Source: a virus. From it: a stretch of DNA of 64,000 bases. Where the stretch lies: positions 1-64,000 of the IMG/VR virus record IMGVR_UViG_3300046794_000311. The stretch is one strand, 5' to 3'. The translations under genes and the position numbers were made by a program. The notes beneath the pieces are model-generated. The model ran no database searches and was not told where the DNA came from. It worked only from the letters and a program-made list of their open reading frames with translations. This document shows, piece after piece, positions 1 through 64,000 of this stretch. Position 1 is the stretch's first letter. Every line of letters begins with the position of its first letter.

Positions 1-19
1 CAGGCATTAAGTGACTTCC

Positions 20-3000
20 TCACTTGGTGTAGGTGATACGCAACTGCGGAGGGTGGGAATCCCCGACACCGGCGAAGTACCCGTAGTAGGTCTTGTCGGT
101 GCTGGATCCAAGATCCGCACCTAGCGTAATTCCACGATACGGGGTGGCCGCGTTCCAAGTTGAATTCCAGGACGACGGCAGGGTTACCCACTTTCCGGCA
201 CCAACGGGCCACGAGGAAACGGTGAGGTTCACTCCGGAACCACCGAAAGACGTCGGCTCGGTGGTTCCGGTGAATGCACCGATGTGCGCCGTGCCACCCC
301 CGTTGTAGTACCAGTGGTTGTTGTAGAGGTAGACCTCGACCTTGGATACCTTCGCCGTGGAACCCATGTCGGTGTAGGGCTGGGTGCCGAAGTAGACCAT
401 CGACTTCTGCGTGCCCCAGGTGCTGGAGTAGTAGCCCTGGTACACCGTGCCGTCGGTGTATCCGGCGTTTCCGTACCGTCGGGACCAGATGGCGTTGTAC
501 GTCTTGGTGTACGTCTTGGTGGCCGTCACGGCCGCACCGCCCGTGTTGTACACGCCGTTCTCGGGCAGGGCCGGGCCGATGTCCTCGACATAGAAGTCCG
601 AGGACTGCGCGGGGCTGTAGTTACGAAGGCCCCATCCGGTGGCGTTACCGGCGTGCTGCGTACCGATCCACAGGATTCGGTGGTCGCCCGGCGCCAGGGC
701 CGTGGTGCTGCTGTACAGGCCGCCTGCATCGGAGGAGCAGACGATGAGGCCCTCCACCACAGTGGTGCCGTCAGTGCCCGCGCCGTCGTAGTACATGCCG
801 AAGCAGCGGGCCATGGTCGGGTCGGTCGTCCTCGGGCTGGCGCCGGTCGGGCTCCAGATCGTGCAGCCGTTCACCGTAGTGGCCGTGGCCGCCACAGCCA
901 CGCGGTTCTCCAGGACCTGGGTGCCCGTGCCCCCGTTGAAGTCGAACTGGGAGCGGGCCACGATGCGGTACATGCGCCCCTCGACGGCCGTGAAGGCCAG
1001 CTCGATCAGGCCGGTGTCCGTGGTGTAGTACGTCGAGGCGGTCGGCTTGTTCGTCCAGCCGCGCTCGTAGGTGACCATGCCCCACGGCATGTTCCACAGG
1101 AGTTGTCCCAACTCCTGGCCCTGGTACCAGATCTGCCCGGTCGGGTCGTCGGAGGCCGCCCCAGACGGACGCTGCGGCGTCCAGAGGGAGTTGAAGGTGC
1201 CGACACCGTTGGGGTCGACGCTGGCCTTACCACCCGCGAAGGTGGCGTAGGCGTTGGAGGTCGTAAGTTCCGTGCCGAGCGTTCCGTCCGGCCCGAACAG
1301 TCGGATACCTGCGGCCGAGATGTCCGTGGCGCCGTAGCCCTCGCGCATGACGAGTACGTCGTCGATGCACAGCCAGTAGGTGGTCGTCGTGTTGAGTCCG
1401 TTGGTGGCCGGTGAGTTGTTCGTGAAGGAGACCCGACCCCACAGGGCCCCCGTCGGCGCCGTCATCTCGAAGATGTCCTCCGAGTACCCAGAGGTGTTGT
1501 TGACGGCGTAGTTGTTGACTCCGCCCATCTGGTCGGTCCAGGTGACCTTGTCCGGGCTGGTCTCGAAGGTGACCTGGATACCCCCCTGGCCGTAGTACCA
1601 GTAGCGGAACATGTACGTGGATGCGGCGACCACGGGGAACGGGTCGCTGACGATCTTGGCCCAGCCGGTGTTGAGGGCGCCGAGGGAGGCTTTGCCCTGG
1701 CCGGAGCGTGCAGGTGCAACACCTGAACCGATCTCGATCTTCGAGACGTTGTTGGCGTCGATGGAGGAGGAGGTCCACCCGGTCATGGAGGTGTCCTCGA
1801 AGCCCGGGTTGGTGACGAGGTTGCCGGAGACCGCGCCCAGCGACAGGTGTGCGGCGTTCACGTTGCCCAGGTTGATGTTGGCCGAGTTGACCTGGCCGGT
1901 CTCGACGACCTCGATGGTGAACATGTCCATCTCAAGCGTGCCCGTACCGCCGTTGTAGTTGGCGTACAGGCAGGGGCTGAGGTACTTCACGTTCTGGTGA
2001 AGACGCATCGGGTTGGTCGGGCTGGTGTTGGGTCCAGCGTCACCGGTCGCGGCCGTGCCCTTGATGTAGCCGGTGAAGATCTGCCACCCGGACCCGGTGT
2101 TGATGTAGGTGGCCCTAGTGGCGCAGTACGCCTGGCTGGCCCGCGAGTTCGAGCCGGAGATGTTGACCAGGGTCACGCCGTCAGCGCCGATGCCAGTGAC
2201 CCCGACGTAGACGTTCTGGTTGGTGCCGGTGACCGCGTTGGCGACGGTCTGCCGTACGCGGCAGGTGACGCGGTAGGTGACGCCTGGGTCGAAGGGTATG
2301 AGGAGGTCCGGGCGGTAGGCGCCCTGGATGTAGCCGACGCAGCGCATGACGGAGCCACCGGAGGCAGCGTCCGTCACTGAGACCGTGGTCATGGTGCCGG
2401 TGGATCCGTTGCTCCACTTGCTGGCGTCCGCGCCGAAGTCGTAGAACTTCTGGCCGACGGTGCCCTGGAGTCCGGCGCTGAGTTTGTCGACGGTCAGCGT
2501 GCCTGCGGTGATCTTGCTGGCGGTGAGGGAGCCGTCCACCACCAGCGCGTTGTCGACGGCCTTGCGCATCTTGACGTTGGTGACGAACCACGAACCTGCC
2601 GCAGTCGTCGGCGTCGTCTGGAGCGCGCCGACACCGAAGGTCGCCAGGTACTTCCCGGTCGGGATGGTGATCTGACCGCTGATCTTGGTCCAGGTCTGCG
2701 CTGCGGACGGTGCGACGTTGGGGACGGACGGCCAGGAGATGTTGTTGCCAGCGGCGTCCCATGTCGTGAGGAAGAACCGGAGGTTGGCGTTGCAGTCGCT
2801 GGAGGCGACGACCCACGCCTCCACGTAGTACGCCTCCCCCGGGGTTACCGCCATGCCGGTCGTCGTGGTGTTCGTGTGCTTCCACGTGAGGTCGGTGTTG
2901 ACGCTGGTCTGGTTGATGAGTTTGGCGACCCACGAAGCCGGAGCGCCCGTGGGCACGCTGGCGTCGCTGGCGGCCGTACGGACGACGTTGCCGCTCCAGT

Positions 3001-4390
3001 TCCAGGCGGTGCTGTTCTGCGTGAACTGGGGGTCCAGGAGGATGTTCGACGTATCGCCGATGACCATCTTGTCCGTCGTGATGGACCGGGCCCCGATCAC
3101 GGATGCGCTGATGATGCCGGTGGTTATCGAGCCGCCGTTGATCGTCGTTGTGGTCGGTATGGTGCCGTTGTTCAACTGGTTGGCCGGGATGCTGACGCCC
3201 GCGCCGATGGAGCCGGTGACCGTGGTCGCTGAGGACGCCGAACCTGCCGTCGTTGCGGAACCCGCCGTCGTTGCGGAACCGGCCGTGGCCGCAGAGGAGA
3301 CCTGACCGGAGACGTTCCCGCCGGAGACGACGAGGTTGGTGGCGTCGATCTGGGAGGCGGTGAGCTTGCCCACCGTGATCTTGGAGGCGTCGATGGACGC
3401 GATGACTCCGGACTCTGCGGTGATCGTCCCGGCCGCCATCTGGTTGGCGGTGACCGAGTTCGCGGCGATGTCGGCGGTACCGGCCTGATGGGCCGTTCCG
3501 GAGTTCGAGCCGGACGGGGCGGAGGCGATGGCGACCTTGGAGTACGCGACGAGCCGGTAGACGTAGGCGCTGGCGTAGTTCTGCACGGAGTCGTACAGGA
3601 AGTCCGGGCCGGGCAGGGTGCCCACGACGACCGGGTTGGGGAAGTTCACGTCGGTGTCGCGCTGCACCTGCACGTGGGAGAAGATCGCGGGCATGGGGTT
3701 GCCCTGGTAGTCCAGACCGTTCCAGGTGACGCGCAGGCCACCGAGCACGCCGACGACCCCCGGCGCGGAGGGCACCGGAGGCGGGGTGGACGCAGACGCC
3801 GTGGTGAGGTCGGCGGTCGCCCACAGGGAGGCGTTGTTGCTGGTGTCGACGGCCGCGACCCTCACGTAGAAGGCCGCGCCGGTATTAAGCCCGTCGAGGA
3901 GGACCAAGTCCTCCGTGGTGACGAAGCCGCCGCTCCAGTTGCTGTTGTCGTAGGAGGTCTGGAGCAGGTAGTGGGAGAGGTCGGTGAGGGTGGTCCCGTC
4001 CTGGTTCTCCGTCGGCGGGGTCCAGCTCGCCGTCACGCGGGCCTGCGTGGCGCCCTCGTCGGAGACGTACTGCACCGTGGTCAGGGTGAGCGCGGTCGGT
4101 TCCTTGGGCGGCAGGGAGTCCAGCTCGCTGCCGGAGGAGACCTGGTCCTGGACGGCCTTGATGCCGAGCGGGGAGTAGACCGGCTTGGTTATGTCCCCGC
4201 CGGAGAACTGCACCCATACCGTCTGCCCGATCGGCGGGATCGTGTTGGTCGGGGAAGCAGGGACGGACCAGGCGCTCTCGGCGTTTCCGAGAACCTGGGG
4301 AATGAGCAGCGTGACGCGGGCCTCATTCAGCGGGTCCTGGTTATTGGCCACGCTCGCCCGGTACATTCCCAGCACCGGATCAGCCGACAT
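20..4390 (-). CDS. Baseplate spike (gp5/VgrG OB-fold) fused to a long tail fibre/receptor-binding protein with FN3-like and carbohydrate-binding-like modules
   Basis: N-terminus YRASVANNQDPLNEARVTLLIP...PPIGQTVWVQFSGGDITKPVY matches the gp5/Phage_base_V OB-fold. It is followed by FN3-like segments (SWTPP..YLLQTS..FYVRVAAVD), ITAxKI repeats, and NILLDPQF/NLVTNPGFE CBM-like starts. Lies directly downstream of the hub gene. Confidence 0.8.
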   Translation of the reverse strand: MSADPVLGMYRASVANNQDPLNEARVTLLIPQVLGNAESAWSVPASPTNTIPPIGQTVWVQFSGGDITKPVYSPLGIKAVQDQVSSGSELDSLPPKEPTALTLTTVQYVSDEGATQARVTASWTPPTENQDGTTLTDLSHYLLQTSYDNSNWSGGFVTTEDLVLLDGLNTGAAFYVRVAAVDTSNNASLWATADLTTASASTPPPVPSAPGVVGVLGGLRVTWNGLDYQGNPMPAIFSHVQVQRDTDVNFPNPVVVGTLPGPDFLYDSVQNYASAYVYRLVAYSKVAIASAPSGSNSGTAHQAGTADIAANSVTANQMAAGTITAESGVIASIDASKITVGKLTASQIDATNLVVSGGNVSGQVSSAATAGSATTAGSATTAGSASSATTVTGSIGAGVSIPANQLNNGTIPTTTTINGGSITTGIISASVIGARSITTDKMVIGDTSNILLDPQFTQNSTAWNWSGNVVRTAASDASVPTGAPASWVAKLINQTSVNTDLTWKHTNTTTTGMAVTPGEAYYVEAWVVASSDCNANLRFFLTTWDAAGNNISWPSVPNVAPSAAQTWTKISGQITIPTGKYLATFGVGALQTTPTTAAGSWFVTNVKMRKAVDNALVVDGSLTASKITAGTLTVDKLSAGLQGTVGQKFYDFGADASKWSNGSTGTMTTVSVTDAASGGSVMRCVGYIQGAYRPDLLIPFDPGVTYRVTCRVRQTVANAVTGTNQNVYVGVTGIGADGVTLVNISGSNSRASQAYCATRATYINTGSGWQIFTGYIKGTAATGDAGPNTSPTNPMRLHQNVKYLSPCLYANYNGGTGTLEMDMFTIEVVETGQVNSANINLGNVNAAHLSLGAVSGNLVTNPGFEDTSMTGWTSSSIDANNVSKIEIGSGVAPARSGQGKASLGALNTGWAKIVSDPFPVVAASTYMFRYWYYGQGGIQVTFETSPDKVTWTDQMGGVNNYAVNNTSGYSEDIFEMTAPTGALWGRVSFTNNSPATNGLNTTTTYWLCIDDVLVMREGYGATDISAAGIRLFGPDGTLGTELTTSNAYATFAGGKASVDPNGVGTFNSLWTPQRPSGAASDDPTGQIWYQGQELGQLLWNMPWGMVTYERGWTNKPTASTYYTTDTGLIELAFTAVEGRMYRIVARSQFDFNGGTGTQVLENRVAVAATATTVNGCTIWSPTGASPRTTDPTMARCFGMYYDGAGTDGTTVVEGLIVCSSDAGGLYSSTTALAPGDHRILWIGTQHAGNATGWGLRNYSPAQSSDFYVEDIGPALPENGVYNTGGAAVTATKTYTKTYNAIWSRRYGNAGYTDGTVYQGYYSSTWGTQKSMVYFGTQPYTDMGSTAKVSKVEVYLYNNHWYYNGGGTAHIGAFTGTTEPTSFGGSGVNLTVSSWPVGAGKWVTLPSSWNSTWNAATPYRGITLGADLGSSTDKTYYGYFAGVGDSHPPQLRITYTK
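3222..3293 (-). repeat. Tandem 18-bp coding repeats (AGSATT-like, about 4 copies) in the fibre gene
   Basis: Protein SSAATAGSATTAGSATTAGSASSATT. The DNA gccgtcgttgcggaacc occurs twice in tandem. Confidence 0.7.
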
Positions 4391-5528
4391 TGATGTCCTC
4401 CAGAAGACTCGATTCCCAGAACTGCTTGTTCCTCAAGACAGCCGGGACGGTATCGAATTTGAATCGCTTGTTAGCATCGCTCCGGAATGTTACCGCGTAG
4501 GGCTGGTCCCTTTCCGCATCGACGGTCGTGGTGAACACCCACCCGGAATTGCTCTTGTCCCGGTTGATGATGTGCTTGGTTCCGGTCACCATCCACCGGC
4601 CGGTACGGTCCGAAGAAAGGGAACGCCCGGTGATAGCGACAAGCGTCCCCGGGGTAACCTTTGCCGTTCCGTACAGCGTGGCCTGCATGGTGAGCCAGCC
4701 ACGCGAGGCGAGCGTGCGGGCTTCCATAAGCGCCTGCGCGTCCGCGTAGTTGTCGACGGCCCGAGCGGTCGTTATGGAATTGAGGAATGCAGACGTCCCG
4801 GTATTCGACGCGGACGAAGCCTTGATCACCCGGCCGGTTTTCGCGTCCAGGCCGGAGATGCTGCTGGTGCCCGTTGTGCCGTTCTGGCGGGGAACCATGG
4901 TGCCCGCGAGGATCGACAACTCCCGGATGGTGTCCATAACCCCGGGCTGCTGGTTCTTGGAGAACACCGGGATGTTCTGGGCCTTCTGTCCCAGAAGGAG
5001 GACGCGCGGGTCGAGGAAGTAGAGCGTCGTCCCTTCCACCCAAAACCGGAAGCCGACTTCGTGCGCCAGGTCCTGGAGGAGTTTGAAGTCGCTCTGCCCG
5101 CTCTGCGCCCAGTAGGTGAGCCTCCGGGAGGACGGGGAGATGACGGTACGCAGCCCGTTCTGGCGGCCTACCTGGCGGACGATGGAGGTGGGGCTGACGT
5201 TCTTCCATGACCGGGTCCGCTGGATGTTCAGCGGCAGGCTGGTGCCGATGCACACGTAACGCGCGGTCACCGTCTTGGAACTGTTGCTGGCCAGGACGCT
5301 GGAGTGGTGCACGTAGCCGTACCAGCGGACGATGTCGTTGGGACTGCGGCCGTAGTCGAGCACGACAGGGGCCAGCTCGGGGTAGGCCGAGCTGGCGGCG
5401 CTGGTCGTCACGTCCACGATCGCCATGGAGTGCGTGCCGTAGCCCTCGCGGACCTCGACGCGCTTGATGTAGTTGGTTACCCGGTGGCCGGAGATGGTCA
5501 GGCCGGTGACAGGTGTCGGCTCAGGCAT
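4380..5528 (-). CDS. Baseplate hub protein (gp27/late control D-like)
   Basis: QSGQSDFKLLQDLAHEVGFRFWVEGTTLYF motif is typical of gpD/VgrG-N hubs. Lies between the LysM/tail X gene and the spike. Confidence 0.75.
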   Translation of the reverse strand: MPEPTPVTGLTISGHRVTNYIKRVEVREGYGTHSMAIVDVTTSAASSAYPELAPVVLDYGRSPNDIVRWYGYVHHSSVLASNSSKTVTARYVCIGTSLPLNIQRTRSWKNVSPTSIVRQVGRQNGLRTVISPSSRRLTYWAQSGQSDFKLLQDLAHEVGFRFWVEGTTLYFLDPRVLLLGQKAQNIPVFSKNQQPGVMDTIRELSILAGTMVPRQNGTTGTSSISGLDAKTGRVIKASSASNTGTSAFLNSITTARAVDNYADAQALMEARTLASRGWLTMQATLYGTAKVTPGTLVAITGRSLSSDRTGRWMVTGTKHIINRDKSNSGWVFTTTVDAERDQPYAVTFRSDANKRFKFDTVPAVLRNKQFWESSLLEDINVG

Positions 5529-5793
5529 TCGGGATCCTGATGATCTGTCCCGGGGTAAGGACGGTCCAGTCCATGACCTCGGGGTTGGCGTCGGCGATGT
5601 TCCACCACATCCGTGCGTCGCCGAAGTACTGCACGGCGAGCAGGTCGATCCGGTCGGCGCCGGTCAACTGGTGGTAGGTGAAGTTGAACGACCACTCGCG
5701 CTGCTGGCCGGGCACGATGGTGAGGTTCGTGCCGCGCCCGGAGGCAACCAGAGTGAGGGTCGAGTCTGCGTAGCGGGAGTCAGCGGAGATCAT
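5521..5793 (-). CDS. Baseplate LysM/tail-X-like protein
   Basis: DRIDLLAVQYFGDARMWWNIADANP...PGQIIRIP is a classic gpX/LysM pattern. Confidence 0.8.
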   Translation of the reverse strand: MISADSRYADSTLTLVASGRGTNLTIVPGQQREWSFNFTYHQLTGADRIDLLAVQYFGDARMWWNIADANPEVMDWTVLTPGQIIRIPNA

Positions 5794-6548
5794 CGTCCAC
5801 CCTTTCCGTTTGCCCCTTTAGCGAAGTCGTCCGGGGTCATTCCTGCGGGGAGCCTTCCGAAGGACACGAATTCCCCGCCGCCCTTCGGCTTCGGAAGCAA
5901 CTGCATGGTGATGGACACCTGACAGCGGGACGGGATCATCTGCTGGTTCCAGTGGGTGTACTGGATTTCGAGATCCTGGATGACCCCGTAGTAGTTCAGG
6001 GTGTCGCCGACGACGAGGTAGACCGGGACGTACAGCATGGGACCGGCCGCGTCGAAACTGAACTGCCCCTTTCGGAACGACTTCGAGGAGTCGCCCGTGG
6101 CGTCTGCACCCTCGCCGGTTACGTCTACGGATGCGGAGATACCAGTGATCTTGTAGAGCATGGAAATGTCCCAACCCACGCCGAGAGCAGGTACGAATAT
6201 GTTCTCGGCGCCGGACACCCGGGAGGAGTCCCACATCTCGTAGGTCCGGTCGAAAAGCAGGTTGAACTGGACCGTCTGCTGCAACGGCATAAGGAAGTCC
6301 TTTGCCGTCACGTCGTTCGGGTTGAGCGCATTGTCGTCCGCCTGGACCGCTGAATTCACGGAGTGCGAGACATTCAGGACGCTCGGGTTGTACAGGAAAT
6401 TGCACCGGTAGCGCACGCCGTCTACCGGCTTCTCCTGAATGATGAAGCCCCGGCTCAACTTCTTACCCCCGCCAACGAGTGACTGAAGGCCGGGGAGTTT
6501 CGTTATGCGGGGGTCGAAAGAGCCATTGTCCTGGATCCGCGTAGCCAT
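5790..6548 (-). CDS. Tail tube initiator/baseplate-associated protein
   Basis: FLYNPS...FNLLFDRT...GVIQDLEIQYTHWNQQMIPSRCQVSITM resembles contractile-system tube initiators. Follows the tape measure gene. Confidence 0.65.
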   Translation of the reverse strand: MATRIQDNGSFDPRITKLPGLQSLVGGGKKLSRGFIIQEKPVDGVRYRCNFLYNPSVLNVSHSVNSAVQADDNALNPNDVTAKDFLMPLQQTVQFNLLFDRTYEMWDSSRVSGAENIFVPALGVGWDISMLYKITGISASVDVTGEGADATGDSSKSFRKGQFSFDAAGPMLYVPVYLVVGDTLNYYGVIQDLEIQYTHWNQQMIPSRCQVSITMQLLPKPKGGGEFVSFGRLPAGMTPDDFAKGANGKGGR

Positions 6549-9500
6549 TAGTTTCCTGCCGCGATGAGGTTGATTCGGTTGTCCTCGGCGATGGCCTGTA
6601 TGAACTGCTGGGCAGCATCCCGGGCCGCGCGCTGGTCCATGACGCCCTGCACCTGCACGGTGATCGCACCGGAGTGGAAGTTCAGGGTGGGCGTGGCGCC
6701 CTTGGTATTAAGCCCGCCGACGGAGGACATGGCGTTGTTCCCGGCCAGGACCTTGCGCATGGCGTCTGCCTGGTAGGCCGGGATGATCATCTCGCCTGCG
6801 TGGACGCGTGCCGTCTGGTCTACGTCGATGTTCGTCGAGCCGACCGCGTAGCCCTTGTACTTGCCGCCGTTGGCCATGGACTTGATGCCCGGCGCGTTGG
6901 CCAGCGTGTGGTATCGCGACTCCTCGTAGCGCACGCCCGCGATGATGTTGTCGACGGGGTTCCAGATGTCCTTGTGGCCCTTGATCGAGTACGCGTTGAA
7001 CGTCGAGTCGATCGTCTGCATGATGCCCTTGGACGGGTGACCCGCCCTGGCGTTTGAGTCGGTGCGGTTGATCGCGTGAGGGTTACCCGACGACTCGTGC
7101 TGGATCATCGTGTTGACGATGGACTCGTTCTGCTTGGTGTCCTGGTGCAGGATCCCGAGCGCCGTCTTGATCCACTTCTTGACGTTGCCGGACGGCATGT
7201 TGGTCGGGACCGCGTCGTTGGAGACGTCGTCCTTCGAGTCCTTGCTGCCCGCGTCGGAGCCGATACCCGCGCCGGTCGAGGTGATGCCGGACGCGATGGC
7301 GTCCGCCTCCTCGATCGAGCCGTACGAGCCGACGTCACCGCCGAAGCCCATGGTGGACAGGCGGTTGGAGTCCGAACCGGCCGTCTCCTCGGTGTCGCTG
7401 GACGGGTCTCCGAGGTTGCCGACGGAACCGAGGACCCGCACAGCGTTGGTGAACTCGCTCGGCCGGAAGGACCGGACGCGGACCACGGCTCCCGTGTGCG
7501 GCGCCTCAATGATCTTGCCGCCGCCGATGCACATCACGACGTGGTGTGCCGGGTTGCCGTTGAAGAGCAGGTCTCCCGCGCGCACGTCACTGAGGTTGAC
7601 CTTCTTGCCCGCCCGCTGCTGCTGCGCGGCCGTACGGGGCAGGGACACCCCGATCTGCCGGAACGAATACTGGATCAGGCCGGAGCAGTCGAAGCCCTTC
7701 GGAGTGCTGCCACCCCAGACGTACTTCACGCCCAGGTACCTCATGGCGACCTTGATAACGGCAGCAGCAGTCTTGCCCGCGCCCTGCGTACCTGTGGCCT
7801 TCGCGCCGGACGTCTTGCTACCCGTGGCGGAAGCCGCACCGCCCGAGCCACCAGCACCACCGAAGAAGTTGCTGACGATGCCCGTGCCCGCGCCGATCAC
7901 ACCACCGACCGCTGCACCGATACCGGTACCGATGACCGGGACGACGGAGCCGATGGCCGCACCCGTCAGGGCGCCCGCTCCGGCGTCGACAGCGACGTGG
8001 CCCCACTTGTTGCCAGTCGAGCCCTTCTTGCTGACGTGGTCGACGACCTTCGAGCCGAAGTGGTGTGTGAGGTAGGCGCCGATACCGAAACCGCCAGCAG
8101 CGCCCAGAGCGGCCCCAGACAGGTCCAGGGCACCTCCCAGAGCACCGAAGCCCGCAGCCTCTCCCGTACCGCCACCCAGGGCCGCCCGAGCAGCACCGAG
8201 CAGACCACCGCCTCCGCTTCCGCCCATACCGGCCAGGCGTCCCACCGAGGCGAGACCGCGCATGGTGCCGTAGGCGCCGATGCCGGAGCCGATGCTGGAG
8301 CCCAGCAGGGAGCCAGCACCGCCGGTGAATCCCAGGACGGAGTCCGCGCCGGTCGACTTGAGGACGCCCTGGAGCGCGGTGGAGAACATGTCCAGGTACT
8401 TCGTCGCGGTCTGGAGACCGGACGTGAAGGCATCGTTGGTGTTGACTTCCTGGTTCCGCAGGGTGCCCGCGCGGGTCATCAGGGTGTTGGCGGTCGACCC
8501 GCCGATGCCCATCTTTCCGAGCGCGCTCTGGGCGGAGTTCTTCTTCTCCTGCGTGGATCCGCTGTCGCGCTGGTTGGCGAGGCTGACGTACGTCTGCGCA
8601 GAACCACCGTGGATCTGCGCGAGCATCATGCCCTTGAGTTCACCCTTGACCAGTTGCAGGGTGTTCTGGTCCAGGCCCCAGGAGTTCAGCGACTGGTTCA
8701 GGCCGGAGCCCGGGTCGTCGAGGGTTGCCGACAACTGCGCGTTCGTCTTGACCCGCTTGAGTTCCGGGAACCGCTGGTAGATCTGCTGGGCGATCTGTCG
8801 AGGGCTCTGCTTCGTGCCGTTCTTGATCGTCTGGATGCCCATGCCGCGCAGCGTGTTGTACGTCGTAGCGCTCCACGCTGCGGCCGTACCCTGCGCACGC
8901 TGCGCCTCGGACATGCCCGGGTTCAGGTATCCCGAGGTGCCCTTGACGTAGTTCCAGTTCGTGTTGAAGTTCGCAGAGCCGGGCGACAGGCCCATCTGCG
9001 ACATCGTGGCGTAGGCCGACGCCGCGTCCTGGGTGGACTGGGCGGTGAAGTTGTTCTTGAAGGCCGCGTCACGCAGCGTGTGCCAGGACTGGGACGAGTA
9101 CTGCGCCGCCTGGTAGGCGGTCGTCTGCATGTCGACCTGGTCGGGCAACTGCTTCTGGCCCCACGCGACGACGCCCTGGAGACCGCTCTTGAGGGTGTAG
9201 CGGCTCTTCTGGCCGCCGTTGTTTCCCGAGCCACCACCCAGACGGGGGGTGTTCGTGCCACCGGAGCCACCAGAACCGCCGGAGCCACCGTTGTTGGACG
9301 CACCGCCACCCTGCGAGCCGTTGTTGGAGAAGCGGACGGCGCCCCCGTTACCGACAGAGCCGACGTTACGGGCGTAGTTGCTGGTGCCGTTCCATACGTC
9401 TCCCAGCGCCATGCCCACGCCCCGGGAACGGGACATCTGCCCGACTCCGGTGTTTACGCCCTTGAGACCCTTGTTCAGGTCGTTGATGGTACGCGTCAGG

Positions 9501-9571
9501 GCAGAGATCGCGTCCTGGGCCTTATTCCACCCCAGGAGCGTTCCCTGCCCCGCCACAGTGCTCTCAGCCAT
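6548..9571 (-). CDS. Tape measure protein with NlpC/P60 endopeptidase and SLT lytic transglycosylase domains
   Basis: Gly/Ala-rich helical body. YVWGGSTPKGFDCSGL...HHVVM is NlpC/P60. IQHESSGNPHAINRTDSNA..GHPSKGIMQTI is SLT. The ATG at 9571 overlaps the upstream stop. Confidence 0.85.
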   Translation of the reverse strand: MAESTVAGQGTLLGWNKAQDAISALTRTINDLNKGLKGVNTGVGQMSRSRGVGMALGDVWNGTSNYARNVGSVGNGGAVRFSNNGSQGGGASNNGGSGGSGGSGGTNTPRLGGGSGNNGGQKSRYTLKSGLQGVVAWGQKQLPDQVDMQTTAYQAAQYSSQSWHTLRDAAFKNNFTAQSTQDAASAYATMSQMGLSPGSANFNTNWNYVKGTSGYLNPGMSEAQRAQGTAAAWSATTYNTLRGMGIQTIKNGTKQSPRQIAQQIYQRFPELKRVKTNAQLSATLDDPGSGLNQSLNSWGLDQNTLQLVKGELKGMMLAQIHGGSAQTYVSLANQRDSGSTQEKKNSAQSALGKMGIGGSTANTLMTRAGTLRNQEVNTNDAFTSGLQTATKYLDMFSTALQGVLKSTGADSVLGFTGGAGSLLGSSIGSGIGAYGTMRGLASVGRLAGMGGSGGGGLLGAARAALGGGTGEAAGFGALGGALDLSGAALGAAGGFGIGAYLTHHFGSKVVDHVSKKGSTGNKWGHVAVDAGAGALTGAAIGSVVPVIGTGIGAAVGGVIGAGTGIVSNFFGGAGGSGGAASATGSKTSGAKATGTQGAGKTAAAVIKVAMRYLGVKYVWGGSTPKGFDCSGLIQYSFRQIGVSLPRTAAQQQRAGKKVNLSDVRAGDLLFNGNPAHHVVMCIGGGKIIEAPHTGAVVRVRSFRPSEFTNAVRVLGSVGNLGDPSSDTEETAGSDSNRLSTMGFGGDVGSYGSIEEADAIASGITSTGAGIGSDAGSKDSKDDVSNDAVPTNMPSGNVKKWIKTALGILHQDTKQNESIVNTMIQHESSGNPHAINRTDSNARAGHPSKGIMQTIDSTFNAYSIKGHKDIWNPVDNIIAGVRYEESRYHTLANAPGIKSMANGGKYKGYAVGSTNIDVDQTARVHAGEMIIPAYQADAMRKVLAGNNAMSSVGGLNTKGATPTLNFHSGAITVQVQGVMDQRAARDAAQQFIQAIAEDNRINLIAAGN

Positions 9572-9740
9572 TCTCTGCCTCAGCAATTCGCCTATGTCGC
9601 TGCGCCCTGAACCACTTCACCCAGTGAAGACGCTCGCGCACGGTCAACCGGCGAATCTCGCTGAGGCTCCACGCCGGACTTAGTTCGACTAGTTGCTCGT
9701 ATTCGAAGTACGTGTCGTGGTAGTTACAGGCCCTGAAACA
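9564..9740 (-). CDS. Tail assembly chaperone C-terminal extension (probable frameshift product)
   Basis: Open frame +1 relative to the end of 9724..10587, with no usable start codon of its own. WSLSEIRRLTVRER resembles gpGT-like extensions. Ends at the tape measure start. Confidence 0.6.
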   Translation of the reverse strand, partial: CFRACNYHDTYFEYEQLVELSPAWSLSEIRRLTVRERLHWVKWFRAQRHRRIAEAENG

Positions 9741-10587
9741 GATCCCCCGCCGAAATGAAGAGGGGGACCTCCTTTCCGCACGAATCGTGCGTGAACTTGA
9801 CCTCATTGTACTGAGGACCGGGCTGCTTGTTCTCAATCGCATCGAGGATGCGCTTCCGGTCCACGATGCCTAGAGAGCGGGCGAACTCGGGATTTCCGGT
9901 GACGGCATTCTCGCTGCCGTCGGCCTCGACCACGGAAATGAGGCAGCGGGAAAGCAGGAGGGTGTTCTGCTCGGAGTCGGTGGTTCGGTCGACGACGGCG
10001 AGGATTGCGTCCTGGTCGTTGCCTACGGGAAGCCGGACGAATGCCTTACGGCCCTTTCGCAGTTCGACTTCGAAGATGCGCTGGGACGGGTCCTCCAGGC
10101 GCCGGACGGGGATCTCGTCGAGCGTGACGGACAGGCGGAACTCCTCGCCGCAGTGCATGCAGGAGAACCGCTCCCAGACGATCTCGTCGCCGTAGGTCGC
10201 GCGCCGGATCTCCATCAGGAGCATGTCGCGGTCGCCGAGCAGGAGGTTGGACAGAAGGACGGGGCTGGTCTTCTCGCCTCCCACGGAAACAGTTCCGGAG
10301 GCGAGCAGGGTGGAGATGAACTTGCCGACACCGCCCTGGCGGGCCTTGGTGATGGCCTCTTCGTCCGCGCCGGTAAGTTCCCGCACCTCGGCGTCGAAAC
10401 GGGTGCTAGGGAAGTCGTTGCCCAAGACATAGCCTCCCGGCAGGCGGAAATTACCACCTGCCGGGAAAGCGATCTCGGGCTTTGCGACCTCGCCCCCCTG
10501 GTTGAGCACTGCCGCGATGGCGGCGTTCGCTGCACCGGGGTTCGCAAGGGGGCTGGAGTACCCCTCGGTATTAAGGTCGTTAGCCAC
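9724..10587 (-). CDS. Tail assembly chaperone / baseplate-hub assembly protein
   Basis: VRELTGADEE, GDRDMLLMEIRRATYG and a CxxC motif. Lies between the tube and tape measure genes. Confidence 0.65.
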   Translation of the reverse strand: MANDLNTEGYSSPLANPGAANAAIAAVLNQGGEVAKPEIAFPAGGNFRLPGGYVLGNDFPSTRFDAEVRELTGADEEAITKARQGGVGKFISTLLASGTVSVGGEKTSPVLLSNLLLGDRDMLLMEIRRATYGDEIVWERFSCMHCGEEFRLSVTLDEIPVRRLEDPSQRIFEVELRKGRKAFVRLPVGNDQDAILAVVDRTTDSEQNTLLLSRCLISVVEADGSENAVTGNPEFARSLGIVDRKRILDAIENKQPGPQYNEVKFTHDSCGKEVPLFISAGDLFQGL

Positions 10588-10623
10588 TGGTTTTGCTCCT
10601 AGTCGAGTCTCGGGAATCCGCTA

Positions 10624-11175
10624 TTAGAAACTAACGGAAGACGAGCCCGTGCTGTTAGCCAACTTGAACTCGAAGCCCTCGTGAGCGAGGGTCATCTGCT
10701 GAACGATGATCGCGTTGGCGCCCGCGTCCAGGTCCGAGAAGGCCACCGCCGTGGGCCACGCGTTGTAAACGCGGAACGCAGCCTTGGCGGGAGTGGCGCC
10801 GGAAGTCACCGGGTGGTCGAGCACCTTGATGTCGACCATGTGCCGGAATTCCGCACCGGCCTTTCCGTTTCCGGTTCCCTGGAGGACAGTGAACAACTGC
10901 CGCATCCAGTCCATCATCTGCGAGTCGCCGACCGCGAGGCCCTTGGAGAGGGTGATGGGGGCGAAGTCGCTCTGCCCCGGCATCTTCTGGGTCGTTGTGT
11001 TCATACCGCCCTCGCGGTACGGAATCACCTCGGTCGTGACGTTCAGACCTGAAACGGACATGAAGCCCATGCGGGCGAAGCCCTTGATGCCCGGGTGCTG
11101 GATCTGGACCTGGAACTTGAAGTTCCGAAGCGGGTCCGTCGCGATGTGTCCGACGGTGGACGTGGTCGTAGCCAT
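10624..11175 (-). CDS. Tail tube protein (T4 gp19-like)
   Basis: DPLRNFKFQV, YREGG...KMPG...ITLSKG, NAWPT..FSDLDA motifs. Confidence 0.9.
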   Translation of the reverse strand: MATTTSTVGHIATDPLRNFKFQVQIQHPGIKGFARMGFMSVSGLNVTTEVIPYREGGMNTTTQKMPGQSDFAPITLSKGLAVGDSQMMDWMRQLFTVLQGTGNGKAGAEFRHMVDIKVLDHPVTSGATPAKAAFRVYNAWPTAVAFSDLDAGANAIIVQQMTLAHEGFEFKLANSTGSSSVSF

Positions 11176-11189
11176 CAGTGGGTTACCTC

Positions 11190-12734
11190 TCAGGAAGTGG
11201 CCGTGCTGTCAGTGGCGGAGGAACCACCGCTGAACTGGCCGATCTCGATGACGATGAATTCGGCCGGGGTCTGGAGAGCGACACCGACGGAGATGTTCAC
11301 GACCCCGTTCGCCACCGACGCGGCGGTGTTGTTGGTCGAGTCGCACACCACGAAGAACGCCTGCTCCGGAGTGGTTCCGGCCAGCACGCCCGTCTGCATG
11401 AGGGTCAGCAGGTACTGCGAGATGACCGCGTTGACCTGGTCCCACAGGATCGAGTCGTTGGGCTCGAAGACGGCGAACCGGGTGGCGTCGAGGATGCCCT
11501 TCTTGATCAGCATCAGCGACCGGCGGACGGAGACGTACCGGTCAGGCATGCCAGTCGACAGGGTGCGGGCGCCGTAGATGACGAAGCCGGTGCCGGGCAG
11601 CGACTTCAGCACGTTGATGCCAGCGACGTTGAGGTTGTCCTGGTCGTCGTTGGAGAACCGGAACTGCACGTCCAGCACACCCTTGAGGACCGTGTCGACA
11701 CCGGCCGGTGGCTTCTGCACACCACGGGAGGCGTCGGTACGGCTGTACTGGCCGAGCACAGCACCGCCAGGAGGCAGCAGCCGGGCCGAGCCGGACGACG
11801 TCGTGGCCGGGTCGTTGACGATCAGCCACGGGCCGTAGATGGCTGCGTAGGACGACGAGCGGATCGCGGAGCCGCCCGTGGACATGCCCTGGAGGCTCAG
11901 CGCGTAGGAGTGGGCGTTGTCGGCAGACGTGGCCTTCGCACCGTCCACGACGACGAACACCGAGCCCTGGTCCTCGGCCCACTGGATGATCGGGTTGAGC
12001 ACCGTCGCGTCGGTGACGCCCGGCACGTTCAGGACGAGGTTGTCCTCGACGATCTCCAGTCGCTGGGCGGCAGTGGCCAGGTCGATCGCGGCGACGCCGT
12101 CGGTGCCCCCGATCAGCGCGGTGCCCGTCTGGACGGCCGGGGAGTGGGTGGGATCCCACGCGGTATTAAGCAGGCTCTGGACCTGGATGAAGGACGAGCC
12201 GGTGACCGGGGAGTTGATCAGGGCCTGCGCGTTGCGGGAGTCGGACGGGTCCAGGGAGACGTCGGAGAAACGCTCCTTGAGGTACGCGGCGGTGTCCCCG
12301 CCCACGTAGACGTACATGTCGAACCGGCCGGAGCCGGTGGCGCCCGGAACGATGTCGACGTAGACCTGGTTGCCCCACGTTCCCGGGGAGATCGCGGTGA
12401 CCTTGAGGGTCGGCTCAGGCGTGGCCTCGGTGTCCTCCAGGGAGACGGACGCTGCGACCGCGTCGGAGGCCGCCGCGCGCACGATGTAGGCGCTGTTGCC
12501 GCCGTTGTTGAAGAACTGGTAGACGGCGAACGGGAGCAGGTCCGAGGTGTCGCCGAAGCCGCCGTAGGTGGCGACGTACTGCGAGAACGACGAGACCAGG
12601 GTCGGCGCCAGCGGGCCGCCCTGCTTGGAGGTGCCGACGAAGGCCGCAACGGACTCGCCGGGAGTCGTCGCGGTCTGCGCGAGCGGGGTAAGCGTCTCGT
12701 CGATGTAGACACCGGGCCGCTTGTAGACAGTCAT
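11190..12734 (-). CDS. Contractile tail sheath protein
   Basis: YKRPGVYIDE, RGVQKPPAG, GARTL, YVSVRR, FAVFEPND, PAEFIVI motifs. Confidence 0.95.
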   Translation of the reverse strand: MTVYKRPGVYIDETLTPLAQTATTPGESVAAFVGTSKQGGPLAPTLVSSFSQYVATYGGFGDTSDLLPFAVYQFFNNGGNSAYIVRAAASDAVAASVSLEDTEATPEPTLKVTAISPGTWGNQVYVDIVPGATGSGRFDMYVYVGGDTAAYLKERFSDVSLDPSDSRNAQALINSPVTGSSFIQVQSLLNTAWDPTHSPAVQTGTALIGGTDGVAAIDLATAAQRLEIVEDNLVLNVPGVTDATVLNPIIQWAEDQGSVFVVVDGAKATSADNAHSYALSLQGMSTGGSAIRSSSYAAIYGPWLIVNDPATTSSGSARLLPPGGAVLGQYSRTDASRGVQKPPAGVDTVLKGVLDVQFRFSNDDQDNLNVAGINVLKSLPGTGFVIYGARTLSTGMPDRYVSVRRSLMLIKKGILDATRFAVFEPNDSILWDQVNAVISQYLLTLMQTGVLAGTTPEQAFFVVCDSTNNTAASVANGVVNISVGVALQTPAEFIVIEIGQFSGGSSATDSTATS

Positions 12735-12787
12735 CTGTTTCTCCTGGGTGAAAGTGAATTCCTGGGGTTACGAATCCTGGGTCCGGG

Positions 12788-13423
12788 TCATGGGCGAGTT
12801 ACGTTGTCCGTGAAGTACTCGAAGTCCAGTGCCACACTGGTCGCCTTGATGTACGCGTCAGCGACGGACTGAAGCATTTCGCTGGACACAGAGATCAGGT
12901 ATTCGCGACGGAACAGACGCTTTCCGTTCTCGTCGCGGGTGTCGGCCAGCTCGGGGCCGCCGAGAAGATCCAGTCGACGTACCGTTCCGTCCTCGGGGAT
13001 CTCCAGAAATCCGAACCGCGCAGGAATCCGATCGCGCTGCATCATCAAAGACGCCAGCGCAATGTCGTGCTCTGCGAGACGGGTGAAGACCATGACGCGG
13101 TACCGCAGATCGAAGGGGATCGGGTAGTCGACGAGGTACGGGGACTGCGTGACGTCGTAGGAGGTGTCTCCCTCCGCCCACCATCTGGTCGTGCCCTCGG
13201 GGGCGTACGGCAGGTAGACGGGGCCACGGTGCTCACGCTCGTCGGCCTTCTCGATGCCCGCGTGCTCGATGACGACCAGGGGGAAGGTCTGCGTCGCCAG
13301 CTCTACCTCGGGAATGCGGTAACGCACCGGAACGGGTCGTCCGTCCGGTGCATTCGCGTCGGTGACAGAGAGGCCCTGGAGTTTCGCCTTAACGGCGCGG
13401 TCCTCGTTGATGAGCCATGGCAA
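12788..13423 (-). CDS. Tail completion/terminator protein
   Basis: Immediately upstream of the sheath gene, with PIPFDLRYRV-type beta strands. Probable TTG start at 13423 after GAGG. Confidence 0.55.
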   Translation of the reverse strand: MPWLINEDRAVKAKLQGLSVTDANAPDGRPVPVRYRIPEVELATQTFPLVVIEHAGIEKADEREHRGPVYLPYAPEGTTRWWAEGDTSYDVTQSPYLVDYPIPFDLRYRVMVFTRLAEHDIALASLMMQRDRIPARFGFLEIPEDGTVRRLDLLGGPELADTRDENGKRLFRREYLISVSSEMLQSVADAYIKATSVALDFEYFTDNVTRP

Positions 13424-13502
13424 AGCGGGCCTCACGGGTCTCGAATAGCGGAAGTCTTCCGCCATTCAGGATCCCAAGAAAGCCGGAGAAGTTTATAAAC
13501 CG

Positions 13503-14015
13503 CTACTGGGACCAGTGCTTGAACTGTGCGTCATTTACCAACTCGTCCGGCTTCATCTGTACGCACTCGATGCCGACGATGATGTCCCGGTTCTGGATCT
13601 GGCCCAGAACCGAAATGGATGTGACCCGGAAAACCGAGGTGTCGTAGACGATCCGGTCGACGAGGTACTTCCCGTGGGAGATGTCCTGGTCGGTGAACCC
13701 CATCTTCCGCAGCGAGTCGAACGACGAGGTGATGGAGAGGTTGTCGACGGTGTACAGACCCTGCGGGGTGTCCTGCGAGGCGCCCTGGCTGTGGATGACG
13801 TGCAGGGCCGGGATCCGGTACGGACCGATGAAGGTCTTCCCCTGGCCCGTCGCCTCGTCGTACAGGTCGTCCCCGGCCGGGTCGGTGTGGGAGTAGCGGT
13901 AGTACTGGACCATCTCGCCGATCTCGTGCTGGCGCCCGCGCAGGGACGCCATGATCTCGGTGGTCTCGTAGTTGGCGTTGAAGCGGCCGGAGCGCTTCCA
14001 GTCCAGGCGGCCCAT
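13503..14015 (-). CDS. Head-tail adaptor/head closure protein
   Basis: DDLYDEA motif and beta-rich 170-aa protein. Assigned mainly by synteny. Confidence 0.5.
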   Translation of the reverse strand: MGRLDWKRSGRFNANYETTEIMASLRGRQHEIGEMVQYYRYSHTDPAGDDLYDEATGQGKTFIGPYRIPALHVIHSQGASQDTPQGLYTVDNLSITSSFDSLRKMGFTDQDISHGKYLVDRIVYDTSVFRVTSISVLGQIQNRDIIVGIECVQMKPDELVNDAQFKHWSQ

Positions 14016-14824
14016 CAGAAGTACCCGCCCCAGGTCTGCGAGGGGATGCCGGACTCGTCGTCGTTCTGGTGGCCCGGCCCGATCGGCGGGAGGACCCGCT
14101 TCGGCAGCGAGTAGTCGTCGTACTCGCGCTCACGGAAGATCGGCACGAGACGTCCGGTCGTACGGGAGACGCGTCGGAGGTTGGTGACCTCGATCGCGTA
14201 CAGGCCGACGCCCATCTTCTCGCACAGCATCTTGTACCGGTCGGTGAGCAGTTCGATCTGCTTCTGGATCTGCGCGAACCGCTGGCCTCGGTCGACGGAA
14301 GTACCGTCGGCGGTCTGGACGTTGATGTCCGTGGCCGCATCAGTGGCCAGTGCCCACATCGCCTCCGTGCAGGCCAGCATGACGATCATGACGTCTTCCT
14401 CCGGCGGGAGGCTGGCGAAGTCGACGGGCTCATCGTCGTAGCGGATGAATCCGTTGGTATCCCGGTAGCGGGTGGCGATGGTCCGGCCACGGTTGTGCTG
14501 GGCGAACGCGTCGTTGAGGTACACGTCCAGCTCGTCGTCGGCGAACAGGCTGAAGGACTGCCCGGACACGAGCAGCAGAGCGTCCAGTGGCAGCGCAGCG
14601 TTCAGGGTGAGGATGCCGTTCAGCGCGTCCAGGACGTAGTCGTTGGTGGTGAGCACCGTCTGTGTGGTTCCGACGACCTGGACCGCCTCCAGGCCGGTGA
14701 CGTTGTTCGCGCTCAGTTCGTACTCAGCGACGTCCCCGGTGCCCCGGATGGTGTCGCGGAACGGCGTGAGCCGGTCGCCCAGCTCACTGCGCACCCGCGA
14801 CCGCAGGTCCTCAAGCGTGGCCAT
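14015..14824 (-). CDS. Head-to-tail connector protein
   Basis: LRSRVRSELGD N-terminus and FADDELDVYL, typical of neck adaptor proteins. Supported by synteny. Confidence 0.55.
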   Translation of the reverse strand: MATLEDLRSRVRSELGDRLTPFRDTIRGTGDVAEYELSANNVTGLEAVQVVGTTQTVLTTNDYVLDALNGILTLNAALPLDALLLVSGQSFSLFADDELDVYLNDAFAQHNRGRTIATRYRDTNGFIRYDDEPVDFASLPPEEDVMIVMLACTEAMWALATDAATDINVQTADGTSVDRGQRFAQIQKQIELLTDRYKMLCEKMGVGLYAIEVTNLRRVSRTTGRLVPIFREREYDDYSLPKRVLPPIGPGHQNDDESGIPSQTWGGYF

Positions 14825-14837
14825 TCCGCGACTCCGA

Positions 14838-15257
14838 TCAGGTATTAAGGGTCAGCGCGCCAGCGGCGATCTGAAGGGACTCGTTCGTCGCCGCCTGGAG
14901 CGGGCTGTCGATCGGCCACGCGTAGATGACGGTGCCGGTCGTGCCGGACGCGGAGGTGACCAGGGCCGCGAACGTGGCAGCGTCGGTCATGTCGGCGGTG
15001 AACGGTCCGAAGAACAGCAGGGCGTTGTTGCCCGTGGTCATCGGGGCGCCGGTCGGGGCGGTCCATACGACCTGCTGCCGGGCGTACCCGGCCGTGGAGA
15101 CCTCCGGCAGGGAGGTCATGTCGTAGGTGCCGTCCTCCTGCGTCGGGTCAGCGATCAGCAGGGCCAGGTAAGTCGAACGCGGCGCTGTGTAGGCGACGGC
15201 CCGGCCGGTGAGGAAGTCCAGGGCGTTGCCAGCCCAGGTGGGGTTCGTACCGGCCAT
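14838..15257 (-). CDS. Virion structural protein (YLAL...EVS..GYARQ family)
   Basis: Motif is common in actinophage minor structural proteins. Confidence 0.55.
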   Translation of the reverse strand: MAGTNPTWAGNALDFLTGRAVAYTAPRSTYLALLIADPTQEDGTYDMTSLPEVSTAGYARQQVVWTAPTGAPMTTGNNALLFFGPFTADMTDAATFAALVTSASGTTGTVIYAWPIDSPLQAATNESLQIAAGALTLNT

Positions 15258-15553
15258 CAGGCATCAACCTTCTTGAACATGCGCGTGAAGTCGGACAGGT
15301 GCAGGGTGAACTGCCGGATCGCCTGGCCCGGCGCGTGGTCGCCCTTGTCGGTGATGATGTGGGTGTCGTAGACGTGCGCGAGCAGGACGGAGTCCTCGCC
15401 TGCGTGGCCGATGCCAGCGGTGCCCGCAGGGTGTACGTCAACCACGACCACCGTGGAGCCGGTGGGCAGGTGACCCAGTCCGGCTCCGTGGCCCTCGGCG
15501 TTCTCCAGCACGTACGCCTCACCCATGGACGGGGAGGGGGCGGGAGTAGTCAT
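15257..15553 (-). CDS. Hypothetical protein
   Basis: ORF coupled to neighbours in the structural operon, with GC3-rich codons. Confidence 0.6.
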   Translation of the reverse strand: MTTPAPSPSMGEAYVLENAEGHGAGLGHLPTGSTVVVVDVHPAGTAGIGHAGEDSVLLAHVYDTHIITDKGDHAPGQAIRQFTLHLSDFTRMFKKVDA

Positions 15554-15573
15554 CAGTGCTCTCCTTGAGCCGA

Positions 15574-15951
15574 TCAGTGCCAGATGTAGCCGAGGGAATC
15601 CAGGTGGTCGTAGAGGGCCTTGGGCGCCTTGTAGCGCACGCCCTCCTCGAAGTCGAAGTGGTTGCCGTGGCCGTAGGTCATGTTCTCCAGCGAGGTGTTC
15701 ACGCGGAACTCGCGCATCGGGGTCTCGACCTCGACGGCGTCGGCGACCTCGATGGGGGCAGGGGCCGGAGGGGCGGACAGGTCGCGGGGCTTGACCTCGT
15801 GAACCGTGTCGTCTCGGTCGGCAGCAGCCTGGGCGTTGATGAGAGCGATCTCGCCCTCGCGCTGCTTCAGTTCCTCGGCGTGCTCCTTGGTGAGCGCGGC
15901 CTTGGTGCGGCCGGTCAGATCACCGGGGCGGGCGACATTACGTGCAGGCAT
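15574..15951 (-). CDS. Hypothetical (head-associated) protein
   Basis: Follows the capsid gene and has a GGAG RBS. Confidence 0.6.
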   Translation of the reverse strand: MPARNVARPGDLTGRTKAALTKEHAEELKQREGEIALINAQAAADRDDTVHEVKPRDLSAPPAPAPIEVADAVEVETPMREFRVNTSLENMTYGHGNHFDFEEGVRYKAPKALYDHLDSLGYIWH

Positions 15952-16004
15952 GTTTTTCTCCGGGTGCGTCTCGTGTATGTGAAGCGGTACTACTTTAACG
16001 AGGA

Positions 16005-16042
16005 AGGGGAGCGGTCCTGGTAATCCAGAAAACCGCTCCCCT
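16005..16042 (-). terminator. Hairpin downstream of the major capsid gene
   Basis: AGGGGAGCGGT...ACCGCTCCCCT inverted repeat. Confidence 0.6.
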
Positions 16043-16107
16043 AACCCGTGGACTAGCCGGTCACCGCGACTACCAACTCAACTCGGATTCCTTTCGGAAT
16101 CGCAGGC

Positions 16108-17106
16108 TCAGTTGGTCTCCGCGATGAGGACCGCCTGGTCGGTGATGAGGCCGAGACCCCAAATCGCGTACCAGGCCAGGGCGTGCTCTCGTCCGAAGTC
16201 GAGAATGCCGCCGTCACGCAGTTCGACCGGCAGCGAGATCGCGTGGCCGAATGCGTTGTCGCCCAGGAAGATGGACTGGTAAACCGTCTGGCTGGCAGCG
16301 TTGGTGAACTGCTTGACCTGCGTGGTCTCGATGAAGACCACGTCATTCAGGCGGCCAATCTCACCCAAAAGGAAGTTCCCCGGGGCCGCGTACTTGGTGA
16401 CCTCGATGAACTCAGGGTCATCGCGCAACTTGCGCGACTGGTGCGGGTGGACGAAGCAGACGTAGGTCTCGCCCAAGCGCGGAACGTTCTTGGTGGCCAA
16501 CGTCTCGACCGCGTCCTTGACCAGGGCCGTGGTGAAGTCGAACTTGCCGGTCAGGCCGTCGGTGGAGGTGGCAGCGGTGCCGTGGTCGTACGGCGACAAC
16601 TGCGTACGGGTCGTGTTGCCCACGGCCGTGGTGTCGAACTTGTTGTAGCCCCAGATCTTGCTGGACGCCTGGAGCAGGGTGTCGCGAGCGGACTGGTCCA
16701 GGTAGAGGGCCATGTTGCGGCCCAGCAGGCGGGACGCCGACGCCATGACGTCGTCGAACGAGGCGTTGAGCAGGAGTTCCGAGACCGCGACCGCGTAGCC
16801 GTGCTCGGCGACGGTGATCGAGAACTGAGAGGCCGAGAGGGCGTTGGTCTGCATGCGGACGCCTTCAACCAACTGGCTGGCGGAGCCCAGGTTGTTGTAC
16901 CGCATGAAGTTGATCGTCAGACCGGGCTGAACGCCCAATTCGGTCTTCTTCACCGCGAACTGCTCGAAGCGGAGAATCGGCATGGACTGGAACAAAATCT
17001 CCTTGCTCCAGATGGTCTGAATGGCCGCACCGAGAGTGCTGTTGGCGCCCGAGTAGTTCGTCGGAGAAGCCGACAGGTTCGGGGTACCAGTGATCGCGCT
17101 TGGCAT
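16108..17106 (-). CDS. Major capsid protein (N4-gp56 family)
   Basis: PILRFEQFAVKKTEL, YVCFVHPHQ..LRDDPEF, GEIGRL, DFGREH motifs. Confidence 0.9.
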   Translation of the reverse strand: MPSAITGTPNLSASPTNYSGANSTLGAAIQTIWSKEILFQSMPILRFEQFAVKKTELGVQPGLTINFMRYNNLGSASQLVEGVRMQTNALSASQFSITVAEHGYAVAVSELLLNASFDDVMASASRLLGRNMALYLDQSARDTLLQASSKIWGYNKFDTTAVGNTTRTQLSPYDHGTAATSTDGLTGKFDFTTALVKDAVETLATKNVPRLGETYVCFVHPHQSRKLRDDPEFIEVTKYAAPGNFLLGEIGRLNDVVFIETTQVKQFTNAASQTVYQSIFLGDNAFGHAISLPVELRDGGILDFGREHALAWYAIWGLGLITDQAVLIAETN

Positions 17107-17141
17107 ACTTGGATTTCCTTAGTTACGGGTACTCGACCGAA

Positions 17142-18002
17142 TTACGAGTACAGTCCACGCTGGTTCTGGGCCGCCTGTCCGACGCCCAACTGGCCCCGAA
17201 TCTTGGCGTACTCCGACATCGGCATATCGCGGAGGTCAGAAAGGGAGTACGACTTAGTGCCCGGATCGGTGTCCATCGGTCCCGTGGTGGAATAGCCCGT
17301 GGGGCTCACACCACGCATGGAAGCACGCTGCTGAATAGCAGCCTGCTGAACCGATTCCAGAATAGCCTGGGTCTTCGCCTTGACTGTAGCGATGGAGTTC
17401 TCGACCTCCTCCGGCGAATTACCGCCGACGAAGTCGAGGAGTTCGGGAGCGATCTCGTTGGTTTCCTCACCAACGCGACGCTGAATGTAGGACTGGAGGT
17501 TGTTGAACTCCTGCTCCTTCTGGAACAGAAGGCGCTCCTCCTCGCGCTGCCGCTCGATCTGCTCGAAGCGGGAGGACCACTCCTGCTCCTTGACCGCCAG
17601 GAGGTCCTTCGCGGACAGGTCGTCCTCCGCCTTGCGCTTCGCCTCGGCCTGAGCCTCCTGGCGCTTGCGCTCCTCCTCGGCCTGAGCCTCCTCGCGCGCC
17701 TTGCGCTGGGCCTCGATCTCGTCCAGGAACTTCTTGTTCTGGTCCTCGACGGTCTGGAGGCGCTTGTACAACTTGTCCTTCTCCTCCTGCCGCGCCCGCT
17801 GGATGTCCTCAGCCGTGAAGCGAGGCTCAACAGGGGCAGGAGCGGGGGTCTCGACGACAGCGGCCGGAACGGTGAGCACAGGCTCGCCACCTTCGCCGGG
17901 CTGCGGAGCGCCACCTGCGATGGGGTGGATCGGGCGGCCGTCCTTGCGGTAACCGAGGACCGTGGCGGCGGGCACCGAGATGCCCGAGGTATTAAGCGTC
18001 AT
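17142..18002 (-). CDS. Capsid scaffolding protein
   Basis: Charged coiled-coil protein between portal and capsid, with a C-terminal MPMSEYAK helix. Confidence 0.75.
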   Translation of the reverse strand: MTLNTSGISVPAATVLGYRKDGRPIHPIAGGAPQPGEGGEPVLTVPAAVVETPAPAPVEPRFTAEDIQRARQEEKDKLYKRLQTVEDQNKKFLDEIEAQRKAREEAQAEEERKRQEAQAEAKRKAEDDLSAKDLLAVKEQEWSSRFEQIERQREEERLLFQKEQEFNNLQSYIQRRVGEETNEIAPELLDFVGGNSPEEVENSIATVKAKTQAILESVQQAAIQQRASMRGVSPTGYSTTGPMDTDPGTKSYSLSDLRDMPMSEYAKIRGQLGVGQAAQNQRGLYS

Positions 18003-18015
18003 GAGCGACGAACTC

Positions 18016-19737
18016 CTAGTCGGTACTTTTGTCCGGGTCGCGGCGAAGCCCAGCGCGTGGGCCGTATGCCTGTGTCACGATTTCGTTAGTCATCTTCTGA
18101 ATCTCGGGCGCTGTGATGTTGCCGAGTTCGACACCACCGGGAAGCGTCACCGGATTCGGACCACCAGGCTGCGGGCCGACGGGATTCCCATCTGCATCAG
18201 TCTGGGGTGCAGGCGCCTCCGCCCCATCGGGCGGCATTCCCGTCAACTGGAGAATACTCGAATCTATCTGAGCCTTTAGCATTCGCAGAGCGCCCTGCTG
18301 CTTGGCGTCCTCGATCTGCTCCTCGAATATCTCGCGGACCTTCTCGTCCGGGAACTCCTCGCCCAAGTCGTGGAGGGCTCCGCGCATGGACTCAAGGCCC
18401 ATGGACATCTTCGCCTGGATCTCGTTCAACTTGATGAGGGTGTCGACCGGGAGAGGGGCTGGCCATTCGCACTCGGTGAAGTAGGCCATCGGGTCGAGAA
18501 CGTCGATCATCGGGGGCTGGTCTTCCTTCATGATGCCCTCGGTGGACGGGTCGTAAAGGCGCGTCTCGGGCTCGAAGGTGAACAGCGTCTTGAGGATGAG
18601 TTCGTTGATCTTCTGGAGACCGACGGAGTACTGCATCTTCTTCTGGTCGTAACGGGACATCATCGGCCGGTACATGATGGCCAAGGCCACACCCGACGTA
18701 TTCGACGCGGGCTGCATCTGACCGAGCGCCGTTTCCGGAACACCCGTGATCTCGTGCATCGAGCGCTTGATCATCTCAAGGTACTGAAGCGGTCCGGCGA
18801 GGTCGACGCCATTCTCCAAGTTGTACACCTGGGCGTCCTTGGGAAGTCCACCCCACACCTTGCGTGGGCCCTTCTCCAGGTTGCTCGCTTTCGCGCCGCT
18901 GATGATCGTTACGGGGGCTGCGTGGTAATTGATGATGTCGCTGATGTCCGTCGCCTTCTCGTTGTACTCACGGTTCAGCGAGATGATGTCGGCGATGTCC
19001 GACAGACCCCACGGAGAACCAGAGACCTGAGCATTGGCGACGTGCACGACCGGAATGGTCCCGAGAGGATTCGGCCGGGAGTCGATCAACTCGTCATTCA
19101 GATACTCCTCGATCGTGTCGTCCGTCAGCACCTCGACGTAGGTGTATACGGAACGTGTCCCATCTTCACCGGTCGCCCAAAAGCGGTACTTCAGTTTGAA
19201 GCGGATCAGACGGTCCCGGTCGTGGGGGTGCCACTCCGGGAAGCAGAAGGAGGAGTTCAGGGGAAGGATGCGAACGCGGCCTGCGTGTGGTTGTCCCGTG
19301 TTATCTGTGAATCCAGGCTCGTATGCGACCTTCACGAAGGAGTCGCCGGAGATGCCGCCTTGCTGGCCCATCTCCCACAGCAACTGCTCCTTGCGGTTGT
19401 CGACCTCCCAGGCCCTCTTCAAAAGGCCGGGGATGATGTGCTCGTACTGCTTCACGCTCTTGAAGTGGACGCCGCGTCCGAACGTGAAATTGTTGATGTA
19501 GTCGGCGAACGCCTTCACGTAGTTGAACGTGATCTGCGCCTCGCCCGCTTCTCTCCGGTATCCCCAGTGATGACCCAGGTAGTATGCGAAGTTCTGGGAG
19601 TACCTATTCAGGCGAGGGCCGTGCACCTCAAACTCCTCGTCGGCCAATTCGACAAGGCCGAGAGGAGAGATCGACACCGTAAGGTCCGACCCCGAAGCCC
19701 GCATGCTGGGGCTCGCGAATGAGATTGCACCGCTCAT
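18016..19737 (-). CDS. Portal protein (SPP1 gp6-like)
   Basis: NPLGTIPVVH, GLSDI, SNTSGVAL motifs, 573 aa. Confidence 0.9.
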   Translation of the reverse strand: MSGAISFASPSMRASGSDLTVSISPLGLVELADEEFEVHGPRLNRYSQNFAYYLGHHWGYRREAGEAQITFNYVKAFADYINNFTFGRGVHFKSVKQYEHIIPGLLKRAWEVDNRKEQLLWEMGQQGGISGDSFVKVAYEPGFTDNTGQPHAGRVRILPLNSSFCFPEWHPHDRDRLIRFKLKYRFWATGEDGTRSVYTYVEVLTDDTIEEYLNDELIDSRPNPLGTIPVVHVANAQVSGSPWGLSDIADIISLNREYNEKATDISDIINYHAAPVTIISGAKASNLEKGPRKVWGGLPKDAQVYNLENGVDLAGPLQYLEMIKRSMHEITGVPETALGQMQPASNTSGVALAIMYRPMMSRYDQKKMQYSVGLQKINELILKTLFTFEPETRLYDPSTEGIMKEDQPPMIDVLDPMAYFTECEWPAPLPVDTLIKLNEIQAKMSMGLESMRGALHDLGEEFPDEKVREIFEEQIEDAKQQGALRMLKAQIDSSILQLTGMPPDGAEAPAPQTDADGNPVGPQPGGPNPVTLPGGVELGNITAPEIQKMTNEIVTQAYGPRAGLRRDPDKSTD

Positions 19738-19755
19738 GGGTAAACGACTCCGACT

Positions 19756-20049
19756 TTAGATCTCGACGATGCGCGTGGGCGCGAGGGAACGTGCAGACTT
19801 CTTGGCCGCGCGACGGCTCTCGAATGGCTCCTCGCCGCGCTGCACGACGTTGCCGTTGGGCAGAACCTCGTGCAGGACGTACTGGCGGCTCTTGGCGCCG
19901 TCCTCGGTCTCTACGGGAATGCCACGCACCAGATAACGCTCGTTGATCAGGTGCTTCCCAACGGTCTCCCCCTTGGAGAGAGGCAGCTTGGGAAGCACCT
20001 CATCGACGGACGCCTTCGGTGCCCTGCGGCGGTCGTGGAAGGCAACCAT
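19756..20049 (-). CDS. Hypothetical protein
   Basis: ORF between terminase and portal, tightly packed. Confidence 0.55.
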   Translation of the reverse strand: MVAFHDRRRAPKASVDEVLPKLPLSKGETVGKHLINERYLVRGIPVETEDGAKSRQYVLHEVLPNGNVVQRGEEPFESRRAAKKSARSLAPTRIVEI

Positions 20050-20052
20050 GGA

Positions 20053-20454
20053 TCAGTCGTCCACTACCGCCGGGGAAAGCCGCTCGTAGCGCCGACCGTT
20101 GCGGACGACCTCCTCGTAGGAGACCGTCGCGTAGTCGGAGAACGACCCCTGCGAGAACTCACCGAGATAGGTCGGCGCCTCGACCCACGAGGCGGAGCCG
20201 ACGTGAACGCGCTCGGCCATCGTCTCCTGCGGGAACTTCTCGTAGACGTTCGCGTTGTGGTTGGGTCGGCCCGGGGCGGTGAGGTAGCCCTGCATGACGC
20301 CCTTGGTGAATTCGTTCGGGACGTCCGTGTCGGTGGCGACTCCCTCTTCGAACCTGAGAGGACCGCGACGGGCGGTGTTAAGCGCATCCTTGCGCTCGTA
20401 GACGGTGCCGACACGCTCCTGGAACTGCGGGTCGGGTGCGAGATTTCCAGCCAT
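20053..20454 (-). CDS. Hypothetical (probably virion) protein
   Basis: GAGGA RBS. LRFEEGVATDTDVP and ERVHVGSASWVEAP look like conserved motifs. Confidence 0.65.
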   Translation of the reverse strand: MAGNLAPDPQFQERVGTVYERKDALNTARRGPLRFEEGVATDTDVPNEFTKGVMQGYLTAPGRPNHNANVYEKFPQETMAERVHVGSASWVEAPTYLGEFSQGSFSDYATVSYEEVVRNGRRYERLSPAVVDD

Positions 20455-20526
20455 TCCGTAATCCTCTTCTGATAGCGAGGGAACGCTTCAAGCGTAGGAG
20501 GAACACGGAAGTGGTTGTTAATGCCG

Positions 20527-20931
20527 CTAAGCGCGGGGAAGGGAGAAGAGGCTGGCCGGGGAAGGGGTCGCCGACGGTACGGTTACGTCGTACTCCTCAC
20601 CGCCCGGGAAGCATTCCTTAACGTGCCACACGAATCCGGGAGTGACGCCGGATACATCCGTGGCAAGCAGGTCGACGCTCAGTGAGCCCTGCTCGATGTG
20701 GGAGTCGATCTCCCGAAGCCACACCACGGTGTCGCCATCGGTAACCCGCTTCACCGAGGGACGGAAACGGACCAGGGATCCGTTCAGAGGATTTCCTTCG
20801 CCGTCAACGTATTTGGCCGTGACGGTGACGGCTGTGAAGTTGGGCGGAAGAGTAAGGGCAGGAGTATCTGGGCCTGCCACGGTGGAGGGCTGCTGCGCCG
20901 TCCACCCGGGGGCATTCCATTCGTCGGCCAT
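20527..20931 (-). CDS. Hypothetical beta-rich protein
   Basis: AAGGA RBS and an Ig-like pattern. Confidence 0.6.
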   Translation of the reverse strand: MADEWNAPGWTAQQPSTVAGPDTPALTLPPNFTAVTVTAKYVDGEGNPLNGSLVRFRPSVKRVTDGDTVVWLREIDSHIEQGSLSVDLLATDVSGVTPGFVWHVKECFPGGEEYDVTVPSATPSPASLFSLPRA

Positions 20932-20939
20932 ATCGTTCC

Positions 20940-22529
20940 TTAGCGCTGGAAGGGGGAATTAGAAACTTCGACCTCGGGCATCGTGTAGTCCTTGGTGAGG
21001 ACACAAGCGAGTGCCAGGGAATCCGCGTAGTCGTCGTGAGCGTCAGCCGCGCGAGGGGCTTCTGCGAGGACGTACGGGCCTTCGAATTTCTTCTCCAGAT
21101 CTTCCATCTGCTGACGGAAGCGCTTGTAACTCTTGAGGCGCCGGGTGTAGGCGTGGGAGGGCCAGGAGATGTGCCCTCGGTCCATCAGTTCCATGAGGTG
21201 CTTCCAGCGCTTGGACTGCTCGGGGCGCTGGGAAGAAAGCGGCACGATGTCGATATGCGGCAGCAGTACCTTGAGCCGGGATATGACGACGTCGCCGACG
21301 CCACCCTCGTCGACCGCGATGGCCATCACGTTGTAGTTCTGGACGAATTCGACGATGCGGAAGTACTGGGCCTCCCAGTCCATTCCTGCGAGGTCGAGCC
21401 AGTTTAGGATCCGGTGCTCGAAGTACCCGTACTCGTCGGGCTGCTCCCACCGGACCCACACGGCCGTGACGATCGTGCTGTCCTGCTTACGGGCAGGGTC
21501 GATGCCGATGACGATCGGGCTGGAGTGGTAGGCCGGGACGATCTGCATCGAGGTGTCGCCAAGTTCATCAAGCCGCTCGGAGGTGGTGAACATACCCTTG
21601 TCGAGCAGCCAGATCAGCCTGTAGGACAACTTGAATTCGTCGGAGTCCTCGCCGATGCGCAGGAGTTCCTTCTTGACGAACTTCCGGTAGTAGTCAGACC
21701 ACCGCGAAACCTCTTTCCAGTCGGCCTCGAAATGGTTCTGCCGGGCACCTCGTCTGGTCGCTGTTCGCCTATTGATCTGGATCTGGTTGTAAAACACGCC
21801 CTTCTCATAGGTGGGCGTGCCGGTAAACACCATGGTCGCATTCGTCGAGGCACCCATCGGGCCGATCGACTTGTTCACCATCTTGGCGTCGGCGCCCTGA
21901 CACTCATCAATGAGAATGAGGTGGTAGGTGCGGCCTTCAATGGTGGCGCGCGGGTGACAGGTCTGCTTTCGGACGAGGGAGCCGGAGCGCTTGAGGGTAA
22001 TGGAGCGGCCCTTGCCCTGGACGGTCTCGTCGATTTCCGGGTCCGCCATGATTTCCAGGGCGTGCTCACTGGTGAGGCGGGCCACGATACGGCCGTACAG
22101 GTTGTCGGCCTGCTCCTCCACGGGCGCGAAGGCACCTACCCACAGGCCCTCCTTGAACTTGCCCAGGAGGTCGGGGAAGATCTTCGCCAGCCTCGGCAGC
22201 ATGATCATGCAGGCGGCGACGCAGTTGGCCACGGTCTCGGACTTGCCGGACTGGCGGGAGAACAGCGCGGTGATGGTGGCGCCGTCGTCGATGATCAGGG
22301 ACTCGATCAGTCGGGCGGCGAAGGGGCGCTGATAGGGGCGCAGCGGGTGGCCGGAGACTTCATCGACGATCACCAGCAACTTGGAGACCAGCTCGTCCAC
22401 GAACTGCTGGCTGGTCTGGTCGAGTACTACCTCGGTGTCGAGCCGGGCCTGATGCTCTGCCTCGGTCTCGTCGCTGGTTATGTCGTCGTGCTCGACGTCC
22501 TCCGTAACAACAGACACGCCTAACCCCAA
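20940..22529 (-). CDS. terL: Terminase large subunit
   Basis: Walker A SRQSGKS, Walker B LILIDE, coupling motif TGT, nuclease GIDPA...DST and HDDYADS. Confidence 0.95.
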   Translation of the reverse strand: MGLGVSVVTEDVEHDDITSDETEAEHQARLDTEVVLDQTSQQFVDELVSKLLVIVDEVSGHPLRPYQRPFAARLIESLIIDDGATITALFSRQSGKSETVANCVAACMIMLPRLAKIFPDLLGKFKEGLWVGAFAPVEEQADNLYGRIVARLTSEHALEIMADPEIDETVQGKGRSITLKRSGSLVRKQTCHPRATIEGRTYHLILIDECQGADAKMVNKSIGPMGASTNATMVFTGTPTYEKGVFYNQIQINRRTATRRGARQNHFEADWKEVSRWSDYYRKFVKKELLRIGEDSDEFKLSYRLIWLLDKGMFTTSERLDELGDTSMQIVPAYHSSPIVIGIDPARKQDSTIVTAVWVRWEQPDEYGYFEHRILNWLDLAGMDWEAQYFRIVEFVQNYNVMAIAVDEGGVGDVVISRLKVLLPHIDIVPLSSQRPEQSKRWKHLMELMDRGHISWPSHAYTRRLKSYKRFRQQMEDLEKKFEGPYVLAEAPRAADAHDDYADSLALACVLTKDYTMPEVEVSNSPFQR

Positions 22530-22600
22530 TCCGTTTCTATTACGGATTCGAGATTAGGCGTTTCTGGCTATGTGTTTGTAATTACGGCTTGACAAGCCGC

Positions 22601-22870
22601 TCAAGCAGCCTTACGGACATCCCTCTTCGCGACGATCTGCTGTGCGCGCTGGCGGGTGAAACCGAACATCTCCCCCAGCCGGTCATAGGTGTAACGGCCC
22701 TTGTAGTAGACGGCCTCCACGAGGGCGTCACGGGCCTCGGTGGACACAGCCGGAAAGTCTGCGAAGCACATGGCGTCACAGAAGATCGGGGCTTCCTTCT
22801 TGGCCATCTTCTTGCCCACTCCGAGCAGGCGCCAGCAGCCCCGGCAACGAACCTCTACCAGGTCGGTCAT
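22601..22870 (-). CDS. Zn-ribbon + HTH (sigma70 region 4-like) DNA-binding protein
   Basis: CxxC...CxxxC followed by YTYDRLGEMFGFTRQRAQQIV. Confidence 0.7.
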   Translation of the reverse strand: MTDLVEVRCRGCWRLLGVGKKMAKKEAPIFCDAMCFADFPAVSTEARDALVEAVYYKGRYTYDRLGEMFGFTRQRAQQIVAKRDVRKAA

Positions 22871-23151
22871 CAGCCTGCCTCTCCCTTCAGGCGGTCCTCG
22901 GTCTCGTTCTCCTCGCCGAAGTCACCTCCGCCGTTCTCATGCCAGGCGCTCTCGAAGCCCTTCAGGACGTCGTTCAGCATGCCGAGAGGGAAGGTGAGGC
23001 CCCGGCCGTAGAACTCCTTGCTCGGGATGAACTCTCGGGCATCCACGAACAGGCCGTCCTGGGGACTCTGGACCGTGGAGACGTGGATCTCCTTGTCGTA
23101 CACGTAAGGGATACGCGCGTGTACCGTGCGTCCTTCTGCCAGCTCGTCCAT
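22870..23151 (-). CDS. PC4/YdbC-like ssDNA-binding protein (putative)
   Basis: FVDAREF...YGRGLTFP resembles the PC4 D-x-R...KG-I-S/T motif. ATG at 23151 follows GGAGG. Confidence 0.5.
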   Translation of the reverse strand: MDELAEGRTVHARIPYVYDKEIHVSTVQSPQDGLFVDAREFIPSKEFYGRGLTFPLGMLNDVLKGFESAWHENGGGDFGEENETEDRLKGEAG

Positions 23152-23262
23152 GCCAACCTCCTGAGACGCTTCCTGATCTACGAGGCTACACCTACGCAAG
23201 CGGTCTCGACAACCCGCTTGACGAGCGCGTAGAGTGGAGATCCACGAGAGAAGGAGCCACCC

Positions 23263-23481
23263 ATGGGCATGTACCCGATGCGAGACCCGGAGAAGTGCCC
23301 GAAGTGCGGGCGGAGCCTCGACGAAGAGCCGAAGCCTGAGCGCCCCTCTGTGCCTGGATTTCCCGAAGGAGTAGCCTACGGACAAGATCCGGTCTGTGGG
23401 GGGCGCTGGAGCGTATGGGACAAGACCTCTCCGCTGCGGAGCAAAGCACAGCCGTATGTGGATGGAGGCCCTGATGCCTGA
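23263..23481 (+). CDS. Small Zn-finger-like hypothetical protein
   Basis: AAGGAG RBS and CPKCG motif. Confidence 0.55.
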   Translation: MGMYPMRDPEKCPKCGRSLDEEPKPERPSVPGFPEGVAYGQDPVCGGRWSVWDKTSPLRSKAQPYVDGGPDA

Positions 23482-23740
23482 CGACTTTCTCTTCACCAGC
23501 GCGATACACCAGACTGCCAACGCGCTCAACCCGCCCGAGGGTTACGACCCTACGGCGGACGCCATGGCTCACCAGTTGGCGCGCGAGCAGCACGACTTCT
23601 ACACCAGCCAGCAGGCGATGCAGTCCACCCCGCCCGGAGGGCACGACTTCTCCCTCCAGGGGATCAAGGAGTTCGCCTACGGCGTCGGCGCCCTGCTCGC
23701 GCTCGGACTGTTCCTGAAGTACGTCGTCGGAGTCGGCTGA
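23474..23740 (+). CDS. Small membrane protein
   Basis: GGAGG RBS and a C-terminal hydrophobic helix. Confidence 0.55.
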   Translation: MPDDFLFTSAIHQTANALNPPEGYDPTADAMAHQLAREQHDFYTSQQAMQSTPPGGHDFSLQGIKEFAYGVGALLALGLFLKYVVGVG

Positions 23741-23750
23741 CCTTCTCAGC

Positions 23751-23791
23751 ACGAAGCCCCCACCGGATATCTCTGCCGGTGGGGGCTTCGT
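23751..23791. terminator. Bidirectional terminator between convergent genes
   Basis: ACGAAGCCCCCACCGG...CCGGTGGGGGCTTCGT inverted repeat. Confidence 0.75.
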
Positions 23792-23795
23792 CGTG

Positions 23796-24869
23796 TCATC
23801 GTGCCCGGCGGAGCTGCACGACGTTCTGCTGGGAGACCATGCCCGTCAGGAACGGCTTGCCCTTCATCGTCTCGTCCCGGCGCCGCTTCTCACTCGACAG
23901 CCCCAGGTACCGCTCCGTGGTCGTCATGGACGAGTGGTGCAGCAGCGCGGAGACCGTACGCAGCGCCGCGTCGTAGCCGACGTCCTCGGCGAGCTGGTCG
24001 AAGTAGGCACGGGCCACCGCCCGGCGCACCGTGTGCGTGCCCTCGTAGCGGGTCGGCAGGCCCAGCTTGGCCAGGGCGCCCTTGACGATCTTCTCCGTAC
24101 GCTCCACCGGCCGGTCGGCGTGGTAGACGAACGGGGTCCGCTCATACACCCGGCGACCCAGCGCCTCGTCGAAGTAGTGCGTCTTGATCTGGTTGCCGGA
24201 CCGGGCCGGGAAGAGGTAGTCGTCCGGCCGCAGCGGGCGCCCGAGCAGAGCCGCGTACTCCTCGAACCAGATCCGCAGCTCCCGCTCCAGGTCGGCAGTC
24301 AGTGGCATCTCGTCCTCCTCCTTGGTCTTGATCACGGTCACGAAGACCTCGGAGGCCGCGAAGTCGACGTCGCCGACGCGCAGGTTCACCAGCTCGCTCG
24401 CGCGGCACGCGGTGTTCACGGCCGTCGCGAGGTAGGCGCGGTGCATGGCGCACTCGGACTGGTCCAGGAGCTGGAGGAGGATGCCCGGCGCGGGCTGCAT
24501 GCGCTGCTTGCGCACCTCGGGCAGTGGGTCGACCAGGCACAGGTAGTCGTTGCGCGGAGCGAGCCCCCGGGCGTGGGAGTAGCCGAAGAACAGGCTCAGC
24601 CGCTTGCGGTAGTGGTTGTGCGTGCTCGGCCCCACGGCCGCCCGGAGCTGCTGGCCCTTGATGCGGGTGACGTGGATGTCCATCAGCCCGCCGTCGCCGT
24701 AGAAGAAGTCACGGACCTGCTCAGGGGTGAGGGCCGCGAAGTCGGGGTTGCCGACGTGCTCGGCGAAGCGGGGCAGCAGGTTGTCGTCGGCGCGCATCGT
24801 GTTGTCGGCCTTGGCGGCTCGCCGGTTGCCCAGGTACTCGTCGATGGCGCTGCGCAGTGCGATGGTCAC
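23796..24869 (-). CDS. Tyrosine recombinase/integrase
   Basis: Catalytic set: R (TACRASEL), K (IKTK), HxxR (HTVRR), H (LLHHS), Y (TERY). GTG start after GGAGG. Confidence 0.9.
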   Translation of the reverse strand: MTIALRSAIDEYLGNRRAAKADNTMRADDNLLPRFAEHVGNPDFAALTPEQVRDFFYGDGGLMDIHVTRIKGQQLRAAVGPSTHNHYRKRLSLFFGYSHARGLAPRNDYLCLVDPLPEVRKQRMQPAPGILLQLLDQSECAMHRAYLATAVNTACRASELVNLRVGDVDFAASEVFVTVIKTKEEDEMPLTADLERELRIWFEEYAALLGRPLRPDDYLFPARSGNQIKTHYFDEALGRRVYERTPFVYHADRPVERTEKIVKGALAKLGLPTRYEGTHTVRRAVARAYFDQLAEDVGYDAALRTVSALLHHSSMTTTERYLGLSSEKRRRDETMKGKPFLTGMVSQQNVVQLRRAR

Positions 24870-24903
24870 GCTTCCTCCTGTTGCGGGGTGAGCTGCGACC
24901 CTC

Positions 24904-24982
24904 AGCGTAAAGACGTCAAGCCTTCTCGTCAATGCGCTGGACAACAGGTTATGTAGACGTAATCCTGAAGGCGTAGTACGGT
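24904..24982. promoter_or_regulatory. Divergent promoters for the two recombinase units
   Basis: Minus strand: TTGACG-17-TACGCT (24932..24904). Plus strand: TAGACG-17-TACGGT (24954..24982), 7 nt before the ATG at 24990, consistent with a leaderless mRNA. Confidence 0.55.
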
Positions 24983-24989
24983 TCCCGTC

Positions 24990-25148
24990 ATGATGACGAA
25001 CACGCTCACCGGGCTTAATACCTCGGGCTCCGACGAGCCCCAGGTCACCGTGACCCTCACCAACAACCGGATGGAAGACAGCCGCTGGAACCGGCTCCTC
25101 ACCATCCTGTTCACCCCGCAGGACGAAGACACACCCGCAGCGACCTAG
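24990..25148 (+). CDS. 52-aa hypothetical protein (candidate directionality factor/regulator)
   Basis: MMTNTLTGLNTSGSDEPQVTVTLTNNRMEDSRWNRLLTILFTPQDEDTPAAT. Below the ORF-track cutoff; GC3-rich codons. Confidence 0.55.
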   Translation: MMTNTLTGLNTSGSDEPQVTVTLTNNRMEDSRWNRLLTILFTPQDEDTPAAT

Positions 25149-25272
25149 CACAACTACCCCACACAGGCGGGCCGTTCCTCATATACTGCGCTGATCAACA
25201 AGACGGGCCTGCCCATCGCGAGTCTAGGCGCGAGGGACAGGCCCTTGATCAGTCTGTAAAGGAGACTGAACC

Positions 25273-27366
25273 ATGGCCAGCATAGCGGCCGAGCGCGCCC
25301 GCGAACGCGCCCTGAAGGTAAATGGCACCCGCCCCGGCACCCCCGGCACCCCCGGCACCTTCAAGTCCTGTACCGCCCTCGCACGCATCGTCAAGCGCGT
25401 CGGCGCGTACCTCCGCGTCTCCACCAAGGACCAGATCGTCGGCTACGGCCTCGACGTCCAGCTCAAGGGCATCCAGGACAACATCGACGTCAAGAACACG
25501 ATGGAGGCGCGCAACGGCACCAACATCGTCTGGGAACTCTCCGACGTCTACGAGGACGCAGGCGAGTCCGGCGCCAAGCAGGACCGCCCCGAGATGATGC
25601 GCCTGGAGCGCGACGTACTCGCCAAGAAGATCGACGTCGTCGCCGTCCACAAGTTCGACCGCATCGGTCGCACCGGCCGCGCCTTCTGGCACTGGGTCTG
25701 GGCCCTCGAAGACGCCGGTACCTCGATCATGTCCGTCACCCAGGAGATCGACACCACCACGACCCACGGCGTCACCGCACTCCAGCAGCTCGCGTCCTTC
25801 TCCGAAATGGAATGGCGCACCATCCTGGAGCGCACCCAGAACGGCCTCAACATGAAGGCCGCAGCCGGAGGCTGGACCGGCGGTCCCCCGCCCTTCGGCT
25901 ACTGCATCGAGAACCAGGGCAAGCGCGACTCCAAGCTGGCTCTGCACGCCGAGGAGTGCCGCACCCTCGACATCGCCGCCCAGATGATCGTCGAAGGCGG
26001 ATACACCGTCGACCGCGCCGCGCACATGCTCAACCTCATCGGCCGCCTCACCCGCAAGGGCGTGGAGTGGACCGGATCCAACCTGCGGCACAAGTTCTTC
26101 AACACCGCCCTGGACGGTTTCGTCGTCTACCGAAACACCGACGAGGTAGTCAACAAGCGCCGCAAGCGCGCCACCAAGATGAACCCCGACGGCACCCCCA
26201 AGCACGGCCCGATGATGATCATCGACACCCCGATGGTCTTCGAGATCGACCGGCTCATGTCCATCCGCCACGCCCTCAAGCGAAACGGCTGGAACCTCAC
26301 CGGCCCGTACAAGTACCACCCGCTCAGCACCCGCGTGATCGGTGAATGCGGCGCCCACTACACCGGGGTCTGGGTAAAGGCAGAAGACCGCCGTACCTAC
26401 CGATGCACCGGAAACAAATGCGGGGACTCGGTGATCGACGCCGTGGCGCTCGAAGAGGTCGTATGGGACAGCCTGAAGAACTTCCTCGGCGACAAGGAGA
26501 AGCTGCGCGAGATCGCCAAGGACTGGGTCACCACCGCGCCGGATCACCGCAAGATGTACGAGGCGCGTATTGAAGAACTCACCCGGGAGATCTCGGGCCT
26601 GCGTGAGCTGACCACCACCACGCTGGTGAACCTCGCGAAGGCGGGCGTCGATGCGCTGGCCATCAATTCAGCAGTGGCGAAGCTGAACGAGGAGATCAAC
26701 AACAAGCAGGCGATGCTGGACGACGCCGTGTCAATGCTGTCGGAGGCAGAAGAGGCCGCTACTCGGGCCGAGGATTTCCAGCGTCTGGTGGAGATCGCCA
26801 GCTTCAACCTGGAGCACATCACCGACCGGCAGAAGGCCGAAGTGATGGACCTGCTGGAGATTCAGGTGTCGCTCATGGGGCCGGTTCCGCTGGACGGCCG
26901 TTTCGGGCCGGACTCCGACATTGAGCAGTGGTTCGGGAAGCGCGGCGTTCAGCCGGTCGAGATGACCGATGCGCTGTGGGAGGAGGTCCGTCCTCGGATC
27001 AGCTTCCGGGTCACGAAGAAGAGCCACGATCTGCGGTCGCTGGTGGAGGGTCTGCTCTACAAGGCCCGCACGGGTTGCCCGTGGTCTGAGATGCCGGAGC
27101 ACTTCCCGCCGAAGGAGGCGCTGAGGGCCCGCTGGAGGGCCTGGAAGGACGGGGCGTGGGAGAGCATCGTCGAGCCCCTTCTGGAGCCCGCTCCGCCGCG
27201 TAAGCCGCCTCTGCCGCCCATGAAGGTGACGGGGAACATCGACCCCCGTCTGGTCGAGTTCACGAACGGGCAGGCGACGAGCCAGGTTCCGCACTCTGGT
27301 GGACGAGCGTCCAGGGGTTCGTTCACGTACGTCATCAACCTGGAAAAATGGCGATTGGCCGCCTGA
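25273..27366 (+). CDS. Large serine recombinase with C-terminal IS5-transposase-like DUF4096 domain
   Basis: YLRVST catalytic motif, ESGAKQDRPEM, DRIGR, GGPPPFGY recombinase domain, partial Zn ribbon and coiled coil. Tail MTDALWEEVRP...RSLVEGLLYKARTGCPWSEMPEHFPP is DUF4096-like. Confidence 0.9.
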   Translation: MASIAAERARERALKVNGTRPGTPGTPGTFKSCTALARIVKRVGAYLRVSTKDQIVGYGLDVQLKGIQDNIDVKNTMEARNGTNIVWELSDVYEDAGESGAKQDRPEMMRLERDVLAKKIDVVAVHKFDRIGRTGRAFWHWVWALEDAGTSIMSVTQEIDTTTTHGVTALQQLASFSEMEWRTILERTQNGLNMKAAAGGWTGGPPPFGYCIENQGKRDSKLALHAEECRTLDIAAQMIVEGGYTVDRAAHMLNLIGRLTRKGVEWTGSNLRHKFFNTALDGFVVYRNTDEVVNKRRKRATKMNPDGTPKHGPMMIIDTPMVFEIDRLMSIRHALKRNGWNLTGPYKYHPLSTRVIGECGAHYTGVWVKAEDRRTYRCTGNKCGDSVIDAVALEEVVWDSLKNFLGDKEKLREIAKDWVTTAPDHRKMYEARIEELTREISGLRELTTTTLVNLAKAGVDALAINSAVAKLNEEINNKQAMLDDAVSMLSEAEEAATRAEDFQRLVEIASFNLEHITDRQKAEVMDLLEIQVSLMGPVPLDGRFGPDSDIEQWFGKRGVQPVEMTDALWEEVRPRISFRVTKKSHDLRSLVEGLLYKARTGCPWSEMPEHFPPKEALRARWRAWKDGAWESIVEPLLEPAPPRKPPLPPMKVTGNIDPRLVEFTNGQATSQVPHSGGRASRGSFTYVINLEKWRLAA

Positions 27367-27380
27367 CCTGCGAAAACAAC

Positions 27381-27415
27381 GAAGGCCCCGACCCGATCAA
27401 GGGTTGGGGCCTTTC
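27381..27415. terminator. Terminator after the serine recombinase
   Basis: GAAGGCCCCGACCC...GGGTTGGGGCCTTTC inverted repeat between convergent genes. Confidence 0.7.
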
Positions 27416-27676
27416 TCATGCCTCCCGTCGGGAGAGCACATCCAGGACTCCGAGCAGGCTCTGGGCTCCTCGGTGGGCCTCCAGCAGACTCTCCGGCGTG
27501 GCCTGCTTGCGGTAGTCGTCGAGCGTCTTCGCCAGGCCCGAGCCGACACTGTCCGCCCAGTCGAGTACGTCCCCCGTGGGCAGTCGGTCGAGTCGCTTGG
27601 CGACCTTCGCGCGGACCGGGTCCACCTTCTCCTCGCCGCCCCGAAGGGCGCGCTTCACATCAGCCCAAGTGCGCAC
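27416..27676 (-). CDS. Hypothetical protein
   Basis: Helical ORF with GC3-rich codons. Confidence 0.6.
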   Translation of the reverse strand: MRTWADVKRALRGGEEKVDPVRAKVAKRLDRLPTGDVLDWADSVGSGLAKTLDDYRKQATPESLLEAHRGAQSLLGVLDVLSRREA

Positions 27677-27757
27677 AGGACCTCGAACTCCTCTTCCGTG
27701 TCGTCAGCCTTCTGGGATACGACCCGGCGGGCCGCTGCCTTCTCGTCGTCGGTGTTC

Positions 27758-28063
27758 TCAGGTGAGGAGGGCATCGTCGTCCTCCCTGTCGAATCTGTGG
27801 GCGTGGTCGCGGATGTCGTCGGTCGACAGCGCGTTTCCGTATCCCTGGATTGCGGTGTAGAGGGCGTCGCTTTCCGAGCGCCAGGTGTGGCGCCAGCGGC
27901 CGAGGACGATTCCCTTTCCCGGCCATACCTTGATGACGAGGGAATTGGAACGCCGGTAGGGCGGCTCTATCTCGTCGGTGGGCGCGGTATGAAGAAGCGG
28001 CGTATGGGGGCGCAGGTTCACCGCGTGAACGAAGAAGGGCCCCACCCCATGTGTATTCGGCAT
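27758..28063 (-). CDS. Hypothetical protein
   Basis: ATG ORF in the minus-strand run of genes. Confidence 0.55.
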   Translation of the reverse strand: MPNTHGVGPFFVHAVNLRPHTPLLHTAPTDEIEPPYRRSNSLVIKVWPGKGIVLGRWRHTWRSESDALYTAIQGYGNALSTDDIRDHAHRFDREDDDALLT

Positions 28064-28102
28064 GGGATGGAGCCTATTCTCCGGGCGGCCGGAAATGGTA
28101 AA

Positions 28103-28552
28103 TCAGTAGTCGCCCGTGGGTTCGTCGAGATCGTGCTCCGGCGCGTAGGAGTAGTTGTTCAGAGTCCGGTTGATTGCGCGGCCGGGGCTCTTCACCCGCT
28201 TGAAGTTCCGCCAGACATTCGGCGGGACGTTGTAGTAGCCGTAGACCTGACCATTCCGGAATCGGACCCGTAGCGTCTGAGAATCCTTGTCGTAACCAGC
28301 GGCAAGAGTTCTCGGGCGCGGCGGATTGATAGAGGGGGTCGGCTGGTATGGGAGGAGATCTCCGTCGTCGCCGTCCTTGGCCAATTGGATGGCGTCGGCG
28401 AGTTCCTGCGACATTACCCGGCGGGATCCTGGCCGGGGTCCTGGGTTGGGGGTTGTGCGGGGCGGCTCGGGCGTGGTCGGCATCGAGAACAGGCTGAGCT
28501 GTTCGAAGTCGTTGCCTCGCTTGTTGGGGCCGCGTGGGCCTCTGCGTGCCAC
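28103..28552 (-). CDS. KTSC-domain protein
   Basis: GYDKDSQTLRVRFRNGQVYGYYNVPPNVWRNFKRVKSPGRAIN matches the KTSC consensus. Confidence 0.85.
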   Translation of the reverse strand: MARRGPRGPNKRGNDFEQLSLFSMPTTPEPPRTTPNPGPRPGSRRVMSQELADAIQLAKDGDDGDLLPYQPTPSINPPRPRTLAAGYDKDSQTLRVRFRNGQVYGYYNVPPNVWRNFKRVKSPGRAINRTLNNYSYAPEHDLDEPTGDY

Positions 28553-28617
28553 TGTGTCTCCTTACGCAGCAGCCCCTGCCCCGGTGACGGGAAGCAGGGG
28601 CTTTGGGGCTGCTTGGA

Positions 28618-29025
28618 TCAGGCCGGGACGTTGTCGACCGTGGAGGCGATGGCCGGGCCGGTGGCGCCGGGAGCGGTCGCCGTGCCTGCGTTGCGGGTGC
28701 CTGCGTAGACGCCCGTGCCGGTGAGTCGGTCGTCGGCCTCCGGGCCGCCGGGGTGCTTCGCGGCCTCCTCGGGGGTGAGGACGACGAGACCGGCGTTGTG
28801 GGTGGCCGGGTCGACACCGATGGCGCGCTGGGCGGCCGGGTCGGGCAACTGGGCCTGGACGAAGACCTGGCCGGGGATGGCGTCGGTGTTCTCGTACTTG
28901 GTGCCGTGCTGGACGGTCCAGCCGAGGTTGGGGTGGTCCCAGTCCGAGGAGCGCCCGGGGACTACCTCGGGGATCGCGGCCGGGGTCTCGCCGACGGGCT
29001 CGGTGTTCTTGGAAGCAGCAGCCAC
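28618..29025 (-). CDS. Hypothetical protein
   Basis: GAGGA RBS and GTG start, followed by a hairpin at about 28568-28612. Confidence 0.6.
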   Translation of the reverse strand: MAAASKNTEPVGETPAAIPEVVPGRSSDWDHPNLGWTVQHGTKYENTDAIPGQVFVQAQLPDPAAQRAIGVDPATHNAGLVVLTPEEAAKHPGGPEADDRLTGTGVYAGTRNAGTATAPGATGPAIASTVDNVPA

Positions 29026-29559
29026 TGTGGATTCCTCTTTCGGTGCTTACCGGGTTTGCTGGACGGTCCAGCCCGGTTCCTGCACCGGACCCTCTTCGTC
29101 CTCTTCACGATTATGAGGGCAGTCAGGCCCTGAATAGACATGTTGGCCGTCTACGAATACGCAGCGGGATGTGTACATGTGGGTCTCCTACAGGGAACTG
29201 CCTGCCTCGGTATTCGAGCCTAGCGGCATTCCGGCCGGAGTTTCCCATGGCTGCATTCCGGCGAACTGATCGGCGGATAGGAGTTGCTGCCGAAGGGGTG
29301 CCCCGCCGACGGTGAAGGTGTATCCGCCTGCGTAGGCGTCGCCGGTTGCGGGGATGGGTTCAGGCACCTTGGGCATGGCTCTCCTCCCGGGCCTGGGCGA
29401 AGCCGGTGCGCAGCCGTACGAGGCGCACTCTGGTGATGCGCAGTCGGCTCATGTGCTCGGGGGTTGATCCGACGGCCTTGGACACTTCGTCGATGCAGCG
29501 GTCCACGAGGTCTTCGAGGTCGGAGATGTCGTCTCGTCGTGTCTGGCGCAGCAGGGGCA

Positions 29560-29901
29560 TCACGGCCTCCTCCGGCGGGGCCGGGGGCCTCCGTCGCTCT
29601 GGAACAGATCCAATACGTCTTCCAGGACGTCGGTGACGGTGGCCTGGGTGGCGACACTGTCCCGGGTGGCCTGGACGAGGTCCTTGGCGGCGGAGACCAT
29701 CTGCTCGGCGAGGGGTACGACCTTCTCGGTCAGGGCGCGGAGGCGCTTGTTCTCTTCGACCTCGCGCCGGTATGCCTTGCCTGAGACGACGATTTCGGTG
29801 ACGAACACGGCGAAGATAAAGGCCGCGATCGGGCCGAGGACCAAGGGGTTGTCGACGGACAGTCCGCCCCCTCCTGATCCCGAAGCGAGAAAAAGAAACA
29901 T
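29560..29901 (-). CDS. Single-TM membrane protein with coiled coil (holin-like?)
   Basis: LVLGPIAAFIFAVFVTEIVV TM segment followed by a charged helix. Confidence 0.55.
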   Translation of the reverse strand: MFLFLASGSGGGGLSVDNPLVLGPIAAFIFAVFVTEIVVSGKAYRREVEENKRLRALTEKVVPLAEQMVSAAKDLVQATRDSVATQATVTDVLEDVLDLFQSDGGPRPRRRRP

Positions 29902-29961
29902 CCCGGGTACCGTCCGTCGCTTTGGGGGTTGCGACTTTTAATGGTACCCGGGATGTTTCTT
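29893..29961 (-). terminator. 19-bp perfect inverted repeat overlapping the ATG of 29560..29901
   Basis: AAGAAACATCCCGGGTACC (29893-29911) / GGTACCCGGGATGTTTCTT (29943-29961), followed by a U-rich tract on the minus strand. Confidence 0.65.
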
Positions 29962-29973
29962 GGCCTATTAGGT

Positions 29974-30261
29974 CTAGAGATTAAGTCCCTTCTTCTGGAG
30001 TCGGTTCTTCAGCTTCGTGTAGGCGACGCTAACTGGCGTGAGTCCGCAGATCTCGGGAGTTTGCTTCTCTTTGTCTTCATCGGTCCAGTCCTTCTTCGGC
30101 TTGTCGAGGGGCGGTGGGGTCCACTTGAGGTGGTTGCCTCCGGTGACCTCGATCTCCCAGCCCTGCTTGCGGGCCTTCTTGGCCAGCGCCTCGGTCTCCT
30201 TGTTGGTGCCGAGTTTCCCGCGTGTGCCGCTACCGGCAACTGCCTTGCCCTTGGGGGGCAT
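29974..30261 (-). CDS. HicA-like (dsRBD-fold) protein
   Basis: LAKKARKQGWEIEVTGGNHLKW resembles the HicA GW...G(S/N)H motif. Basic 95-aa protein with a GGAGG RBS. Confidence 0.6.
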   Translation of the reverse strand: MPPKGKAVAGSGTRGKLGTNKETEALAKKARKQGWEIEVTGGNHLKWTPPPLDKPKKDWTDEDKEKQTPEICGLTPVSVAYTKLKNRLQKKGLNL

Positions 30262-30300
30262 TGGGTCCTCCTAGGTCGTGTAGTACTTGCTGACGTAGTA

Positions 30301-30338
30301 ACTGTATTGGCGTCAGTTACGGCTTCGCAAGCCGAATC
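30301..30338 (-). promoter_or_regulatory. Promoter of the HicA-like gene with overlapping operator
   Basis: TTGCGA-18-TACAGT. Operator-like GTTACGGCTTC-G-CAAGCCGAATC at 30316-30338. Confidence 0.5.
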
Positions 30339-30486
30339 ACCAAACCGCTTGACGTGGCCTAGGTCACATACCGCCGAGTAAGCCTTGACTCACCGAGCGT
30401 CTAAGCCTCTGTCATATGCACGCATCTCTCGGGGCAGCACAAAGCCCCGCCTGCCAGTGTGGCAAACGGGGCTCGGTGTGACCAGG

Positions 30487-30990
30487 TCACGCCCCCTGGA
30501 GGGAGGCCAGTGTCTTCTGGACCAGGTCGGAGTACTCCTGCTGATGGGCGGCGATCAGGGCGGCCGTGGCCAGCTCGGTGGCCTTGGCGAAGCGGGCCTC
30601 CTCCTTGCGGCGGTCACCGATGGCCTTGAAGTGCTCGTAGCTCTCCGGGGAGGCGTAGTACTGGGCGCTGGCCATCAGCCCAGCCGAGGGCACACCGATC
30701 GCGTACCACTCGGGCCCGTTGTAGGCGTGCACCTGGTCATCTACGAGCATCCTGGCCAGCAGCCGCTCGGCGGCCGGTACGTCGATGACCTTCCGGGCGA
30801 AGGTCATCTGCGGGACACGGTAGTTCCACTCCGGCTGGACGGCCTTGGCCACGGCGATGATCAGGTCCGGTCGGCTGGACACTTTCGGGGCGTGGTCGTT
30901 CAGAGCCTCCAGGATCATCTCCTTGGTGACCTCGACCTTCTCAGGCAGGGCATCTCCACCGACGGGGTACCGGCGGGCACGGGTTCCCAT
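30487..30990 (-). CDS. Hypothetical protein
   Basis: GAGG RBS and GC3-rich codons, followed by a hairpin at about 30440-30478. Confidence 0.65.
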   Translation of the reverse strand: MGTRARRYPVGGDALPEKVEVTKEMILEALNDHAPKVSSRPDLIIAVAKAVQPEWNYRVPQMTFARKVIDVPAAERLLARMLVDDQVHAYNGPEWYAIGVPSAGLMASAQYYASPESYEHFKAIGDRRKEEARFAKATELATAALIAAHQQEYSDLVQKTLASLQGA

Positions 30991-31001
30991 GGTCTACGAC
31001 C

Positions 31002-32141
31002 TCACTTTCCGATGGTGTCGCGGCGCCGGAACGGGTCCTTGCGCTGCGGGTCGACGGGGACGATCTGCGTGGGGGCGTCCACGCCCTCCGGCAGGTCCTC
31101 CAGCTTGGTCCAGTACGGCTCCACCCAGGTGGTCGTCGACTGCGTGCGCTGGCCGGACTTCCCCGGCCCGATCCAGACCGTCTTGAAGTGCCCGGCCCGG
31201 TGCTGGGGGCCGTACTCGACGCCGGAGGGGATGGACAGGCCGTCGCGGTTCACCGCTGCGGCCCGCTGCCGGGCGGTGTGCAACTGCGGACCGACGTACC
31301 AGCCGACGCGGACCCAGAACGGATCACGGTCCTTTGGCTTGCGGCCCTTGCCGGTCTTCTTCTTGCGCGTCTGGACCCACTCCGGGGGCTCCTTGACGTC
31401 CCTGTTGTCGGTGCACAGGTAGGTCAGCACGGAGAACGCCTTCTGGAGGATGGGGCGGAACGTCTTGACGGCCTCGGTCCGGTCTTTCCCGTCGGCGCTA
31501 CCCCCCTGCCACTCCTCGGCGAAGCGGATGGCCTCGTCGGCGGTGAAGGTCTTCCTGTCCATCGGCAGCGGGATGAGGTCGCGGTGGCCCCCGGCGACGA
31601 TCTCCCCGGTGTCCTCGTCGACCACGTCGTAGCAGAAGAGGAGCGCCAGGCCGTCGCGGTCGGGGTCGTTGGAGCTGCACAGTCCCATGCCGGAGAAGCC
31701 GACGATGAAGAAGCACCGCACGTAGCCCTCGGCCAGGCCGCCACGGCCCTTACCTGCGGGCCAGGGGTCGGGGATGACAACCATGGGGTTGATGTGCGGC
31801 AGCCGGTCGAAGAGTTGGCCGGGCACCTTGGACATCTTGGAGCGGTACAGCGCGTCGGCCAGCTCCTCGTGCAGGTCGTAGACGACCCGGCCGTTGCGCT
31901 TCCACAGCTCGCTGACCGCGATCTCCCCCATGAGGTCGCCGACGCGCTCCAGCGTGGCCTGGTCGAACTGGACGCGGTCCTGCTGGTCCCAGCCCGGAGC
32001 GATCCCCCGCATCATCGCGTCGATCCGTCGCGAGATCTTCGGCACGCTTCGCAGCTCTTGCGATGCCTCCGTGAGCTTGTCCACGTGCGCCATGGCCGCC
32101 TTGTGCGCTTCGGCGGCCCTGCGGGTTCTGTCTTGTGCCAT
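31002..32141 (-). CDS. Hypothetical protein with C-terminal PQHRAGHFK motif
   Basis: Long ORF with its own promoter at 32177-32205 and a GGAGG RBS before ATG 32141. Confidence 0.7.
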   Translation of the reverse strand: MAQDRTRRAAEAHKAAMAHVDKLTEASQELRSVPKISRRIDAMMRGIAPGWDQQDRVQFDQATLERVGDLMGEIAVSELWKRNGRVVYDLHEELADALYRSKMSKVPGQLFDRLPHINPMVVIPDPWPAGKGRGGLAEGYVRCFFIVGFSGMGLCSSNDPDRDGLALLFCYDVVDEDTGEIVAGGHRDLIPLPMDRKTFTADEAIRFAEEWQGGSADGKDRTEAVKTFRPILQKAFSVLTYLCTDNRDVKEPPEWVQTRKKKTGKGRKPKDRDPFWVRVGWYVGPQLHTARQRAAAVNRDGLSIPSGVEYGPQHRAGHFKTVWIGPGKSGQRTQSTTTWVEPYWTKLEDLPEGVDAPTQIVPVDPQRKDPFRRRDTIGK

Positions 32142-32176
32142 CGGTCCCTCCCTGACGTGCAAATCCTACGGGCAGG

Positions 32177-32205
32177 AACCTACCCATCACGTTACGTGTT
32201 GTCAA
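32177..32205 (-). promoter_or_regulatory. Housekeeping sigma (HrdB-type) promoter
   Basis: TTGACA-17-TAGGTT. Shares CTTGACAACACGTAAC with the promoter at 59422-59451. Confidence 0.65.
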
Positions 32206-32336
32206 GCGGTAACTTGAATCACTTTGACGAAACGGTCCGGGCAGCACGAAGCCCCGGCCACTGCCTCGGGGGAGGGGCAAGGTGCCGGGGCTTCCTTCCG
32301 TACCGGTCAGCGCTCACGGGGAGGCCGGTACGGGAC

Positions 32337-32627
32337 TTAGACCTGCTCTGCTGGCTCGACCTGTCCAGGGTTGGGGACCAGCAGAGCAGGGGCTTCGGGA
32401 GGACCGTCCTCGTGCCGGACGACCCTGAAGTAGTTCGTGGTGAGCAGCCGGAAGCCGAAGTGGGCTGTACGGCCCGCGTGCTTGAGCGCCCACGTCTGGC
32501 ACTCGTCGTACGGCAGACAGCCGGAGGTCTCAGGGCAGGACGTGCACTCCATCTCCTCCATGTCCCGCTCGGCGCTGGGCTCCGGGAATATCGAGTGGTT
32601 GACGAATCGGTACTGTGCCGTGGTCAC
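32337..32627 (-). CDS. Small Cys/His protein of Streptomyces XRE/DUF397-associated type
   Basis: ECTSC...WALKHAGRTAHFGFR...YFRV pattern. Confidence 0.6.
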   Translation of the reverse strand: MTTAQYRFVNHSIFPEPSAERDMEEMECTSCPETSGCLPYDECQTWALKHAGRTAHFGFRLLTTNYFRVVRHEDGPPEAPALLVPNPGQVEPAEQV

Positions 32628-32851
32628 AGCTCGCCCCTACTCCGGGCGTTGGCCAGCGCGACACCCTGACTCAGCGTCTCAGCCGTGGTCGGCTTGCGCA
32701 GGTCAGCCTTCGAGGTCCACCACTCCAGGCCACCGGTCGTCTTGCGCAGGGCGCAGTTCGTGGGGCCGATCTCCATGACCTCGGCCACGCAGTCCTTGGT
32801 CTCGTCGTACGCCAGCGTGTGCAGTTCGGGCTCGTACCACGCTTCAGCCAC
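32624..32851 (-). CDS. Small SH3-like hypothetical protein
   Basis: LRKTTGGLEW motif is typical of genes next to Streptomyces XRE modules. Coupled to its neighbours. Confidence 0.6.
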   Translation of the reverse strand: MAEAWYEPELHTLAYDETKDCVAEVMEIGPTNCALRKTTGGLEWWTSKADLRKPTTAETLSQGVALANARSRGEL

Positions 32852-33161
32852 TGACCTTCGCCTCCTCCTTCTCAGCCGCCGCGACCTTTTCGCGCAGCTC
32901 GACCAGCTCGACCAGGCAGGCCGCCAGGTCCTGGGCGACGTCCGGCCGACATCGGCCGAGGTCGACCAACGGGCTGTCCAGGGCGCTGTGCTCCCGGCTG
33001 AGCGAGGGGAGCGTGACGCCCACCGCCGTGAGCCCGTCTTTAAGCGCCTGGACGGCGTCGTTCGTCTCCTTGACAGACCACCTGGTGGGAGGCATCCCCT
33101 GCTTCTTCGCTCTCGTTCCCGCCATCTGCGTCTCCTTCACCCAGGCCACAGCCGTGCCCAA
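32844..33161 (-). CDS. Hypothetical protein (GVTLPSL...LVDLGRC family)
   Basis: Motif typical of small Streptomyces genes divergent from XRE regulators. True start may be ATG 33126. Confidence 0.6.
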   Translation of the reverse strand: MGTAVAWVKETQMAGTRAKKQGMPPTRWSVKETNDAVQALKDGLTAVGVTLPSLSREHSALDSPLVDLGRCRPDVAQDLAACLVELVELREKVAAAEKEEAKVSG

Positions 33162-33348
33162 CGACTGCGATGCGAACAGCAGTTGGAAAAGGCAGTAACG
33201 ACGTAACCACCCTCCGCTAGTAGCATCCTCTCCATCCGTCTGTCATGCAAGTGCATGAGAAGAGCAAGTGCACGTGAGAGTGAAGGCTGTCCCGTGATAA
33301 GAGGGGGTGGCAGACTGTGAGGCAGTACCCGCAACCTGGGAGGTCACG

Positions 33349-34215
33349 TTGGCAGCCAGTCCGACCGTGCTGAAGCGACGGCTCGGTAGAGAGCTGCGCA
33401 ACTTGCGCCAGTCCAAGAAGTTGACGGCCGCGCAGGTCGCCAAGTCGCTCAACTGGTCCGAGTCCAAGGTCAGCAGGATCGAAGGCGGAAAATCTCCGCT
33501 GTCCGACAAGGATGCCAGAGCACTGCTGGGGCTGTACGGAGTTGAGAACTCCGATGAGGTTCAGCAGTTCGTCGGTCTCGTCCGAAAGAGCCGTCAGGAG
33601 GGCTGGTGGCACAGTTACGGCGACGCGCTCCCCGACTGGTTCAAGGCATTTGTGGGCTTCGAGGCCGACGCGTCGGAGATCCGCACCTACCAGAACGAGC
33701 TGATTCCGGGACTTCTTCAGACCAAGGCGTATGCGTTCGAGGTCATCCGCGCAATGAACCCGGAGGAGTCGACCGAGCAGGTGGAGAACCGTGCGTCTCT
33801 CCGCTTCGAGCGTCAGGAGATCCTGGGACGCAAGCAGCCTGCCGCACCGAGGATCTGGACGATCCTCAACGAATCGGTTCTACGTCGTTACGTGGGATCT
33901 GGGATGGTCATGTCCGAACAGCTCAACCACCTGGCCAACCTTGTGGATGAGCACCCGGGCGTCACTGTCCAGATCCTCCCATTCGACGCTGGGGCCCATG
34001 CCAGCATGGGGTACAACTTTTCGATCTTGTCCTTCAGTGACGTCCCCGGCAGCATCGCCTACACCGAGGCGCTGACGTCTGCGACGTACATCGACAAGGA
34101 GTTGGACCTCACCCGCCATGACCAGATCTTCCAACGGCTCATGGCGGCATCCGTACGGCCAGAGAAATCCGTCTCCTGGCTCAGAGAAACTGCAAGGGAT
34201 TACGAACGTGGGTAA
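33349..34215 (+). CDS. XRE-family HTH regulator with DUF5753 domain (WhiJ/Scr1-like)
   Basis: RRLGRELRNLR...WSESKVSRIEGG HTH, GWW, LIPGLLQTKAYA and VQILPF motifs. TTG start after GGAGG. Confidence 0.9.
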   Translation: MAASPTVLKRRLGRELRNLRQSKKLTAAQVAKSLNWSESKVSRIEGGKSPLSDKDARALLGLYGVENSDEVQQFVGLVRKSRQEGWWHSYGDALPDWFKAFVGFEADASEIRTYQNELIPGLLQTKAYAFEVIRAMNPEESTEQVENRASLRFERQEILGRKQPAAPRIWTILNESVLRRYVGSGMVMSEQLNHLANLVDEHPGVTVQILPFDAGAHASMGYNFSILSFSDVPGSIAYTEALTSATYIDKELDLTRHDQIFQRLMAASVRPEKSVSWLRETARDYERG

Positions 34216-34408
34216 CGACCAGCCGCTGGTCTTCGTCAAGAGCAGCTACAGCAACGGACAGGGCGACTGCGTCGAGGTCGCCAAAAAGACCGAGGGCGGC
34301 CGTGCCGTCCGTGACTCCAAGGACCCCGATGGGGCGATCCTCGACTTCACCCCGGGTGAGTGGACCGCCTTTATCCAGGGTGCGAAGGATGGAGAGTTCG
34401 ACAACTGA
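34208..34408 (+). CDS. DUF397 protein (BldB/Scr2-like)
   Basis: FVKSSYSNGQGDCVEVA...VRDSKDP...EWTAFI..AKDGEFD. Confidence 0.92.
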   Translation: MGNDQPLVFVKSSYSNGQGDCVEVAKKTEGGRAVRDSKDPDGAILDFTPGEWTAFIQGAKDGEFDN

Positions 34409-34419
34409 TCCAGACAAGC

Positions 34420-34458
34420 CAGAAGCCCCCGGCTCCTCGTGGGAGTCGGGGGCTTCTG
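34420..34458. terminator. Bidirectional terminator
   Basis: CAGAAGCCCCCGGCTCC...GGAGTCGGGGGCTTCTG inverted repeat. Confidence 0.7.
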
Positions 34459-34464
34459 CATGTC

Positions 34465-34974
34465 CTACAGCCACTCTCCGGTGATGGCTCCGTGGACGTC
34501 GGCCTCGCGGTAGGTGTCGGGCTTGAGGATCTTGCCGTCCTCGCGCCGGATCACCTGGCCGTCCGGGCCGACCTTACTCATGTTCGAACGGTGAACCTCG
34601 CCGAAGACCGCTTCGATCGGGATCTCCAGGAGGTCGGCGGTGCCGTAGACGATGTACAGGACGTCGGCCAACTCCTTGGCCAGCGCGTCGTACCAGCGCG
34701 GCGCCTCGACGACGTGAGGAGGGCCGAAGAGGGTCGTCTCCGGGTGCGCCTCAGCGTAGTCGTCGAAGATCTGGGCCTTGCGGTAGTTCAGAAGGGCCTC
34801 CAGGGCCTCCTGTACTTCCTCGCTGAGGAGAGTGGACCGCAGGGCGATCAGGTCGTCCCGTCCGGCTTCGTCGCGCTCGATGAAGTACTTCTCCCCCACC
34901 GCGCGGTGCCACTGTCTCAGGGCAGCCATGGGCCGGTGGGGCCGGGTATTAAGCCAGGTCTTCGTGGTGCTCAA
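34465..34974 (-). CDS. MazG-like nucleotide pyrophosphohydrolase
   Basis: LLSEEVQE, KELADVLYIVYG, EVHRSNMSK...REDGKILKP motifs. Confidence 0.85.
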   Translation of the reverse strand: MSTTKTWLNTRPHRPMAALRQWHRAVGEKYFIERDEAGRDDLIALRSTLLSEEVQEALEALLNYRKAQIFDDYAEAHPETTLFGPPHVVEAPRWYDALAKELADVLYIVYGTADLLEIPIEAVFGEVHRSNMSKVGPDGQVIRREDGKILKPDTYREADVHGAITGEWL

Positions 34975-34982
34975 GGGGGCTC

Positions 34983-35486
34983 CTAGAAGGTCTCGGCGAT
35001 GTCGCCGGGGTCGACGGCCAGCGGAAGGCGTCCGTCGTCGAAGAGGTGGACGCCGTTGCGGGAGTACGCCAGGTCGCAGAGTTGAGCGCACTGGAGCCGG
35101 TCCTGGCGTGCGATCCGGTTCGCGACCCACGTGGACCAGATCCCGAAGAACCTGAGCCCGAGCGCGATGTCGTCGAGCCAGCCGTAGCCGATGCCCTTGC
35201 CGTTGTTGGCCTGGGCGAAGCCGAGGGCGGTCTCCCAGATCTTCTCCCGGGTCTCGTCCGGGATGAGGGTGCGGCTGTTGTACTTCGCCTTCGGGTACAT
35301 CGAGATGTGACCGATGCGGGCGCCGCCCGGCTGAGCCTCAACGAGGAGACCGGCCGGGCCGACGATGAAGGCGTGGTTGTACCGGGAGAAGGTCAGCAGC
35401 CGGATGCCCCAGCCGATGATCCCGCCGGTCGCGGTGACGCCGATGGAGCCGATCGGGGGCGGGGTTCCCTCAGCCATTCTGGACAT
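34983..35486 (-). CDS. Permuted papain-like amidase (YaeF/YiiX, NlpC/P60 superfamily)
   Basis: YNHAFI (His) precedes LQCAQL (Cys), with VEAQPGG between them. Confidence 0.7.
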   Translation of the reverse strand: MSRMAEGTPPPIGSIGVTATGGIIGWGIRLLTFSRYNHAFIVGPAGLLVEAQPGGARIGHISMYPKAKYNSRTLIPDETREKIWETALGFAQANNGKGIGYGWLDDIALGLRFFGIWSTWVANRIARQDRLQCAQLCDLAYSRNGVHLFDDGRLPLAVDPGDIAETF

Positions 35487-35721
35487 CCCCCTCGTCGGCC
35501 TTCTTGGGCTTGCTGCGCGGCCGGAGGAAGCCGTCGTAGAGGTACGGCAGGGCGAGGTGCTTGAGACCGGTGTACTGGACGAACGGGTTGATCGGCCCGT
35601 AGGGATAGCCGTCGTCGTCCCGCTCGACCACGGTGGTGACGGTCTTGGAGAACTCGCTCCAGTTGCCGTCCTTGTCCTTCTCGCTGTGGACCACGGTGGT
35701 GGTGGTCGTCTTACGCGACAC
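35470..35721 (-). CDS. Hypothetical protein
   Basis: GGAGG RBS, coupled to neighbours. Confidence 0.55.
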   Translation of the reverse strand: MSRKTTTTTVVHSEKDKDGNWSEFSKTVTTVVERDDDGYPYGPINPFVQYTGLKHLALPYLYDGFLRPRSKPKKADEGDVQNG

Positions 35722-35908
35722 TGTCTTCCTCCAGGGTGTACTTGCCGATGAAGTCGATCTGGAACAGGTTGGGTGCGCGGTCGGCCTTCTCCCGCCAGTC
35801 CGTGATGTGGAACTCGCGGGAGTAGAAGTACGTCTTGGGCTTCCAGCCGTACCGGCCGTTCATCAGGACCCGGACCTTCCAGACCGCGTTGTCGCGGGCT
35901 GTCCTCAC
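35711..35908 (-). CDS. Hypothetical protein
   Basis: GTGA overlap with the upstream gene. Confidence 0.5.
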   Translation of the reverse strand: MRTARDNAVWKVRVLMNGRYGWKPKTYFYSREFHITDWREKADRAPNLFQIDFIGKYTLEEDSVA

Positions 35909-36177
35909 TCGGCGCCCCCGGAGGGGGAGGTATTAAGCAGGCTGAGGATGGTGGCCTCGGTCGGGATCTGCATGAACGGCTCGGCCAACTGCACGGCGAC
36001 CTGGGTGAAGGCGTCGCCGATCTGCTCGTACACGCCGCCCAGACCCTCCAACTTCTCGGAGAACTCCAGGAGGGAGCCGACGACGTCCTTGATGGAGACG
36101 TACGTCTCCTCGTCGTCGCCGACGACGTAGCGGTAGGCGGACTCGTGATCGGATGCGATCTCGGTGACGATACTCAA
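35905..36177 (-). CDS. Acidic hypothetical protein
   Basis: TTG start after GGAG, GC3-rich codons. Confidence 0.55.
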   Translation of the reverse strand: MSIVTEIASDHESAYRYVVGDDEETYVSIKDVVGSLLEFSEKLEGLGGVYEQIGDAFTQVAVQLAEPFMQIPTEATILSLLNTSPSGGAE

Positions 36178-36205
36178 GGGGTTCTCCAGGATCGTGGTGG
36201 TCGGC

Positions 36206-37444
36206 TCAGAGCCAGATGCGGTGCTCACTGGTGACGCGTCCCTTCTCGGGGTGGACGAAGTGCAGGCGCTGGCTCGGGTCGCCGGTCGCGGCCACGAACT
36301 CATGGGCGTACACGTTGTCCGACTCGGGGCTGCCGGTCATGTAGACCGAGCCTCCATTGGCCAACTGGAGTTGCATGGACTGGTGGTAGTGGCCGATGTA
36401 CAGGTCACGGAAGGTCGGCAGGACGCCGGAGGCCCACTGGTTGGCCTTGCGCAGGATGCCGTACGCCGGGATGTTCCCGCCGAAACTCTTGATCTCGTCG
36501 CCGTGGATGGCCATGGCCCGGTAGTTGCCGATGGAGAAGTTCTGGTACCAGTCCCCGGAGGTCTGGAACTTCTTCAGGCGCCCCTCGTGGGCCAGCCGCT
36601 CGCGGACGATGTTGTAGACCATGCGGTCGACGTTGTCGGACGCCTTGATGCCGTCGGACTTCTTGCCGAGGCGGCCGTGGTTGCCGTACTCGGCGACGAC
36701 CTCGACCTCGTCGTAGATCTGGAGGGCCTGCTTGATCGTCCAGATCATCAGGTCGGAGACGTCGAACATCTGCTCATAGAGCGTGCCGTCCAACTCCCAG
36801 ACCTGGCCGGGGAAGATGCTGACGCCTTCGACCATGTCCCCGGTGAAGAGCAGGACGCCCTTGCGGACCGGGTGGTCGGCGCGCTGGATCTCGGTGATCT
36901 CGTGGGCCTTCTCGACGTACCGCATCACGCGGGTCCGCATGATGGTGCGGTCGTACGTGATGGTCTTCTTGCCGCCCTGCCAGTCCGTGAGGTGCCACAG
37001 GGCGACCTCGCTGGCCTTGGTGCGCTTGTCGGCCTTGGGCGGGGCCACCGTGGTCGCTCCGACGAACTGTGCGGCGTCCCTCGCGGCGCGGTAGACGGCC
37101 TCGATGTACTCGTCTCCACGCGCCTTGGCCTTGGTGAACTGCTGGAAGAGTCGGCGGTTGTCGCCCTCCAGGGAGACGATGCGCTCCCTCAACTCCTCGT
37201 TCGCGGCCACTGCCTCGGCCTCGCCCTCCACGGGCTGGGTATTAAGCCGCTTCGGCTCCTTGCCCGGCTCGACGAGGATGGAGCGCTTGTAGCCGTTGGC
37301 CTTGCGCCAGCGCCGGACGGCCGTCTCGGACGTCTCGATGCCGTTGAAGACGAGGTCCGCAGCGGCGGCCTCGTGGCCGACGGTGGGGTCCATCAGGATC
37401 TCGCGGACCCACTCGACATCAGTGGACTCGGTAAGGGCGCTCAA
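36206..37444 (-). CDS. Calcineurin-like metallophosphoesterase with N-terminal HTH/coiled coil
   Basis: LTDWQ (DxH-like), TGDMVEG, GNHGR, HGD and GHYH motifs. N-terminal SETAVRRWRK. Confidence 0.8.
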   Translation of the reverse strand: MSALTESTDVEWVREILMDPTVGHEAAAADLVFNGIETSETAVRRWRKANGYKRSILVEPGKEPKRLNTQPVEGEAEAVAANEELRERIVSLEGDNRRLFQQFTKAKARGDEYIEAVYRAARDAAQFVGATTVAPPKADKRTKASEVALWHLTDWQGGKKTITYDRTIMRTRVMRYVEKAHEITEIQRADHPVRKGVLLFTGDMVEGVSIFPGQVWELDGTLYEQMFDVSDLMIWTIKQALQIYDEVEVVAEYGNHGRLGKKSDGIKASDNVDRMVYNIVRERLAHEGRLKKFQTSGDWYQNFSIGNYRAMAIHGDEIKSFGGNIPAYGILRKANQWASGVLPTFRDLYIGHYHQSMQLQLANGGSVYMTGSPESDNVYAHEFVAATGDPSQRLHFVHPEKGRVTSEHRIWL

Positions 37445-37500
37445 GGTGGTTCCTCTCGCAGGGGGTTGGTGGTGCCGGACCTCCCGGCCCGACCTGGATT

Positions 37501-37530
37501 ACGTTATAGGCATTACGGCTTCCATGTCAA
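37501..37530 (-). promoter_or_regulatory. Promoter with an operator half-site in its spacer
   Basis: TTGACA-18-TAACGT. ATTACGGCTTC at 37512-37522. Confidence 0.6.
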
Positions 37531-37609
37531 CACTCACTCCAGGAGTGAACTTCCGCCACCCCGGGGTCAGCAGCCCCACTCGGACGCCTGACCTGCGCAG
37601 ACTATCCTG

Positions 37610-37632
37610 ATTACTGGTTCTGAACCAGTAAT
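37610..37632. promoter_or_regulatory. Perfect 23-bp palindromic operator variant
   Basis: ATTACTGGTTC-T-GAACCAGTAAT, directly upstream of the RBS of 37647..38066. Confidence 0.6.
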
Positions 37633-37646
37633 GAGGAGTCGCTTTA

Positions 37647-38066
37647 ATGAGCGGTATCGGTGGTTTCACCTACATCTTGACCAACAACGACCTGTCCGTG
37701 GCCCAGCCGGTCCCGGCCGGTGCGGAACTGGTCTCCATCTACGCGAACCTCGGCACGGCGGGCTCTACGCAGTCCACGTTCCAGGTCAACAAGAACGGCT
37801 CGGCCGTCTCCGGCGCGGTCGCCACCGTGGCGGCCTCGGCGACCAAGGGCAACAAGGTCATCTCCAACCCGTACGTCGGCGTGAACGCGGGCAACCAGGC
37901 GGGCTGGACCGACCAGTCCGGCACCCAGTTCACCGCGAGCCAGGGCGGCGTGAACAACGTCGCTGCGCTGGCCACCTTCGCGGCCGGTGACACGGTCTCG
38001 CTGACCAACACCCTGGGCACGTCGGCCGCCAACCCGGGCGTCGTGCTGGTCTTCAAGACGCTCTGA
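37647..38066 (+). CDS. Beta-rich Ala/Gly/Thr-rich protein (possible virion decoration)
   Basis: GAGGAG RBS, very few charged residues, followed by a terminator. Confidence 0.65.
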   Translation: MSGIGGFTYILTNNDLSVAQPVPAGAELVSIYANLGTAGSTQSTFQVNKNGSAVSGAVATVAASATKGNKVISNPYVGVNAGNQAGWTDQSGTQFTASQGGVNNVAALATFAAGDTVSLTNTLGTSAANPGVVLVFKTL

Positions 38067-38139
38067 TCCCCACGGCGAACCCCCGGGCCACTGTTCACGC
38101 GGAGGTCCGGGGGTTTGTTGTATCCATGGAAGGAAGCCC

Positions 38140-38424
38140 ATGATCTGGTACTGCGACGAATGCAACGACTGGGGCACGTCCGACACCGAGGTGGACGCGG
38201 CCGTCGACAAGCAGAACCACCTGGACGCCCACCGGGGCCGCTACGTTCCCGAACCGGCCGCCGAGGATGAGCCGGACGAGGTCACTGTCTGGACGACGAA
38301 GCACGTGGCGTGGGGTATCACGGTTGTGCTCGGGCTACTGTCCGCACGCTTCCCGGCCCTGCTGGGGGTATCAGCGGTTTCTGCGCTGCTCACGTTCGTG
38401 GTGACAGGCATCTCAGACGACTGA
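38140..38424 (+). CDS. Small Zn-finger/membrane protein
   Basis: CDEC...H...H followed by two hydrophobic helices. Confidence 0.55.
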   Translation: MIWYCDECNDWGTSDTEVDAAVDKQNHLDAHRGRYVPEPAAEDEPDEVTVWTTKHVAWGITVVLGLLSARFPALLGVSAVSALLTFVVTGISDD

Positions 38425-38475
38425 GCCCCGGGTAACCACGTGGGTTCCGGGGCTGTTCAGTCGTGCAGGGAGGTG

Positions 38476-38796
38476 TTACGCGATCCGACGGACGGACACT
38501 CGGAGGGTCGCATTCGCGGAACCGCCGGTGACCTTGACGCGGAAGTACCGCGCAGCCGGGTTGAACACCGAGTTGTTCGACAGTGAGGACATCGGGGAGA
38601 GCGGAAGATCAGCGAACCCAAGCGGGTTCACGCCGTCGACCGACTCCTCGATGCCGACAGACCCACTGCCGTAGAGGGCGAAAGCAATGCGGGCCGACAG
38701 GATGCTGCTGCTGTCCACCCACTCCCCGGTGTAGGTGCCCGCACCGTCGAGCGTGGTGTCAGCCTCTACCGGGAGGTCAGGTCGCTTGAAGGACAT
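38476..38796 (-). CDS. Hypothetical beta-rich protein
   Basis: AAGG RBS and ARYFRVKVT jelly-roll-like motif. Confidence 0.6.
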   Translation of the reverse strand: MSFKRPDLPVEADTTLDGAGTYTGEWVDSSSILSARIAFALYGSGSVGIEESVDGVNPLGFADLPLSPMSSLSNNSVFNPAARYFRVKVTGGSANATLRVSVRRIA

Positions 38797-38901
38797 GTAG
38801 TGCCTTTCTTACGGAAACGAGAACCCGGCGTTTTGAGATGGGGCCGGGTAACCATCAGCGAGCTATTTGTTCATAGGAGCATGGTCGCTATCCGCTCCTA
38901 G

Positions 38902-38974
38902 CTCCCCCACCTGGACTCGAACCAGGAACTCGCGGATTAACAGTCCGCTGCTCTGCCAATTGAGCTATGGAGGA
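38902..38974 (-). tRNA. tRNA-Asn(GTT), no encoded CCA
   Basis: TCCTCCATAGCTCAATTGGCAGAGCAGCGGACTGTTAATCCGCGAGTTCCTGGTTCGAGTCCAGGTGGGGGAG folds as a cloverleaf. Confidence 0.95.
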
Positions 38975-38979
38975 TTGTG

Positions 38980-39059
38980 TAGCCAAGGTGGGACTCGAAC
39001 CCACACGCCTTTCGGCGCCGCTTTTGAGGCGGCTGACTGTGCCATTCGTCTACTCGGCC
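38980..39059 (-). tRNA. tRNA-Leu(CAA), long variable arm
   Basis: Anticodon arm GCCGC-CTCAAAA-GCGGC, variable arm GCC-GAAA-GGC, T arm GTGGG-TTCGAGT-CCCAC. Confidence 0.9.
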
Positions 39060-39147
39060 GAACGTGCTCCGCACTGTTGTATCCGGTTTAGCACGGGCAC
39101 TCCAGTCCAGGGTTCTTACCGGTCCCGGACTTTCCTACTGGTGAATC

Positions 39148-39771
39148 CTACTTCACCGTGTAGCGCCCGTAGTAAACGGACCGCGTCCACGGCTTGTAGT
39201 AGTTCACGCCCTTACCGGGACGCTCCGACTCCAGCCACGTCGTGGAATTGACGTAGATAGCCACGTGGTAAACGCTGCCGTGGGAGTCGTGAACGAAGAC
39301 CAGGTCGCCCTTCTGGGGCTTCGAGACCTTCGCGCTGGAGCGGTACTGCGCGTCCGCGACGCGGGGGATGCTCTTCCCCAGCTTCTTGAACGTGTAGTAG
39401 GTCAGGCCGGAGCAGTCGAAGCCCGCCGACGGCGAGGTGCCGCCCCAGACGTACCGCGTACCGATGTACTTGGCGGCCTGGTTGACGATCTTCGTGCCCG
39501 ACGAGGTCGAGCTGCTGGTCGTAGGAGGCTTCGGGGTGGACGTGGAGGCGGTCAGGTAGATCTTCTCGCCGACGTAGATCCTGTTCGGGTTGGATATGTG
39601 GTTGATGGACGCGAGGTGCTGATACGTCGTCTTGTGGGCTGATGCGATCCCGCTCAGGGTTTGTCCGCTCTTCACGGTCACGTAACTGGCCGACGCGTCC
39701 GCGACCGAAGCCGCGATCGGGGTTATGGCCAGTGCGCCCGCAAGAGCGAGTCCAGCGATCCTCTTATTCAT
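39148..39771 (-). CDS. Secreted LysM + NlpC/P60 peptidoglycan endopeptidase
   Basis: Signal peptide ([18 protein letters not shown]), LysM ([11 protein letters not shown]...[11 protein letters not shown]), NlpC/P60 (YVWGG..FDCSGL..HVAIY). Confidence 0.92.
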
Positions 39772-39783
39772 GATGCACTCCGC

Positions 39784-39929
39784 ACGCCTGCGAAATTAGG
39801 TGACGGGCTCGGGATAAGTGCTGTTCCCTACCACAAATGGTTCTGCGGATTCGCCCCAGTACTGCGTTTCGGTCTCCCGCCCCTGTTCAGGGTTGATTGC
39901 AGTTTTTGTCCAGGAACAGGGCTCGGCGT
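39784..39929 (-). ncRNA. c-di-AMP (ydaO/yuaA) riboswitch, actinobacterial type
   Basis: Ordered consensus blocks CGCCGAGCCCTG...GGGAGACC...GGGGCGAATC...GTAGGG...CCCGAGCCCGTCACCTAA...AGGCG, immediately 5' of a cell-wall hydrolase. Confidence 0.85.
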
Positions 39930-39939
39930 CTGGACAAAG

Positions 39940-40012
39940 TGGCCCCCCTTGGAATCGCACCAAGATCTCCCGCTTTTCAGGCGGGCGCATTAACTGCCTC
40001 TGCCAAAGGGCC
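39940..40012 (-). tRNA. tRNA-Phe(GAA) with atypical T-loop
   Basis: Anticodon arm CCCGC-CTGAAAA-GCGGG. T-loop reads TGCGATT rather than TTCGATT. Confidence 0.75.
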
Positions 40013-40017
40013 TTGAG

Positions 40018-40091
40018 TCTGGACGGCAGGATTCGAACCTGCGACCCCCTGAATCCAAATCAGGCGCGCTACCGGGCTGCGCTACGTCCAG
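40018..40091 (-). tRNA. tRNA-Pro(TGG)
   Basis: CTGGACGTAGCGCAGCCCGGTAGCGCGCCTGATTTGGATTCAGGGGGTCGCAGGTTCGAATCCTGCCGTCCAGA folds as a cloverleaf. Confidence 0.95.
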
Positions 40092-40105
40092 AAGTTGATG
40101 GCTTC

Positions 40106-40136
40106 ACATTACGGTATCAGGGATAGGGCTTGTCAA
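40106..40136 (-). promoter_or_regulatory. Probable promoter of the tRNA/riboswitch operon
   Basis: TTGACA-19-TAATGT (spacing is long), with ATTACGG half-site overlapping the -10. Confidence 0.45.
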
Positions 40137-40499
40137 CCCCATTGAGCAACTAGCTTGCGTTGGGAGAGAGTGTTCCCCGCCGGGTCTTACGCCTCGCTTG
40201 GGGTAGCGGGCCAAGGGGCTGCCCTAGCGGGCGGGGAACAGGAAGCGGCCGAGGCAGAACGCCTGCAAGGCCGGGATGAGCGCGGGCATGCTGCCGGAGG
40301 GGAGGTGGTTCCCCTGGCCCGGCCGTCGCTCGCTCATCGTGTTCATGCATCCTTTTTACAGGATCACGGTTACGGCTTTGTAATCCGAGGCCACTGCCCC
40401 GACGCCTCGCGCGAGGCGGGGGGTAGGGCACTGTCCTGGACAGCGAAAAGGGCCGGGGGACGCCGTTGTCCCTCCGACCCTTGCTGTGTCAGATGAAAG

Positions 40500-40883
40500 C
40501 TACTTGTGCGCGGCCTCGAACTCCTGGATGTACGACTTGGGGATCCGCCCCGTGGAGGAGATCTCCCGGCCCTGCTCCTTCAGCCACTGGCGCACGTCGG
40601 CAGCGGTGAAGGTCTGACCACCCTTGCCCCGGATGGCCTTGAGCACCTGCGTACCCACGCGCTTCTCGGTGTTGTGCGCGATCGAGGTGAACGGGTTCAG
40701 GGACTCCACGAGAAGCTGCTGATGCTCATCGCATAGGTCCATGAAATACCTCGTTGTCCCGTACGTGATGGCCGTGGCCTCGTTGTCCGGCACGTCCTGG
40801 CCACAGGTCTCCATCTTGCGACCGCGCTTCACCTTGAAGTCGCAGAACTTGTCGACGCTGACTCGCTCACCCATGTGATCCAC
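40500..40883 (-). CDS. lsr2: Lsr2-like nucleoid-associated protein
   Basis: YFMDL dimerisation strand and C-terminal DVRQWLKEQG.EISSTGRIP..IQEFEAAH DNA-binding domain. Confidence 0.85.
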   Translation of the reverse strand: MDHMGERVSVDKFCDFKVKRGRKMETCGQDVPDNEATAITYGTTRYFMDLCDEHQQLLVESLNPFTSIAHNTEKRVGTQVLKAIRGKGGQTFTAADVRQWLKEQGREISSTGRIPKSYIQEFEAAHK

Positions 40884-40999
40884 TCCTTAAACGGCCTCGC
40901 CGTCGGCGCAGCGATCGGCACGATGACTATGTTGGTCATCGACCAGGCTGTTGTCAAGCGACTGCCGTCACACGCTCGACAAGGCCGTTCCAGGAACAC

Positions 41000-41863
41000 C
41001 TATTTAAGAAGGGTTTCAACCGGCGCCAGGACGTTGTGAACGACCTCCTGAACAGCGCCCCTGCCCTCATCGGGTACGGAAGGGGCCGTGCGCAGCGGGG
41101 TGGTCTTCGCCACTGTCCCGGACGGAGTAGGCGAGGCTGGCGCCGTGTTCTTGGGCTTCGACGTGTCCTTCTTGGGCTTCCCCGAAGGGTTCGAAAGGTG
41201 GTTTCCGATCACCTTCCGGTGCTTGCCGACGTAGGAGCCGGGCTTCTCTACCGTCGGCGAGGTGGTCACCTTCGCGTGCCTGACCGCGTCCTGATACGCG
41301 GATCTTGTCGGCCGAAAGGTGTTGTGGGTGGGGGTGGGGGTTGCCGTCGGCACGGGCAGGTCGTCGCTGGCTATGTCCGGCTGGTCCATCGTGGGCTTGT
41401 GGCGGTGGTCCCACTGGTCCAAGGCAGCTTCAGTGGTCATACCAACGACAAAGGGGGCTAGGGACGCGACCAGCGTGAGCATGGTGCGCCGGTACAGGGG
41501 CTTGGGCCTACGGGGCCTCTTCGCCCGGCGCGAACGCGGCTTCGGGGCGGGGTCAGGCTGCTTCACCAGCGCGGGATCATCCTCGCGCAACCAGTAGACG
41601 AACTCCTGCTGCTCCGGATCCCATCCGAAGTTCAGCACGCCCTCATCGACCAGGGCCATCAGTTCGGTGTCGACCTCGTCGGGCTCCTGGAGGCCGTAGA
41701 AGTCGGGGATGGCGTGCTCATGCGGCACGTCTTCCTTGTGACGTACGTGCGGCTCGCTCGCCGCTTCTGGGGGCATGGGAGGCTCCCCCGCAAATCTGTG
41801 ACGCAGCTCTCGGACGTCCTGCTCCCCGGTGTCGTCACGTCCGTCGCGCCTGATTGTGTTCAT
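41000..41863 (-). CDS. Pro/Thr-rich single-TM hypothetical protein
   Basis: Hydrophobic TMLTLVASLAPFVVGM segment and YVGKHRK motif. Start is uncertain. Confidence 0.55.
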   Translation of the reverse strand: MNTIRRDGRDDTGEQDVRELRHRFAGEPPMPPEAASEPHVRHKEDVPHEHAIPDFYGLQEPDEVDTELMALVDEGVLNFGWDPEQQEFVYWLREDDPALVKQPDPAPKPRSRRAKRPRRPKPLYRRTMLTLVASLAPFVVGMTTEAALDQWDHRHKPTMDQPDIASDDLPVPTATPTPTHNTFRPTRSAYQDAVRHAKVTTSPTVEKPGSYVGKHRKVIGNHLSNPSGKPKKDTSKPKNTAPASPTPSGTVAKTTPLRTAPSVPDEGRGAVQEVVHNVLAPVETLLK

Positions 41864-42280
41864 GTCCCTTGTAAACCCCTCCAGCAACGCGCCCCCCGCG
41901 ATGGCTGTGGGGCGCGTGAAGACACATGGCCCTGGCCAAATCCCAACCCTGGGCGCTGAGTTTCGTGCTTCGCGGTAGGCAAAGACCTCGGGGATCAGCA
42001 TGTGGAGAAACGGTGGATGGCCAGTGCATGGAACCTAACATCCAGTGATCGGAGAGCACACCCCCCGGGCAAGTTACGCAACTCAGTTTCTTTACCCTCC
42101 CATGACCGTACGGGCAGGTTGCGTTTACTTAAACCCTCAACAGATGCCGGACCACTGCGCAGCAATCCGCGCAAAGTAGACACCTAAACAATCTGTTGCT
42201 GTGAGGCACGTCACACAGTCAATTCTGGGCATTCGGCCAGGTTGTAGATCATTATCGTCAAGCATCGGCCGGACACAACT

Positions 42281-42313
42281 TGACCCCATCACGGATTTAC
42301 CGTAATGGGGTCA
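42281..42313. terminator. Hairpin downstream of the Pnk gene
   Basis: TGACCCCATCACGG-ATTTA-CCGTAATGGGGTCA. Confidence 0.55.
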
Positions 42314-42352
42314 GGCGCCAGGCTATGTCAAGTCATTTGCCTCAGAGGCAAC

Positions 42353-43276
42353 TCAGAAGTTTCCGGGCGCCACCTGAAGGACTCGCAAGCCGAGATTGCG
42401 CCACATGTCGACCACCTGGTTGCGGTCGTCGAGGACCAGCCAGACGTTGTACCGGCCCAGGATCTCCTGCCGGTAGATCTCCTCCTTCACGATCGAGTCC
42501 TTGCGCATGTCGTACTCGGATCGCATCAGCAGCGGCGACAGGGAGGTCCAGTCCCCCACGTGCTGCACCAGCCAGGCCCGGGTCTTCTTGTAGGCCCTCG
42601 CGTCGCGGCCGGAGACGAAGATGATCTCGGCGCCAGCGTCCCGCAGCGTGTTCACCAGGTCGACGACGTCCTGGTGTGCCTCGTCCTCGTCCACGCGGTC
42701 CCAGTCGAAGGGACTGCGGTCGGCCATCTTGGCCAGCGTTCCGTCCAGGTCCACCAGAACGGCGTGAGGGCGGCCCTGGATGTACTCCGGCGGGTCGGCG
42801 GGCTTCGGGGCCAGGTACTTCTCGTACATGTCCCTGATGACCTTCTCGCCGACGCTCTTCTCCCGCTTCAGGTCGCGGCGGACGCAGGTATTAAGCGGGA
42901 CGTCGGTGAAGTCCTTGACGAAGAACCGGGCACCTTCCTCCTCCGCGATCTTCGCCAGCCGCTCCTCGTGGAACGGGTTGAGGTTGGTGTCGGCGACGAT
43001 CACGGAGACGCCCTGGAGCAGGAACGTCTTCACCAGCGCGTCGCGGGCCTTGACGACCTGGCGCTCGTGCTTGCCGTGGAAGCGGTCGGCGTGCAGCATC
43101 GCCCGCAGGTCGTCCTTGCACACGACGACGGCGCCGCCCGGGACAGCCTTGAGCACCTGCTCCCGGGCCCACGTCGTCTTGCCCGAGCCCGGCAGGCCCT
43201 TGGTCATGGTCAGCGTCGTCACGGGCTTCTCCTTGGTCTTCTTCGGTCCGCAGCACTGGCACTTCAGCAGGCTCAT
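42353..43276 (-). CDS. Polynucleotide 5'-kinase/3'-phosphatase (T4 PseT-like)
   Basis: GLPGSGKTT P-loop, ADTNL, HAD motifs DLDGTLA, SGR and LDDR. Confidence 0.95.
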   Translation of the reverse strand: MSLLKCQCCGPKKTKEKPVTTLTMTKGLPGSGKTTWAREQVLKAVPGGAVVVCKDDLRAMLHADRFHGKHERQVVKARDALVKTFLLQGVSVIVADTNLNPFHEERLAKIAEEEGARFFVKDFTDVPLNTCVRRDLKREKSVGEKVIRDMYEKYLAPKPADPPEYIQGRPHAVLVDLDGTLAKMADRSPFDWDRVDEDEAHQDVVDLVNTLRDAGAEIIFVSGRDARAYKKTRAWLVQHVGDWTSLSPLLMRSEYDMRKDSIVKEEIYRQEILGRYNVWLVLDDRNQVVDMWRNLGLRVLQVAPGNF

Positions 43277-43572
43277 CGACAGCACCCGTCGCAGCCGTGC
43301 AGGCCCTCGTAGGGGTGGTAGTCCACGCCCTGCATCAGCCGCTTGTAGTCGAGGTCGTCCGGGTCGGGGTGACCGACACCGTGGGGGCACATCCGCTCCA
43401 TCAGCGCGCGGTCCATACGGAAGTGCTGGGGCCAGTCGGCCATGTGGTGATCGGAGGGGTTGTGTACGCAGCAGTGGCGGCCGATGCAGTCCTTGCGGGG
43501 GTGGGCGAGGAGTCGTTCCCCGCCCACCAGTTCCGCCGCCTCGAACCAGCCGCCGAGGTCGTCGGGCTCCAT
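43273..43572 (-). CDS. Cys/His-rich metal-binding hypothetical protein
   Basis: HPRKDCIGRHCCVHNPSDHHM...CPHGVGHPDPD...HGCDGCC. Translationally coupled to the ligase and Pnk genes. Confidence 0.7.
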   Translation of the reverse strand: MEPDDLGGWFEAAELVGGERLLAHPRKDCIGRHCCVHNPSDHHMADWPQHFRMDRALMERMCPHGVGHPDPDDLDYKRLMQGVDYHPYEGLHGCDGCCR

Positions 43573-44675
43573 CAGGCCGCGTCCTCCGAGAGCGTCTGGA
43601 ACGGCTTCTCGTACGTCGGCCGGACCCGCTTCCAGACGTCGGCCGTGATGTCCTTGCCGTCGTAGAGACGGAACAGGACGCCCGGGTACGGAGTCTCCTG
43701 GGCCAGCAGCGCGAACTCCTTGCGCCGCTTCTTCACGTCCACCTCGGGCCGACGCAGACGGCGCGTGATCCAGTCGAAGTCGTCCTGGATGCCGTCGTAG
43801 GCCCGCTTGTAGTCGCCCTCCAGCCGGTGCACCTGCTGATGAACCCACGTGTAGAACTCGTCCGGCACGCGGTCGATCCAGGAGTCGATGCCCTGCCCGT
43901 TGGCCAGCGCGTCCCACACGGAGAGGGTGGAGACGTTCGTCAGGATCCGGTGCAGGCGGATGTACTCGTCGTACTTGAACTTCACCCGGCGGTCGCTCCA
44001 GGGGAAGCGGACGACGAAGCCCTCGTGGTTCTTCTCCTGAATCCGCATCGCTTCGAGGACGTCGACCATCGTCTGGAAGGAGAGCGGGCGGGTCACCGGG
44101 CCCTGCCAGTCGTAGGAAGCGGACGGCAGCGTCTTGCCGGTCGTGGTGTCGATGACCGCGAGCAGGACCAGGTCGTCCCGCCCCTTGTAGTCGACGACGA
44201 TCCGGTTCTCCGGGTAGATGATCTCGAAGAGATAGGTCAGGCCCAGAATCGGCTCGAAGGTCGGGTACCGCTCGTGCAGGACCTTCGTGGCGTGCTGGGC
44301 CTGGGGGCTGGTGAAGGAGCCACGCGACGCTATCGCGTGCTCCCCGGTATTAAGCCCGTACAGGATGCCCAGGGAGCCGTCCCACTTGATGTACCCCTCG
44401 ACCGGCTGCTGGAGCAGCGTCGAGTGCAGGTGCGGGACCTGCTCCCAGTTGAAGAACTTCCTGAACGGCCGGGAGACGACCTCCCCGGTGTGGCTGTTGA
44501 CGATCAGTCCTCGCGTCTGCTCGGTGACGTCGTTCCACAGACCGTCGAACTGGGTCTTGTTCGTGTAGTTGTAGATGGTCAGCGGCTCGGTGGGGTGGTT
44601 CTGCTTGCGGACGTAGCCCTGGTCGAGCATGTCCTGGAGCAGGCTCGCCGACATGATGCTGAGCAGGTTCGTCAA
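43572..44675 (-). CDS. RNA ligase (T4 Rnl1 family)
   Basis: IYNYT, RGLIV..RPFRKFFNW, motif I KWDGSLG, FEIIYPENRIVV, EGFVV and RVKFK motifs. Confidence 0.93.
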   Translation of the reverse strand: MTNLLSIMSASLLQDMLDQGYVRKQNHPTEPLTIYNYTNKTQFDGLWNDVTEQTRGLIVNSHTGEVVSRPFRKFFNWEQVPHLHSTLLQQPVEGYIKWDGSLGILYGLNTGEHAIASRGSFTSPQAQHATKVLHERYPTFEPILGLTYLFEIIYPENRIVVDYKGRDDLVLLAVIDTTTGKTLPSASYDWQGPVTRPLSFQTMVDVLEAMRIQEKNHEGFVVRFPWSDRRVKFKYDEYIRLHRILTNVSTLSVWDALANGQGIDSWIDRVPDEFYTWVHQQVHRLEGDYKRAYDGIQDDFDWITRRLRRPEVDVKKRRKEFALLAQETPYPGVLFRLYDGKDITADVWKRVRPTYEKPFQTLSEDAA

Positions 44676-44698
44676 GGTGTCCTCCGGGGTGTGGTGGG

Positions 44699-44926
44699 TC
44701 AGAGACGCTGGTCGAGGGCCGCGACGACGCGCTTGGCGAAGGTCTCGTAGAACTCCTCGGGCAGGTGGTCGATGGCGAACCACTTCTTGGCCTCAAGGAC
44801 GACGATGTCGACGGCCTCCTGGCGCTTCTCTCCCTGGCGCCGCAGCCAGTCCTGGGCGGCACTCTCGTGGGGGATGGCCAGGTGGCCGAGGTTCATGAGG
44901 GGGCGGTCATCCTGCTTCGCGGTCAT
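44699..44926 (-). CDS. Hypothetical protein
   Basis: ORF within the operon. Confidence 0.55.
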   Translation of the reverse strand: MTAKQDDRPLMNLGHLAIPHESAAQDWLRRQGEKRQEAVDIVVLEAKKWFAIDHLPEEFYETFAKRVVAALDQRL

Positions 44927-44928
44927 GT

Positions 44929-45333
44929 TCAGCCCTTCTTCGCGGCCTTCTTGGCCTTCTTCGCCTTCTTGGCGGCCTTCTTGTCACGCTTGTCGAGGTC
45001 GGTCTCGACGTCGCTCAGCGCCTCGTCGAGCTTCTGGACGAAGAGGAGGACGGCACCCTTGAGGCGGTCCGCCTTCGCGCGAGCGTTCTCCAGGTCCTTG
45101 CGGAGCTGTTCGCGGTCCTGCTCGGTGGTCGTCCCGCCGTAGACACCGAAGTCGAGCGTCACGCTGCGGGTGCAGTCCTGGATCTGGAGGGTGGCCCCGA
45201 AGTCCAGGTAGCTGTCGCTGTCGTCTCCGTCGGTGATCTCCGCGAGCACCGCGCCGAGGCCGTGGTGGCCCTGGTTGTTCAGGAACTCGCGGATGTAGAG
45301 GCGGCGCTGCTCGTCGGTGATGGCGGTGCTCAT
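44929..45333 (-). CDS. Hypothetical protein with Lys/Ala-rich tail
   Basis: GAGGAG RBS and a KKAAKKAKK histone-like tail. Confidence 0.65.
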   Translation of the reverse strand: MSTAITDEQRRLYIREFLNNQGHHGLGAVLAEITDGDDSDSYLDFGATLQIQDCTRSVTLDFGVYGGTTTEQDREQLRKDLENARAKADRLKGAVLLFVQKLDEALSDVETDLDKRDKKAAKKAKKAKKAAKKG

Positions 45334-45384
45334 GCGGTGCTCCTCGGCTCTGCGGCGGTTCTTCGGGTTACCCCGACAGAGAGA

Positions 45385-45422
45385 AACCTATAACGAAGAA
45401 GCCGTAATCTCAAGCCCGTAAT
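45385..45422 (-). promoter_or_regulatory. Promoter of the RNA-repair operon with two operator half-sites
   Basis: TTGAGA-17-TAGGTT. GAAGCCGTAAT at 45398 and AAGCCCGTAAT at 45412. Confidence 0.6.
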
Positions 45423-45637
45423 CGTGAATCTGTTCAAGGGAACCCGTATGGCGTGGGTCACACTTTCGAGTGGTTGCGCGGACATGCAAAAGACCCCCGC
45501 CGTAGCAGGGGCCTTCGCAGGTCAGGTCAGTGTCCGGACGCCACCAGGAGGGCGTGTCCGACGTAGATGGCCGCAGCCGCGTCCAGCGTCAGAGCCGCGA
45601 TCCAGACGGCGTCAGGAACGTCTCGAAGCCACTTCAC

Positions 45638-46291
45638 TCAGATCTTCCTTACGTAGTTGATGAAGTCCTGGAGCCGGTCCGTACGCGGCTGCGCCGGGAG
45701 GATGCCGACCCGGTCGTTGAAGACGTCGAACGCCTTCCAGAACTCCTTCTCGATCTGGTCGGCCGACATGTCGTCGAACGCCCAGTAGAACTCCGGGTCT
45801 GGCACGCGGACGGTGAGCGTGCCGTACTCCAGCAGTTGCTGGCCCTGCCGCAGCAGCCGGAAGCAGTGCCGGGCGTGCTTGGCCACCCGCTTCTGCCTGC
45901 CGTCGTTGGCCAGCTCCTGCTTGATCCGCTTGATCTGCCCCATGGCGTAGCCGCCGTACGCGGAGCGCACATAGGGCTCAGAGAGGAAGTCCTCGCGGAT
46001 GTCGACCAGCCACTCCCCCTCCCAGGACTGCTCCTCGTACTCCTCCAGGTACATCAGGTCCATGATCGTCGGGTTGCACTTCAGCGCGAGGCCCACGTAC
46101 TTGCCGACCTCGTGCAGGGAGACGTCCGGGTCCTTCGTGACCAGCGAGTCCTGATGCCTGGCCCCAATGCGGAAGAACTCCGGAGTCGGACGGATGAAGA
46201 TGCCCAGCCGGTCGATGTCCGAGCCGGGCCGAGCAAGGCCGAAGGCAGTGCTGCCCACGACCCCGCTCAGCAGAATGTTCGGCGTCCCCAT
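45638..46291 (-). CDS. Pol-beta-superfamily nucleotidyltransferase (YcgL/Nuc-transf-like)
   Basis: VVGSTAFGLARPGSDIDRLG (GS...DxD), KCNPT, YGGYA and KHARHCFRLL motifs. Confidence 0.88.
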   Translation of the reverse strand: MGTPNILLSGVVGSTAFGLARPGSDIDRLGIFIRPTPEFFRIGARHQDSLVTKDPDVSLHEVGKYVGLALKCNPTIMDLMYLEEYEEQSWEGEWLVDIREDFLSEPYVRSAYGGYAMGQIKRIKQELANDGRQKRVAKHARHCFRLLRQGQQLLEYGTLTVRVPDPEFYWAFDDMSADQIEKEFWKAFDVFNDRVGILPAQPRTDRLQDFINYVRKI

Positions 46292-46746
46292 CAGAACCAG
46301 TACGCCTCGGACGGGTCGTCAGCGCGGCCGTCCTCCTCGTAGCGCTCGGCGGCCTCCTCGTACGTCTCCAGGGCCTCCTCCACGGCCCGGCCCCACGACA
46401 TACCCGCGTCCTGCTCGGACTGCACGATCTCCAGCAGCGCCCGCGTCTCGTTGTCCGCCTTGATGAACTTGGTGTCCACCAGCGTCCCCGCCGACGCGTA
46501 GACGTTCTTGTCCTGGGCGGACATGGCGTCGAAGGTGATGCCCTTGTACGACAGCACCTGGCCGACGATGCACGACGGCGCCTTCGTCTCGGGGTCGAAG
46601 TACGCACACAGCGCCGACCCGCCGATGGTGAGCATCGTGTACGTGTAGTCGGCGCCCCGCTCCTCGACCGCACGGGCCAGGAGGGTCTTCGCCTCGTCCA
46701 GGGTGATCTCTACGGCCGCCGGGGCGACCGAGGTATTAAGCGTCAT
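46291..46746 (-). CDS. Hypothetical protein
   Basis: CAYF..PSCIVGQVL...Q..QD motif recurring in actinophage proteins. Confidence 0.65.
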   Translation of the reverse strand: MTLNTSVAPAAVEITLDEAKTLLARAVEERGADYTYTMLTIGGSALCAYFDPETKAPSCIVGQVLSYKGITFDAMSAQDKNVYASAGTLVDTKFIKADNETRALLEIVQSEQDAGMSWGRAVEEALETYEEAAERYEEDGRADDPSEAYWF

Positions 46747-46873
46747 GGTGGTGCCTTTCAGGAGCAGTCGAACTCGGGGTCGGTGTCGGCGGTCTCGGTG
46801 GTGAAGTCGTTGATCTCGTCGATGATGATCAGGTCCGTGTCGATTCCCATGTACTCCAGCAGGGACTGAAGGC

Positions 46874-47110
46874 TCACAGGCCCAGCACCTCCTTCAGGCG
46901 CTTGCCGAACTCGTTGACGGTCTCTTCGCGCAGCCGGTCTTCGTGCATGTTGTAGTCCTCCTCGTCGTCTCCCTTGCGCTCCAGGAGGACGACGTCGCCG
47001 ATGGAGATGGTGCAGGTGAACTCGCGGTAGCCGGACCATCCGGCGCTCTTCCAGGACTCCGTCGTGACGACCTGGATCAGCGGTAGGGGTATCTCGATGG
47101 AGTCGGACAC
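46874..47110 (-). CDS. Hypothetical protein
   Basis: GGAGG-GTG start. Confidence 0.55.
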   Translation of the reverse strand: MSDSIEIPLPLIQVVTTESWKSAGWSGYREFTCTISIGDVVLLERKGDDEEDYNMHEDRLREETVNEFGKRLKEVLGL

Positions 47111-47160
47111 AGGTCCTCCAGGGTGGGGGCGGGGCCCGGCGAACCGAGCCCCGCGAGCTG

Positions 47161-47847
47161 TCACAGAGACGAAGGGTCGAACAGGTTGCGGCCGTCGGGG
47201 TCCTTCGAGACAGGGGTGAGCTTGCCCCGGTCGACCCACGTGCTGATCGTGCTCGGCTTCACCTCAAGCAGCTCGGCCAACTGCTTGGCGGTGACCAGGG
47301 TGACCTCACCGCTGTCTCGCCGCTGTCTCAGCACCCCGGCGAGCCGGTGGAAGGTGAGTGCGGCCAGGTGCGTACCCAGCGCGATACAGATGGTCGGAGC
47401 GGCCGAGGCCAGGATCACGTGCCCCCACGTCGTCTTCGCGGACTGCCCCGTCACATGCGCGTACGCAGATCCGTGGGCGACGTTGAGAACGAGTGAGACA
47501 GCGGTGAGACCGACCACCGTGCCGATTGCCCACCGGTATCCCGGGGAGCCGACCAACGCCAGCGAGGCGACCACGCCCAGACCGTCCAGCCCGTCGATGA
47601 CCAGGGGGTAGAACTCCCGGACCTCGTGCAGGCCGATGCCGTCTGCGGTGTCTCGAAGGGGCACCCAGCTCACCCGCATACCGACCAGCGCCACGAACGC
47701 CAGCGCCACCAGGATCATGGTGAACCCGATGACCAGACCGGTCGCGTGCAGGCCGTTAAGCGGCTGAGACGGGGGTGAGACAGGGTCTGTCTCAGTCTTG
47801 CTCGCGCGGTTCTCGCGCCAGCTCTGGATAGGCTTGGGGAGTCCCAT
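47161..47847 (-). CDS. DUF2637/SpdA-like membrane protein with C-terminal HTH
   Basis: Four TM helices with YPLVIDG and SLVLNVAH motifs. C-terminal TAKQLAELLEVKPSTISTWVDRGKL HTH. Confidence 0.75.
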   Translation of the reverse strand: MGLPKPIQSWRENRASKTETDPVSPPSQPLNGLHATGLVIGFTMILVALAFVALVGMRVSWVPLRDTADGIGLHEVREFYPLVIDGLDGLGVVASLALVGSPGYRWAIGTVVGLTAVSLVLNVAHGSAYAHVTGQSAKTTWGHVILASAAPTICIALGTHLAALTFHRLAGVLRQRRDSGEVTLVTAKQLAELLEVKPSTISTWVDRGKLTPVSKDPDGRNLFDPSSL

Positions 47848-48018
47848 GGAGAGACGACACCTCTCGTGGTGGGACAGGTGCCCGGTAGGTTCGCCGCCTG
47901 CCGGGCACCCGAATACCCGGGTTAGGTATTAAGCCGAACCACTTCCGTCTCCTCTCTGTCTCAGGCCGGGACAGCTCCCGGTATCGGTTGATCACTCTTC
48001 TCTCGAAGTCGTTCAGGC

Positions 48019-48381
48019 TCAGCGGCCGACCACCTCCGCTCGTACTGCGTTGCCCGAGGACGGGTGGATCACGAGACTGCTGCTCGCGTGGATCTCCAGC
48101 CGCCTGTCCTCCTCCAGCCGCACCAGGAAGTACGACCAGAACCTCTCGCCGTCCCGCTTCCACCGGAACTCGATCGTCGGGTTGCCGTGCAGGTGCCGAC
48201 GGTTCGCGCTGTACGGGTCGATGACCACAGCGGCGTCCTCCGGGCCCTCGTTCAGCAACTCGCGGGCCGTGGCCAGCTCCTGCTCCAGGCGCGCGATCTT
48301 CTCGTCCTTCGCGCGGACGCGGTCCTTGACCCACTTCGGCAGGCGCTCGAACCTCGGGTCCTCCGTCATCGGTGTGTTCAC
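48019..48381 (-). CDS. Hypothetical protein
   Basis: RLPKW coiled-coil N-terminus and GTGA coupling. Confidence 0.6.
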   Translation of the reverse strand: MNTPMTEDPRFERLPKWVKDRVRAKDEKIARLEQELATARELLNEGPEDAAVVIDPYSANRRHLHGNPTIEFRWKRDGERFWSYFLVRLEEDRRLEIHASSSLVIHPSSGNAVRAEVVGR

Positions 48382-48707
48382 CAGGTACCGCCCTTCTTGG
48401 CCTTCTCCCAGGCCGCCTTGGACACGCACACGTGCCCGGTCTTCTTGCCGTCCCGAAGGTCGAGGCGCCAGCACTCCGGGTCCGTCTGCGAGACGGGGAT
48501 GTACATCGAGATCGTCGAGTAGCAGACCCGCGACGAACCCGATCCCGAGCACTGCGTGGTGTAGACCGGCTGCATGTACGTGTAGGTGTCCTCGGGCACG
48601 TACCGCTTGGCGGTGATCGTGCCGTGGTCGAGGTCCGACCCACAGCCGGTGAGGACGAGCGCCCCCGCGAGCGCGGCAGAAGCCGCGTAGGTATTAAGAC
48701 GCTTCAC
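48378..48707 (-). CDS. Lipoprotein
   Basis: Signal peptide with lipobox LTGC. Confidence 0.75.
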   Translation of the reverse strand: MKRLNTYAASAALAGALVLTGCGSDLDHGTITAKRYVPEDTYTYMQPVYTTQCSGSGSSRVCYSTISMYIPVSQTDPECWRLDLRDGKKTGHVCVSKAAWEKAKKGGTW

Positions 48708-48722
48708 GATTTCCCCTTCTTC

Positions 48723-48745
48723 ATTACGGCTTCAGAAGCCGTAAT
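48723..48745. promoter_or_regulatory. Perfect 23-bp palindromic operator
   Basis: ATTACGGCTTC-A-GAAGCCGTAAT. Confidence 0.7.
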
Positions 48746-48808
48746 CTACCGGATCCGGCCCGGCCCGTCGACCCCCTATTTGGACGACGGACCGGACCGG
48801 GGCTTGAG

Positions 48809-48964
48809 CTAGCCCCTGTCGGCGCACTTCTCGCCGTTCGGGCACTCCTCGCGCGGGAAGCCGTCCCCGCACAGGCTCGGGTCGATACCGACCCCGGCCC
48901 CCAGCTCACCGAGTTCCAGCGGGCCCTCGTCGTGGACCCACTCGTCGACCGGGTTCTCGTACAT
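48809..48964 (-). CDS. 51-aa hypothetical protein
   Basis: ATG overlaps the upstream TGA. Below the ORF-track cutoff. Confidence 0.45.
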   Translation of the reverse strand: MYENPVDEWVHDEGPLELGELGAGVGIDPSLCGDGFPREECPNGEKCADRG

Positions 48965-49326
48965 CAGGCAGGCTCCTCGGAGAGATGGATTGCGTTGCTC
49001 TCAGCGAGGCCGCAGTACATGCAGCCCGCGTCCATGTCCCACGTCAGGTACTCGTCGTACCCGTGCGGGATCTGCTGCCAGAGCGTCAGCGGGTCGCCGT
49101 AGTTGGGGAAGTGGTTCTCGTTCGGCATCCCCAGGAACTCGGCCGAGAGACGTTCGATCTCGTTCGGCGGCCCCCACTTCTTGATGCCACCCTCGAACAG
49201 CACGAGGTGCCAGCCCTTACGCTCCCCGGTGGGGTCGTACTCCGACCACTCGCGATCGACGATGCCGACCATTCCCCGCCAGCGGACGAGGTCGCCCCAG
49301 TAGGCGGTCGGGCAGTGCTTGCTCAT
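48964..49326 (-). CDS. Hypothetical protein
   Basis: ATGA coupling and C-terminal CMYCG...H motif. Confidence 0.55.
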   Translation of the reverse strand: MSKHCPTAYWGDLVRWRGMVGIVDREWSEYDPTGERKGWHLVLFEGGIKKWGPPNEIERLSAEFLGMPNENHFPNYGDPLTLWQQIPHGYDEYLTWDMDAGCMYCGLAESNAIHLSEEPA

Positions 49327-49856
49327 CGCTCCCCCCGGACCGGCCAGCGGTACGCCGACAGGATGTTGCGCGAGGAGACGCCCCAGTGCTCGTCCTCCTC
49401 GTAACCGGGCAGCTTGCCGATCGCCTTCCGGCGCAGGGCGTCGCAGAAGTTGTGCGCCTCGGACTTCTCCCACTCCGGGTGCTCGCACGCCTGGTACTCG
49501 AAGCCGTCGATCGCCTTGAGCACCGCGACCGGGTTCGGGACGCCAGGCAGCATCTTGAAGAGGTAGGGCTGCTCCCACTCCTCCTCGGCGTACCGGTGGT
49601 CGACCGAGCGCCGGTTCTCCGCCAGGAGCATCGCGCCCACGTAACCGGCGTTCTCCCGGGTCAGATGCCGTACCACCCGGCCGTACATCATCTGCGCCTC
49701 CGGCCCCCACGGCTGGCCCTTGGAGTACACCCGGTTCTGCTCCTCGACGGTCAGCTCGCGCACCTGCCACCGCAGCCGACTGCCGCCGGTCGAGTAGGAC
49801 AGACCCGCGTTGACCAGCAGGTGGATGTGCTCGTCGTCGACCATGTAGGCGCTCAC
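49323..49856 (-). CDS. Hypothetical protein (ENxxSVxxRY / YQACE family)
   Basis: Conserved-looking motifs; first gene after the promoter. Confidence 0.7.
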   Translation of the reverse strand: MSAYMVDDEHIHLLVNAGLSYSTGGSRLRWQVRELTVEEQNRVYSKGQPWGPEAQMMYGRVVRHLTRENAGYVGAMLLAENRRSVDHRYAEEEWEQPYLFKMLPGVPNPVAVLKAIDGFEYQACEHPEWEKSEAHNFCDALRRKAIGKLPGYEEDEHWGVSSRNILSAYRWPVRGER

Positions 49857-49874
49857 ATGACCCCTCACGCTTCC

Positions 49875-49943
49875 TTTACGGCTTCGTACTTACGGCTTCC
49901 GAAGCAGTAATCAGAATCTATAGGAGTTGCTAGGTCTCGTCAA
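49875..49943 (-). promoter_or_regulatory. Promoter with downstream operator array
   Basis: TTGACG-17-TAGATT (49943..49915). Near-palindrome CTTACGGCTTC-C-GAAGCAGTAAT at 49889-49911 plus a half-site at 49875. Confidence 0.65.
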
Positions 49944-50023
49944 GCCCTATCCGCCAACAGCTTTCCAAGCATGAAGAAGGCCCCCACCCGGTCTCCCAGG
50001 CAGGGGCCTCCTACGGCTGTACA

Positions 50024-50425
50024 TCAGCCGTACTGCTGCGTGCACTCCAGCTTCACCGAGGGCGCGTACGCCGCCAGCGCATCGGTGGGTGTCGCATGCG
50101 TACCGTCGGCCAGGTCCTTCAGACCCATGTCCCGGTACTCCTTGTAGATGTCCCCCACCGGCTTACCCCGAGCGCTCTCCTCGAAGTCCGCGAAGTCCGC
50201 GTCGGTCATGACGTCGGTCGGTGTGCCCTGCGAATCCTCCAGGGCCTTGTCCACCGCCTTGATGACCCCGGAGAAGCACGTCGCCGCCTCCTTGCTGTAC
50301 CCCTTGGACGAACTCGGCTTCGGGCTGTCCGACGCCTTCGAGTCGTCCCCCCCACTGCATCCCGTGACCGCGAGCGCCAGCACCGCAACCGTCAACAACG
50401 CCTTCTTGTTCATTTCGCCCCCCAC
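50024..50425 (-). CDS. Lipoprotein
   Basis: MNKKALLTVAVLALAVTGC lipobox. Confidence 0.75.
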   Translation of the reverse strand: MGGEMNKKALLTVAVLALAVTGCSGGDDSKASDSPKPSSSKGYSKEAATCFSGVIKAVDKALEDSQGTPTDVMTDADFADFEESARGKPVGDIYKEYRDMGLKDLADGTHATPTDALAAYAPSVKLECTQQYG

Positions 50426-50426
50426 G

Positions 50427-50855
50427 TCAGTTCTCCCCCACGAGCGCCTGCACGACCTTGTTCACCGCTCGCTGCGCCGCACGTTTCCCCGACTCGATGT
50501 TCAGCACGTCCACGTACTCCGGCCCGAGCGCTCCGAGGTGCACGCTGTACCACGCGGCGCGAGTACGGCCACCATGCGGCGCGAAGACCTCGGCGACCTT
50601 CTTGCCACCGATCCGACCGACCCACAGTTCACCCTTCGGGTGCTTCTCCTGGGTCCACTCGATCTTCTGCGCCAGTACCGGCGCACGGTCGGGCTCGTAG
50701 TCCTCCGAGACGATGTCCACGCGCGAGATTGAAGGGTTCAGCAAACAGTTCTCCACCGCGCGGGCGGCCTCCTGCGCCGATCCGAGGTCCGTGGCGTAGT
50801 TCTCGGACTTCTTCTGCCCCGGGTCCTTCTTCAGGTAGTAGCGCATCCGCCACAT
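50427..50855 (-). CDS. Hypothetical protein
   Basis: GGAG RBS, coupled to neighbours. Confidence 0.55.
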   Translation of the reverse strand: MWRMRYYLKKDPGQKKSENYATDLGSAQEAARAVENCLLNPSISRVDIVSEDYEPDRAPVLAQKIEWTQEKHPKGELWVGRIGGKKVAEVFAPHGGRTRAAWYSVHLGALGPEYVDVLNIESGKRAAQRAVNKVVQALVGEN

Positions 50856-50857
50856 GT

Positions 50858-51688
50858 TCAGTTCTCCACTCCAGCCAGCTTCTCCAGTCGCGCTACCCGC
50901 TCCTCCAGGGTCATCGCCGACTTCTTCGGCGGCCCCGACAGCAAGGCCCATCCGTTGGCGCGGTCGGCCCAGTCCTGGCAGATGTCCATCAGCCACTCCG
51001 GCGCCCCGGTGAACTCGTTCAGCAGGTCCGAGAACAGGGTGGAGTAATCGCGGGACGTCGCGACCTTCCCGTCCTTGACCTTGGGGCCCCAGACGGCGAC
51101 GCTCGACACGCACCAGACCCCCGCCCGGTTGGGCGTGAGGGAGATCGTCACGGATTTCGGCCGCACCAGGGGGAATCCACGGGCCTGAGTGTCCGGAGCG
51201 GGGTCAACCAGCTCCACGGGAATCTCCCACCGGGCGGCGTCCGCGACGCGGTACTTGATGCCCTTGGGCGACACGGGATCCGGCACCGTGCCCAGCTCCC
51301 ACCCCTTGTCCGTCAGTTGGTGGGCCTCCTCGTCGACCTCCTGGTAGGCGATCCCCATGTCGACGAGCCGCGCCAGCACCGCCTTCGGGACACCGTAGAA
51401 GTGACCCGACGTCGTGTGCACCGCACGCTCGAACGCCTCGCGCATCTCCGCGTCCATACCCACCGCCGTCTGCTCCGGCTCGACGGGCTCCTCGATCACA
51501 GGCTCCTCCACCGGTCCCGGCCCCTTCCCCTCCATGTACCACTTACCGTCTCTCCGGTACGCGGCATCGGCCCTCTCCATCGCGCGCAGCGTCGCACCGT
51601 GGACGTTGACCAACTCGCCGTCCGGGTGCTGCTCTGCCGCCTTGAAGGCCGTCCCCCAATGCGTCTCCTTGGGCACCTTGCCAGCCAT
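50858..51688 (-). CDS. Hypothetical protein
   Basis: 276-aa ORF with a GGAGG upstream. Confidence 0.65.
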   Translation of the reverse strand: MAGKVPKETHWGTAFKAAEQHPDGELVNVHGATLRAMERADAAYRRDGKWYMEGKGPGPVEEPVIEEPVEPEQTAVGMDAEMREAFERAVHTTSGHFYGVPKAVLARLVDMGIAYQEVDEEAHQLTDKGWELGTVPDPVSPKGIKYRVADAARWEIPVELVDPAPDTQARGFPLVRPKSVTISLTPNRAGVWCVSSVAVWGPKVKDGKVATSRDYSTLFSDLLNEFTGAPEWLMDICQDWADRANGWALLSGPPKKSAMTLEERVARLEKLAGVEN

Positions 51689-51945
51689 CTTCCAAACCCT
51701 CCCCGCCGTAGTTAAATCTAGGAAATTGGCCGGGCCCTAATCGCCCAGCTCCCGCATACGCACCGGGTGATACGGCGGCGGTGTCACGGTCATTCTGCCG
51801 GTGATCGACTGCACCGGTACGCGCTTCGCGCTCCCCCCGCCGTACAGCTCGCGGAAGTGCTCGAACTTGGCCGCCCGCCGCAGCAGTTTGTCCTCGATGG
51901 TCCGCCAGTCGACGTCCACGGCGCTCCGCGCCTGCCCCGAGTCAC

Positions 51946-52164
51946 TCACTGCTCGGACACTCGCTCCCAGCCGAGGCCCAGGTCCGCGAGCACACCACGC
52001 TTGGCGTCCTCGTCCGTGAGCACCAGGCGCTGCCCGTCCTGGACCGCAGAGTCCAGCAGCCGGATCATCTCGGCCGCCGTGTCCTGCGGGTGCCCGACCT
52101 TGATCCGCTGCACCAACTGCTCGTACGCCGTAGCCACCTCAACGCCCCTTCTCGCGGTCCTCAA
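51946..52164 (-). CDS. Hypothetical protein
   Basis: Directly after the promoter TTGACA-17-TAGGGT (52203..52175). Start may be GTG 52137. Confidence 0.5.
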   Translation of the reverse strand: MRTARRGVEVATAYEQLVQRIKVGHPQDTAAEMIRLLDSAVQDGQRLVLTDEDAKRGVLADLGLGWERVSEQ

Positions 52165-52261
52165 TTACGGGTTAACCCTATGGGCCGCACTCCCCCATGT
52201 CAACCTGTTTCCCCAACCCACTTGCGTTGCCGGAATCGCCTCGTCCGTTTAGGTTCAATCC

Positions 52262-52474
52262 ATGCGAAACCTGCGCGATGCCCTGTTGTGGCGTGGTACC
52301 CGAGCCGCCGCGCTCACCGAAGCCAAGAAGCTGAAGGCGGCTGCACGCCGCAAGGGTTACGACGTCGTGGTGCGTGGCACCGTCCGCAGGCCCACTCCGA
52401 CGTACTCCTTCAACGGACCCCCTTACGGCGTCTTCCTCGAACCCCACAACAGCGCCGACTCCCCCGATTCGTGA
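52262..52474 (+). CDS. Small basic hypothetical protein
   Basis: TAGGTT -10-like element 6 nt upstream, consistent with a leaderless mRNA. Confidence 0.45.
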   Translation: MRNLRDALLWRGTRAAALTEAKKLKAAARRKGYDVVVRGTVRRPTPTYSFNGPPYGVFLEPHNSADSPDS

Positions 52475-53397
52475 GTCCCCCATCCCCCCAATTCCCCGAA
52501 TCCCCCTGGCACTGTGACACTGTCCGGTTCCCACAATCGTTGCGCTGCGCGGCTGTCTAGGCCCTTTGCTTCTGCGAATTTGCATTTAAGGGTAGGGGGG
52601 TCGAATATTTATTCATTGGCCCTACACTATTGACACGCCGCCCGTCAACCCCCTGAGCCAGGCAATATCAAGCCTCGCGCTTCCTTTCGGTATCTGCACC
52701 CTTGCCCAGGGCGTGACCTACACCACACGGAGCAGCCAGGCACACCAGCCGGGCAGTGTCAACACCTGCGCGCGACGCATATTATGCATGCCAATTCGCC
52801 GTTATTCATGAGGCCACTACCCCAAATCGTCGATTTGCGTTGCTGCAAATATGCCCCGAGATATGGAGGGGTGGCGTTCGCTGTAGCAACTCGACAACAT
52901 GGCGGCCAGGGAGTTACGGCGTATTGGGTGTGAGCCTGGCGACCGCATGGCATGGGGTGGCGTGGTGCTGTGTCTCTCTGTGGTGTCAGCAGTGGGGAGC
53001 CTTCCCCTGGCCCCGGATTCCCTGGCCCCTTTGTCGGCACAGTGGCAGGCTGGAGGTATGGGCGTAGGCATGTCGTGGGGCGCGTTGGGGGTCGGCCAGG
53101 CATGGGGCGAGTATCCCAGCGTGGACGAGTGCGCACGGGCCCTGTGTCGCTCTGTACGGCGCTCCCTGGCCCGCATGGGCCCAGACTTCCGGGGCTGCAT
53201 TTTGAAGCATTCAGCGCACGTGCTGCGGGTGGACATGTGCACGGAGGGGCTGCACGCGGTGAGCCATGGGAAGCGGTGGCACGCGGAGCACGGGACGGCG
53301 TGGGTTGCCCTGTATCCCCGTGGTGGGGGTGAACACGAAGAAACCCCCCACCGGCCCGAGTTAGGGCGGTGAGGGGTTGCTCAGGGGGCGTGCTGGC

Positions 53398-53745
53398 CTA
53401 CGCGGTGCGGACAGACGCGCTCAGCCACGCGGCCAGGTGCTCCCACTGGGCCGCTTCCGCGCGAAGCGTGCTGATGTCCTCGGCGCTGAACTCCCGCAGA
53501 ACGGGGCTGGTGATGGACGGGCGGACGCTGGCCATGTAGTCGGCCTCTTCGCGGCGCTCCCACGCCTGCCGCTGCGCGTCGCGCATGGTGGCGAATCGCT
53601 CGGAGCGCTGCCAGGGGGTGAGCGGCGCGGCGGGCGCGGGGGGCGTGTCGAGACCGTCACAGGAGACGCGGCCGAAGCGGGCAGACGTCCAGTCGTGGCG
53701 GGCGTGCGGGGCGGTGGCCGGGCAACCGTAGACGGTGCGGATCAT
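53398..53745 (-). CDS. Hypothetical early protein
   Basis: Conserved leader ending in CAGGAGG, followed by a terminator at about 53340-53378. Confidence 0.6.
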   Translation of the reverse strand: MIRTVYGCPATAPHARHDWTSARFGRVSCDGLDTPPAPAAPLTPWQRSERFATMRDAQRQAWERREEADYMASVRPSITSPVLREFSAEDISTLRAEAAQWEHLAAWLSASVRTA

Positions 53746-53784
53746 GGGGTGACCTCCTGGTGTGGGGTGGTTGGTTGGGGTGAG

Positions 53785-54126
53785 CTAGGCGCGGGCGGCG
53801 GTGCCGTCCTCATGGCCCATGGCCAGGGCGCCGGACAGTTCGGGGCGCCATGCCAGGGCGCGGCGCAGGTCGGACAGGAACGCGTGTCGGTCGAACGCGG
53901 CCCCGTCGGTGTAGGCGTCCACGGCGCCGAGCATGTACGCGACCGCCTGCCGTCCCTCGTTCCGCGCGGAATCCCACGTGAGCTGTCGCGCGAGCGGGGA
54001 GCGGGCGACCGTGACGCGGTACCCCTTCCCGTCGCGGCCAGTGCCGACCTGGACGGACACGCGCTCATGGGTGAGGGCGCCGAGGTGAGCGGCGACCATG
54101 GCGGCGGTGGTGTGGGTTACGCGCAT
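53785..54126 (-). CDS. Hypothetical early protein
   Basis: Conserved leader ending in CAGGAGG before ATG 54126. Confidence 0.6.
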   Translation of the reverse strand: MRVTHTTAAMVAAHLGALTHERVSVQVGTGRDGKGYRVTVARSPLARQLTWDSARNEGRQAVAYMLGAVDAYTDGAAFDRHAFLSDLRRALAWRPELSGALAMGHEDGTAARA

Positions 54127-54161
54127 TTGGGGTGTCCTCCTGGTGTGGGGTGGGTTGGTTG

Positions 54162-54371
54162 TCAGACGGTGCGGAGCGATGCGACCAGCGCGTAAACGGC
54201 GTTCACGTCGTCCAGCGCGGGCACGGGCGTACCGGGCACGTCGGCGCAGTACTGGACTACGGCGAGTTGCACCGTCACGGACGGGCGGCGGGTGGTGCTG
54301 CCGCAGCGCTCCCAGACGTCCAGCAGACGGGCGGCGGGGGTGCGGGCGGGGGCGGGGGCGGTGCTGGCCAT
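54162..54371 (-). CDS. Hypothetical early protein
   Basis: CAGGAGG RBS. Confidence 0.55.
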   Translation of the reverse strand: MASTAPAPARTPAARLLDVWERCGSTTRRPSVTVQLAVVQYCADVPGTPVPALDDVNAVYALVASLRTV

Positions 54372-54439
54372 GGTCTGTGTCCTCCTGTGGTGGGAGGGGG
54401 CCGGAGCGTTTCCCCGGCCCCCGTGGTGTGGGGCGGGTG

Positions 54440-55183
54440 CTACTCGGCCAGACCCTGGCCCGCGTGCATCTTCTGGGCCTGCTTGAACGTGGCGCGGTAC
54501 TCCGCGAGGGAGGACGGGCGGACGGCTTCGAACTGCCGCGCCCAGTGCGGCATAACGGCGACCTTCTGCGTCTGGAAGACGCCACCGTTAGCGATCATCG
54601 CGTGATTCTGCGCGCGGGTCTCCGTGGCCAGGGCCTTACGGGCGAGCGGGGAGAACATCAGGGAGTGCTTACGGAACGCGGCCTCTTCCCCGTGGCGGTC
54701 GACACCGCGACCGGTGCCGCAGTGGCCGAACACGTCGTGCACGGCGCGGAACTGGTCGTTCACGTCGTCAGAGAAGAAGAAGTGACCACCCGTGGCGGCC
54801 GTCGACAGGATGCGCATACGGCCCGCCTTGACGTCCTCGAAAAACGCGCGGGTGCCCTGCTTGTTCATGTCGTACGGGTCGGCGTCCTCGACGCTCACGA
54901 CGATGCCCAGGCCGCCGCGCGAGGCGGGGGCGGTCATGAACTCAAACTGCCGCTTGACCTCTTCGGCCATGGCACGCCACGCGGCCGGGGCGGCGTTGTC
55001 GATGAACGGCAGTTCGGCGTACGCGTCGGCGATCTTCTGGACGGCCGAGGGGGCGACGATCACGCGGGAGTAGTCCCAGTGGTCGCGGGTGGACAGACCG
55101 GCCTTGGCGCAGAACGCGCGGGCGCCCTCGACGATGGAGCGGACGGGCGAGACGGACAGGGCGGGGATGTTGGCGGTACGCAT
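54440..55183 (-). CDS. Putative metal-binding protein (RAVHDxxGH...GEE motif)
   Basis: NDQFRAVHDVFGH...GEEAAF..HS.MFSP.A..AL.TETR.QN. Preceded by the conserved leader. Confidence 0.65.
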   Translation of the reverse strand: MRTANIPALSVSPVRSIVEGARAFCAKAGLSTRDHWDYSRVIVAPSAVQKIADAYAELPFIDNAAPAAWRAMAEEVKRQFEFMTAPASRGGLGIVVSVEDADPYDMNKQGTRAFFEDVKAGRMRILSTAATGGHFFFSDDVNDQFRAVHDVFGHCGTGRGVDRHGEEAAFRKHSLMFSPLARKALATETRAQNHAMIANGGVFQTQKVAVMPHWARQFEAVRPSSLAEYRATFKQAQKMHAGQGLAE

Positions 55184-55306
55184 TGCGGGGCCTCCTGGTG
55201 TGGGGCGGTTGGTGTGTTGTTGTGTGACCAACGTACCCCCGATTACGGCTTGTAAAGCCAGTTTCGGGGATCGCTGGACAAGTCTTTATAAAGCTGTGAC
55301 CTACGG

Positions 55307-56257
55307 CTAGCGGGCGGTGGAGACGTCCCGGAAGTGGGGCACGGCGCGGGCGGCGTCCATGAACGCGGCGACGCGGGCGGGGTCACCGTTGGGCACGTGC
55401 GCATAGTTGATGCGCTCCCCGCTCCCCGTGGTCACCCAGACAGTCACGGGCGCCGTGGCGGGCTCCAGGAGGGCGCGCAGCTCCTCCGTGGTCACGATCT
55501 CCAGGCCGTGCGCGGGGGCGTCCTCCTCGGCCTCTTCCGGGGCGCCTGCCACGTGCACGACGGTGCGCACGTCGGTCCAGTTGCGGCCGGTCGTCTCGAA
55601 GTGCTCCGGGGTGCGGTCCGTGCGGATCACCTCACCGGCGCCGACCGTGTCGACGATGCCCCGGCAGTACCGTTCGGCCGAACTGTCGGTGTGGCGGAAC
55701 TCCGCATCGGCGTACGGGCCCCACACGCGCCCGGCGTGGTCGCGGTAGCTCCAAAGGGTGCGGTACTCAGCGGCCCACACGTACCCGGTGGCGTACTGAC
55801 GCACCCAGGGGGCAACGTCGCCGTTACCCGTGATGCCCGTGGGCATGTCGCCCTCAAAGATGATCTTTCCGCCAAGGAAGACGTAAAGGCGGGTGCCGTT
55901 GCCCTCGACGACGGCCGAGACACGCTCACCGGCCAGCCACAGCGGGCGGGCCTGCGCCTCGCGCCAGGTACGGCAACCCGCCTCCGAGGGGTAGTAAGTG
56001 GCGTCCTCCGGGCGGGCCGGGCGCGGGTTCGTGATGGACAGCCAGCGGCGGCCGTTCTCCGCGTCGTAACCCTGGTAGTCGCCGTGGGTGTCGGAGTAGC
56101 GAACGCAGCGGGTGCAGAAGTCACGTTCGGCCGCGTCCCCGTAGCTGAGGTAACGGGCGACGGGGCGACCGCAGACGCTTTCGTCGTTGCCGGTGCTGTA
56201 GTGCACCGCCTTGCCCTTGCCGACCTGTGCGAGCTGGTATCCGTGCTGCGTGTCCAT
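55307..56257 (-). CDS. Hypothetical early protein with N-terminal Zn-finger-like motif
   Basis: VH...CG...CTRC motif and AAGGAG RBS. Confidence 0.65.
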   Translation of the reverse strand: MDTQHGYQLAQVGKGKAVHYSTGNDESVCGRPVARYLSYGDAAERDFCTRCVRYSDTHGDYQGYDAENGRRWLSITNPRPARPEDATYYPSEAGCRTWREAQARPLWLAGERVSAVVEGNGTRLYVFLGGKIIFEGDMPTGITGNGDVAPWVRQYATGYVWAAEYRTLWSYRDHAGRVWGPYADAEFRHTDSSAERYCRGIVDTVGAGEVIRTDRTPEHFETTGRNWTDVRTVVHVAGAPEEAEEDAPAHGLEIVTTEELRALLEPATAPVTVWVTTGSGERINYAHVPNGDPARVAAFMDAARAVPHFRDVSTAR

Positions 56258-56382
56258 GTCGTGCGCTCCTTCGTGTGTGGTGGGAGGGCCGATCTTTCCG
56301 ATGGGGGCACCCCTTGTCAAGCCCTTTGAGCCCTCAGCTTTACAAGGCGTTATGAAGCTGTGACCAGCCCCGCCGGGGCGGT

Positions 56383-56419
56383 GTGTTCTCATGGACGCCG
56401 AAGGCCCCCACCGGCCAGC
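56383..56419. repeat. 37-bp direct repeat, copy 1 (terminator-containing cassette boundary)
   Basis: GTGTTCTCATGGACGCCGAAGGCCCCCACCGGCCAGC, identical at 58246-58282. Confidence 0.85.
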
Positions 56420-56452
56420 GGGACGCGGTGGGGGCCTTTTGCATGCCCGGGG

Positions 56453-58153
56453 TCAGACGGAGGGCGCGACGCTGTCGCAGCCGACGGCCAGCAGCAGGCC
56501 GCCCCAGTCGGCAGCGGCCCAGCCCTTGCCACCGACCCAGTCGGCACCCTCGGTGTACGCCTGGCCCAACAGGTCGTAGCCATCGGCGATGTTCATCCGC
56601 TCGACGTCGTCACCGAGGCGGACCCATACGTGCAGCTCCCGCAGTCGCGCGAGGGAGTCGGATTCCGACTGCCCTTCCGGGGCGTATCGCTTGGCCATTC
56701 CGGCCGCGCCGCCCTCGAACATCCGCAGCGGATTCCGAACCGGTTCCGGCGCGGTGTCCACCACAGAATCCGACTGGGAAACCGGCGCGGGCTCCTCGAC
56801 GATTTCCGGCTGCGCCTCCTCGACGACAACCGGCTCGGCCGGGGCGCTGGGCGCCTCCTCGACGACCTCGGGAGCCTCGACGGGCGCGGGGGCCGGGGTG
56901 GCCTTCTTGCGGGGCGTACGCGGCTTCTTGACCGGGTCGATCTCGTACGCCTTGGGCTCCGGCACGGCGGTCTCGACGAGGGTGCAGCGGGTGAGGACGG
57001 TCGACTTGATGCCCTTGTACTCGTCGTGCTCCTTGACCGTGCCACGGAAGGTGACGCGCACGCCCGTGTTCTCGCCGAGGGCGTTGTTGGACGCGAACCA
57101 CTTCACGATCACGCCGGACAGTTCGTCGCGGACCTGGTAGAGGGTGGTGGCGCCGTACAGGCCGTCGATGTACCGGATGGACTCGATCATGCCGGTGAAG
57201 GTGATGCGGGAGCCCTTGATGCCCTTGGCCTTGTCGGGCGCGGTGCCGATCCACTCGGACGGCTTCTCGCTGCGCGCCTTACGGATGAGGGTCTGCTCGT
57301 TGAAGCGGGCCCACGCCTGCGGGGCGGAGACGAGGATGCCGAAGTTGCGGGAGGACGCGCGCTTACCGGCCGCGATGGCCTTGAGGTTGAGGACGTACTC
57401 CGAGGTGCCGGAGAAGTCGTCGGAGAGGATGAACGCGCGGATCTCGGCGGCCTTCTCCTTGGCCTCGGCCGCGAGCGGGCGCATGGCCTCGGCGAACTCC
57501 TTGTCGCGGCGGCCCTTGCCGGGGTTGATGGCGTTGCGCACGAGCTGCACGGTGGGGGTGGCGTGGTAGTCCTGGGAGCGGACGAACCCGAACGCCTTGA
57601 CGCAGGCCCAGGCGTAGGCGAGGACGGTGTCAGTGGAGACGTCGCGGTCTCCCCCGCCGAAGCCGTAGAACTCCTTCTCCTCGTCGTCGTCGGCCGGGGT
57701 CGACGGCCAGGAGATGCCGGTCTCCCAGCCGAGGAAGTCCTTGATGCAGGAGCGGCCGATCTGCTTCTCCTCGCCGGTCTCCTCGTTCTTGACGAGGAAG
57801 GTCTCCCGGCGCATGCGGTTCTTCTGGCAGTGGTCGCACCAGCCCTCGCGCAGGCCGTCGCGGTCGACGGAGTGCACGCCCGGAGCGGTGCGCACGATCA
57901 GGCCCGCGTTCTCGTCCCAGTCCAGGGTCGCGAGGAAGGTCCAGCCGTTGTGCTTGGGGGCCTCGCCGGAGAACTCGACGTCGTACATGATCTCGACGAC
58001 CTCGAAGCCCATGTCGTCCTTGCTCTTGACCTCGACCTCGGTGACCTTGAGGTCCAGGCGGCCGGTCAGGCCCTTCTTCGACGCGCGGGCGTTGATCTTC
58101 TCGATCTTCTCCAGCGTGTTGGTGAGCTGGAAGTGGTCGATGCGAGCGGGCAT
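56453..58153 (-). CDS. Zn-finger + OB-fold protein with Pro/Glu-rich linker
   Basis: CDHC...GRSC Zn site and RITFTGMI...VKWFAS...FRGTVKEHDEYKG..TVLTR OB-like region. Confidence 0.65.
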   Translation of the reverse strand: MPARIDHFQLTNTLEKIEKINARASKKGLTGRLDLKVTEVEVKSKDDMGFEVVEIMYDVEFSGEAPKHNGWTFLATLDWDENAGLIVRTAPGVHSVDRDGLREGWCDHCQKNRMRRETFLVKNEETGEEKQIGRSCIKDFLGWETGISWPSTPADDDEEKEFYGFGGGDRDVSTDTVLAYAWACVKAFGFVRSQDYHATPTVQLVRNAINPGKGRRDKEFAEAMRPLAAEAKEKAAEIRAFILSDDFSGTSEYVLNLKAIAAGKRASSRNFGILVSAPQAWARFNEQTLIRKARSEKPSEWIGTAPDKAKGIKGSRITFTGMIESIRYIDGLYGATTLYQVRDELSGVIVKWFASNNALGENTGVRVTFRGTVKEHDEYKGIKSTVLTRCTLVETAVPEPKAYEIDPVKKPRTPRKKATPAPAPVEAPEVVEEAPSAPAEPVVVEEAQPEIVEEPAPVSQSDSVVDTAPEPVRNPLRMFEGGAAGMAKRYAPEGQSESDSLARLRELHVWVRLGDDVERMNIADGYDLLGQAYTEGADWVGGKGWAAADWGGLLLAVGCDSVAPSV

Positions 58154-58192
58154 GTCGTGCCTCCTGGTGCGGAGCGGTTGTTGATGGGCACG

Positions 58193-58221
58193 ACATTACG
58201 GGTTCTGGAAGCCGTTGTCTA
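58193..58221 (-). promoter_or_regulatory. Promoter overlapped by an operator variant
   Basis: TAGACA-17-TAATGT. ATTACGGGTTC-TG-GAAGCCGT lies across the -10 and spacer. Confidence 0.6.
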
Positions 58222-58245
58222 GCTGTTTGCGGATCCGTCTTTCGC

Positions 58246-58282
58246 GTGTTCTCATGGACGCCGAAGGCCCCCACCGGCCAGC
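58246..58282. repeat. 37-bp direct repeat, copy 2
   Basis: Identical to 56383-56419. Confidence 0.85.
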
Positions 58283-58319
58283 TCGATTCGGTGGGGGCCT
58301 TCGTCATGTCCCGGGCCTG

Positions 58320-58778
58320 CTAGGCCGGGCGGAGCGCTCCGGTGATGTTGCGCCGGAGCAGGCGGTACAGGACGCGCCAGCCGGTCTTCTTGTCCTCCGG
58401 GGCGTCCATGCCGTGGTCCTTCTCCCAGGCTTCCTGGACGCGGCGCAGAAGGGCGTTCCACTGGTTGGCGTCGATGAGCGGTGCGCAGGTGGCGCAGGCC
58501 ATCCAGTCGCCCTCGTAGCCCTGCATCTTGCCGGTCACCGGGTTCCGTCCGGCCAGGAAATCCGCCACCGGCAGGACGAACATTTCCGACCCGAGATCCT
58601 GGTTGCAGAAGTCGCAGCGTCCCTTGACTTTTCCGGTCTCGGGATCCACGGGAATTGCCTTGTGGCCGGAGAGGGAATCCTGCTCGTGGTGCTCCCAGGT
58701 GACCTCGCCCGTCCCCTTGGCGACGTTCCGCTCAAGGGGGCGCTTGCAGACCTGACAGACCATGGGCGGTGTGCTCAC
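58320..58778 (-). CDS. Cys-rich hypothetical protein
   Basis: CQVC, CDFC and CATC motifs with GTGA coupling. Confidence 0.65.
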   Translation of the reverse strand: MSTPPMVCQVCKRPLERNVAKGTGEVTWEHHEQDSLSGHKAIPVDPETGKVKGRCDFCNQDLGSEMFVLPVADFLAGRNPVTGKMQGYEGDWMACATCAPLIDANQWNALLRRVQEAWEKDHGMDAPEDKKTGWRVLYRLLRRNITGALRPA

Positions 58779-59380
58779 TGGGCGATCTCCTGGCCCGGCT
58801 TGAGGACGCGGTACTCGGTGCCGTCCTCGGCGGTGAGGACGTCGCCGTTCTCCATGTCGGCGATGTGCGCGGCCAGCTCGCCGTAGCGAAGGCCCCGGCG
58901 CTGCATGTCGTCGGTCAGGGTTCCCCACGCGGCGTCGTGGCCGCTCTTCTCGGAGGTGCCGACCGTGCGCCATCCCGCGCCCTCGTGGCGGTCCTTGATC
59001 TGCGCCCAGTGGGCCGGGGCGGTGGTCGCGGGGTTGTCCAGGTACCAGCGCTTCGCGTCCTCGAACAGAGTGACCGTGGAGTCGGCGCTGTCCAGGGTCG
59101 GGAACTTCTCGCGGTTGCCGTCGATCAGCAGGGCGGAGACCTGCGCGCGGGTGAGCCGAAGGTTGAACGTCGGCTCGTCCGCCTTCTCCTCCACGGTGAC
59201 GCGGTAGGTGCGGGTGGCGTCGGTGCCGGAGCCGTCGTTGACGAGCACGTCCAGGGCCCACGGGCCGGTCGTCTCGGGGTTGACGAAGTCGACGTTCAGC
59301 ACGTCCTCCGTGCGCAGGCTCGGGCGGGCCGGGCTGGAGAGCATGTCGCCGATCAGCTTTCGAAGACCGAGGAGATTCAT
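58775..59380 (-). CDS. Hypothetical protein
   Basis: AAGGAG RBS, downstream of the promoter at 59422-59451. Confidence 0.65.
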   Translation of the reverse strand: MNLLGLRKLIGDMLSSPARPSLRTEDVLNVDFVNPETTGPWALDVLVNDGSGTDATRTYRVTVEEKADEPTFNLRLTRAQVSALLIDGNREKFPTLDSADSTVTLFEDAKRWYLDNPATTAPAHWAQIKDRHEGAGWRTVGTSEKSGHDAAWGTLTDDMQRRGLRYGELAAHIADMENGDVLTAEDGTEYRVLKPGQEIAQ

Positions 59381-59421
59381 CCGTCGCTCCTTATTCGGGC
59401 GGGGTGGTTGGTGACAGGACG

Positions 59422-59451
59422 AAGCTAGTCGTCGTTGTTACGTGTTGTCAA
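59422..59451 (-). promoter_or_regulatory. HrdB-type promoter
   Basis: TTGACA-18-TAGCTT. Confidence 0.65.
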
Positions 59452-59465
59452 GTGCTCTCAGGAAC

Positions 59466-59675
59466 TTACTTGACTGCGGTGTGCCTGCGCTGGACGATGC
59501 GACCGGTGCGGGGCTGCTCGATGTCCTCCGGCTCGACCGCCTGGCCGGGCTTGAAGGGGCCGACGACCGTGCCACCCATCTGCTTGGCGGCCGTCTCCGC
59601 AGCGCTCCGGCTGTAGCTGACGCCGGTCACCCGACGTACGCCGTCGGCGGTGTACAGGACCTTGAAGTTCTCCAC
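59466..59675 (-). CDS. Hypothetical protein
   Basis: GGGAG-GTG start. Confidence 0.5.
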   Translation of the reverse strand: MENFKVLYTADGVRRVTGVSYSRSAAETAAKQMGGTVVGPFKPGQAVEPEDIEQPRTGRIVQRRHTAVK

Positions 59676-59689
59676 GGTGATGCTCCCGA

Positions 59690-60358
59690 TCAGGCGAGGA
59701 TGTCGGCGAGGCGCTGGGCCTGGGGCAGGGCGTGCTCGATATCCCAGTCGTCGAAGTAGCGCTTGCCCAGGTAGAAGTCGGCGGCCTGCGCGGCGTCCTC
59801 CTCGCTCTTGAGGTTGGCGCGCACGTAGCCGACCATCATGCCGTGCTCGCCCTCGATCACGCGGGCGCCGTAGGACGCGGTCTCGGGGTACCCCGGGGTG
59901 CTGTAGTCCTTGCGCATCCAGCGGACGATCTCGACCTTGTCGCCCTCGGGGAACTCGGTGCTGGTGATGGTTCGCACCAGCTCGCCGTCGTCGCCGTAGC
60001 CGGAGGGGCCCTCGCCCTCGGCGTAGCCGAACAAGGTCTCGAACCGGGGCAGGTCGTAGTAGAGACCGTGGCGGAACTTCGCGCGGTTGTAGTCGCCCAT
60101 GGAGACGTAGTTCTTCAGTCCGTCGATCTCCTGCCGGGTCAGGTCGCGGTGACCGATCCGGACCACGGTGACGTCCTTGGGCTCGCCCTTGACCTTGCGG
60201 GTGAGCTGCACCCGACCGCTCGTGCCGATGGACGAGATGGTGACGGCGGACGTCTTGGTGACGTTGATGACGATCCGCCGGTCCTTCCATGTCCTGTAGT
60301 CCTGCTCGATGATGTCGCCGATGCCCAGCTCGCGGGCGGGGATCTCCTGGGCGGACAT
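59690..60358 (-). CDS. Hypothetical protein
   Basis: AAGGAG RBS before ATG 60358. Confidence 0.65.
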   Translation of the reverse strand: MSAQEIPARELGIGDIIEQDYRTWKDRRIVINVTKTSAVTISSIGTSGRVQLTRKVKGEPKDVTVVRIGHRDLTRQEIDGLKNYVSMGDYNRAKFRHGLYYDLPRFETLFGYAEGEGPSGYGDDGELVRTITSTEFPEGDKVEIVRWMRKDYSTPGYPETASYGARVIEGEHGMMVGYVRANLKSEEDAAQAADFYLGKRYFDDWDIEHALPQAQRLADILA

Positions 60359-60371
60359 GGTGCGCTCCTTC

Positions 60372-60611
60372 TCAGACTCGGGTGGTGGCGTTGGGGACGC
60401 GGGGGCAGCCCTCGGCAATGTAGTCCTGCCAACTGACAATGCTGTTCCGCGTCGCCTGCATGCGTGTGAGGAGGAAGCGCTGGCGGGCGGCCTTGCTCTC
60501 CGTGCGCCACTGGGCCTCCAGGACCTTCAGGCCCTGCTCGCGCTGCTCGATCAGCGTCTCAGCAGCGCTCTGGCGCTCGGCAAGCAGGAAGGACCGGAAC
60601 GGGCTCGACAC
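60372..60611 (-). CDS. Hypothetical protein
   Basis: Conserved leader plus promoter TTGACA-18-TAGTCT (60676..60647). Confidence 0.6.
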   Translation of the reverse strand: MSSPFRSFLLAERQSAAETLIEQREQGLKVLEAQWRTESKAARQRFLLTRMQATRNSIVSWQDYIAEGCPRVPNATTRV

Positions 60612-60703
60612 GGGATGCCTCCTGTTGTGGGGCGGGTGATGGGAAAAGACTAAGGGGACCGCTCGACAGTTGTCAAGCGATCCCCTCAAACTGCTTGTCA
60701 GAC

Positions 60704-61057
60704 TCAGACCTCGATCACCAGCGAGTCAGGCGAGGTCGGCGCGGGCTCCTTCGGCCGGAAGTGCTCGACGACGTCCCTCACCCACTGCGGGATGCCGTCG
60801 TTCTCCAGGGAGAAGGAGGTCAGGTGCTCAACCTGTCCCGGGGTACCGTCCTGCTTCAGCAGGACCCCGATGACCGGCAGGGACGCGGTCGTCCACTCGC
60901 CGTTGGTGCTCGGCCAGTAGGTCAGGTGGAACCGGACGACCTTCATCTCCTTGTCCTTGGCCCGGCCCGAGTAGGCCCCGGTGGGGACGATCGGGCCGTC
61001 CTCGACGGGGACGAAGACCTCGCGGCGGGTGCTCCAGTTGGTGGGGGCGATCTTCAT
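60704..61057 (-). CDS. Hypothetical protein
   Basis: Conserved leader with CAGGAGGAG RBS. Confidence 0.6.
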   Translation of the reverse strand: MKIAPTNWSTRREVFVPVEDGPIVPTGAYSGRAKDKEMKVVRFHLTYWPSTNGEWTTASLPVIGVLLKQDGTPGQVEHLTSFSLENDGIPQWVRDVVEHFRPKEPAPTSPDSLVIEV

Positions 61058-61221
61058 GGTGGTGCTCCTCCTGATGCGGGGTGGGTGGTCAGTGCTGGGG
61101 GGTTGCTGCGTCGTCCTTGGGCGCCCAGTAGTGGCCCTTGTAGACGTGGGCCGGGTAACCGTCCTGCTCGACCTTCTTCAGGTGTCCGTCGAAGCTGCGG
61201 GCACCGCACTTACAGGTCATG

Positions 61222-61455
61222 TCAGTAGTCCTCGTCCCATCGCTCGCCCGCGTACGTGGGGTCGAAGCCGCTCGGCGGGACGTCGGAGAAGGGCGCGTAC
61301 TTGCGTACGATCTCCTCCTGCTTCTTCAGCCGCGCCGACCAGTGGACAGCGCAGCGCGGGAAGGACTGGCCCGTGCCAGACAGCGGGTCGCGGTACTCGA
61401 CGGGACCGCTGCACTGGCCCGTGTGCTCCTCCAGGCACTTCAGCTCGTCGGTCAT
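61222..61455 (-). CDS. Small Cys-rich hypothetical protein
   Basis: C..C.GPVEYR..LSGTG.SFPRC..HW...FDP..AGERWDED pattern. Confidence 0.65.
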   Translation of the reverse strand: MTDELKCLEEHTGQCSGPVEYRDPLSGTGQSFPRCAVHWSARLKKQEEIVRKYAPFSDVPPSGFDPTYAGERWDEDY

Positions 61456-61643
61456 TACTTCTTCTCCTCGCTCCGGGCCAGGATCTCCTCGGCCGGGGCG
61501 TAGCCGGTCTGCTCGTCCAGCTCGCGGAAGACGCCCGCGTTGTCCAGCGTCTCCAGCGCGGTGATGGCGCGCTCGCTGTTGTCGCCGTCCCAGCCCTTGC
61601 GCAACCAGGCCAGGGCCTCGATGACGTCGTTGCTGTATGCCAT
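61455..61643 (-). CDS. Hypothetical protein
   Basis: GAGGAG RBS, coupled to neighbours. Confidence 0.55.
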   Translation of the reverse strand: MAYSNDVIEALAWLRKGWDGDNSERAITALETLDNAGVFRELDEQTGYAPAEEILARSEEKK

Positions 61644-61645
61644 GG

Positions 61646-62056
61646 TCAGTTCTCCTCGTTCTCGTCGATCAGCTCGATTACGTCGGTGCCGGACAGCACC
61701 TTGGTGGCCGCGTTGTGCTGGGCCAGTGCCTGGACCACGTAGGTTCCGGTCTGGTCGTGCCGGGAGGTGCGCAGGTAGTGGATGATCTCGCCGCGAACCT
61801 TGCGGACGGCATCCAGGAAGACCTCGTGGCCGACCTGGCTCGCCTTCCCTCCGGCGATGTCTCGGATCTCCAGCCACGCGACGGCTTCGGCCTCATTCTC
61901 GATGAGCCGGTCCAGGTTGTGGGCCGACGTCGCGCGGCTGCCCGCCGTCAGGATCGGCTGCAAGGACTTGCCGACCTGGTCCCGCCAGCTCTGCGCGCCC
62001 TGCACGGCCTCGTCGATCTTCTTGTCGATGTACCGGGCGGTGGTCTTGGCGTCCAT
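61646..62056 (-). CDS. Hypothetical protein
   Basis: AGGAG RBS. Confidence 0.6.
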   Translation of the reverse strand: MDAKTTARYIDKKIDEAVQGAQSWRDQVGKSLQPILTAGSRATSAHNLDRLIENEAEAVAWLEIRDIAGGKASQVGHEVFLDAVRKVRGEIIHYLRTSRHDQTGTYVVQALAQHNAATKVLSGTDVIELIDENEEN

Positions 62057-62271
62057 TCTGGCTACTCCTGGTCTCGTATCGCTGCGTGCTTGGCAGTCTT
62101 GCGGGTTCGCTGCTTGCGGGGGCGGGAATCGTGCCCTCCGGCCGCTCCGCTGCGCCGACGCTCCTGGACGGCGCGGACATGCTCGGGGGTCTGCTGCTGG
62201 GCGTTCATGGGTGCCTCCGGGGGCCGTAGGGGAACACTCCAGGTTATGGGTTGTCCCCTACGGCTTCCGAG

Positions 62272-63222
62272 TTACGGCTTCACCGGGTCCTTCGCCCACT
62301 CGCGCTGGATCTTGCGCAGCTTGGCCTGGGCCTTCTTCTCGTGGGTCTCGAAGACCTCCTGGAAGGTCAGGCCCTTCTTGTGGGCGACGGCCCGGATGAG
62401 GTACCAGGCGTGGCGGGTGTTCTCGAACTGGTGCTGGGCGTAGGACTTGCGCTCGAAGTAGTGGGCCCACTCCGGGTCGTTCTCGCGCGTCTGGTCCAGC
62501 AGGACGTCCAGCAGGGCGTCGGTCGCGGCGATCTCGGCGGTGCGGAGCGTCTTGCACACGTCGTAGGAGACGTGGTCCTTGCCCGCGTACAGCTTCTCGC
62601 CCTCGGGGGTGGTGATGCTCTTGTCGGCCGACTCCTTGGCCTTGCGGGTGCGCTCTGCCTCGCGCTCCTCGCGGGCCTTGGCGGCCTCCTCCTCGTCCGG
62701 GGTGAACATCTTGGTGCCCTTGGCGTCGACCGGGGCGGTCGGATAGCAGGTGGTGCAGGCGCGCTCCCCGGCGTCGGCGACGATGTCCGCCTCCGACTGG
62801 CCGGAGTACTGGATCAGCCAGGCGAACGCGGTCCGGTACTGGCCGTTGTGGCAGGTGGAGCACTCGGTGCCGTTGTGCGCGTGACCGTTGACACTCTTGG
62901 CCAGGAAGACCCGGTTCCAGCCGCCCCGTCGGGCGTACTCGGCCTCGTAGGGGGCGGCGTCCGCCTCGGCGGCGGCCAGCTTGTTCCCCTCGGCGACGAT
63001 GAAGCGGCCGAGCCGGGCCAGGTCCTCCATCAGCTCGATGCCATCCAGTGCGGTGGTGATCCGGAGGACCCTCTCGCCCCTCTTGACCTTCTCGATCGTC
63101 GTGAAGATCTCGGCCTCGCGGCGCTTGTAGTTCACGATCCGGCTCTGGGCGCTGGCCTGGCGCTCCCAGATCGGGGCGAGAAGGGTGTCGATCTCGACCG
63201 GGGTGGCGGTGGTGAGGTCCAT
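62272..63222 (-). CDS. Hypothetical protein with GW.R.FL...GH.H...CSTC / CTTCYP Zn motif
   Basis: Motif family seen in actinophage early genes. Has its own promoter and leader. Confidence 0.7.
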   Translation of the reverse strand: MDLTTATPVEIDTLLAPIWERQASAQSRIVNYKRREAEIFTTIEKVKRGERVLRITTALDGIELMEDLARLGRFIVAEGNKLAAAEADAAPYEAEYARRGGWNRVFLAKSVNGHAHNGTECSTCHNGQYRTAFAWLIQYSGQSEADIVADAGERACTTCYPTAPVDAKGTKMFTPDEEEAAKAREEREAERTRKAKESADKSITTPEGEKLYAGKDHVSYDVCKTLRTAEIAATDALLDVLLDQTRENDPEWAHYFERKSYAQHQFENTRHAWYLIRAVAHKKGLTFQEVFETHEKKAQAKLRKIQREWAKDPVKP

Positions 63223-63264
63223 CGTGTGCCTCCTGTTTCGGGGCGGTTGTTGCTGACAGGTAGA

Positions 63265-63293
63265 ACGCTACGCGGGCCCTTACTTGTTGTCAA
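63265..63293 (-). promoter_or_regulatory. HrdB-type promoter
   Basis: TTGACA-17-TAGCGT. Confidence 0.65.
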
Positions 63294-63618
63294 GCGTAAT
63301 CGGGTTACCACTTGCGTCGATGTACTGCTCGATCTCGTAGCCCAGGTTCTTCGAGTTCAGCCGCTTCTTGCCGATGGACTTCACGCGCAGGTCAAGGCGC
63401 TTGGTCCAGTCGGCGACGTCCTTGGCGGAGATCTGCCCGACCTCGCACTGGCGCAGCCAGAGGATGGGGTCGAAGCGGTCGGACGTGCCGGTGAGGGCGT
63501 CGGCGATGTCGAAGGCGACGTGACGGCGGGCGTTGATGTCGACGTCTTCCACGGACTCCGAGAGGGCGGCGGAAAGGGTCTCGTAGTCGCTGCGGCTCAT
63601 CTGGCGGGGCGCGGGCAT
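63280..63618 (-). CDS. Hypothetical protein (MSR.DY...N.RFD family)
   Basis: Conserved leader with CAGGAGGAG RBS. Confidence 0.65.
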   Translation of the reverse strand: MPAPRQMSRSDYETLSAALSESVEDVDINARRHVAFDIADALTGTSDRFDPILWLRQCEVGQISAKDVADWTKRLDLRVKSIGKKRLNSKNLGYEIEQYIDASGNPITLDNK

Positions 63619-63720
63619 GTTGTGCTCCTCCTGGTATGGGGCGGGTATTCGGTGGAACAGTACGGGCCGCCCAACTCAGGTGTCGAGTCGGACGGCCCGT
63701 ACGCAGGGGGTGCGTATGGA

Positions 63721-64000
63721 TCACGCGGCGAGGCTGGTGCGCTGGCCTCCGATGGCCTTGGCGCTGCTCAGCCTCGCGGAGCGTCCGGCGTTGTCCCCGG
63801 CCGTGCGAGCGGCGCTGCTGTAGTTGGAGGTGCTGCTGGCACCCTTCCAGGATCCCTTGGCGGTGGACGCCTTCTCGTAGTACGCGCCGACCTCCTTCTT
63901 CTTGTCGAAGAGGACCAGTTCGGCAGTCACCTCGATCTCGTACTCGACGCCGTTCTCACCCGTGGTGGGCAGGGTGTAGATGTTCTCCTTGGCCGCCTCC
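63721..64000 (-). CDS. C-terminal part of a gene truncated by the window edge (DUF2786-associated C-terminus-like)
   Basis: AELVL...SAARTAGDNAGRSARL ending. The frame runs to the window end. Confidence 0.5.
   Translation of the reverse strand, partial: EAAKENIYTLPTTGENGVEYEIEVTAELVLFDKKKEVGAYYEKASTAKGSWKGASSTSNYSSAARTAGDNAGRSARLSSAKAIGGQRTSLAA

Follow-up and report, generated by a model that had tools for sequence, protein, structure and literature searches.

A nine-letter sense-strand word with a one-letter variant in sister phages points to a phage-specific control system in temperate Streptomyces phages

The window analysed here (64,000 nucleotides, positions 1 to 64,000 of the virus record IMGVR_UViG_3300046794_000311) contains fifteen exact copies of the nine-letter word CTTAATACC, which raises the question of what kind of signal such a word represents. 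Coordinates and strands of all fifteen copies in the original prediction proved exact; on the plus strand, 14 appear as GGTATTAAG and one, at 25014, as CTTAATACC. Only 0.05 copies are expected (mean of 100 dinucleotide shuffles, with a maximum of 1 in any shuffle), so the enrichment is stronger than originally stated. Sequences with at most one mismatch number 19 in the window against 2.1 expected. These include the variants predicted at 3 and 20374, both of which are present, and further copies at 27986 (the C-variant CTTCATACC) and 55990. The GC content, taken earlier as about 67%, is 65.1% by computation.

In the whole 85,747-bp phage record the word occurs 27 times. The 12 copies beyond the window lie at 65965-84656 in identical orientation, giving a whole-record ratio of 26:1. 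A codon-preserving shuffle (n=500), proposed earlier as a check, yielded a mean total of 3.46 against the real 27, and 3 of this 3.46 are fixed copies outside called genes. Inside called genes, where a crude GC-frame gene caller placed 24 of the 27 copies, about 0.5 were expected against 24 found. The copies in genes of the window are:

3881..3889, minus strand: copy of CTTAATACC, codon 168 of the 1456-aa fibre-like ORF 20-4390; G001 and G002 have the C-variant at the corresponding position
6704..6712, minus strand: copy in the 1012-aa ORF 6548-9586, 52 codons from its end
10567..10575, minus strand: copy at codon 5 of ORF 9724-10587
12162..12170, minus strand: copy inside the 514-aa ORF 11190-12734, in the A-type lineage only; C-type phages have L-x-T
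14841..14849, minus strand: copy that makes up the three final codons of ORF 14838-15257, where C-type phages have CTGAACGCC
17988..17996, minus strand: copy at codon 3 of ORF 17142-18002, upstream of the major capsid gene
25014..25022, plus strand: the sole plus-strand copy; it occupies codon 9 in the conserved 52-aa ORF 24990-25148, which precedes the serine recombinase gene
34945..34953, minus strand: copy at codon 8, counted from a TTG, of a MazG/PRA-PH-like ORF
35929..35937, minus strand: copy in ORF 35905-36303, 8 codons from its end
37238..37246, minus strand: copy in the exonuclease-like ORF 36206-37444
42887..42895, minus strand: copy in the polynucleotide kinase-phosphatase gene 42353-43390
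44346..44354, minus strand: copy in the T4 Rnl1-like RNA ligase ORF 43572-44783
46732..46740, minus strand: copy at codon 3 of ORF 46291-46746
48690..48698, minus strand: copy at codon 4 of ORF 48378-48707, about 54 nt downstream of a 23-bp palindrome at about 48722-48744

Orientation of the word follows transcription, as had been proposed. Among 285 copies in 11 records, 278 lie on the main gene strand, and the 7 minority-strand copies are sense within small opposite-strand ORFs. The copy at 25014, located upstream of where the minus-strand tyrosine integrase really starts, had been assigned to a plus-strand gene, and the protein of its 52-aa ORF is indeed conserved: the ORFs holding the minority-strand copies of G000, G002, G003 and G012 are orthologous. 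In G004 the ORF is homologous, but the copy is at its C-terminus; G011 has its copy in another ORF and G001 in a divergent one. Each of the 27 copies lies in a stop-free frame that reads it as CTT-AAT-ACC, in agreement with the earlier reading. Those expected near gene starts (10567, 17988, 25014, 34945, 46732 and 48690) are found at codons 3-9, and those expected near gene ends (14841 and 35929) at the last or the 8th-from-last codon. The nine letters are exact and their flanks nearly free, with G at -1 in 66-68% of sites and T or G at +1. CUU and NAU, which are read by wobble, are rare codons in these phages. The word encodes 22 of 26 LNT tripeptides in G000, and its variant 20 of 25 LHT in G001 and 24 of 30 in G002. 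LNT in ordinary codons does occur in the fibre ORF, as noted before (CTCAACACG at 1388, CTCAACACC at 1667).

Is it the peptide or the nucleic acid that is preserved? Each of 15 related IMG/VR phage records carries either CTTAATACC only (A type) or CTTCATACC only (C type). At the aligned place, 18 of the 27 G000 sites are CTTCATACC in G001 and/or G002, and 20 of the 27 are CTTAATACC in G003. The middle residue thus changes from Asn to His at 18 aligned sites of sister phages, with 8 of 9 letters of the word kept, which upholds the earlier claim that selection acts on nucleic acid rather than on protein. New sites arise synonymously from LNT or LHT (CTGAACACC to CTTAATACC, CTGCACACC to CTTCATACC), and amino-acid changes create new sites as well. 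One copy is of the other type:

27986..27994, minus strand: CTTCATACC, a "wrong-type" copy for this A-type genome; the sites aligned with it in C-type phages are cognate

Since the division into A and C types coincides in part with a division into two clades, type-segregating columns occur in many genes, and association of a gene with type is not independent evidence for each genome.

The phages are temperate, as indicated by tyrosine and serine recombinases, by provirus records G005 and G012 and by a prophage in Streptomyces sp. NPDC002088. In Streptomyces lysogen G016, the prophage of about 118 kb contains 38 copies (37:1), and the remaining 10.5 Mb or so of the genome contain 24 (12:12), with CTTAATACC absent there. 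Density of the word in the prophage is thus about 140-fold above that of the rest of the host genome.

The remaining copy of the window is found in a leader:

47848..47933, minus strand: structured leader of the 228-aa DUF2637/HTH gene, holding the motif copy 47925-47933
47161..47847, minus strand: 228-aa membrane (DUF2637-like) protein with a C-terminal HTH_17/MerR-like part, behind the leader; no segregation with type

Here the word is the end of a 6-codon mini-ORF, the stop codon of which opens the loop of hairpin 1. AAUACC (47925-47930) is paired with GGUAUU (47912-47917) in this hairpin, hairpin 2 lies at about 47877-47910, and both the RBS-like GAGAGG and the AUG are paired. Across relatives, (A/C)AUACC pairs with GGUAU(U/G), and the pairing is compensatory with the variant in all 18 loci (7 A-type and 11 C-type) in which the region is present. 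Loops of 5-8 nt differ in sequence, and a stop codon directly follows the word in 18 of 18 loci. RNA pairing fits this covariation better than a spaced DNA dyad does, and a covarying RNA-type hairpin, even at one site, points to the transcript as much as to DNA.

Enrichment, strand rule, concerted A/C switch, hairpin covariation and density confined to the prophage together indicate that the word is a phage-private, transcription-oriented signal, which, judging from sequences, coevolves with a trans factor. An exact sense-strand word with a one-letter variant in sister temperate Streptomyces phages points to a phage-specific control system. We infer RNA as the level of reading, the identity of the reader and silencing as the direction of effect. 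Two genes are candidates for the reader:

29974..30261, minus strand: 95-aa HicA-like ORF, prime candidate reader; its last codons (29977-29985) are the near-cognate word CTTAATCTC, CTTCATATC in C-type phages
35711..35908, minus strand: 65-aa ORF with no assigned fold, second candidate reader, splitting by type

With the divergent A-type provirus G012 as reference, the 95-aa ORF is the best type-separating gene, first of 102 (73-77% identity in A-type against 38-43% in C-type phages). Its variant agrees with motif type in 20 of 20 motif-bearing loci, 24 IMG/VR loci having been tabulated. Pfam HicA_toxin is matched by 19 of 22 family members (best E 5.9e-6), and relatives carry the names YcfA/HicA-like; the window's own copy matched no Pfam or NCBIfam model. 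The predicted structure displays alpha-beta-beta-beta-alpha topology. HicA chains are among its top but weak fold matches (1whz, probability 0.80), and the match with 6g26_F (Z 4.6 across 57 of 60 residues) is under Z 5 and ties with unrelated folds. T-G-G-N-H is invariant in 9 clade copies, and T, the second G, N and H remain so in the wider 22-member alignment. HicA-like homologues are also present in word-free relatives (G005, with 37% identity, L181 and L188-L191), so the 95-aa protein by itself does not suffice for the system. Next to the gene no HicB-like partner could be recognised, and to our knowledge no 9-nt or other long-word specificity has been described for the HicA family. The 65-aa ORF segregates with type almost as well and, unlike the HicA-like ORF, is found within IMG/VR only in motif-bearing phages.

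We tentatively favour the reading that the word is recognised on mRNA, with the type-covarying HicA-like protein as prime candidate. CTTAATACC (CTTCATACC in sisters) would be a cis-acting recognition word kept in sense orientation within the middle and late transcription units, and it would be read by a phage-encoded factor, the specificity of which switched once or a few times between A and C types. This factor may be the small HicA-like (dsRBD-fold) protein, as an RNase or an RNA binder; the gene for it belongs to an operon separated by a few genes from the recombinase (lysogeny) module. By binding or cutting every transcript with the cognate word, it would hold down the genes for replication, repair, lysis and virions. 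Two stretches would be exempt: the early region at 48.7-65.9 kb, which lacks the word, and the region at 18-34.9 kb with the lysogeny and HicA-like genes. Absence of exact copies from 48699-64000 had been claimed before and stands; the early region, following a terminator-like hairpin and promoter at about 65.6 kb, has zero copies. Such a system would parallel stoperator silencing at the level of RNA, and its "immunity" would be specific to type. Stabilisation or processing are alternatives to the proposed silencing.

The main rival is a DNA-level roadblock on the stoperator model put forward originally, possible although doubtful. A monomeric phage repressor on the asymmetric 9-bp duplex word would halt RNA polymerase arriving from one side, lytic genes would be silenced in the lysogen, and A and C types would be heteroimmune groups. 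Temperate lifestyle and many dispersed, asymmetric, co-oriented copies agree with this logic, and that part of the original idea holds. Stoperators are described as tens of dispersed asymmetric sites in temperate actinophages, mostly in one orientation to transcription, with a sequence that differs between related phages and tracks the cognate factor (PMC6550527, PMC10276819); such variation is what the A and C types resemble (PMC6550527), and repressor-stoperator systems are reported for R4-kind Streptomyces phages (PMC10276819). Reported stoperator sites are intergenic (PMC10276819), whereas the copies here lie in coding frames. No copy of the word overlaps a promoter; a 23-bp palindrome, distinct from the word, is found at the promoters instead, and its count varies without relation to type. 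No repressor binding the word was found, and of the HTH proteins aligned, neither the 228-aa MerR-like one nor XRE-DUF5753 follows the variant. In the leader dyad, just 6 of the 9 letters recur in the second arm, at a spacing of 5 to 8, which is odd for a protein binding duplex DNA. Stoperators measure about 13-14 bp with some degeneracy, against 9 bp with free flanks here.

Alternatively, CUU-(A/C)AU-ACC might be read by the ribosome as a unit (E, P and A sites), as a programmed pause or as target of a ribosome-dependent nuclease or factor, which we regard as unlikely. The word makes exactly three codons, in frame CTT|xAT|ACC even in C-type phages, whose other frames are stop-free; 218 of 285 copies are in frame 0 of the same strand and 5 in another frame of that strand, by the crude gene caller. 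The rare codons, the stop codon after the leader word, a phage-borne tRNA-Asn(GUU), a TGT/DpdA-like gene and a class-II-shaped tRNA(GUG) in 4 of 6 C-type versus 0 of 5 A-type records would also suit a translation signal. Yet F-x-P or S-Y proto-sites are several times rarer than those in frame 0 (Leu-x-Thr), pre-existing alternative-frame peptides number just 0-5 per genome, and one frame is closed to the A-type word by TAA, so the preference for frame 0 may come from inheritance together with availability. The tRNA(GUG) is absent from the complete C-type record G011, and a literature search limited to the two motif strings turned up no stalling or recoding motif known to take this form.

Equally improbable is an elongation-factor element on non-template DNA or nascent RNA (ops/RfaH-like, nut/put-like or a pause signal) making polymerase resistant to termination on long middle and late operons. 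Strict sense-strand orientation, the lack of copies in short early units and the position of two copies, 48690 and 83139, about 54 nt downstream of palindrome-bearing promoters would be expected from it; 27-38 copies per genome, many deep inside genes or at gene ends, would not. A scan of about 100 proteins showed no gene for a NusG/RfaH-like or Q-like factor or for a phage RNA polymerase; many ORFs are without family.

The word could also mark DNA, as a site for DpdA/TGT-like modification of its G-rich complement GGTATTAAG or for a strand-specific nickase (compare phages with localized single-strand breaks), which seems quite improbable. The phage has a DpdA/TGT-like gene (phrog_887, E 1.5e-79), the word has the exactness of an enzyme recognition site, and every G residue is on the template strand. 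DpdA homologues occur, however, in word-free BRock and G005 too, and a genome-polarity mark need not have sense copies in opposite-strand ORFs, which coevolve and are independently placed. Known DpdA motifs are 2-3 nt long, and no HUH or nickase gene was found among the proteins scanned. A host-directed polar motif (Chi-like helicase-nuclease protection or a KOPS-like translocase guide) would likewise be short, asymmetric and strongly strand-biased, but it is barely credible given the contrast of prophage and host in G016 and the two variants in use among sister phages.

Among known systems, Chi and KOPS are short, asymmetric, strand-biased words that are enriched in host genomes and follow replication. 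The word studied here shares their form and differs in being far denser in prophage than in host and in following transcription. ops/RfaH, lambda nut and HK022 put elements, present once or twice per operon near starts, are recognised on the sense strand alone (non-template DNA or RNA). The word is restricted to that strand as well, though its copies are numerous and many are gene-internal or at 3' ends. Stoperators of Cluster A mycobacteriophages (L5, Bxb1) and R4-like Streptomyces phages are similar in being dispersed, asymmetric, co-oriented and variable between relatives. Unlike them, the word is nine exact letters in codons of one frame, outside intergenic regions, with no cognate repressor found here, with promoters using another palindrome and with one copy in a covarying RNA-type hairpin. 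The candidate reader resembles HicA toxins of HicAB pairs by profile (19 of 22 relatives) and predicted topology, and differs from them by a 14-residue insert in A-type copies and by the lack of a recognised HicB partner. T4 RegB is a phage-encoded, sequence-specific mRNA endoribonuclease that targets GGAG in one temporal class of its own transcripts, cutting this 4-nt word in early Shine-Dalgarno regions. In our system the word has 9 nt and falls within coding regions of non-early genes, and cleavage is a proposal; the putative reader would nevertheless be, like RegB, a phage-encoded, sequence-specific reader of one temporal class of the phage's own mRNAs.

All 15 copies of the 9-mer CTTAATACC that the original prediction placed in the window are present; dinucleotide shuffles lead one to expect 0.05. 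In the whole record of this phage (G000, 85,747 bp, GC 65.1%, with the window as its first 64 kb) the word occurs 27 times, 26 times in sense on the minus strand and once on the plus strand. At ~313 times its zero-order expectation, it is over-represented far beyond any other 9-mer of the record. Enrichment over a codon-preserving shuffle was likewise borne out, with 24 copies observed in genes and ~0.46 left after shuffling. Since only four one-mismatch copies exist in the window (matches with at most one mismatch number 19, against 2.1 expected), all nine letters matter. Flanks are almost unconstrained: the preceding base is G at two thirds of sites and the following one is T or G. The word is real and strongly selected as nucleic acid.

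CTT-AAT-ACC (Leu-Asn-Thr) stands in an open frame at all 27 copies of G000, and 22 of the 26 Leu-Asn-Thr tripeptides in its called genes use exactly these codons; relatives devoid of the word contain 3-5 such tripeptides in total. When a crude gene caller was applied to 285 copies from 11 records, 218 were inside called genes in frame 0, 55 outside called genes (mostly in small ORFs or at gene edges) and 7 on the opposite strand only. Two local GC-position tests of strand and frame were left out as too noisy. One frame is closed to the word itself. Its variant CTT-CAT-ACC, described below, is stop-free in all frames, yet nearly always read in this one. Leu-x-Thr proto-sites are several-fold more frequent than the peptides required by other frames, and a frame test via pre-existing alternative-frame peptides had only 0-5 cases per genome to draw on.

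Almost all genes of G000 lie on the minus strand. Features relevant to the following are these (window coordinates, unless stated otherwise):

16108-17106, minus: major capsid protein
18016-19737, minus: portal protein
20940-22529, minus: terminase
25273-27366, plus: large serine recombinase, back to back with a tyrosine integrase (minus)
29974-30261, minus: 95-aa HicA-like ORF, candidate reader of the word
33307-34215, plus: XRE-family HTH regulator with DUF5753, without word copy, among the few plus-strand genes (in the relative G002, a 65-aa ORF comes after it)
35711-35908, minus: 65-aa ORF, second candidate
47161-47847, minus: DUF2637-like/HTH protein, 228 aa
66234-67772 of G000 (2234-3772 of locus L113), minus: DpdA/TGT-like protein, 512 aa (phrog_887, E 1.5e-79; no Pfam match)

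The window also encodes a MazG-like protein, and past its end G000 carries RNR, RecA, ThyX, dNMP kinase, endonuclease VII and a GH25 lysin along with the DpdA/TGT-like protein. An RNA repair set (polynucleotide kinase-phosphatase, T4 Rnl1-like ligase and RlaP nucleotidyltransferase) occupies 42353-46291, with the word in two of the three genes. At Rfam gathering thresholds, the window yielded four tRNAs and a c-di-AMP riboswitch and nothing else. This ydaO aptamer (39771-39911, minus; 58.3 bits, gathering score 38) is directly 5' of the gene for a LysM-NlpC/P60 hydrolase (39148-39771) and flanked by tRNA-Pro/Phe and tRNA-Leu/Asn; the same layout recurs in the relative G001 (aptamer 68.8 bits).

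In protein searches, BRock-like Streptomyces myophages came out as the nearest relatives with a name (terminase identity 61-65%); megablast with 12 kb found no near-identical phage in INPHARED. Close kin are IMG/VR records and a prophage of Streptomyces sp. NPDC002088. Since this prophage and two records classed as proviruses are among them, the lineage is one of temperate Streptomyces phages. G000 itself is probably an incomplete assembly, because its terminus (85640-85700) is a long run of G followed by C's and because the replication module of G001 and G002 (PolA, SNF2 helicase, primase, DnaB, loader) is missing from it.

In the 11 records, 278 of 285 copies are located on the main gene strand, and the other seven are in sense within opposite-strand ORFs. 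The minority copy of G000, G002, G003 and G012 lies near the N-terminus of a small other-strand ORF that is kept at protein level, its differences being synonymous. G001 has its minority copy at the same place in a divergent ORF, G004 at the C-terminus of a homologous ORF and G011 in a different small ORF. The word therefore tracks the direction of local transcription and was placed there more than once.

As the original prediction held for the early region, no copy occurs between 48699 and 65964. This stretch starts past a terminator-like hairpin and promoter region at ~65.6 kb and contains many small ORFs, 19 of which were scanned without any Pfam family above threshold. Between 17997 and 34944, where terminase, portal, recombinase, XRE-DUF5753 and HicA-like operon genes reside, the plus-strand copy is the only cognate one. 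Intergenic promoter-like regions contain another repeat, a palindrome of 23 bp with the form ATTACGGCTTC.GAAGCCGTAAT. It is built from ATTACGGCTTC half-sites and maps to ~22590, 30325, 37521, 40378, 45407, 48722-48744, 49884-49898, 55251 and 62280 in the window and to 65599-65613 and 83193 of G000 outside it. Half-sites number 0-14 across related records, unrelated to the word types distinguished below, and the word copies closest to palindrome promoters, at 48690 and 83139, each lie ~54 nt downstream of one.

Conservation extends to related phages, in some of which the aligned places read CTTCATACC. Phages thus fall into A type (CTTAATACC) and C type (CTTCATACC).

Copies of the word on the word strand and on the other strand in G000 and related IMG/VR records. 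Several of the 15 records are nearly identical to one another, and the G001 count includes one copy doubled by a 127-bp terminal overlap.
A type: G000 26:1, G003 20:1, G006 24:0, G007 26:0, G012 37:1, G015 21:0
C type: G001 28:1, G002 34:1, G004 9:1, G008 16:0, G009 24:0, G010 31:0, G011 27:1, G013 8:0, G014 10:0

G000 thus has 27 copies in all, and the count in ten relatives ranges from 10 to 38. Types are mixed only as single relics, namely one CTTAATACC in the C-type NPDC002088 prophage and one CTTCATACC at 27986-27994 of G000. The latter lies inside an ORF whose C-type orthologues bear a cognate site and is likely to be a trace of recombination between A and C phages. No third variant was seen: all 18 loci at the 228-aa gene are A or C, and so are all 20 motif-bearing ones among 24 HicA-like loci. 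BRock and the relative G005 have no copy of either word, and no comparable word is present in them or in loci L181 and L188-L191.

When the 27 sites of G000 were aligned, 18 read CTTCATACC in G001 and/or G002; of the rest, two are one letter from the C word, four have ordinary L-N-x or L-x-T codons and three are unaligned. Each concerted switch from A to C replaces Asn with His, so the nucleic-acid word prevails over protein sequence. Turnover of sites is seen as well, either by synonymous change (CTGAACACC to CTTAATACC from Leu-Asn-Thr, CTGCACACC to CTTCATACC from Leu-His-Thr) or from unrelated tripeptides via amino-acid change. A class-II-shaped tRNA(GUG) of 85-86 nt, with long variable arm and 6-bp anticodon stem (Rfam tRNA, 52.9 bits), is encoded in four of six C-type records (L082 9573-9658 in G001; also G002, G008 and G010) and in none of five A-type ones; it may be an adaptation to the added CAU codons, or else a coincidence. 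The word is private to one phage lineage and keeps to the sense strand, and it evolves together with whatever reads it.

Further structure surrounds the word in the leader 5' of the 228-aa gene. Here it closes a mini-ORF or the preceding ORF, with the stop codon immediately after, and its last six letters pair with GGUAUU in A type or GGUAUG in C type around a loop 5-8 nt long and variable in sequence. This arrangement is present in all 18 loci containing the region (7 A-type, 11 C-type). Loci L126 (A) and L128 (C) share an identical loop and differ in precisely the compensatory pair. Another strong hairpin with compensatory changes follows downstream, and both the RBS-like GAGAGG and the start codon AUG are base-paired. 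The leader matched no Rfam family.

What might read the word was approached through genes that segregate with its type. Type-segregating columns occur in many genes, because A and C types partly correspond to two clades. When the divergent A-type provirus G012 served as reference, the best separator (rank 1 of 102 genes) was the ORF of 95-97 aa, 73-77% identical to A-type copies versus 38-43% to C-type ones. Runners-up are a replication-module ORF of 151 aa that relatives without the word share, the 65-aa ORF, and a 67-aa acidic ORF that follows the 95-aa ORF two genes downstream and splits by type.

The 95-aa family appears to be HicA-like. The PF07927 profile matches 19 of 22 aligned members (best E 5.9e-6), two relatives have precomputed PF07927 assignments and three are named YcfA/HicA-like. 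The window's own protein, which has a 14-residue insert, matched neither PF07927 nor the other models searched. Its predicted structure has the dsRBD-like topology alpha-beta-beta-beta-alpha with an inserted helix (mean pLDDT 65.9); the top Foldseek row is a HicA chain, 1whz, at the weak level of E 0.12 and probability 0.80, VIA-align scores against HicA chains (Z 3.8-4.6) are tied with unrelated folds, and the HicA-like profile, run against PDB sequences, returned chance rows only (E at least 0.3). In HicA toxins, a Gly-rich turn precedes a conserved catalytic His. In the 95-aa family, T40, G41, G42, N43 and H44 are invariant in nine clade copies, and T40, G42, N43 and H44 also across 22 family members. 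HicB models matched neither ORF downstream (29560-29901 and 29360-29563), and NCBIfam gave nothing for ten small ORFs.

Residues of this protein follow the word. Among the 20 motif-bearing loci, NHL together with Arg in the last helix goes with the A word, and NHI or NHV together with Gln (Lys in L179) with the C word. The prophage copy P0024, a long form about equally similar to A-type and C-type proteins (57-59% each), has C-type residues within a C-type prophage. In Streptomyces sp. BK022, the A-type-like protein P0016 is identical to the G012 copy. Final codons of the gene themselves hold a near-cognate word of its own type, CTTAATCTC (the full word in G012) versus CTTCATATC. A point against the HicA-like protein as reader is that phages without the word have homologues of it too. 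As for the 65-aa ORF, every record in which it was found bears the word, and it separates the types equally cleanly; its comparison with the ESM Atlas gave nothing useful (scores 0.81).

We rank first, as a possible though still tentative explanation, that the word is read on the transcript by the HicA-like protein.

A stoperator-like roadblock on DNA ranks second and appears rather unlikely. It would account for the word by analogy with the systems compared at the end of this section. In the leader, variable spacing and a second arm matching six of nine letters are easier to reconcile with an RNA hairpin than with a protein dyad on double-stranded DNA. No cognate HTH immunity repressor was identified among ORFs of which many match no family. 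Neither the 228-aa MerR-like protein nor the XRE-DUF5753 regulator segregates by type; the 228-aa protein was rejected as reader on account of having no type-specific residue in its recognition helix. Ranked after the roadblock are three further explanations. Reading of the word at the level of translation has the frame rule on its side, which is suggestive of such a link. Another is recognition by an elongation factor. The third is modification or nicking of DNA at GGTATTAAG; if DpdA, an enzyme of 7-deazaguanine modification, is taken as the modifying enzyme, its homologues are also present in relatives without the word (BRock and G005), and no preQ0 synthesis genes were seen among the proteins scanned.

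Two other candidates were rejected. Host polar motifs of Chi or KOPS kind are dismissed since the NPDC002088 genome (10.7 Mb) has 38 copies (37:1) in its ~118-kb prophage and merely 24 (12:12) in the other ~10.5 Mb, with no CTTAATACC outside the prophage; the word is neither enriched nor skewed in the host chromosome. As for an antisense guide RNA, complementary 7-mers occur on the sense strand once each, at the 25014 site itself, whose flanks are unconserved in G001.

Among the matches listed for motif strings in the literature, all were unrelated and none concerned phages; terms for Streptomyces phage, BRock and motif led, as far as the accessible text of the sources goes, to the BRock announcement only, and neither search found a paper on the word. 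The sequencing runs listed as containing the phage include no RNA run, all 20 being Logan contigs of soil or rhizosphere metagenomes. Four metagenome contig sets over the window (DNA contigs) gave no starts or ends. At 40 inspected of 713 variant places, none fell inside the five word copies of 41000-49000 and one (48699) was adjacent.

Should the word act as a control signal across the genome, the phage would be paying a visible price for it, as more than 20 proteins exchange Asn for His per one-letter change. Direct evidence that a cis code evolves together with its reader is rare, and such a switch would then provide it. Taken jointly, more than 20 own proteins recoded for an exact 9-nt RNA "address" and a miniature HicA-fold protein reading it with single-base specificity would constitute genome-wide post-transcriptional silencing and immunity with interconvertible A and C forms, a combination that we consider improbable as a whole. 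In it, the specificity of the reader would be set by two residues, Leu versus Ile/Val after the invariant His and Arg/Lys versus Gln in the last helix, and the phage polynucleotide kinase-phosphatase, RNA ligase and RlaP could reseal the cuts, which would make the switch reversible. A genome-wide control signal, if that is what the word is, would also reveal what a tiny HicA-like protein or the 65-aa ORF product does and provide a natural pair of orthogonal 9-nt specificities usable as Streptomyces tools. With two variants and many relatives sequenced, the system lends itself directly to testing; lysogens named by the sources are Streptomyces sp. NPDC002088 and Streptomyces sp. BK022.

According to two reports, stoperator systems of phages L5, Bxb1 and R4 consist of dispersed asymmetric sites, predominantly in one orientation and mainly in short intergenic regions (PMC6550527, PMC10276819). 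The word resembles them in being an asymmetric site with many dispersed copies in a temperate phage (27; 10-38 in relatives) and in having one predominant orientation with respect to transcription (278 of 285). Unlike in stoperator systems, the role of operator at early lytic promoters does not fall to the word, promoter regions carrying the 23-bp palindrome instead. It further differs from L5, Bxb1 and R4 stoperators in lying within coding frames (27 of 27 in G000 as Leu-Asn-Thr) and not in short intergenic regions, so that, if the word is indeed a control signal, the stoperator principle would be extended to coding sequence and perhaps to RNA.

Follow-up and report, generated by a model that had tools for sequence, protein, structure and literature searches.

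We report what is rather likely to be a functional c-di-AMP (ydaO/kimA) riboswitch in a temperate Streptomyces phage, where it forms the leader of a gene for an accessory, Sec-exported LysM-NlpC/P60 hydrolase; c-di-AMP as the ligand, the OFF sign, the translational level of control, the processing of the RNA and the purpose of the arrangement, such as a part in germination or exclusion, are what we infer. By this means the phage probably ties a wall-cutting enzyme to a second messenger of its host. The element lies on the minus strand of a 64,000-nucleotide stretch of viral DNA (the window, to which positions refer unless stated otherwise), corresponding to positions 1 to 64,000 of IMG/VR record IMGVR_UViG_3300046794_000311. 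Throughout a clade of temperate Streptomyces phages the aptamer is maintained, with compensatory changes, before a secreted-type wall hydrolase. The data suggest that the phage listens to a host signal linked to osmotic state, wall homeostasis and germination.

ARAGORN, Rfam and the list of open reading frames place the following genes in order on the minus strand: tRNA-Pro (tgg; 40017-40091; Rfam tRNA score 69 bits), tRNA-Phe (gaa; 39939-40012; CCA not encoded, discriminator A at 39940), the aptamer (39775-39928, delimited by RF00379, alignment and RNAalifold), the 207-codon LysM-NlpC/P60 gene (39148-39771), tRNA-Leu (caa; 38979-39059) and tRNA-Asn (gtt; 38901-38974). A preliminary description of this DNA had proposed the same order, with a GGAG ribosome binding site and the hydrolase gene between tRNAs, and ARAGORN, Rfam and Pfam confirm it. 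The spacer between tRNA-Phe and helix P1 is about 11-12 nt, and since only some 11 nt separate the two there is no room for a promoter of the aptamer's own. From the end of the P1 3' strand to the hydrolase ATG there are 13 nt, which makes the aptamer the 5' leader of the wall-hydrolase gene. By sequence, the Shine-Dalgarno motif GGAG (39778-39781, minus strand) lies 6 nt upstream of that ATG. The distance from stop codon to tRNA-Leu varies from 42 to 88 nt across cassettes and is 88 nt in the window; no terminator-like site was found either after the aptamer (hairpin plus U-tract) or in this 88-nt spacer. The short spacer and the lack of such a site make it probable that tRNA-Leu and tRNA-Asn share a transcript with the hydrolase gene. 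A candidate promoter upstream of tRNA-Pro consists of a -35-like TTGACA (40131-40136, minus strand) followed at a spacing of 19 nt by TAATGT (TANNNT; 40106-40111). The promoter of the preliminary description stands in part: TTGACA is invariant in 13/13 aligned relatives amid variable flanks, but a sigma-70 consensus scan called no promoter.

By model score and helices the element is a member of the c-di-AMP riboswitch class, with c-di-AMP as its presumptive ligand. The earlier proposal of a ydaO-type aptamer is borne out by the Rfam covariance model, which has a gathering score of 38 and matches at 39771-39911 (minus strand) with 58.3 bits (E 6e-11); the same 58.3 bits are obtained within the entire 85,747-bp virus record, and relatives score 54.8-71.9 bits. 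Most conserved junction blocks agree with the RF00379 consensus or with the crystallised RNA. The aptamer begins upstream of the Rfam match, with P1 formed by CGCC (39925-39928) and GGCG (39785-39788), and the span first proposed, 39929-39784, fits better than that of the match. The alignment and RNAalifold further give a long P2 (39914-39921 with 39881-39888), P3 (39875-39880 with 39790-39795), P5 (39854-39856 with 39805-39807), P6 (39844-39848 with 39831-39835) and P7 (39825-39828 with 39811-39814), all on the minus strand.

An alignment of 13 leaders that are 91% identical supports this register. With CGCC/GGCG and the long P2, 99.8% of 579 cells are paired, as against only 38-49% in a control in which the partners were slid by 1-3 columns. 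Two pairs show two-sided, compensatory changes (P1 CG to UA in 3/13 sequences, P2 UA to CG in 1/13) and six show one-sided changes only. RNAalifold, run independently, recovers P1, P2, P3, P5, P6 and P7, and cmscan chooses the CGCC/GGCG register unaided in relative L010. We rejected the register of the Rfam match itself (P1 as UGCA/GGCG with a short P2), in which pairing of P1 drops to 65% and one pair fails to form in 13/13 sequences. The P7 loop and the 3' tail can form a pseudoknot, GCACUU (39816-39821) with GAGUGC (39775-39780), whose six pairs are present in 13/13 sequences; none varies, and because the strands are invariant within the clade they give no covariation. Host copies have other loop/tail pairs, for example CCUUCCG/CGGAAGG. 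In a shuffle test with crude loop and tail windows, 176-957 of 1000 shuffles equalled the observed length, and significance was reached for no sequence.

What enzyme stands behind the aptamer? Pfam assigns residues 32-73 of the 207-aa product to LysM (50.4 bits) and residues 104-193 to NLPC_P60 (82.9 bits, cut-off 23), and a signal peptide was judged by eye only. Cys120, in a DCSG motif, and His169 are invariant among 14 aligned homologues. The third position of the triad is Glu in the window and Glu, His, Asp, Gln or Asn in 13/14 homologues, with Ala in one (P0048). From these features the product is a predicted secreted-type NlpC/P60 (C40) peptidoglycan endopeptidase. Besides integrases, the phage encodes a distinct GH25 endolysin candidate in its own genome (G000, 72243-73223), so the hydrolase appears to be an accessory enzyme. 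The earlier suggestion of a non-virion, secreted-type hydrolase directly behind the aptamer thus holds in that the LysM-NlpC/P60 protein is not the endolysin candidate. No endolysin was found after the tail genes of the G001 prophage; the candidate was located elsewhere.

The genome of the lysogen described below contains a DAC-domain gene and eight riboswitches of its own, which by eye precede M23, NlpC/P60 and transglycosylase-like genes; within the host's order, 26/26 genomes have 3-10 copies each. S. coelicolor and S. venezuelae are reported to have seven and six hydrolases with ydaO-like riboswitches, rpfA among them (PMC10117811).

How might the leader control the phage enzyme? We propose that a promoter upstream of tRNA-Pro would give a single precursor comprising tRNA-Pro, tRNA-Phe, aptamer, hydrolase, tRNA-Leu and tRNA-Asn, from which excision of tRNA-Phe would leave an mRNA 5' end about 11 nt ahead of P1. 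At high levels of c-di-AMP, made in the host by DisA, the folded aptamer would hold the Shine-Dalgarno sequence, which lies 3 nt from P1 and within the strand predicted to pair with the P7 loop, and would keep translation of the hydrolase off; when c-di-AMP falls, the hydrolase would be made and exported. In this way an enzyme of wall remodelling would be placed, by phage or prophage, under the very signal through which the host controls the wall hydrolases behind its own riboswitches. We favour a translational OFF switch as the model, because the Shine-Dalgarno sequence sits just past P1 inside the putative pseudoknot strand and no terminator was seen. There is a precedent in C. glutamicum, where the nlpC riboswitch is described as switching translation off and a pseudoknot of CTCC with GGAG has been proposed (PMC9960051).

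Could the same aptamer and ligand instead act on elongation or RNA stability, by rpfA-like attenuation or by Rho-dependent polarity on the untranslated ORF, so that c-di-AMP would also lower tRNA-Leu and tRNA-Asn? We think this unlikely, although it deserves to be taken seriously. In S. coelicolor, rpfA is reported to undergo premature termination on c-di-AMP binding with no canonical terminator (PMC10117811, PMC9960051), and the ORF and tRNA-Leu are as close, and their spacer as bare of terminator-like sites, as described above. Against it, the phage copy has no hairpin plus U-tract or other terminator-like site after the aptamer; the Shine-Dalgarno sequence and start codon adjoin the aptamer in the layout of a translational switch; and a second reporter downstream of the C. 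glutamicum riboswitch was reported to be unaffected (PMC9960051). In favour of the main reading, RNA libraries of two studies yielded contigs over the aptamer and over the ORF, but they possibly stem from contaminating DNA and cannot demonstrate a single transcript. One of them (39840-39996) spans the junction between tRNA-Phe and aptamer, with the same possibility of contamination; none of those listed bridges the junction between ORF and tRNA-Leu, which speaks against control by elongation or stability. Four RNA runs all left bins 40092-40200 and 38850-38895 uncovered, a result on which we place no weight. Gating of tRNA-Leu and tRNA-Asn by the riboswitch, an extension made in the preliminary description, finds no support here; it is still conceivable, given that attenuation of rpfA reportedly occurs with no canonical terminator (PMC10117811).

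The phage aptamers depart from the class at two points in the core, which counts against the main reading. The third C of the ACCCA block is C in 74/76 cellular copies and G in 13/13 phage copies; the G of CAGCUAA is G in 76/76 cellular copies in which the motif was found and C in 13/13 phage copies. Two near-invariant junction nucleotides have thus been reciprocally swapped (C to G, G to C) in all phage copies, the Streptomyces host copies having the usual G and C. A flipped tertiary pair, C:G to G:C, would give such a reciprocal change, and the fold would then be preserved; the swap hints at a possible tertiary pair within this riboswitch class. Single core changes can retune riboswitch classes, as from c-di-GMP-I to cGAMP. 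Is the phage element, then, a specificity variant, its pocket or pockets retuned to another ligand by fixed core substitutions, or left with one that works? Such known cases, and the fixation of both substitutions in the phage copies against almost uniform cellular ones, speak for it. We nevertheless hold it to be improbable, since the reciprocal nature of the change fits a flipped pair that preserves the fold, the regulated gene belongs to the classic type of c-di-AMP target, and all other conserved blocks agree with the crystallised c-di-AMP aptamer (PMC5393176). By eye, that Thermoanaerobacter-type ydaO aptamer (108 nt, PDB 4QLM/4QLN) shares GGGGCGAAU, CCCGAGCCCG, UAGGG and CCCGAGCCCGUCA with the phage; it has a P7-loop/3'-tail pseudoknot like the one proposed for the phage, and its P1 is CGCU/AGCG, as in phage relatives L011, L012 and L017 (PMC5393176). 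It differs, again by eye, in the G of its CAGCUAA, in the CCC of its GACCCA and in being without a P2 hairpin (PMC5393176). A bolder version, to which we give slightly less credence still, is that the swap retuned the aptamer to another cyclic dinucleotide, for example a defence-system signal, or to a different c-di-AMP threshold, and that together with helix X, considered next, it would make up a bistable switch by which the supply of tRNA-Leu and tRNA-Asn is set as well.

Helix X pairs the trailer of tRNA-Phe, UUUGUCCAG (39930-39938, minus strand), as its 5' strand with CUGGACAAA (39905-39913) in the loop of P2. All nine pairs are retained in 13/13 sequences; a single C-G to U-G substitution occurs, no pair changes on both sides, and the helix is in the minimum-free-energy fold of 11/13 leaders. 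As isolated hairpins, helix X and the long P2 come to -11.7 and -12.5 kcal/mol; they may be pseudoknotted or compete. The UCC of the trailer can instead extend P1 onto the GGA of the Shine-Dalgarno sequence, a pairing that RNAalifold makes. Overall, the nearest-neighbour model favours a non-aptamer fold (-63.2 kcal/mol) over the aptamer (-53.0 kcal/mol). It also predicts the ligand-free Shine-Dalgarno sequence to be paired in 13/13 leaders, with differing partners, and for this reason the sign of regulation is not derivable from folding.

These alternative folds bear on another explanation, namely that the main role of the structure is to process or stabilise RNA of the tRNA operon. Helix X would then be a hairpin that protects the 5' end, or an anti-aptamer lying upstream, and the switch could be of the ON type or constitutive. 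The retention of the 9-bp helix X in every leader and its stability, close to that of the long P2, would suit such a role, as would a hairpin of the P3 3' strand with the Shine-Dalgarno region that in the window's subgroup (-8.8 kcal/mol) would hide the latter without ligand. This explanation has, in our view, very little chance of being right: helix X shows no two-sided change, the predicted ligand-free partners of the Shine-Dalgarno sequence vary among sequences, the hairpin is weak in 7/13 leaders, at -2.8 to -5.6 kcal/mol, and absent in L010, and characterised members of the class are described as OFF switches throughout (PMC9960051). A conserved ligand-free hairpin of this kind (P3 3' strand with UGCGGAGU) was itself considered and rejected, as both its energies and the Shine-Dalgarno partners differ among the 13 leaders: -8.8 kcal/mol in three, -6.8 in two, -5.6 in three, -3.6 in one and -2.8 in three, while L010 forms a different hairpin.

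The virus is a temperate, tRNA-rich tailed Streptomyces phage. It has virion genes for tape measure, portal and terminase, a tyrosine integrase (23796-25151) and a serine recombinase (25273-27366). Streptomyces sp. NPDC002088 contains a syntenic prophage of about 105 kb (contig C18, about 78-183 kb; 75-85% identity), whose junction falls between window positions 25002 and 27407. The cassette is present in this prophage, in 18/18 related IMG/VR loci and in 2 further contigs (20 IMG/VR contigs in all), with the order from tRNA-Pro to tRNA-Asn kept in 18/19 cassettes. In a blastn search of 401 Streptomyces genomes the leader was matched in one, the lysogen, and in none of the 400 others; a search of the genome contigs with the hydrolase protein gave one locus only. 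The element was taken from the outset to be phage-encoded, and indeed it lies about 39.8 kb inside the 85.7-kb record, between phage genes and not in host flank. That it is mis-binned or mis-assembled host DNA, or a decaying relic, is hardly credible despite other IMG/VR provirus matches to RF00379 that resemble host flank, given this interior position, the same placement in 20 other viral contigs and a prophage, the compensatory changes and its restriction among Streptomyces genomes to the lysogen.

The IMG/VR scans used two narrow 18-letter patterns, which returned 21 and 10 stretches, and are not a census of viral c-di-AMP riboswitches. Among the pattern matches, L048 and L056 had no RF00379; in L061 and L066 RF00379 lies 1.3-2.1 kb from the ends of the provirus records and looks like host flank; L065 is a 6.4-kb fragment. 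Against 50,697 cultured phage records, blastn with the leader gave four chance-level matches only (E 7). RF00379 was also absent (E <= 0.1) from six cultured Streptomyces phages with NlpC/P60 homologues, BRock, pSt2308, Wakanda, Quantum, Zuko and Galactica, chosen from 263 records with a match.

How does the phage element compare with known systems? The preliminary description held that riboswitches are rarely reported in phages, in agreement with a 2017 survey which states that phages rarely use them and whose phage list does not contain the c-di-AMP class (PMC5473149); our full-text literature search found no published phage c-di-AMP riboswitch. Earlier phage examples are the c-di-GMP-I riboswitches of C. 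difficile prophages and, from cyanophages, glutamine aptamers (PMC5473149). The former likewise senses a cyclic dinucleotide, but both belong to other classes and other hosts. The C. glutamicum nlpC riboswitch is close in layout: there too an actinobacterial aptamer of the c-di-AMP class immediately precedes the gene of an NlpC/P60 wall peptidase, with no canonical terminator as reported, and a pseudoknot is proposed to capture the GGAG of the ribosome binding site in an OFF switch at translation (PMC9960051). The phage GGAG overlaps the 3' strand of the putative phage pseudoknot. The C. glutamicum element is chromosomal, with its own 5' UTR, whereas the phage copy stands 11 nt behind a tRNA and is marked by a long P2 whose loop measures 25 nt, by the trailer-to-loop helix X and by the C/G swap at two junction positions. 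With the Streptomyces ydaO-like riboswitches, such as that of rpfA, the phage copy shares host genus, class and kind of regulated gene (PMC10117811), but at about 154 nt it is shorter than the host copies, which measure 157-174 nt in the lysogen genome.

The tRNA-embedded layout is a natural example of how tRNA processing might set the 5' end of a riboswitch, and the proposed reading is testable: the lysogen belongs to a public strain collection, and model streptomycetes with disA and ataC mutations exist. Phage pSt2308 resembles the window in having protein genes interspersed in a tRNA array, and for tRNA-Leu and tRNA-Asn the two share 94% identity. It differs in that its array contains no riboswitch; RF00379 is also missing upstream of its NlpC/P60 homologue, which is encoded outside the array, close to the endolysin. 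Large Streptomyces phages have tRNA arrays with small ORFs between the tRNAs, as the annotation of pSt2308 illustrates.

The phage element is a member of the known c-di-AMP riboswitch class in a new, rare setting, with its ligand and the sign of its regulation putative. RF00379, the Rfam c-di-AMP (ydaO/kimA) model, matches the minus strand at window positions 39771-39911 with 58.3 bits (E 6e-11), against a gathering score of 38 bits, and the score is the same across the whole 85,747-bp IMG/VR record (86% complete by CheckV). This record is a phage, with tape measure, portal and terminase genes. A preliminary description from sequence alone had placed a ydaO-type aptamer between tRNAs and before a LysM-NlpC/P60 reading frame, and Rfam, ARAGORN and domain matches confirm this layout. 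On the minus strand, ARAGORN and Rfam both identify tRNA-Pro(tgg) at 40017-40091, tRNA-Phe(gaa) at 39939-40012, tRNA-Leu(caa) at 38979-39059 and tRNA-Asn(gtt) at 38901-38974; the hydrolase frame (39148-39771, minus strand) codes for a 207-aa protein that combines a LysM and an NlpC/P60 domain. Our search of open full texts, limited to the main articles, returned no paper describing a c-di-AMP riboswitch carried by a phage. In PMC5473149, riboswitches are called rare in phages, c-di-GMP-I and glutamine being the only examples given; where PMC10986025 and PMC9569102 mention ydaO, host copies are meant. The analysis contributes a corrected helix register, a C/G swap, a leader helix, an endolysin comparison, a prophage junction and RNA-library cover.

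Where does the aptamer begin? The 5' end set by the Rfam match in the window is misplaced, and P1 in that register is just 65% paired. In the related locus L010, cmscan itself pairs CGCC with GGCG as P1 and places a 33-nt insertion within P2. Thirteen distinct leaders went into our alignment, 11 of them from IMG/VR relatives and one each from the window and the Streptomyces prophage; it gave P1 at 39925-39928 x 39785-39788 and a long P2 at 39914-39921 x 39881-39888, followed by P3, P5, P6 and P7. In this register 99.8% of 579 cells are paired, falling to 38-49% when partners are shifted by 1-3 columns, and an independent RNAalifold run yields identical helices. P1 changes from CG to UA in three leaders and to UG in two; P2 changes from UA to CG in one and to UG in one. 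Such covariation is real but thin, the 13 leaders being 91% identical. Because the CGCC/GGCG register holds in the alignment, the aptamer begins 12 nt past the tRNA-Phe discriminator base; the alignment, RNAalifold and cmscan in L010 thus bear out the earlier estimate of about 10 nt.

By eye, the phage core shares GGGGCGAAU, UAGGG, CCCGAGCCCGUCA and a putative loop-tail pseudoknot with the crystallised c-di-AMP aptamer quoted in PMC5393176. For two junction positions we used as reference 77 RF00379 copies of cellular origin, found in 26 genomes of the host's order (8 from the lysogen, the 29 top-ranked loci, and 40 chosen from the middle or low scores); a crude regular expression located the motif in 76 of the 77, two matches looking off-target. 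The bracketed position of CA[G]CUAA is G in 76/76 cellular and C in 13/13 phage copies, and that of ACC[C]A is C in 74/76 cellular and G in 13/13 phage copies. A flipped tertiary pair would look like this reciprocal change, which rests on a single evolutionary event.

Upstream of P1, the tRNA-Phe trailer UUUGUCCAG (39930-39938) is complementary to CUGGACAAA (39905-39913) in the P2 loop, on the minus strand. All nine pairs of this helix X are kept in 13/13 leaders, with one wobble change. As isolated hairpins, helix X and the long P2 are nearly equal in stability (-11.7 vs -12.5 kcal/mol), and the two are predicted either to form a pseudoknot together or to compete. Helix X is also present in L010, whose upstream tRNA is tRNA-Pro.

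Could the leader control translation? The Shine-Dalgarno GGAG (39778-39781) lies 3 nt past P1, and GAGUGC (39775-39780) is complementary to the P7-loop GCACUU (39816-39821) at the class pseudoknot position. Neither strand, the loop included, varies in the 13 phage leaders; the loop/tail pairs of host copies differ from them (for example CCUUCCG/CGGAAGG), and loop-tail complementarity was not significant against a shuffled control. RNAalifold further predicts a pairing between UCC in the tRNA trailer and GGA in the Shine-Dalgarno. No terminator-like site was found in window 38400-40900. The minimum free energy structure is a non-aptamer fold (-63.2 vs -53.0 kcal/mol for the aptamer fold). The ligand-free Shine-Dalgarno is predicted to be paired in 13/13 leaders, with partners varying among them; the single recurrent hairpin is strong just in the window's subgroup. 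Because folding energetics do not decide between ON and OFF control, we relied on precedent. In PMC9960051, the nlpC riboswitch of C. glutamicum is an OFF switch acting on translation, for which a CTCC-GGAG pseudoknot is proposed, and a reporter placed downstream was unaffected; in contrast, PMC10117811 reports transcription attenuation for S. coelicolor rpfA.

TTGACA at 40131-40136 is invariant in 13/13 relatives, and the consensus scan called no promoter there. Farther upstream of this candidate promoter lies an inverted repeat with 10-nt arms, GTTCCCCGCC ... GGCGGGGAAC (40172-40181 and 40230-40239, minus strand), whose two arms are kept in most relatives with a variable spacer. From the RNA libraries of a soil study and a root study, contigs cover 39072-39361 and 39425-39779; two others (39653-39914 and 39611-39967) each run from the aptamer into the frame, and one (39840-39996) joins the aptamer to tRNA-Phe. 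All of this cover comes from contigs, which may stem from DNA carry-over. Directly 5' of the operon lies a gene for an Lsr2-like nucleoid-associated protein (40500-40883, minus strand). Just upstream of the tRNA cluster are genes for a polynucleotide kinase/phosphatase (42353-43390, minus strand; phrog_505, E 4.5e-95) and an adjoining T4 Rnl1-type RNA ligase (PF09511; 43572-44783, minus strand), which look like a tRNA-repair pair.

RF00379 lies 5' of the hydrolase in 18/18 related IMG/VR loci and in 2 further contigs. The tRNA order is conserved in 18 of 19 cassettes, L010 lacking tRNA-Phe; L009, a cut locus, was excluded from this count. Among 401 Streptomyces genomes the leader was found in one, that of the lysogen, and the aptamer in 0/6 cultured Streptomyces phages examined that have NlpC/P60 homologues. 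In this lysogen, Streptomyces sp. NPDC002088, a prophage syntenic with the phage occupies about 78-183 kb of contig C18 (75-85% identity). Its junction maps to the interval from 25002 to 27407 of the window, where a tyrosine integrase (23796-25151, minus strand) stands back to back with a 697-aa serine recombinase (25273-27366, plus strand; C-terminal DUF4096), and the prophage has no DNA match to this 25002-27407 segment. A DAC-domain gene is present in the lysogen genome and absent from the phage. Three more viral records carry RF00379, two at provirus edges and one on a fragment. In L066 (IMGVR_UViG_2932454522_000001) it lies at 1346-1513, before a LysM-M23 peptidase and 1.3 kb from the provirus edge, and in L065 (IMGVR_UViG_3300046506_000169) it sits at 6144-6287, the end of a 6.4-kb fragment; either copy could belong to phage or host flank.

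Cys120 and His169 of the hydrolase are invariant among 14 aligned homologues, the window's protein has Glu at the third triad position, and its N-terminal stretch resembles, by eye, a Sec signal peptide. Across 19 cassettes, 10 hydrolases have LysM (207-217 aa) and 9 are without it (162-165 aa). We regard the riboswitch-preceded hydrolase as an accessory enzyme because the phage has a separate GH25 endolysin candidate (G000, its own genome, 72243-73223, minus strand; 8243-9223 of cut-out L075). The syntenic prophage gene (G001:C18 136933-137883, plus strand; 2934-3884 of cut-out L074) encodes Amidase_2 + PG_binding_1, so that the catalytic type at this position differs between the two. The tape measure gene (6548-9586, minus strand) has its own NlpC/P60 domain at 7448-7732, and the phage thus encodes two C40 peptidases, this domain and the riboswitch-associated hydrolase.
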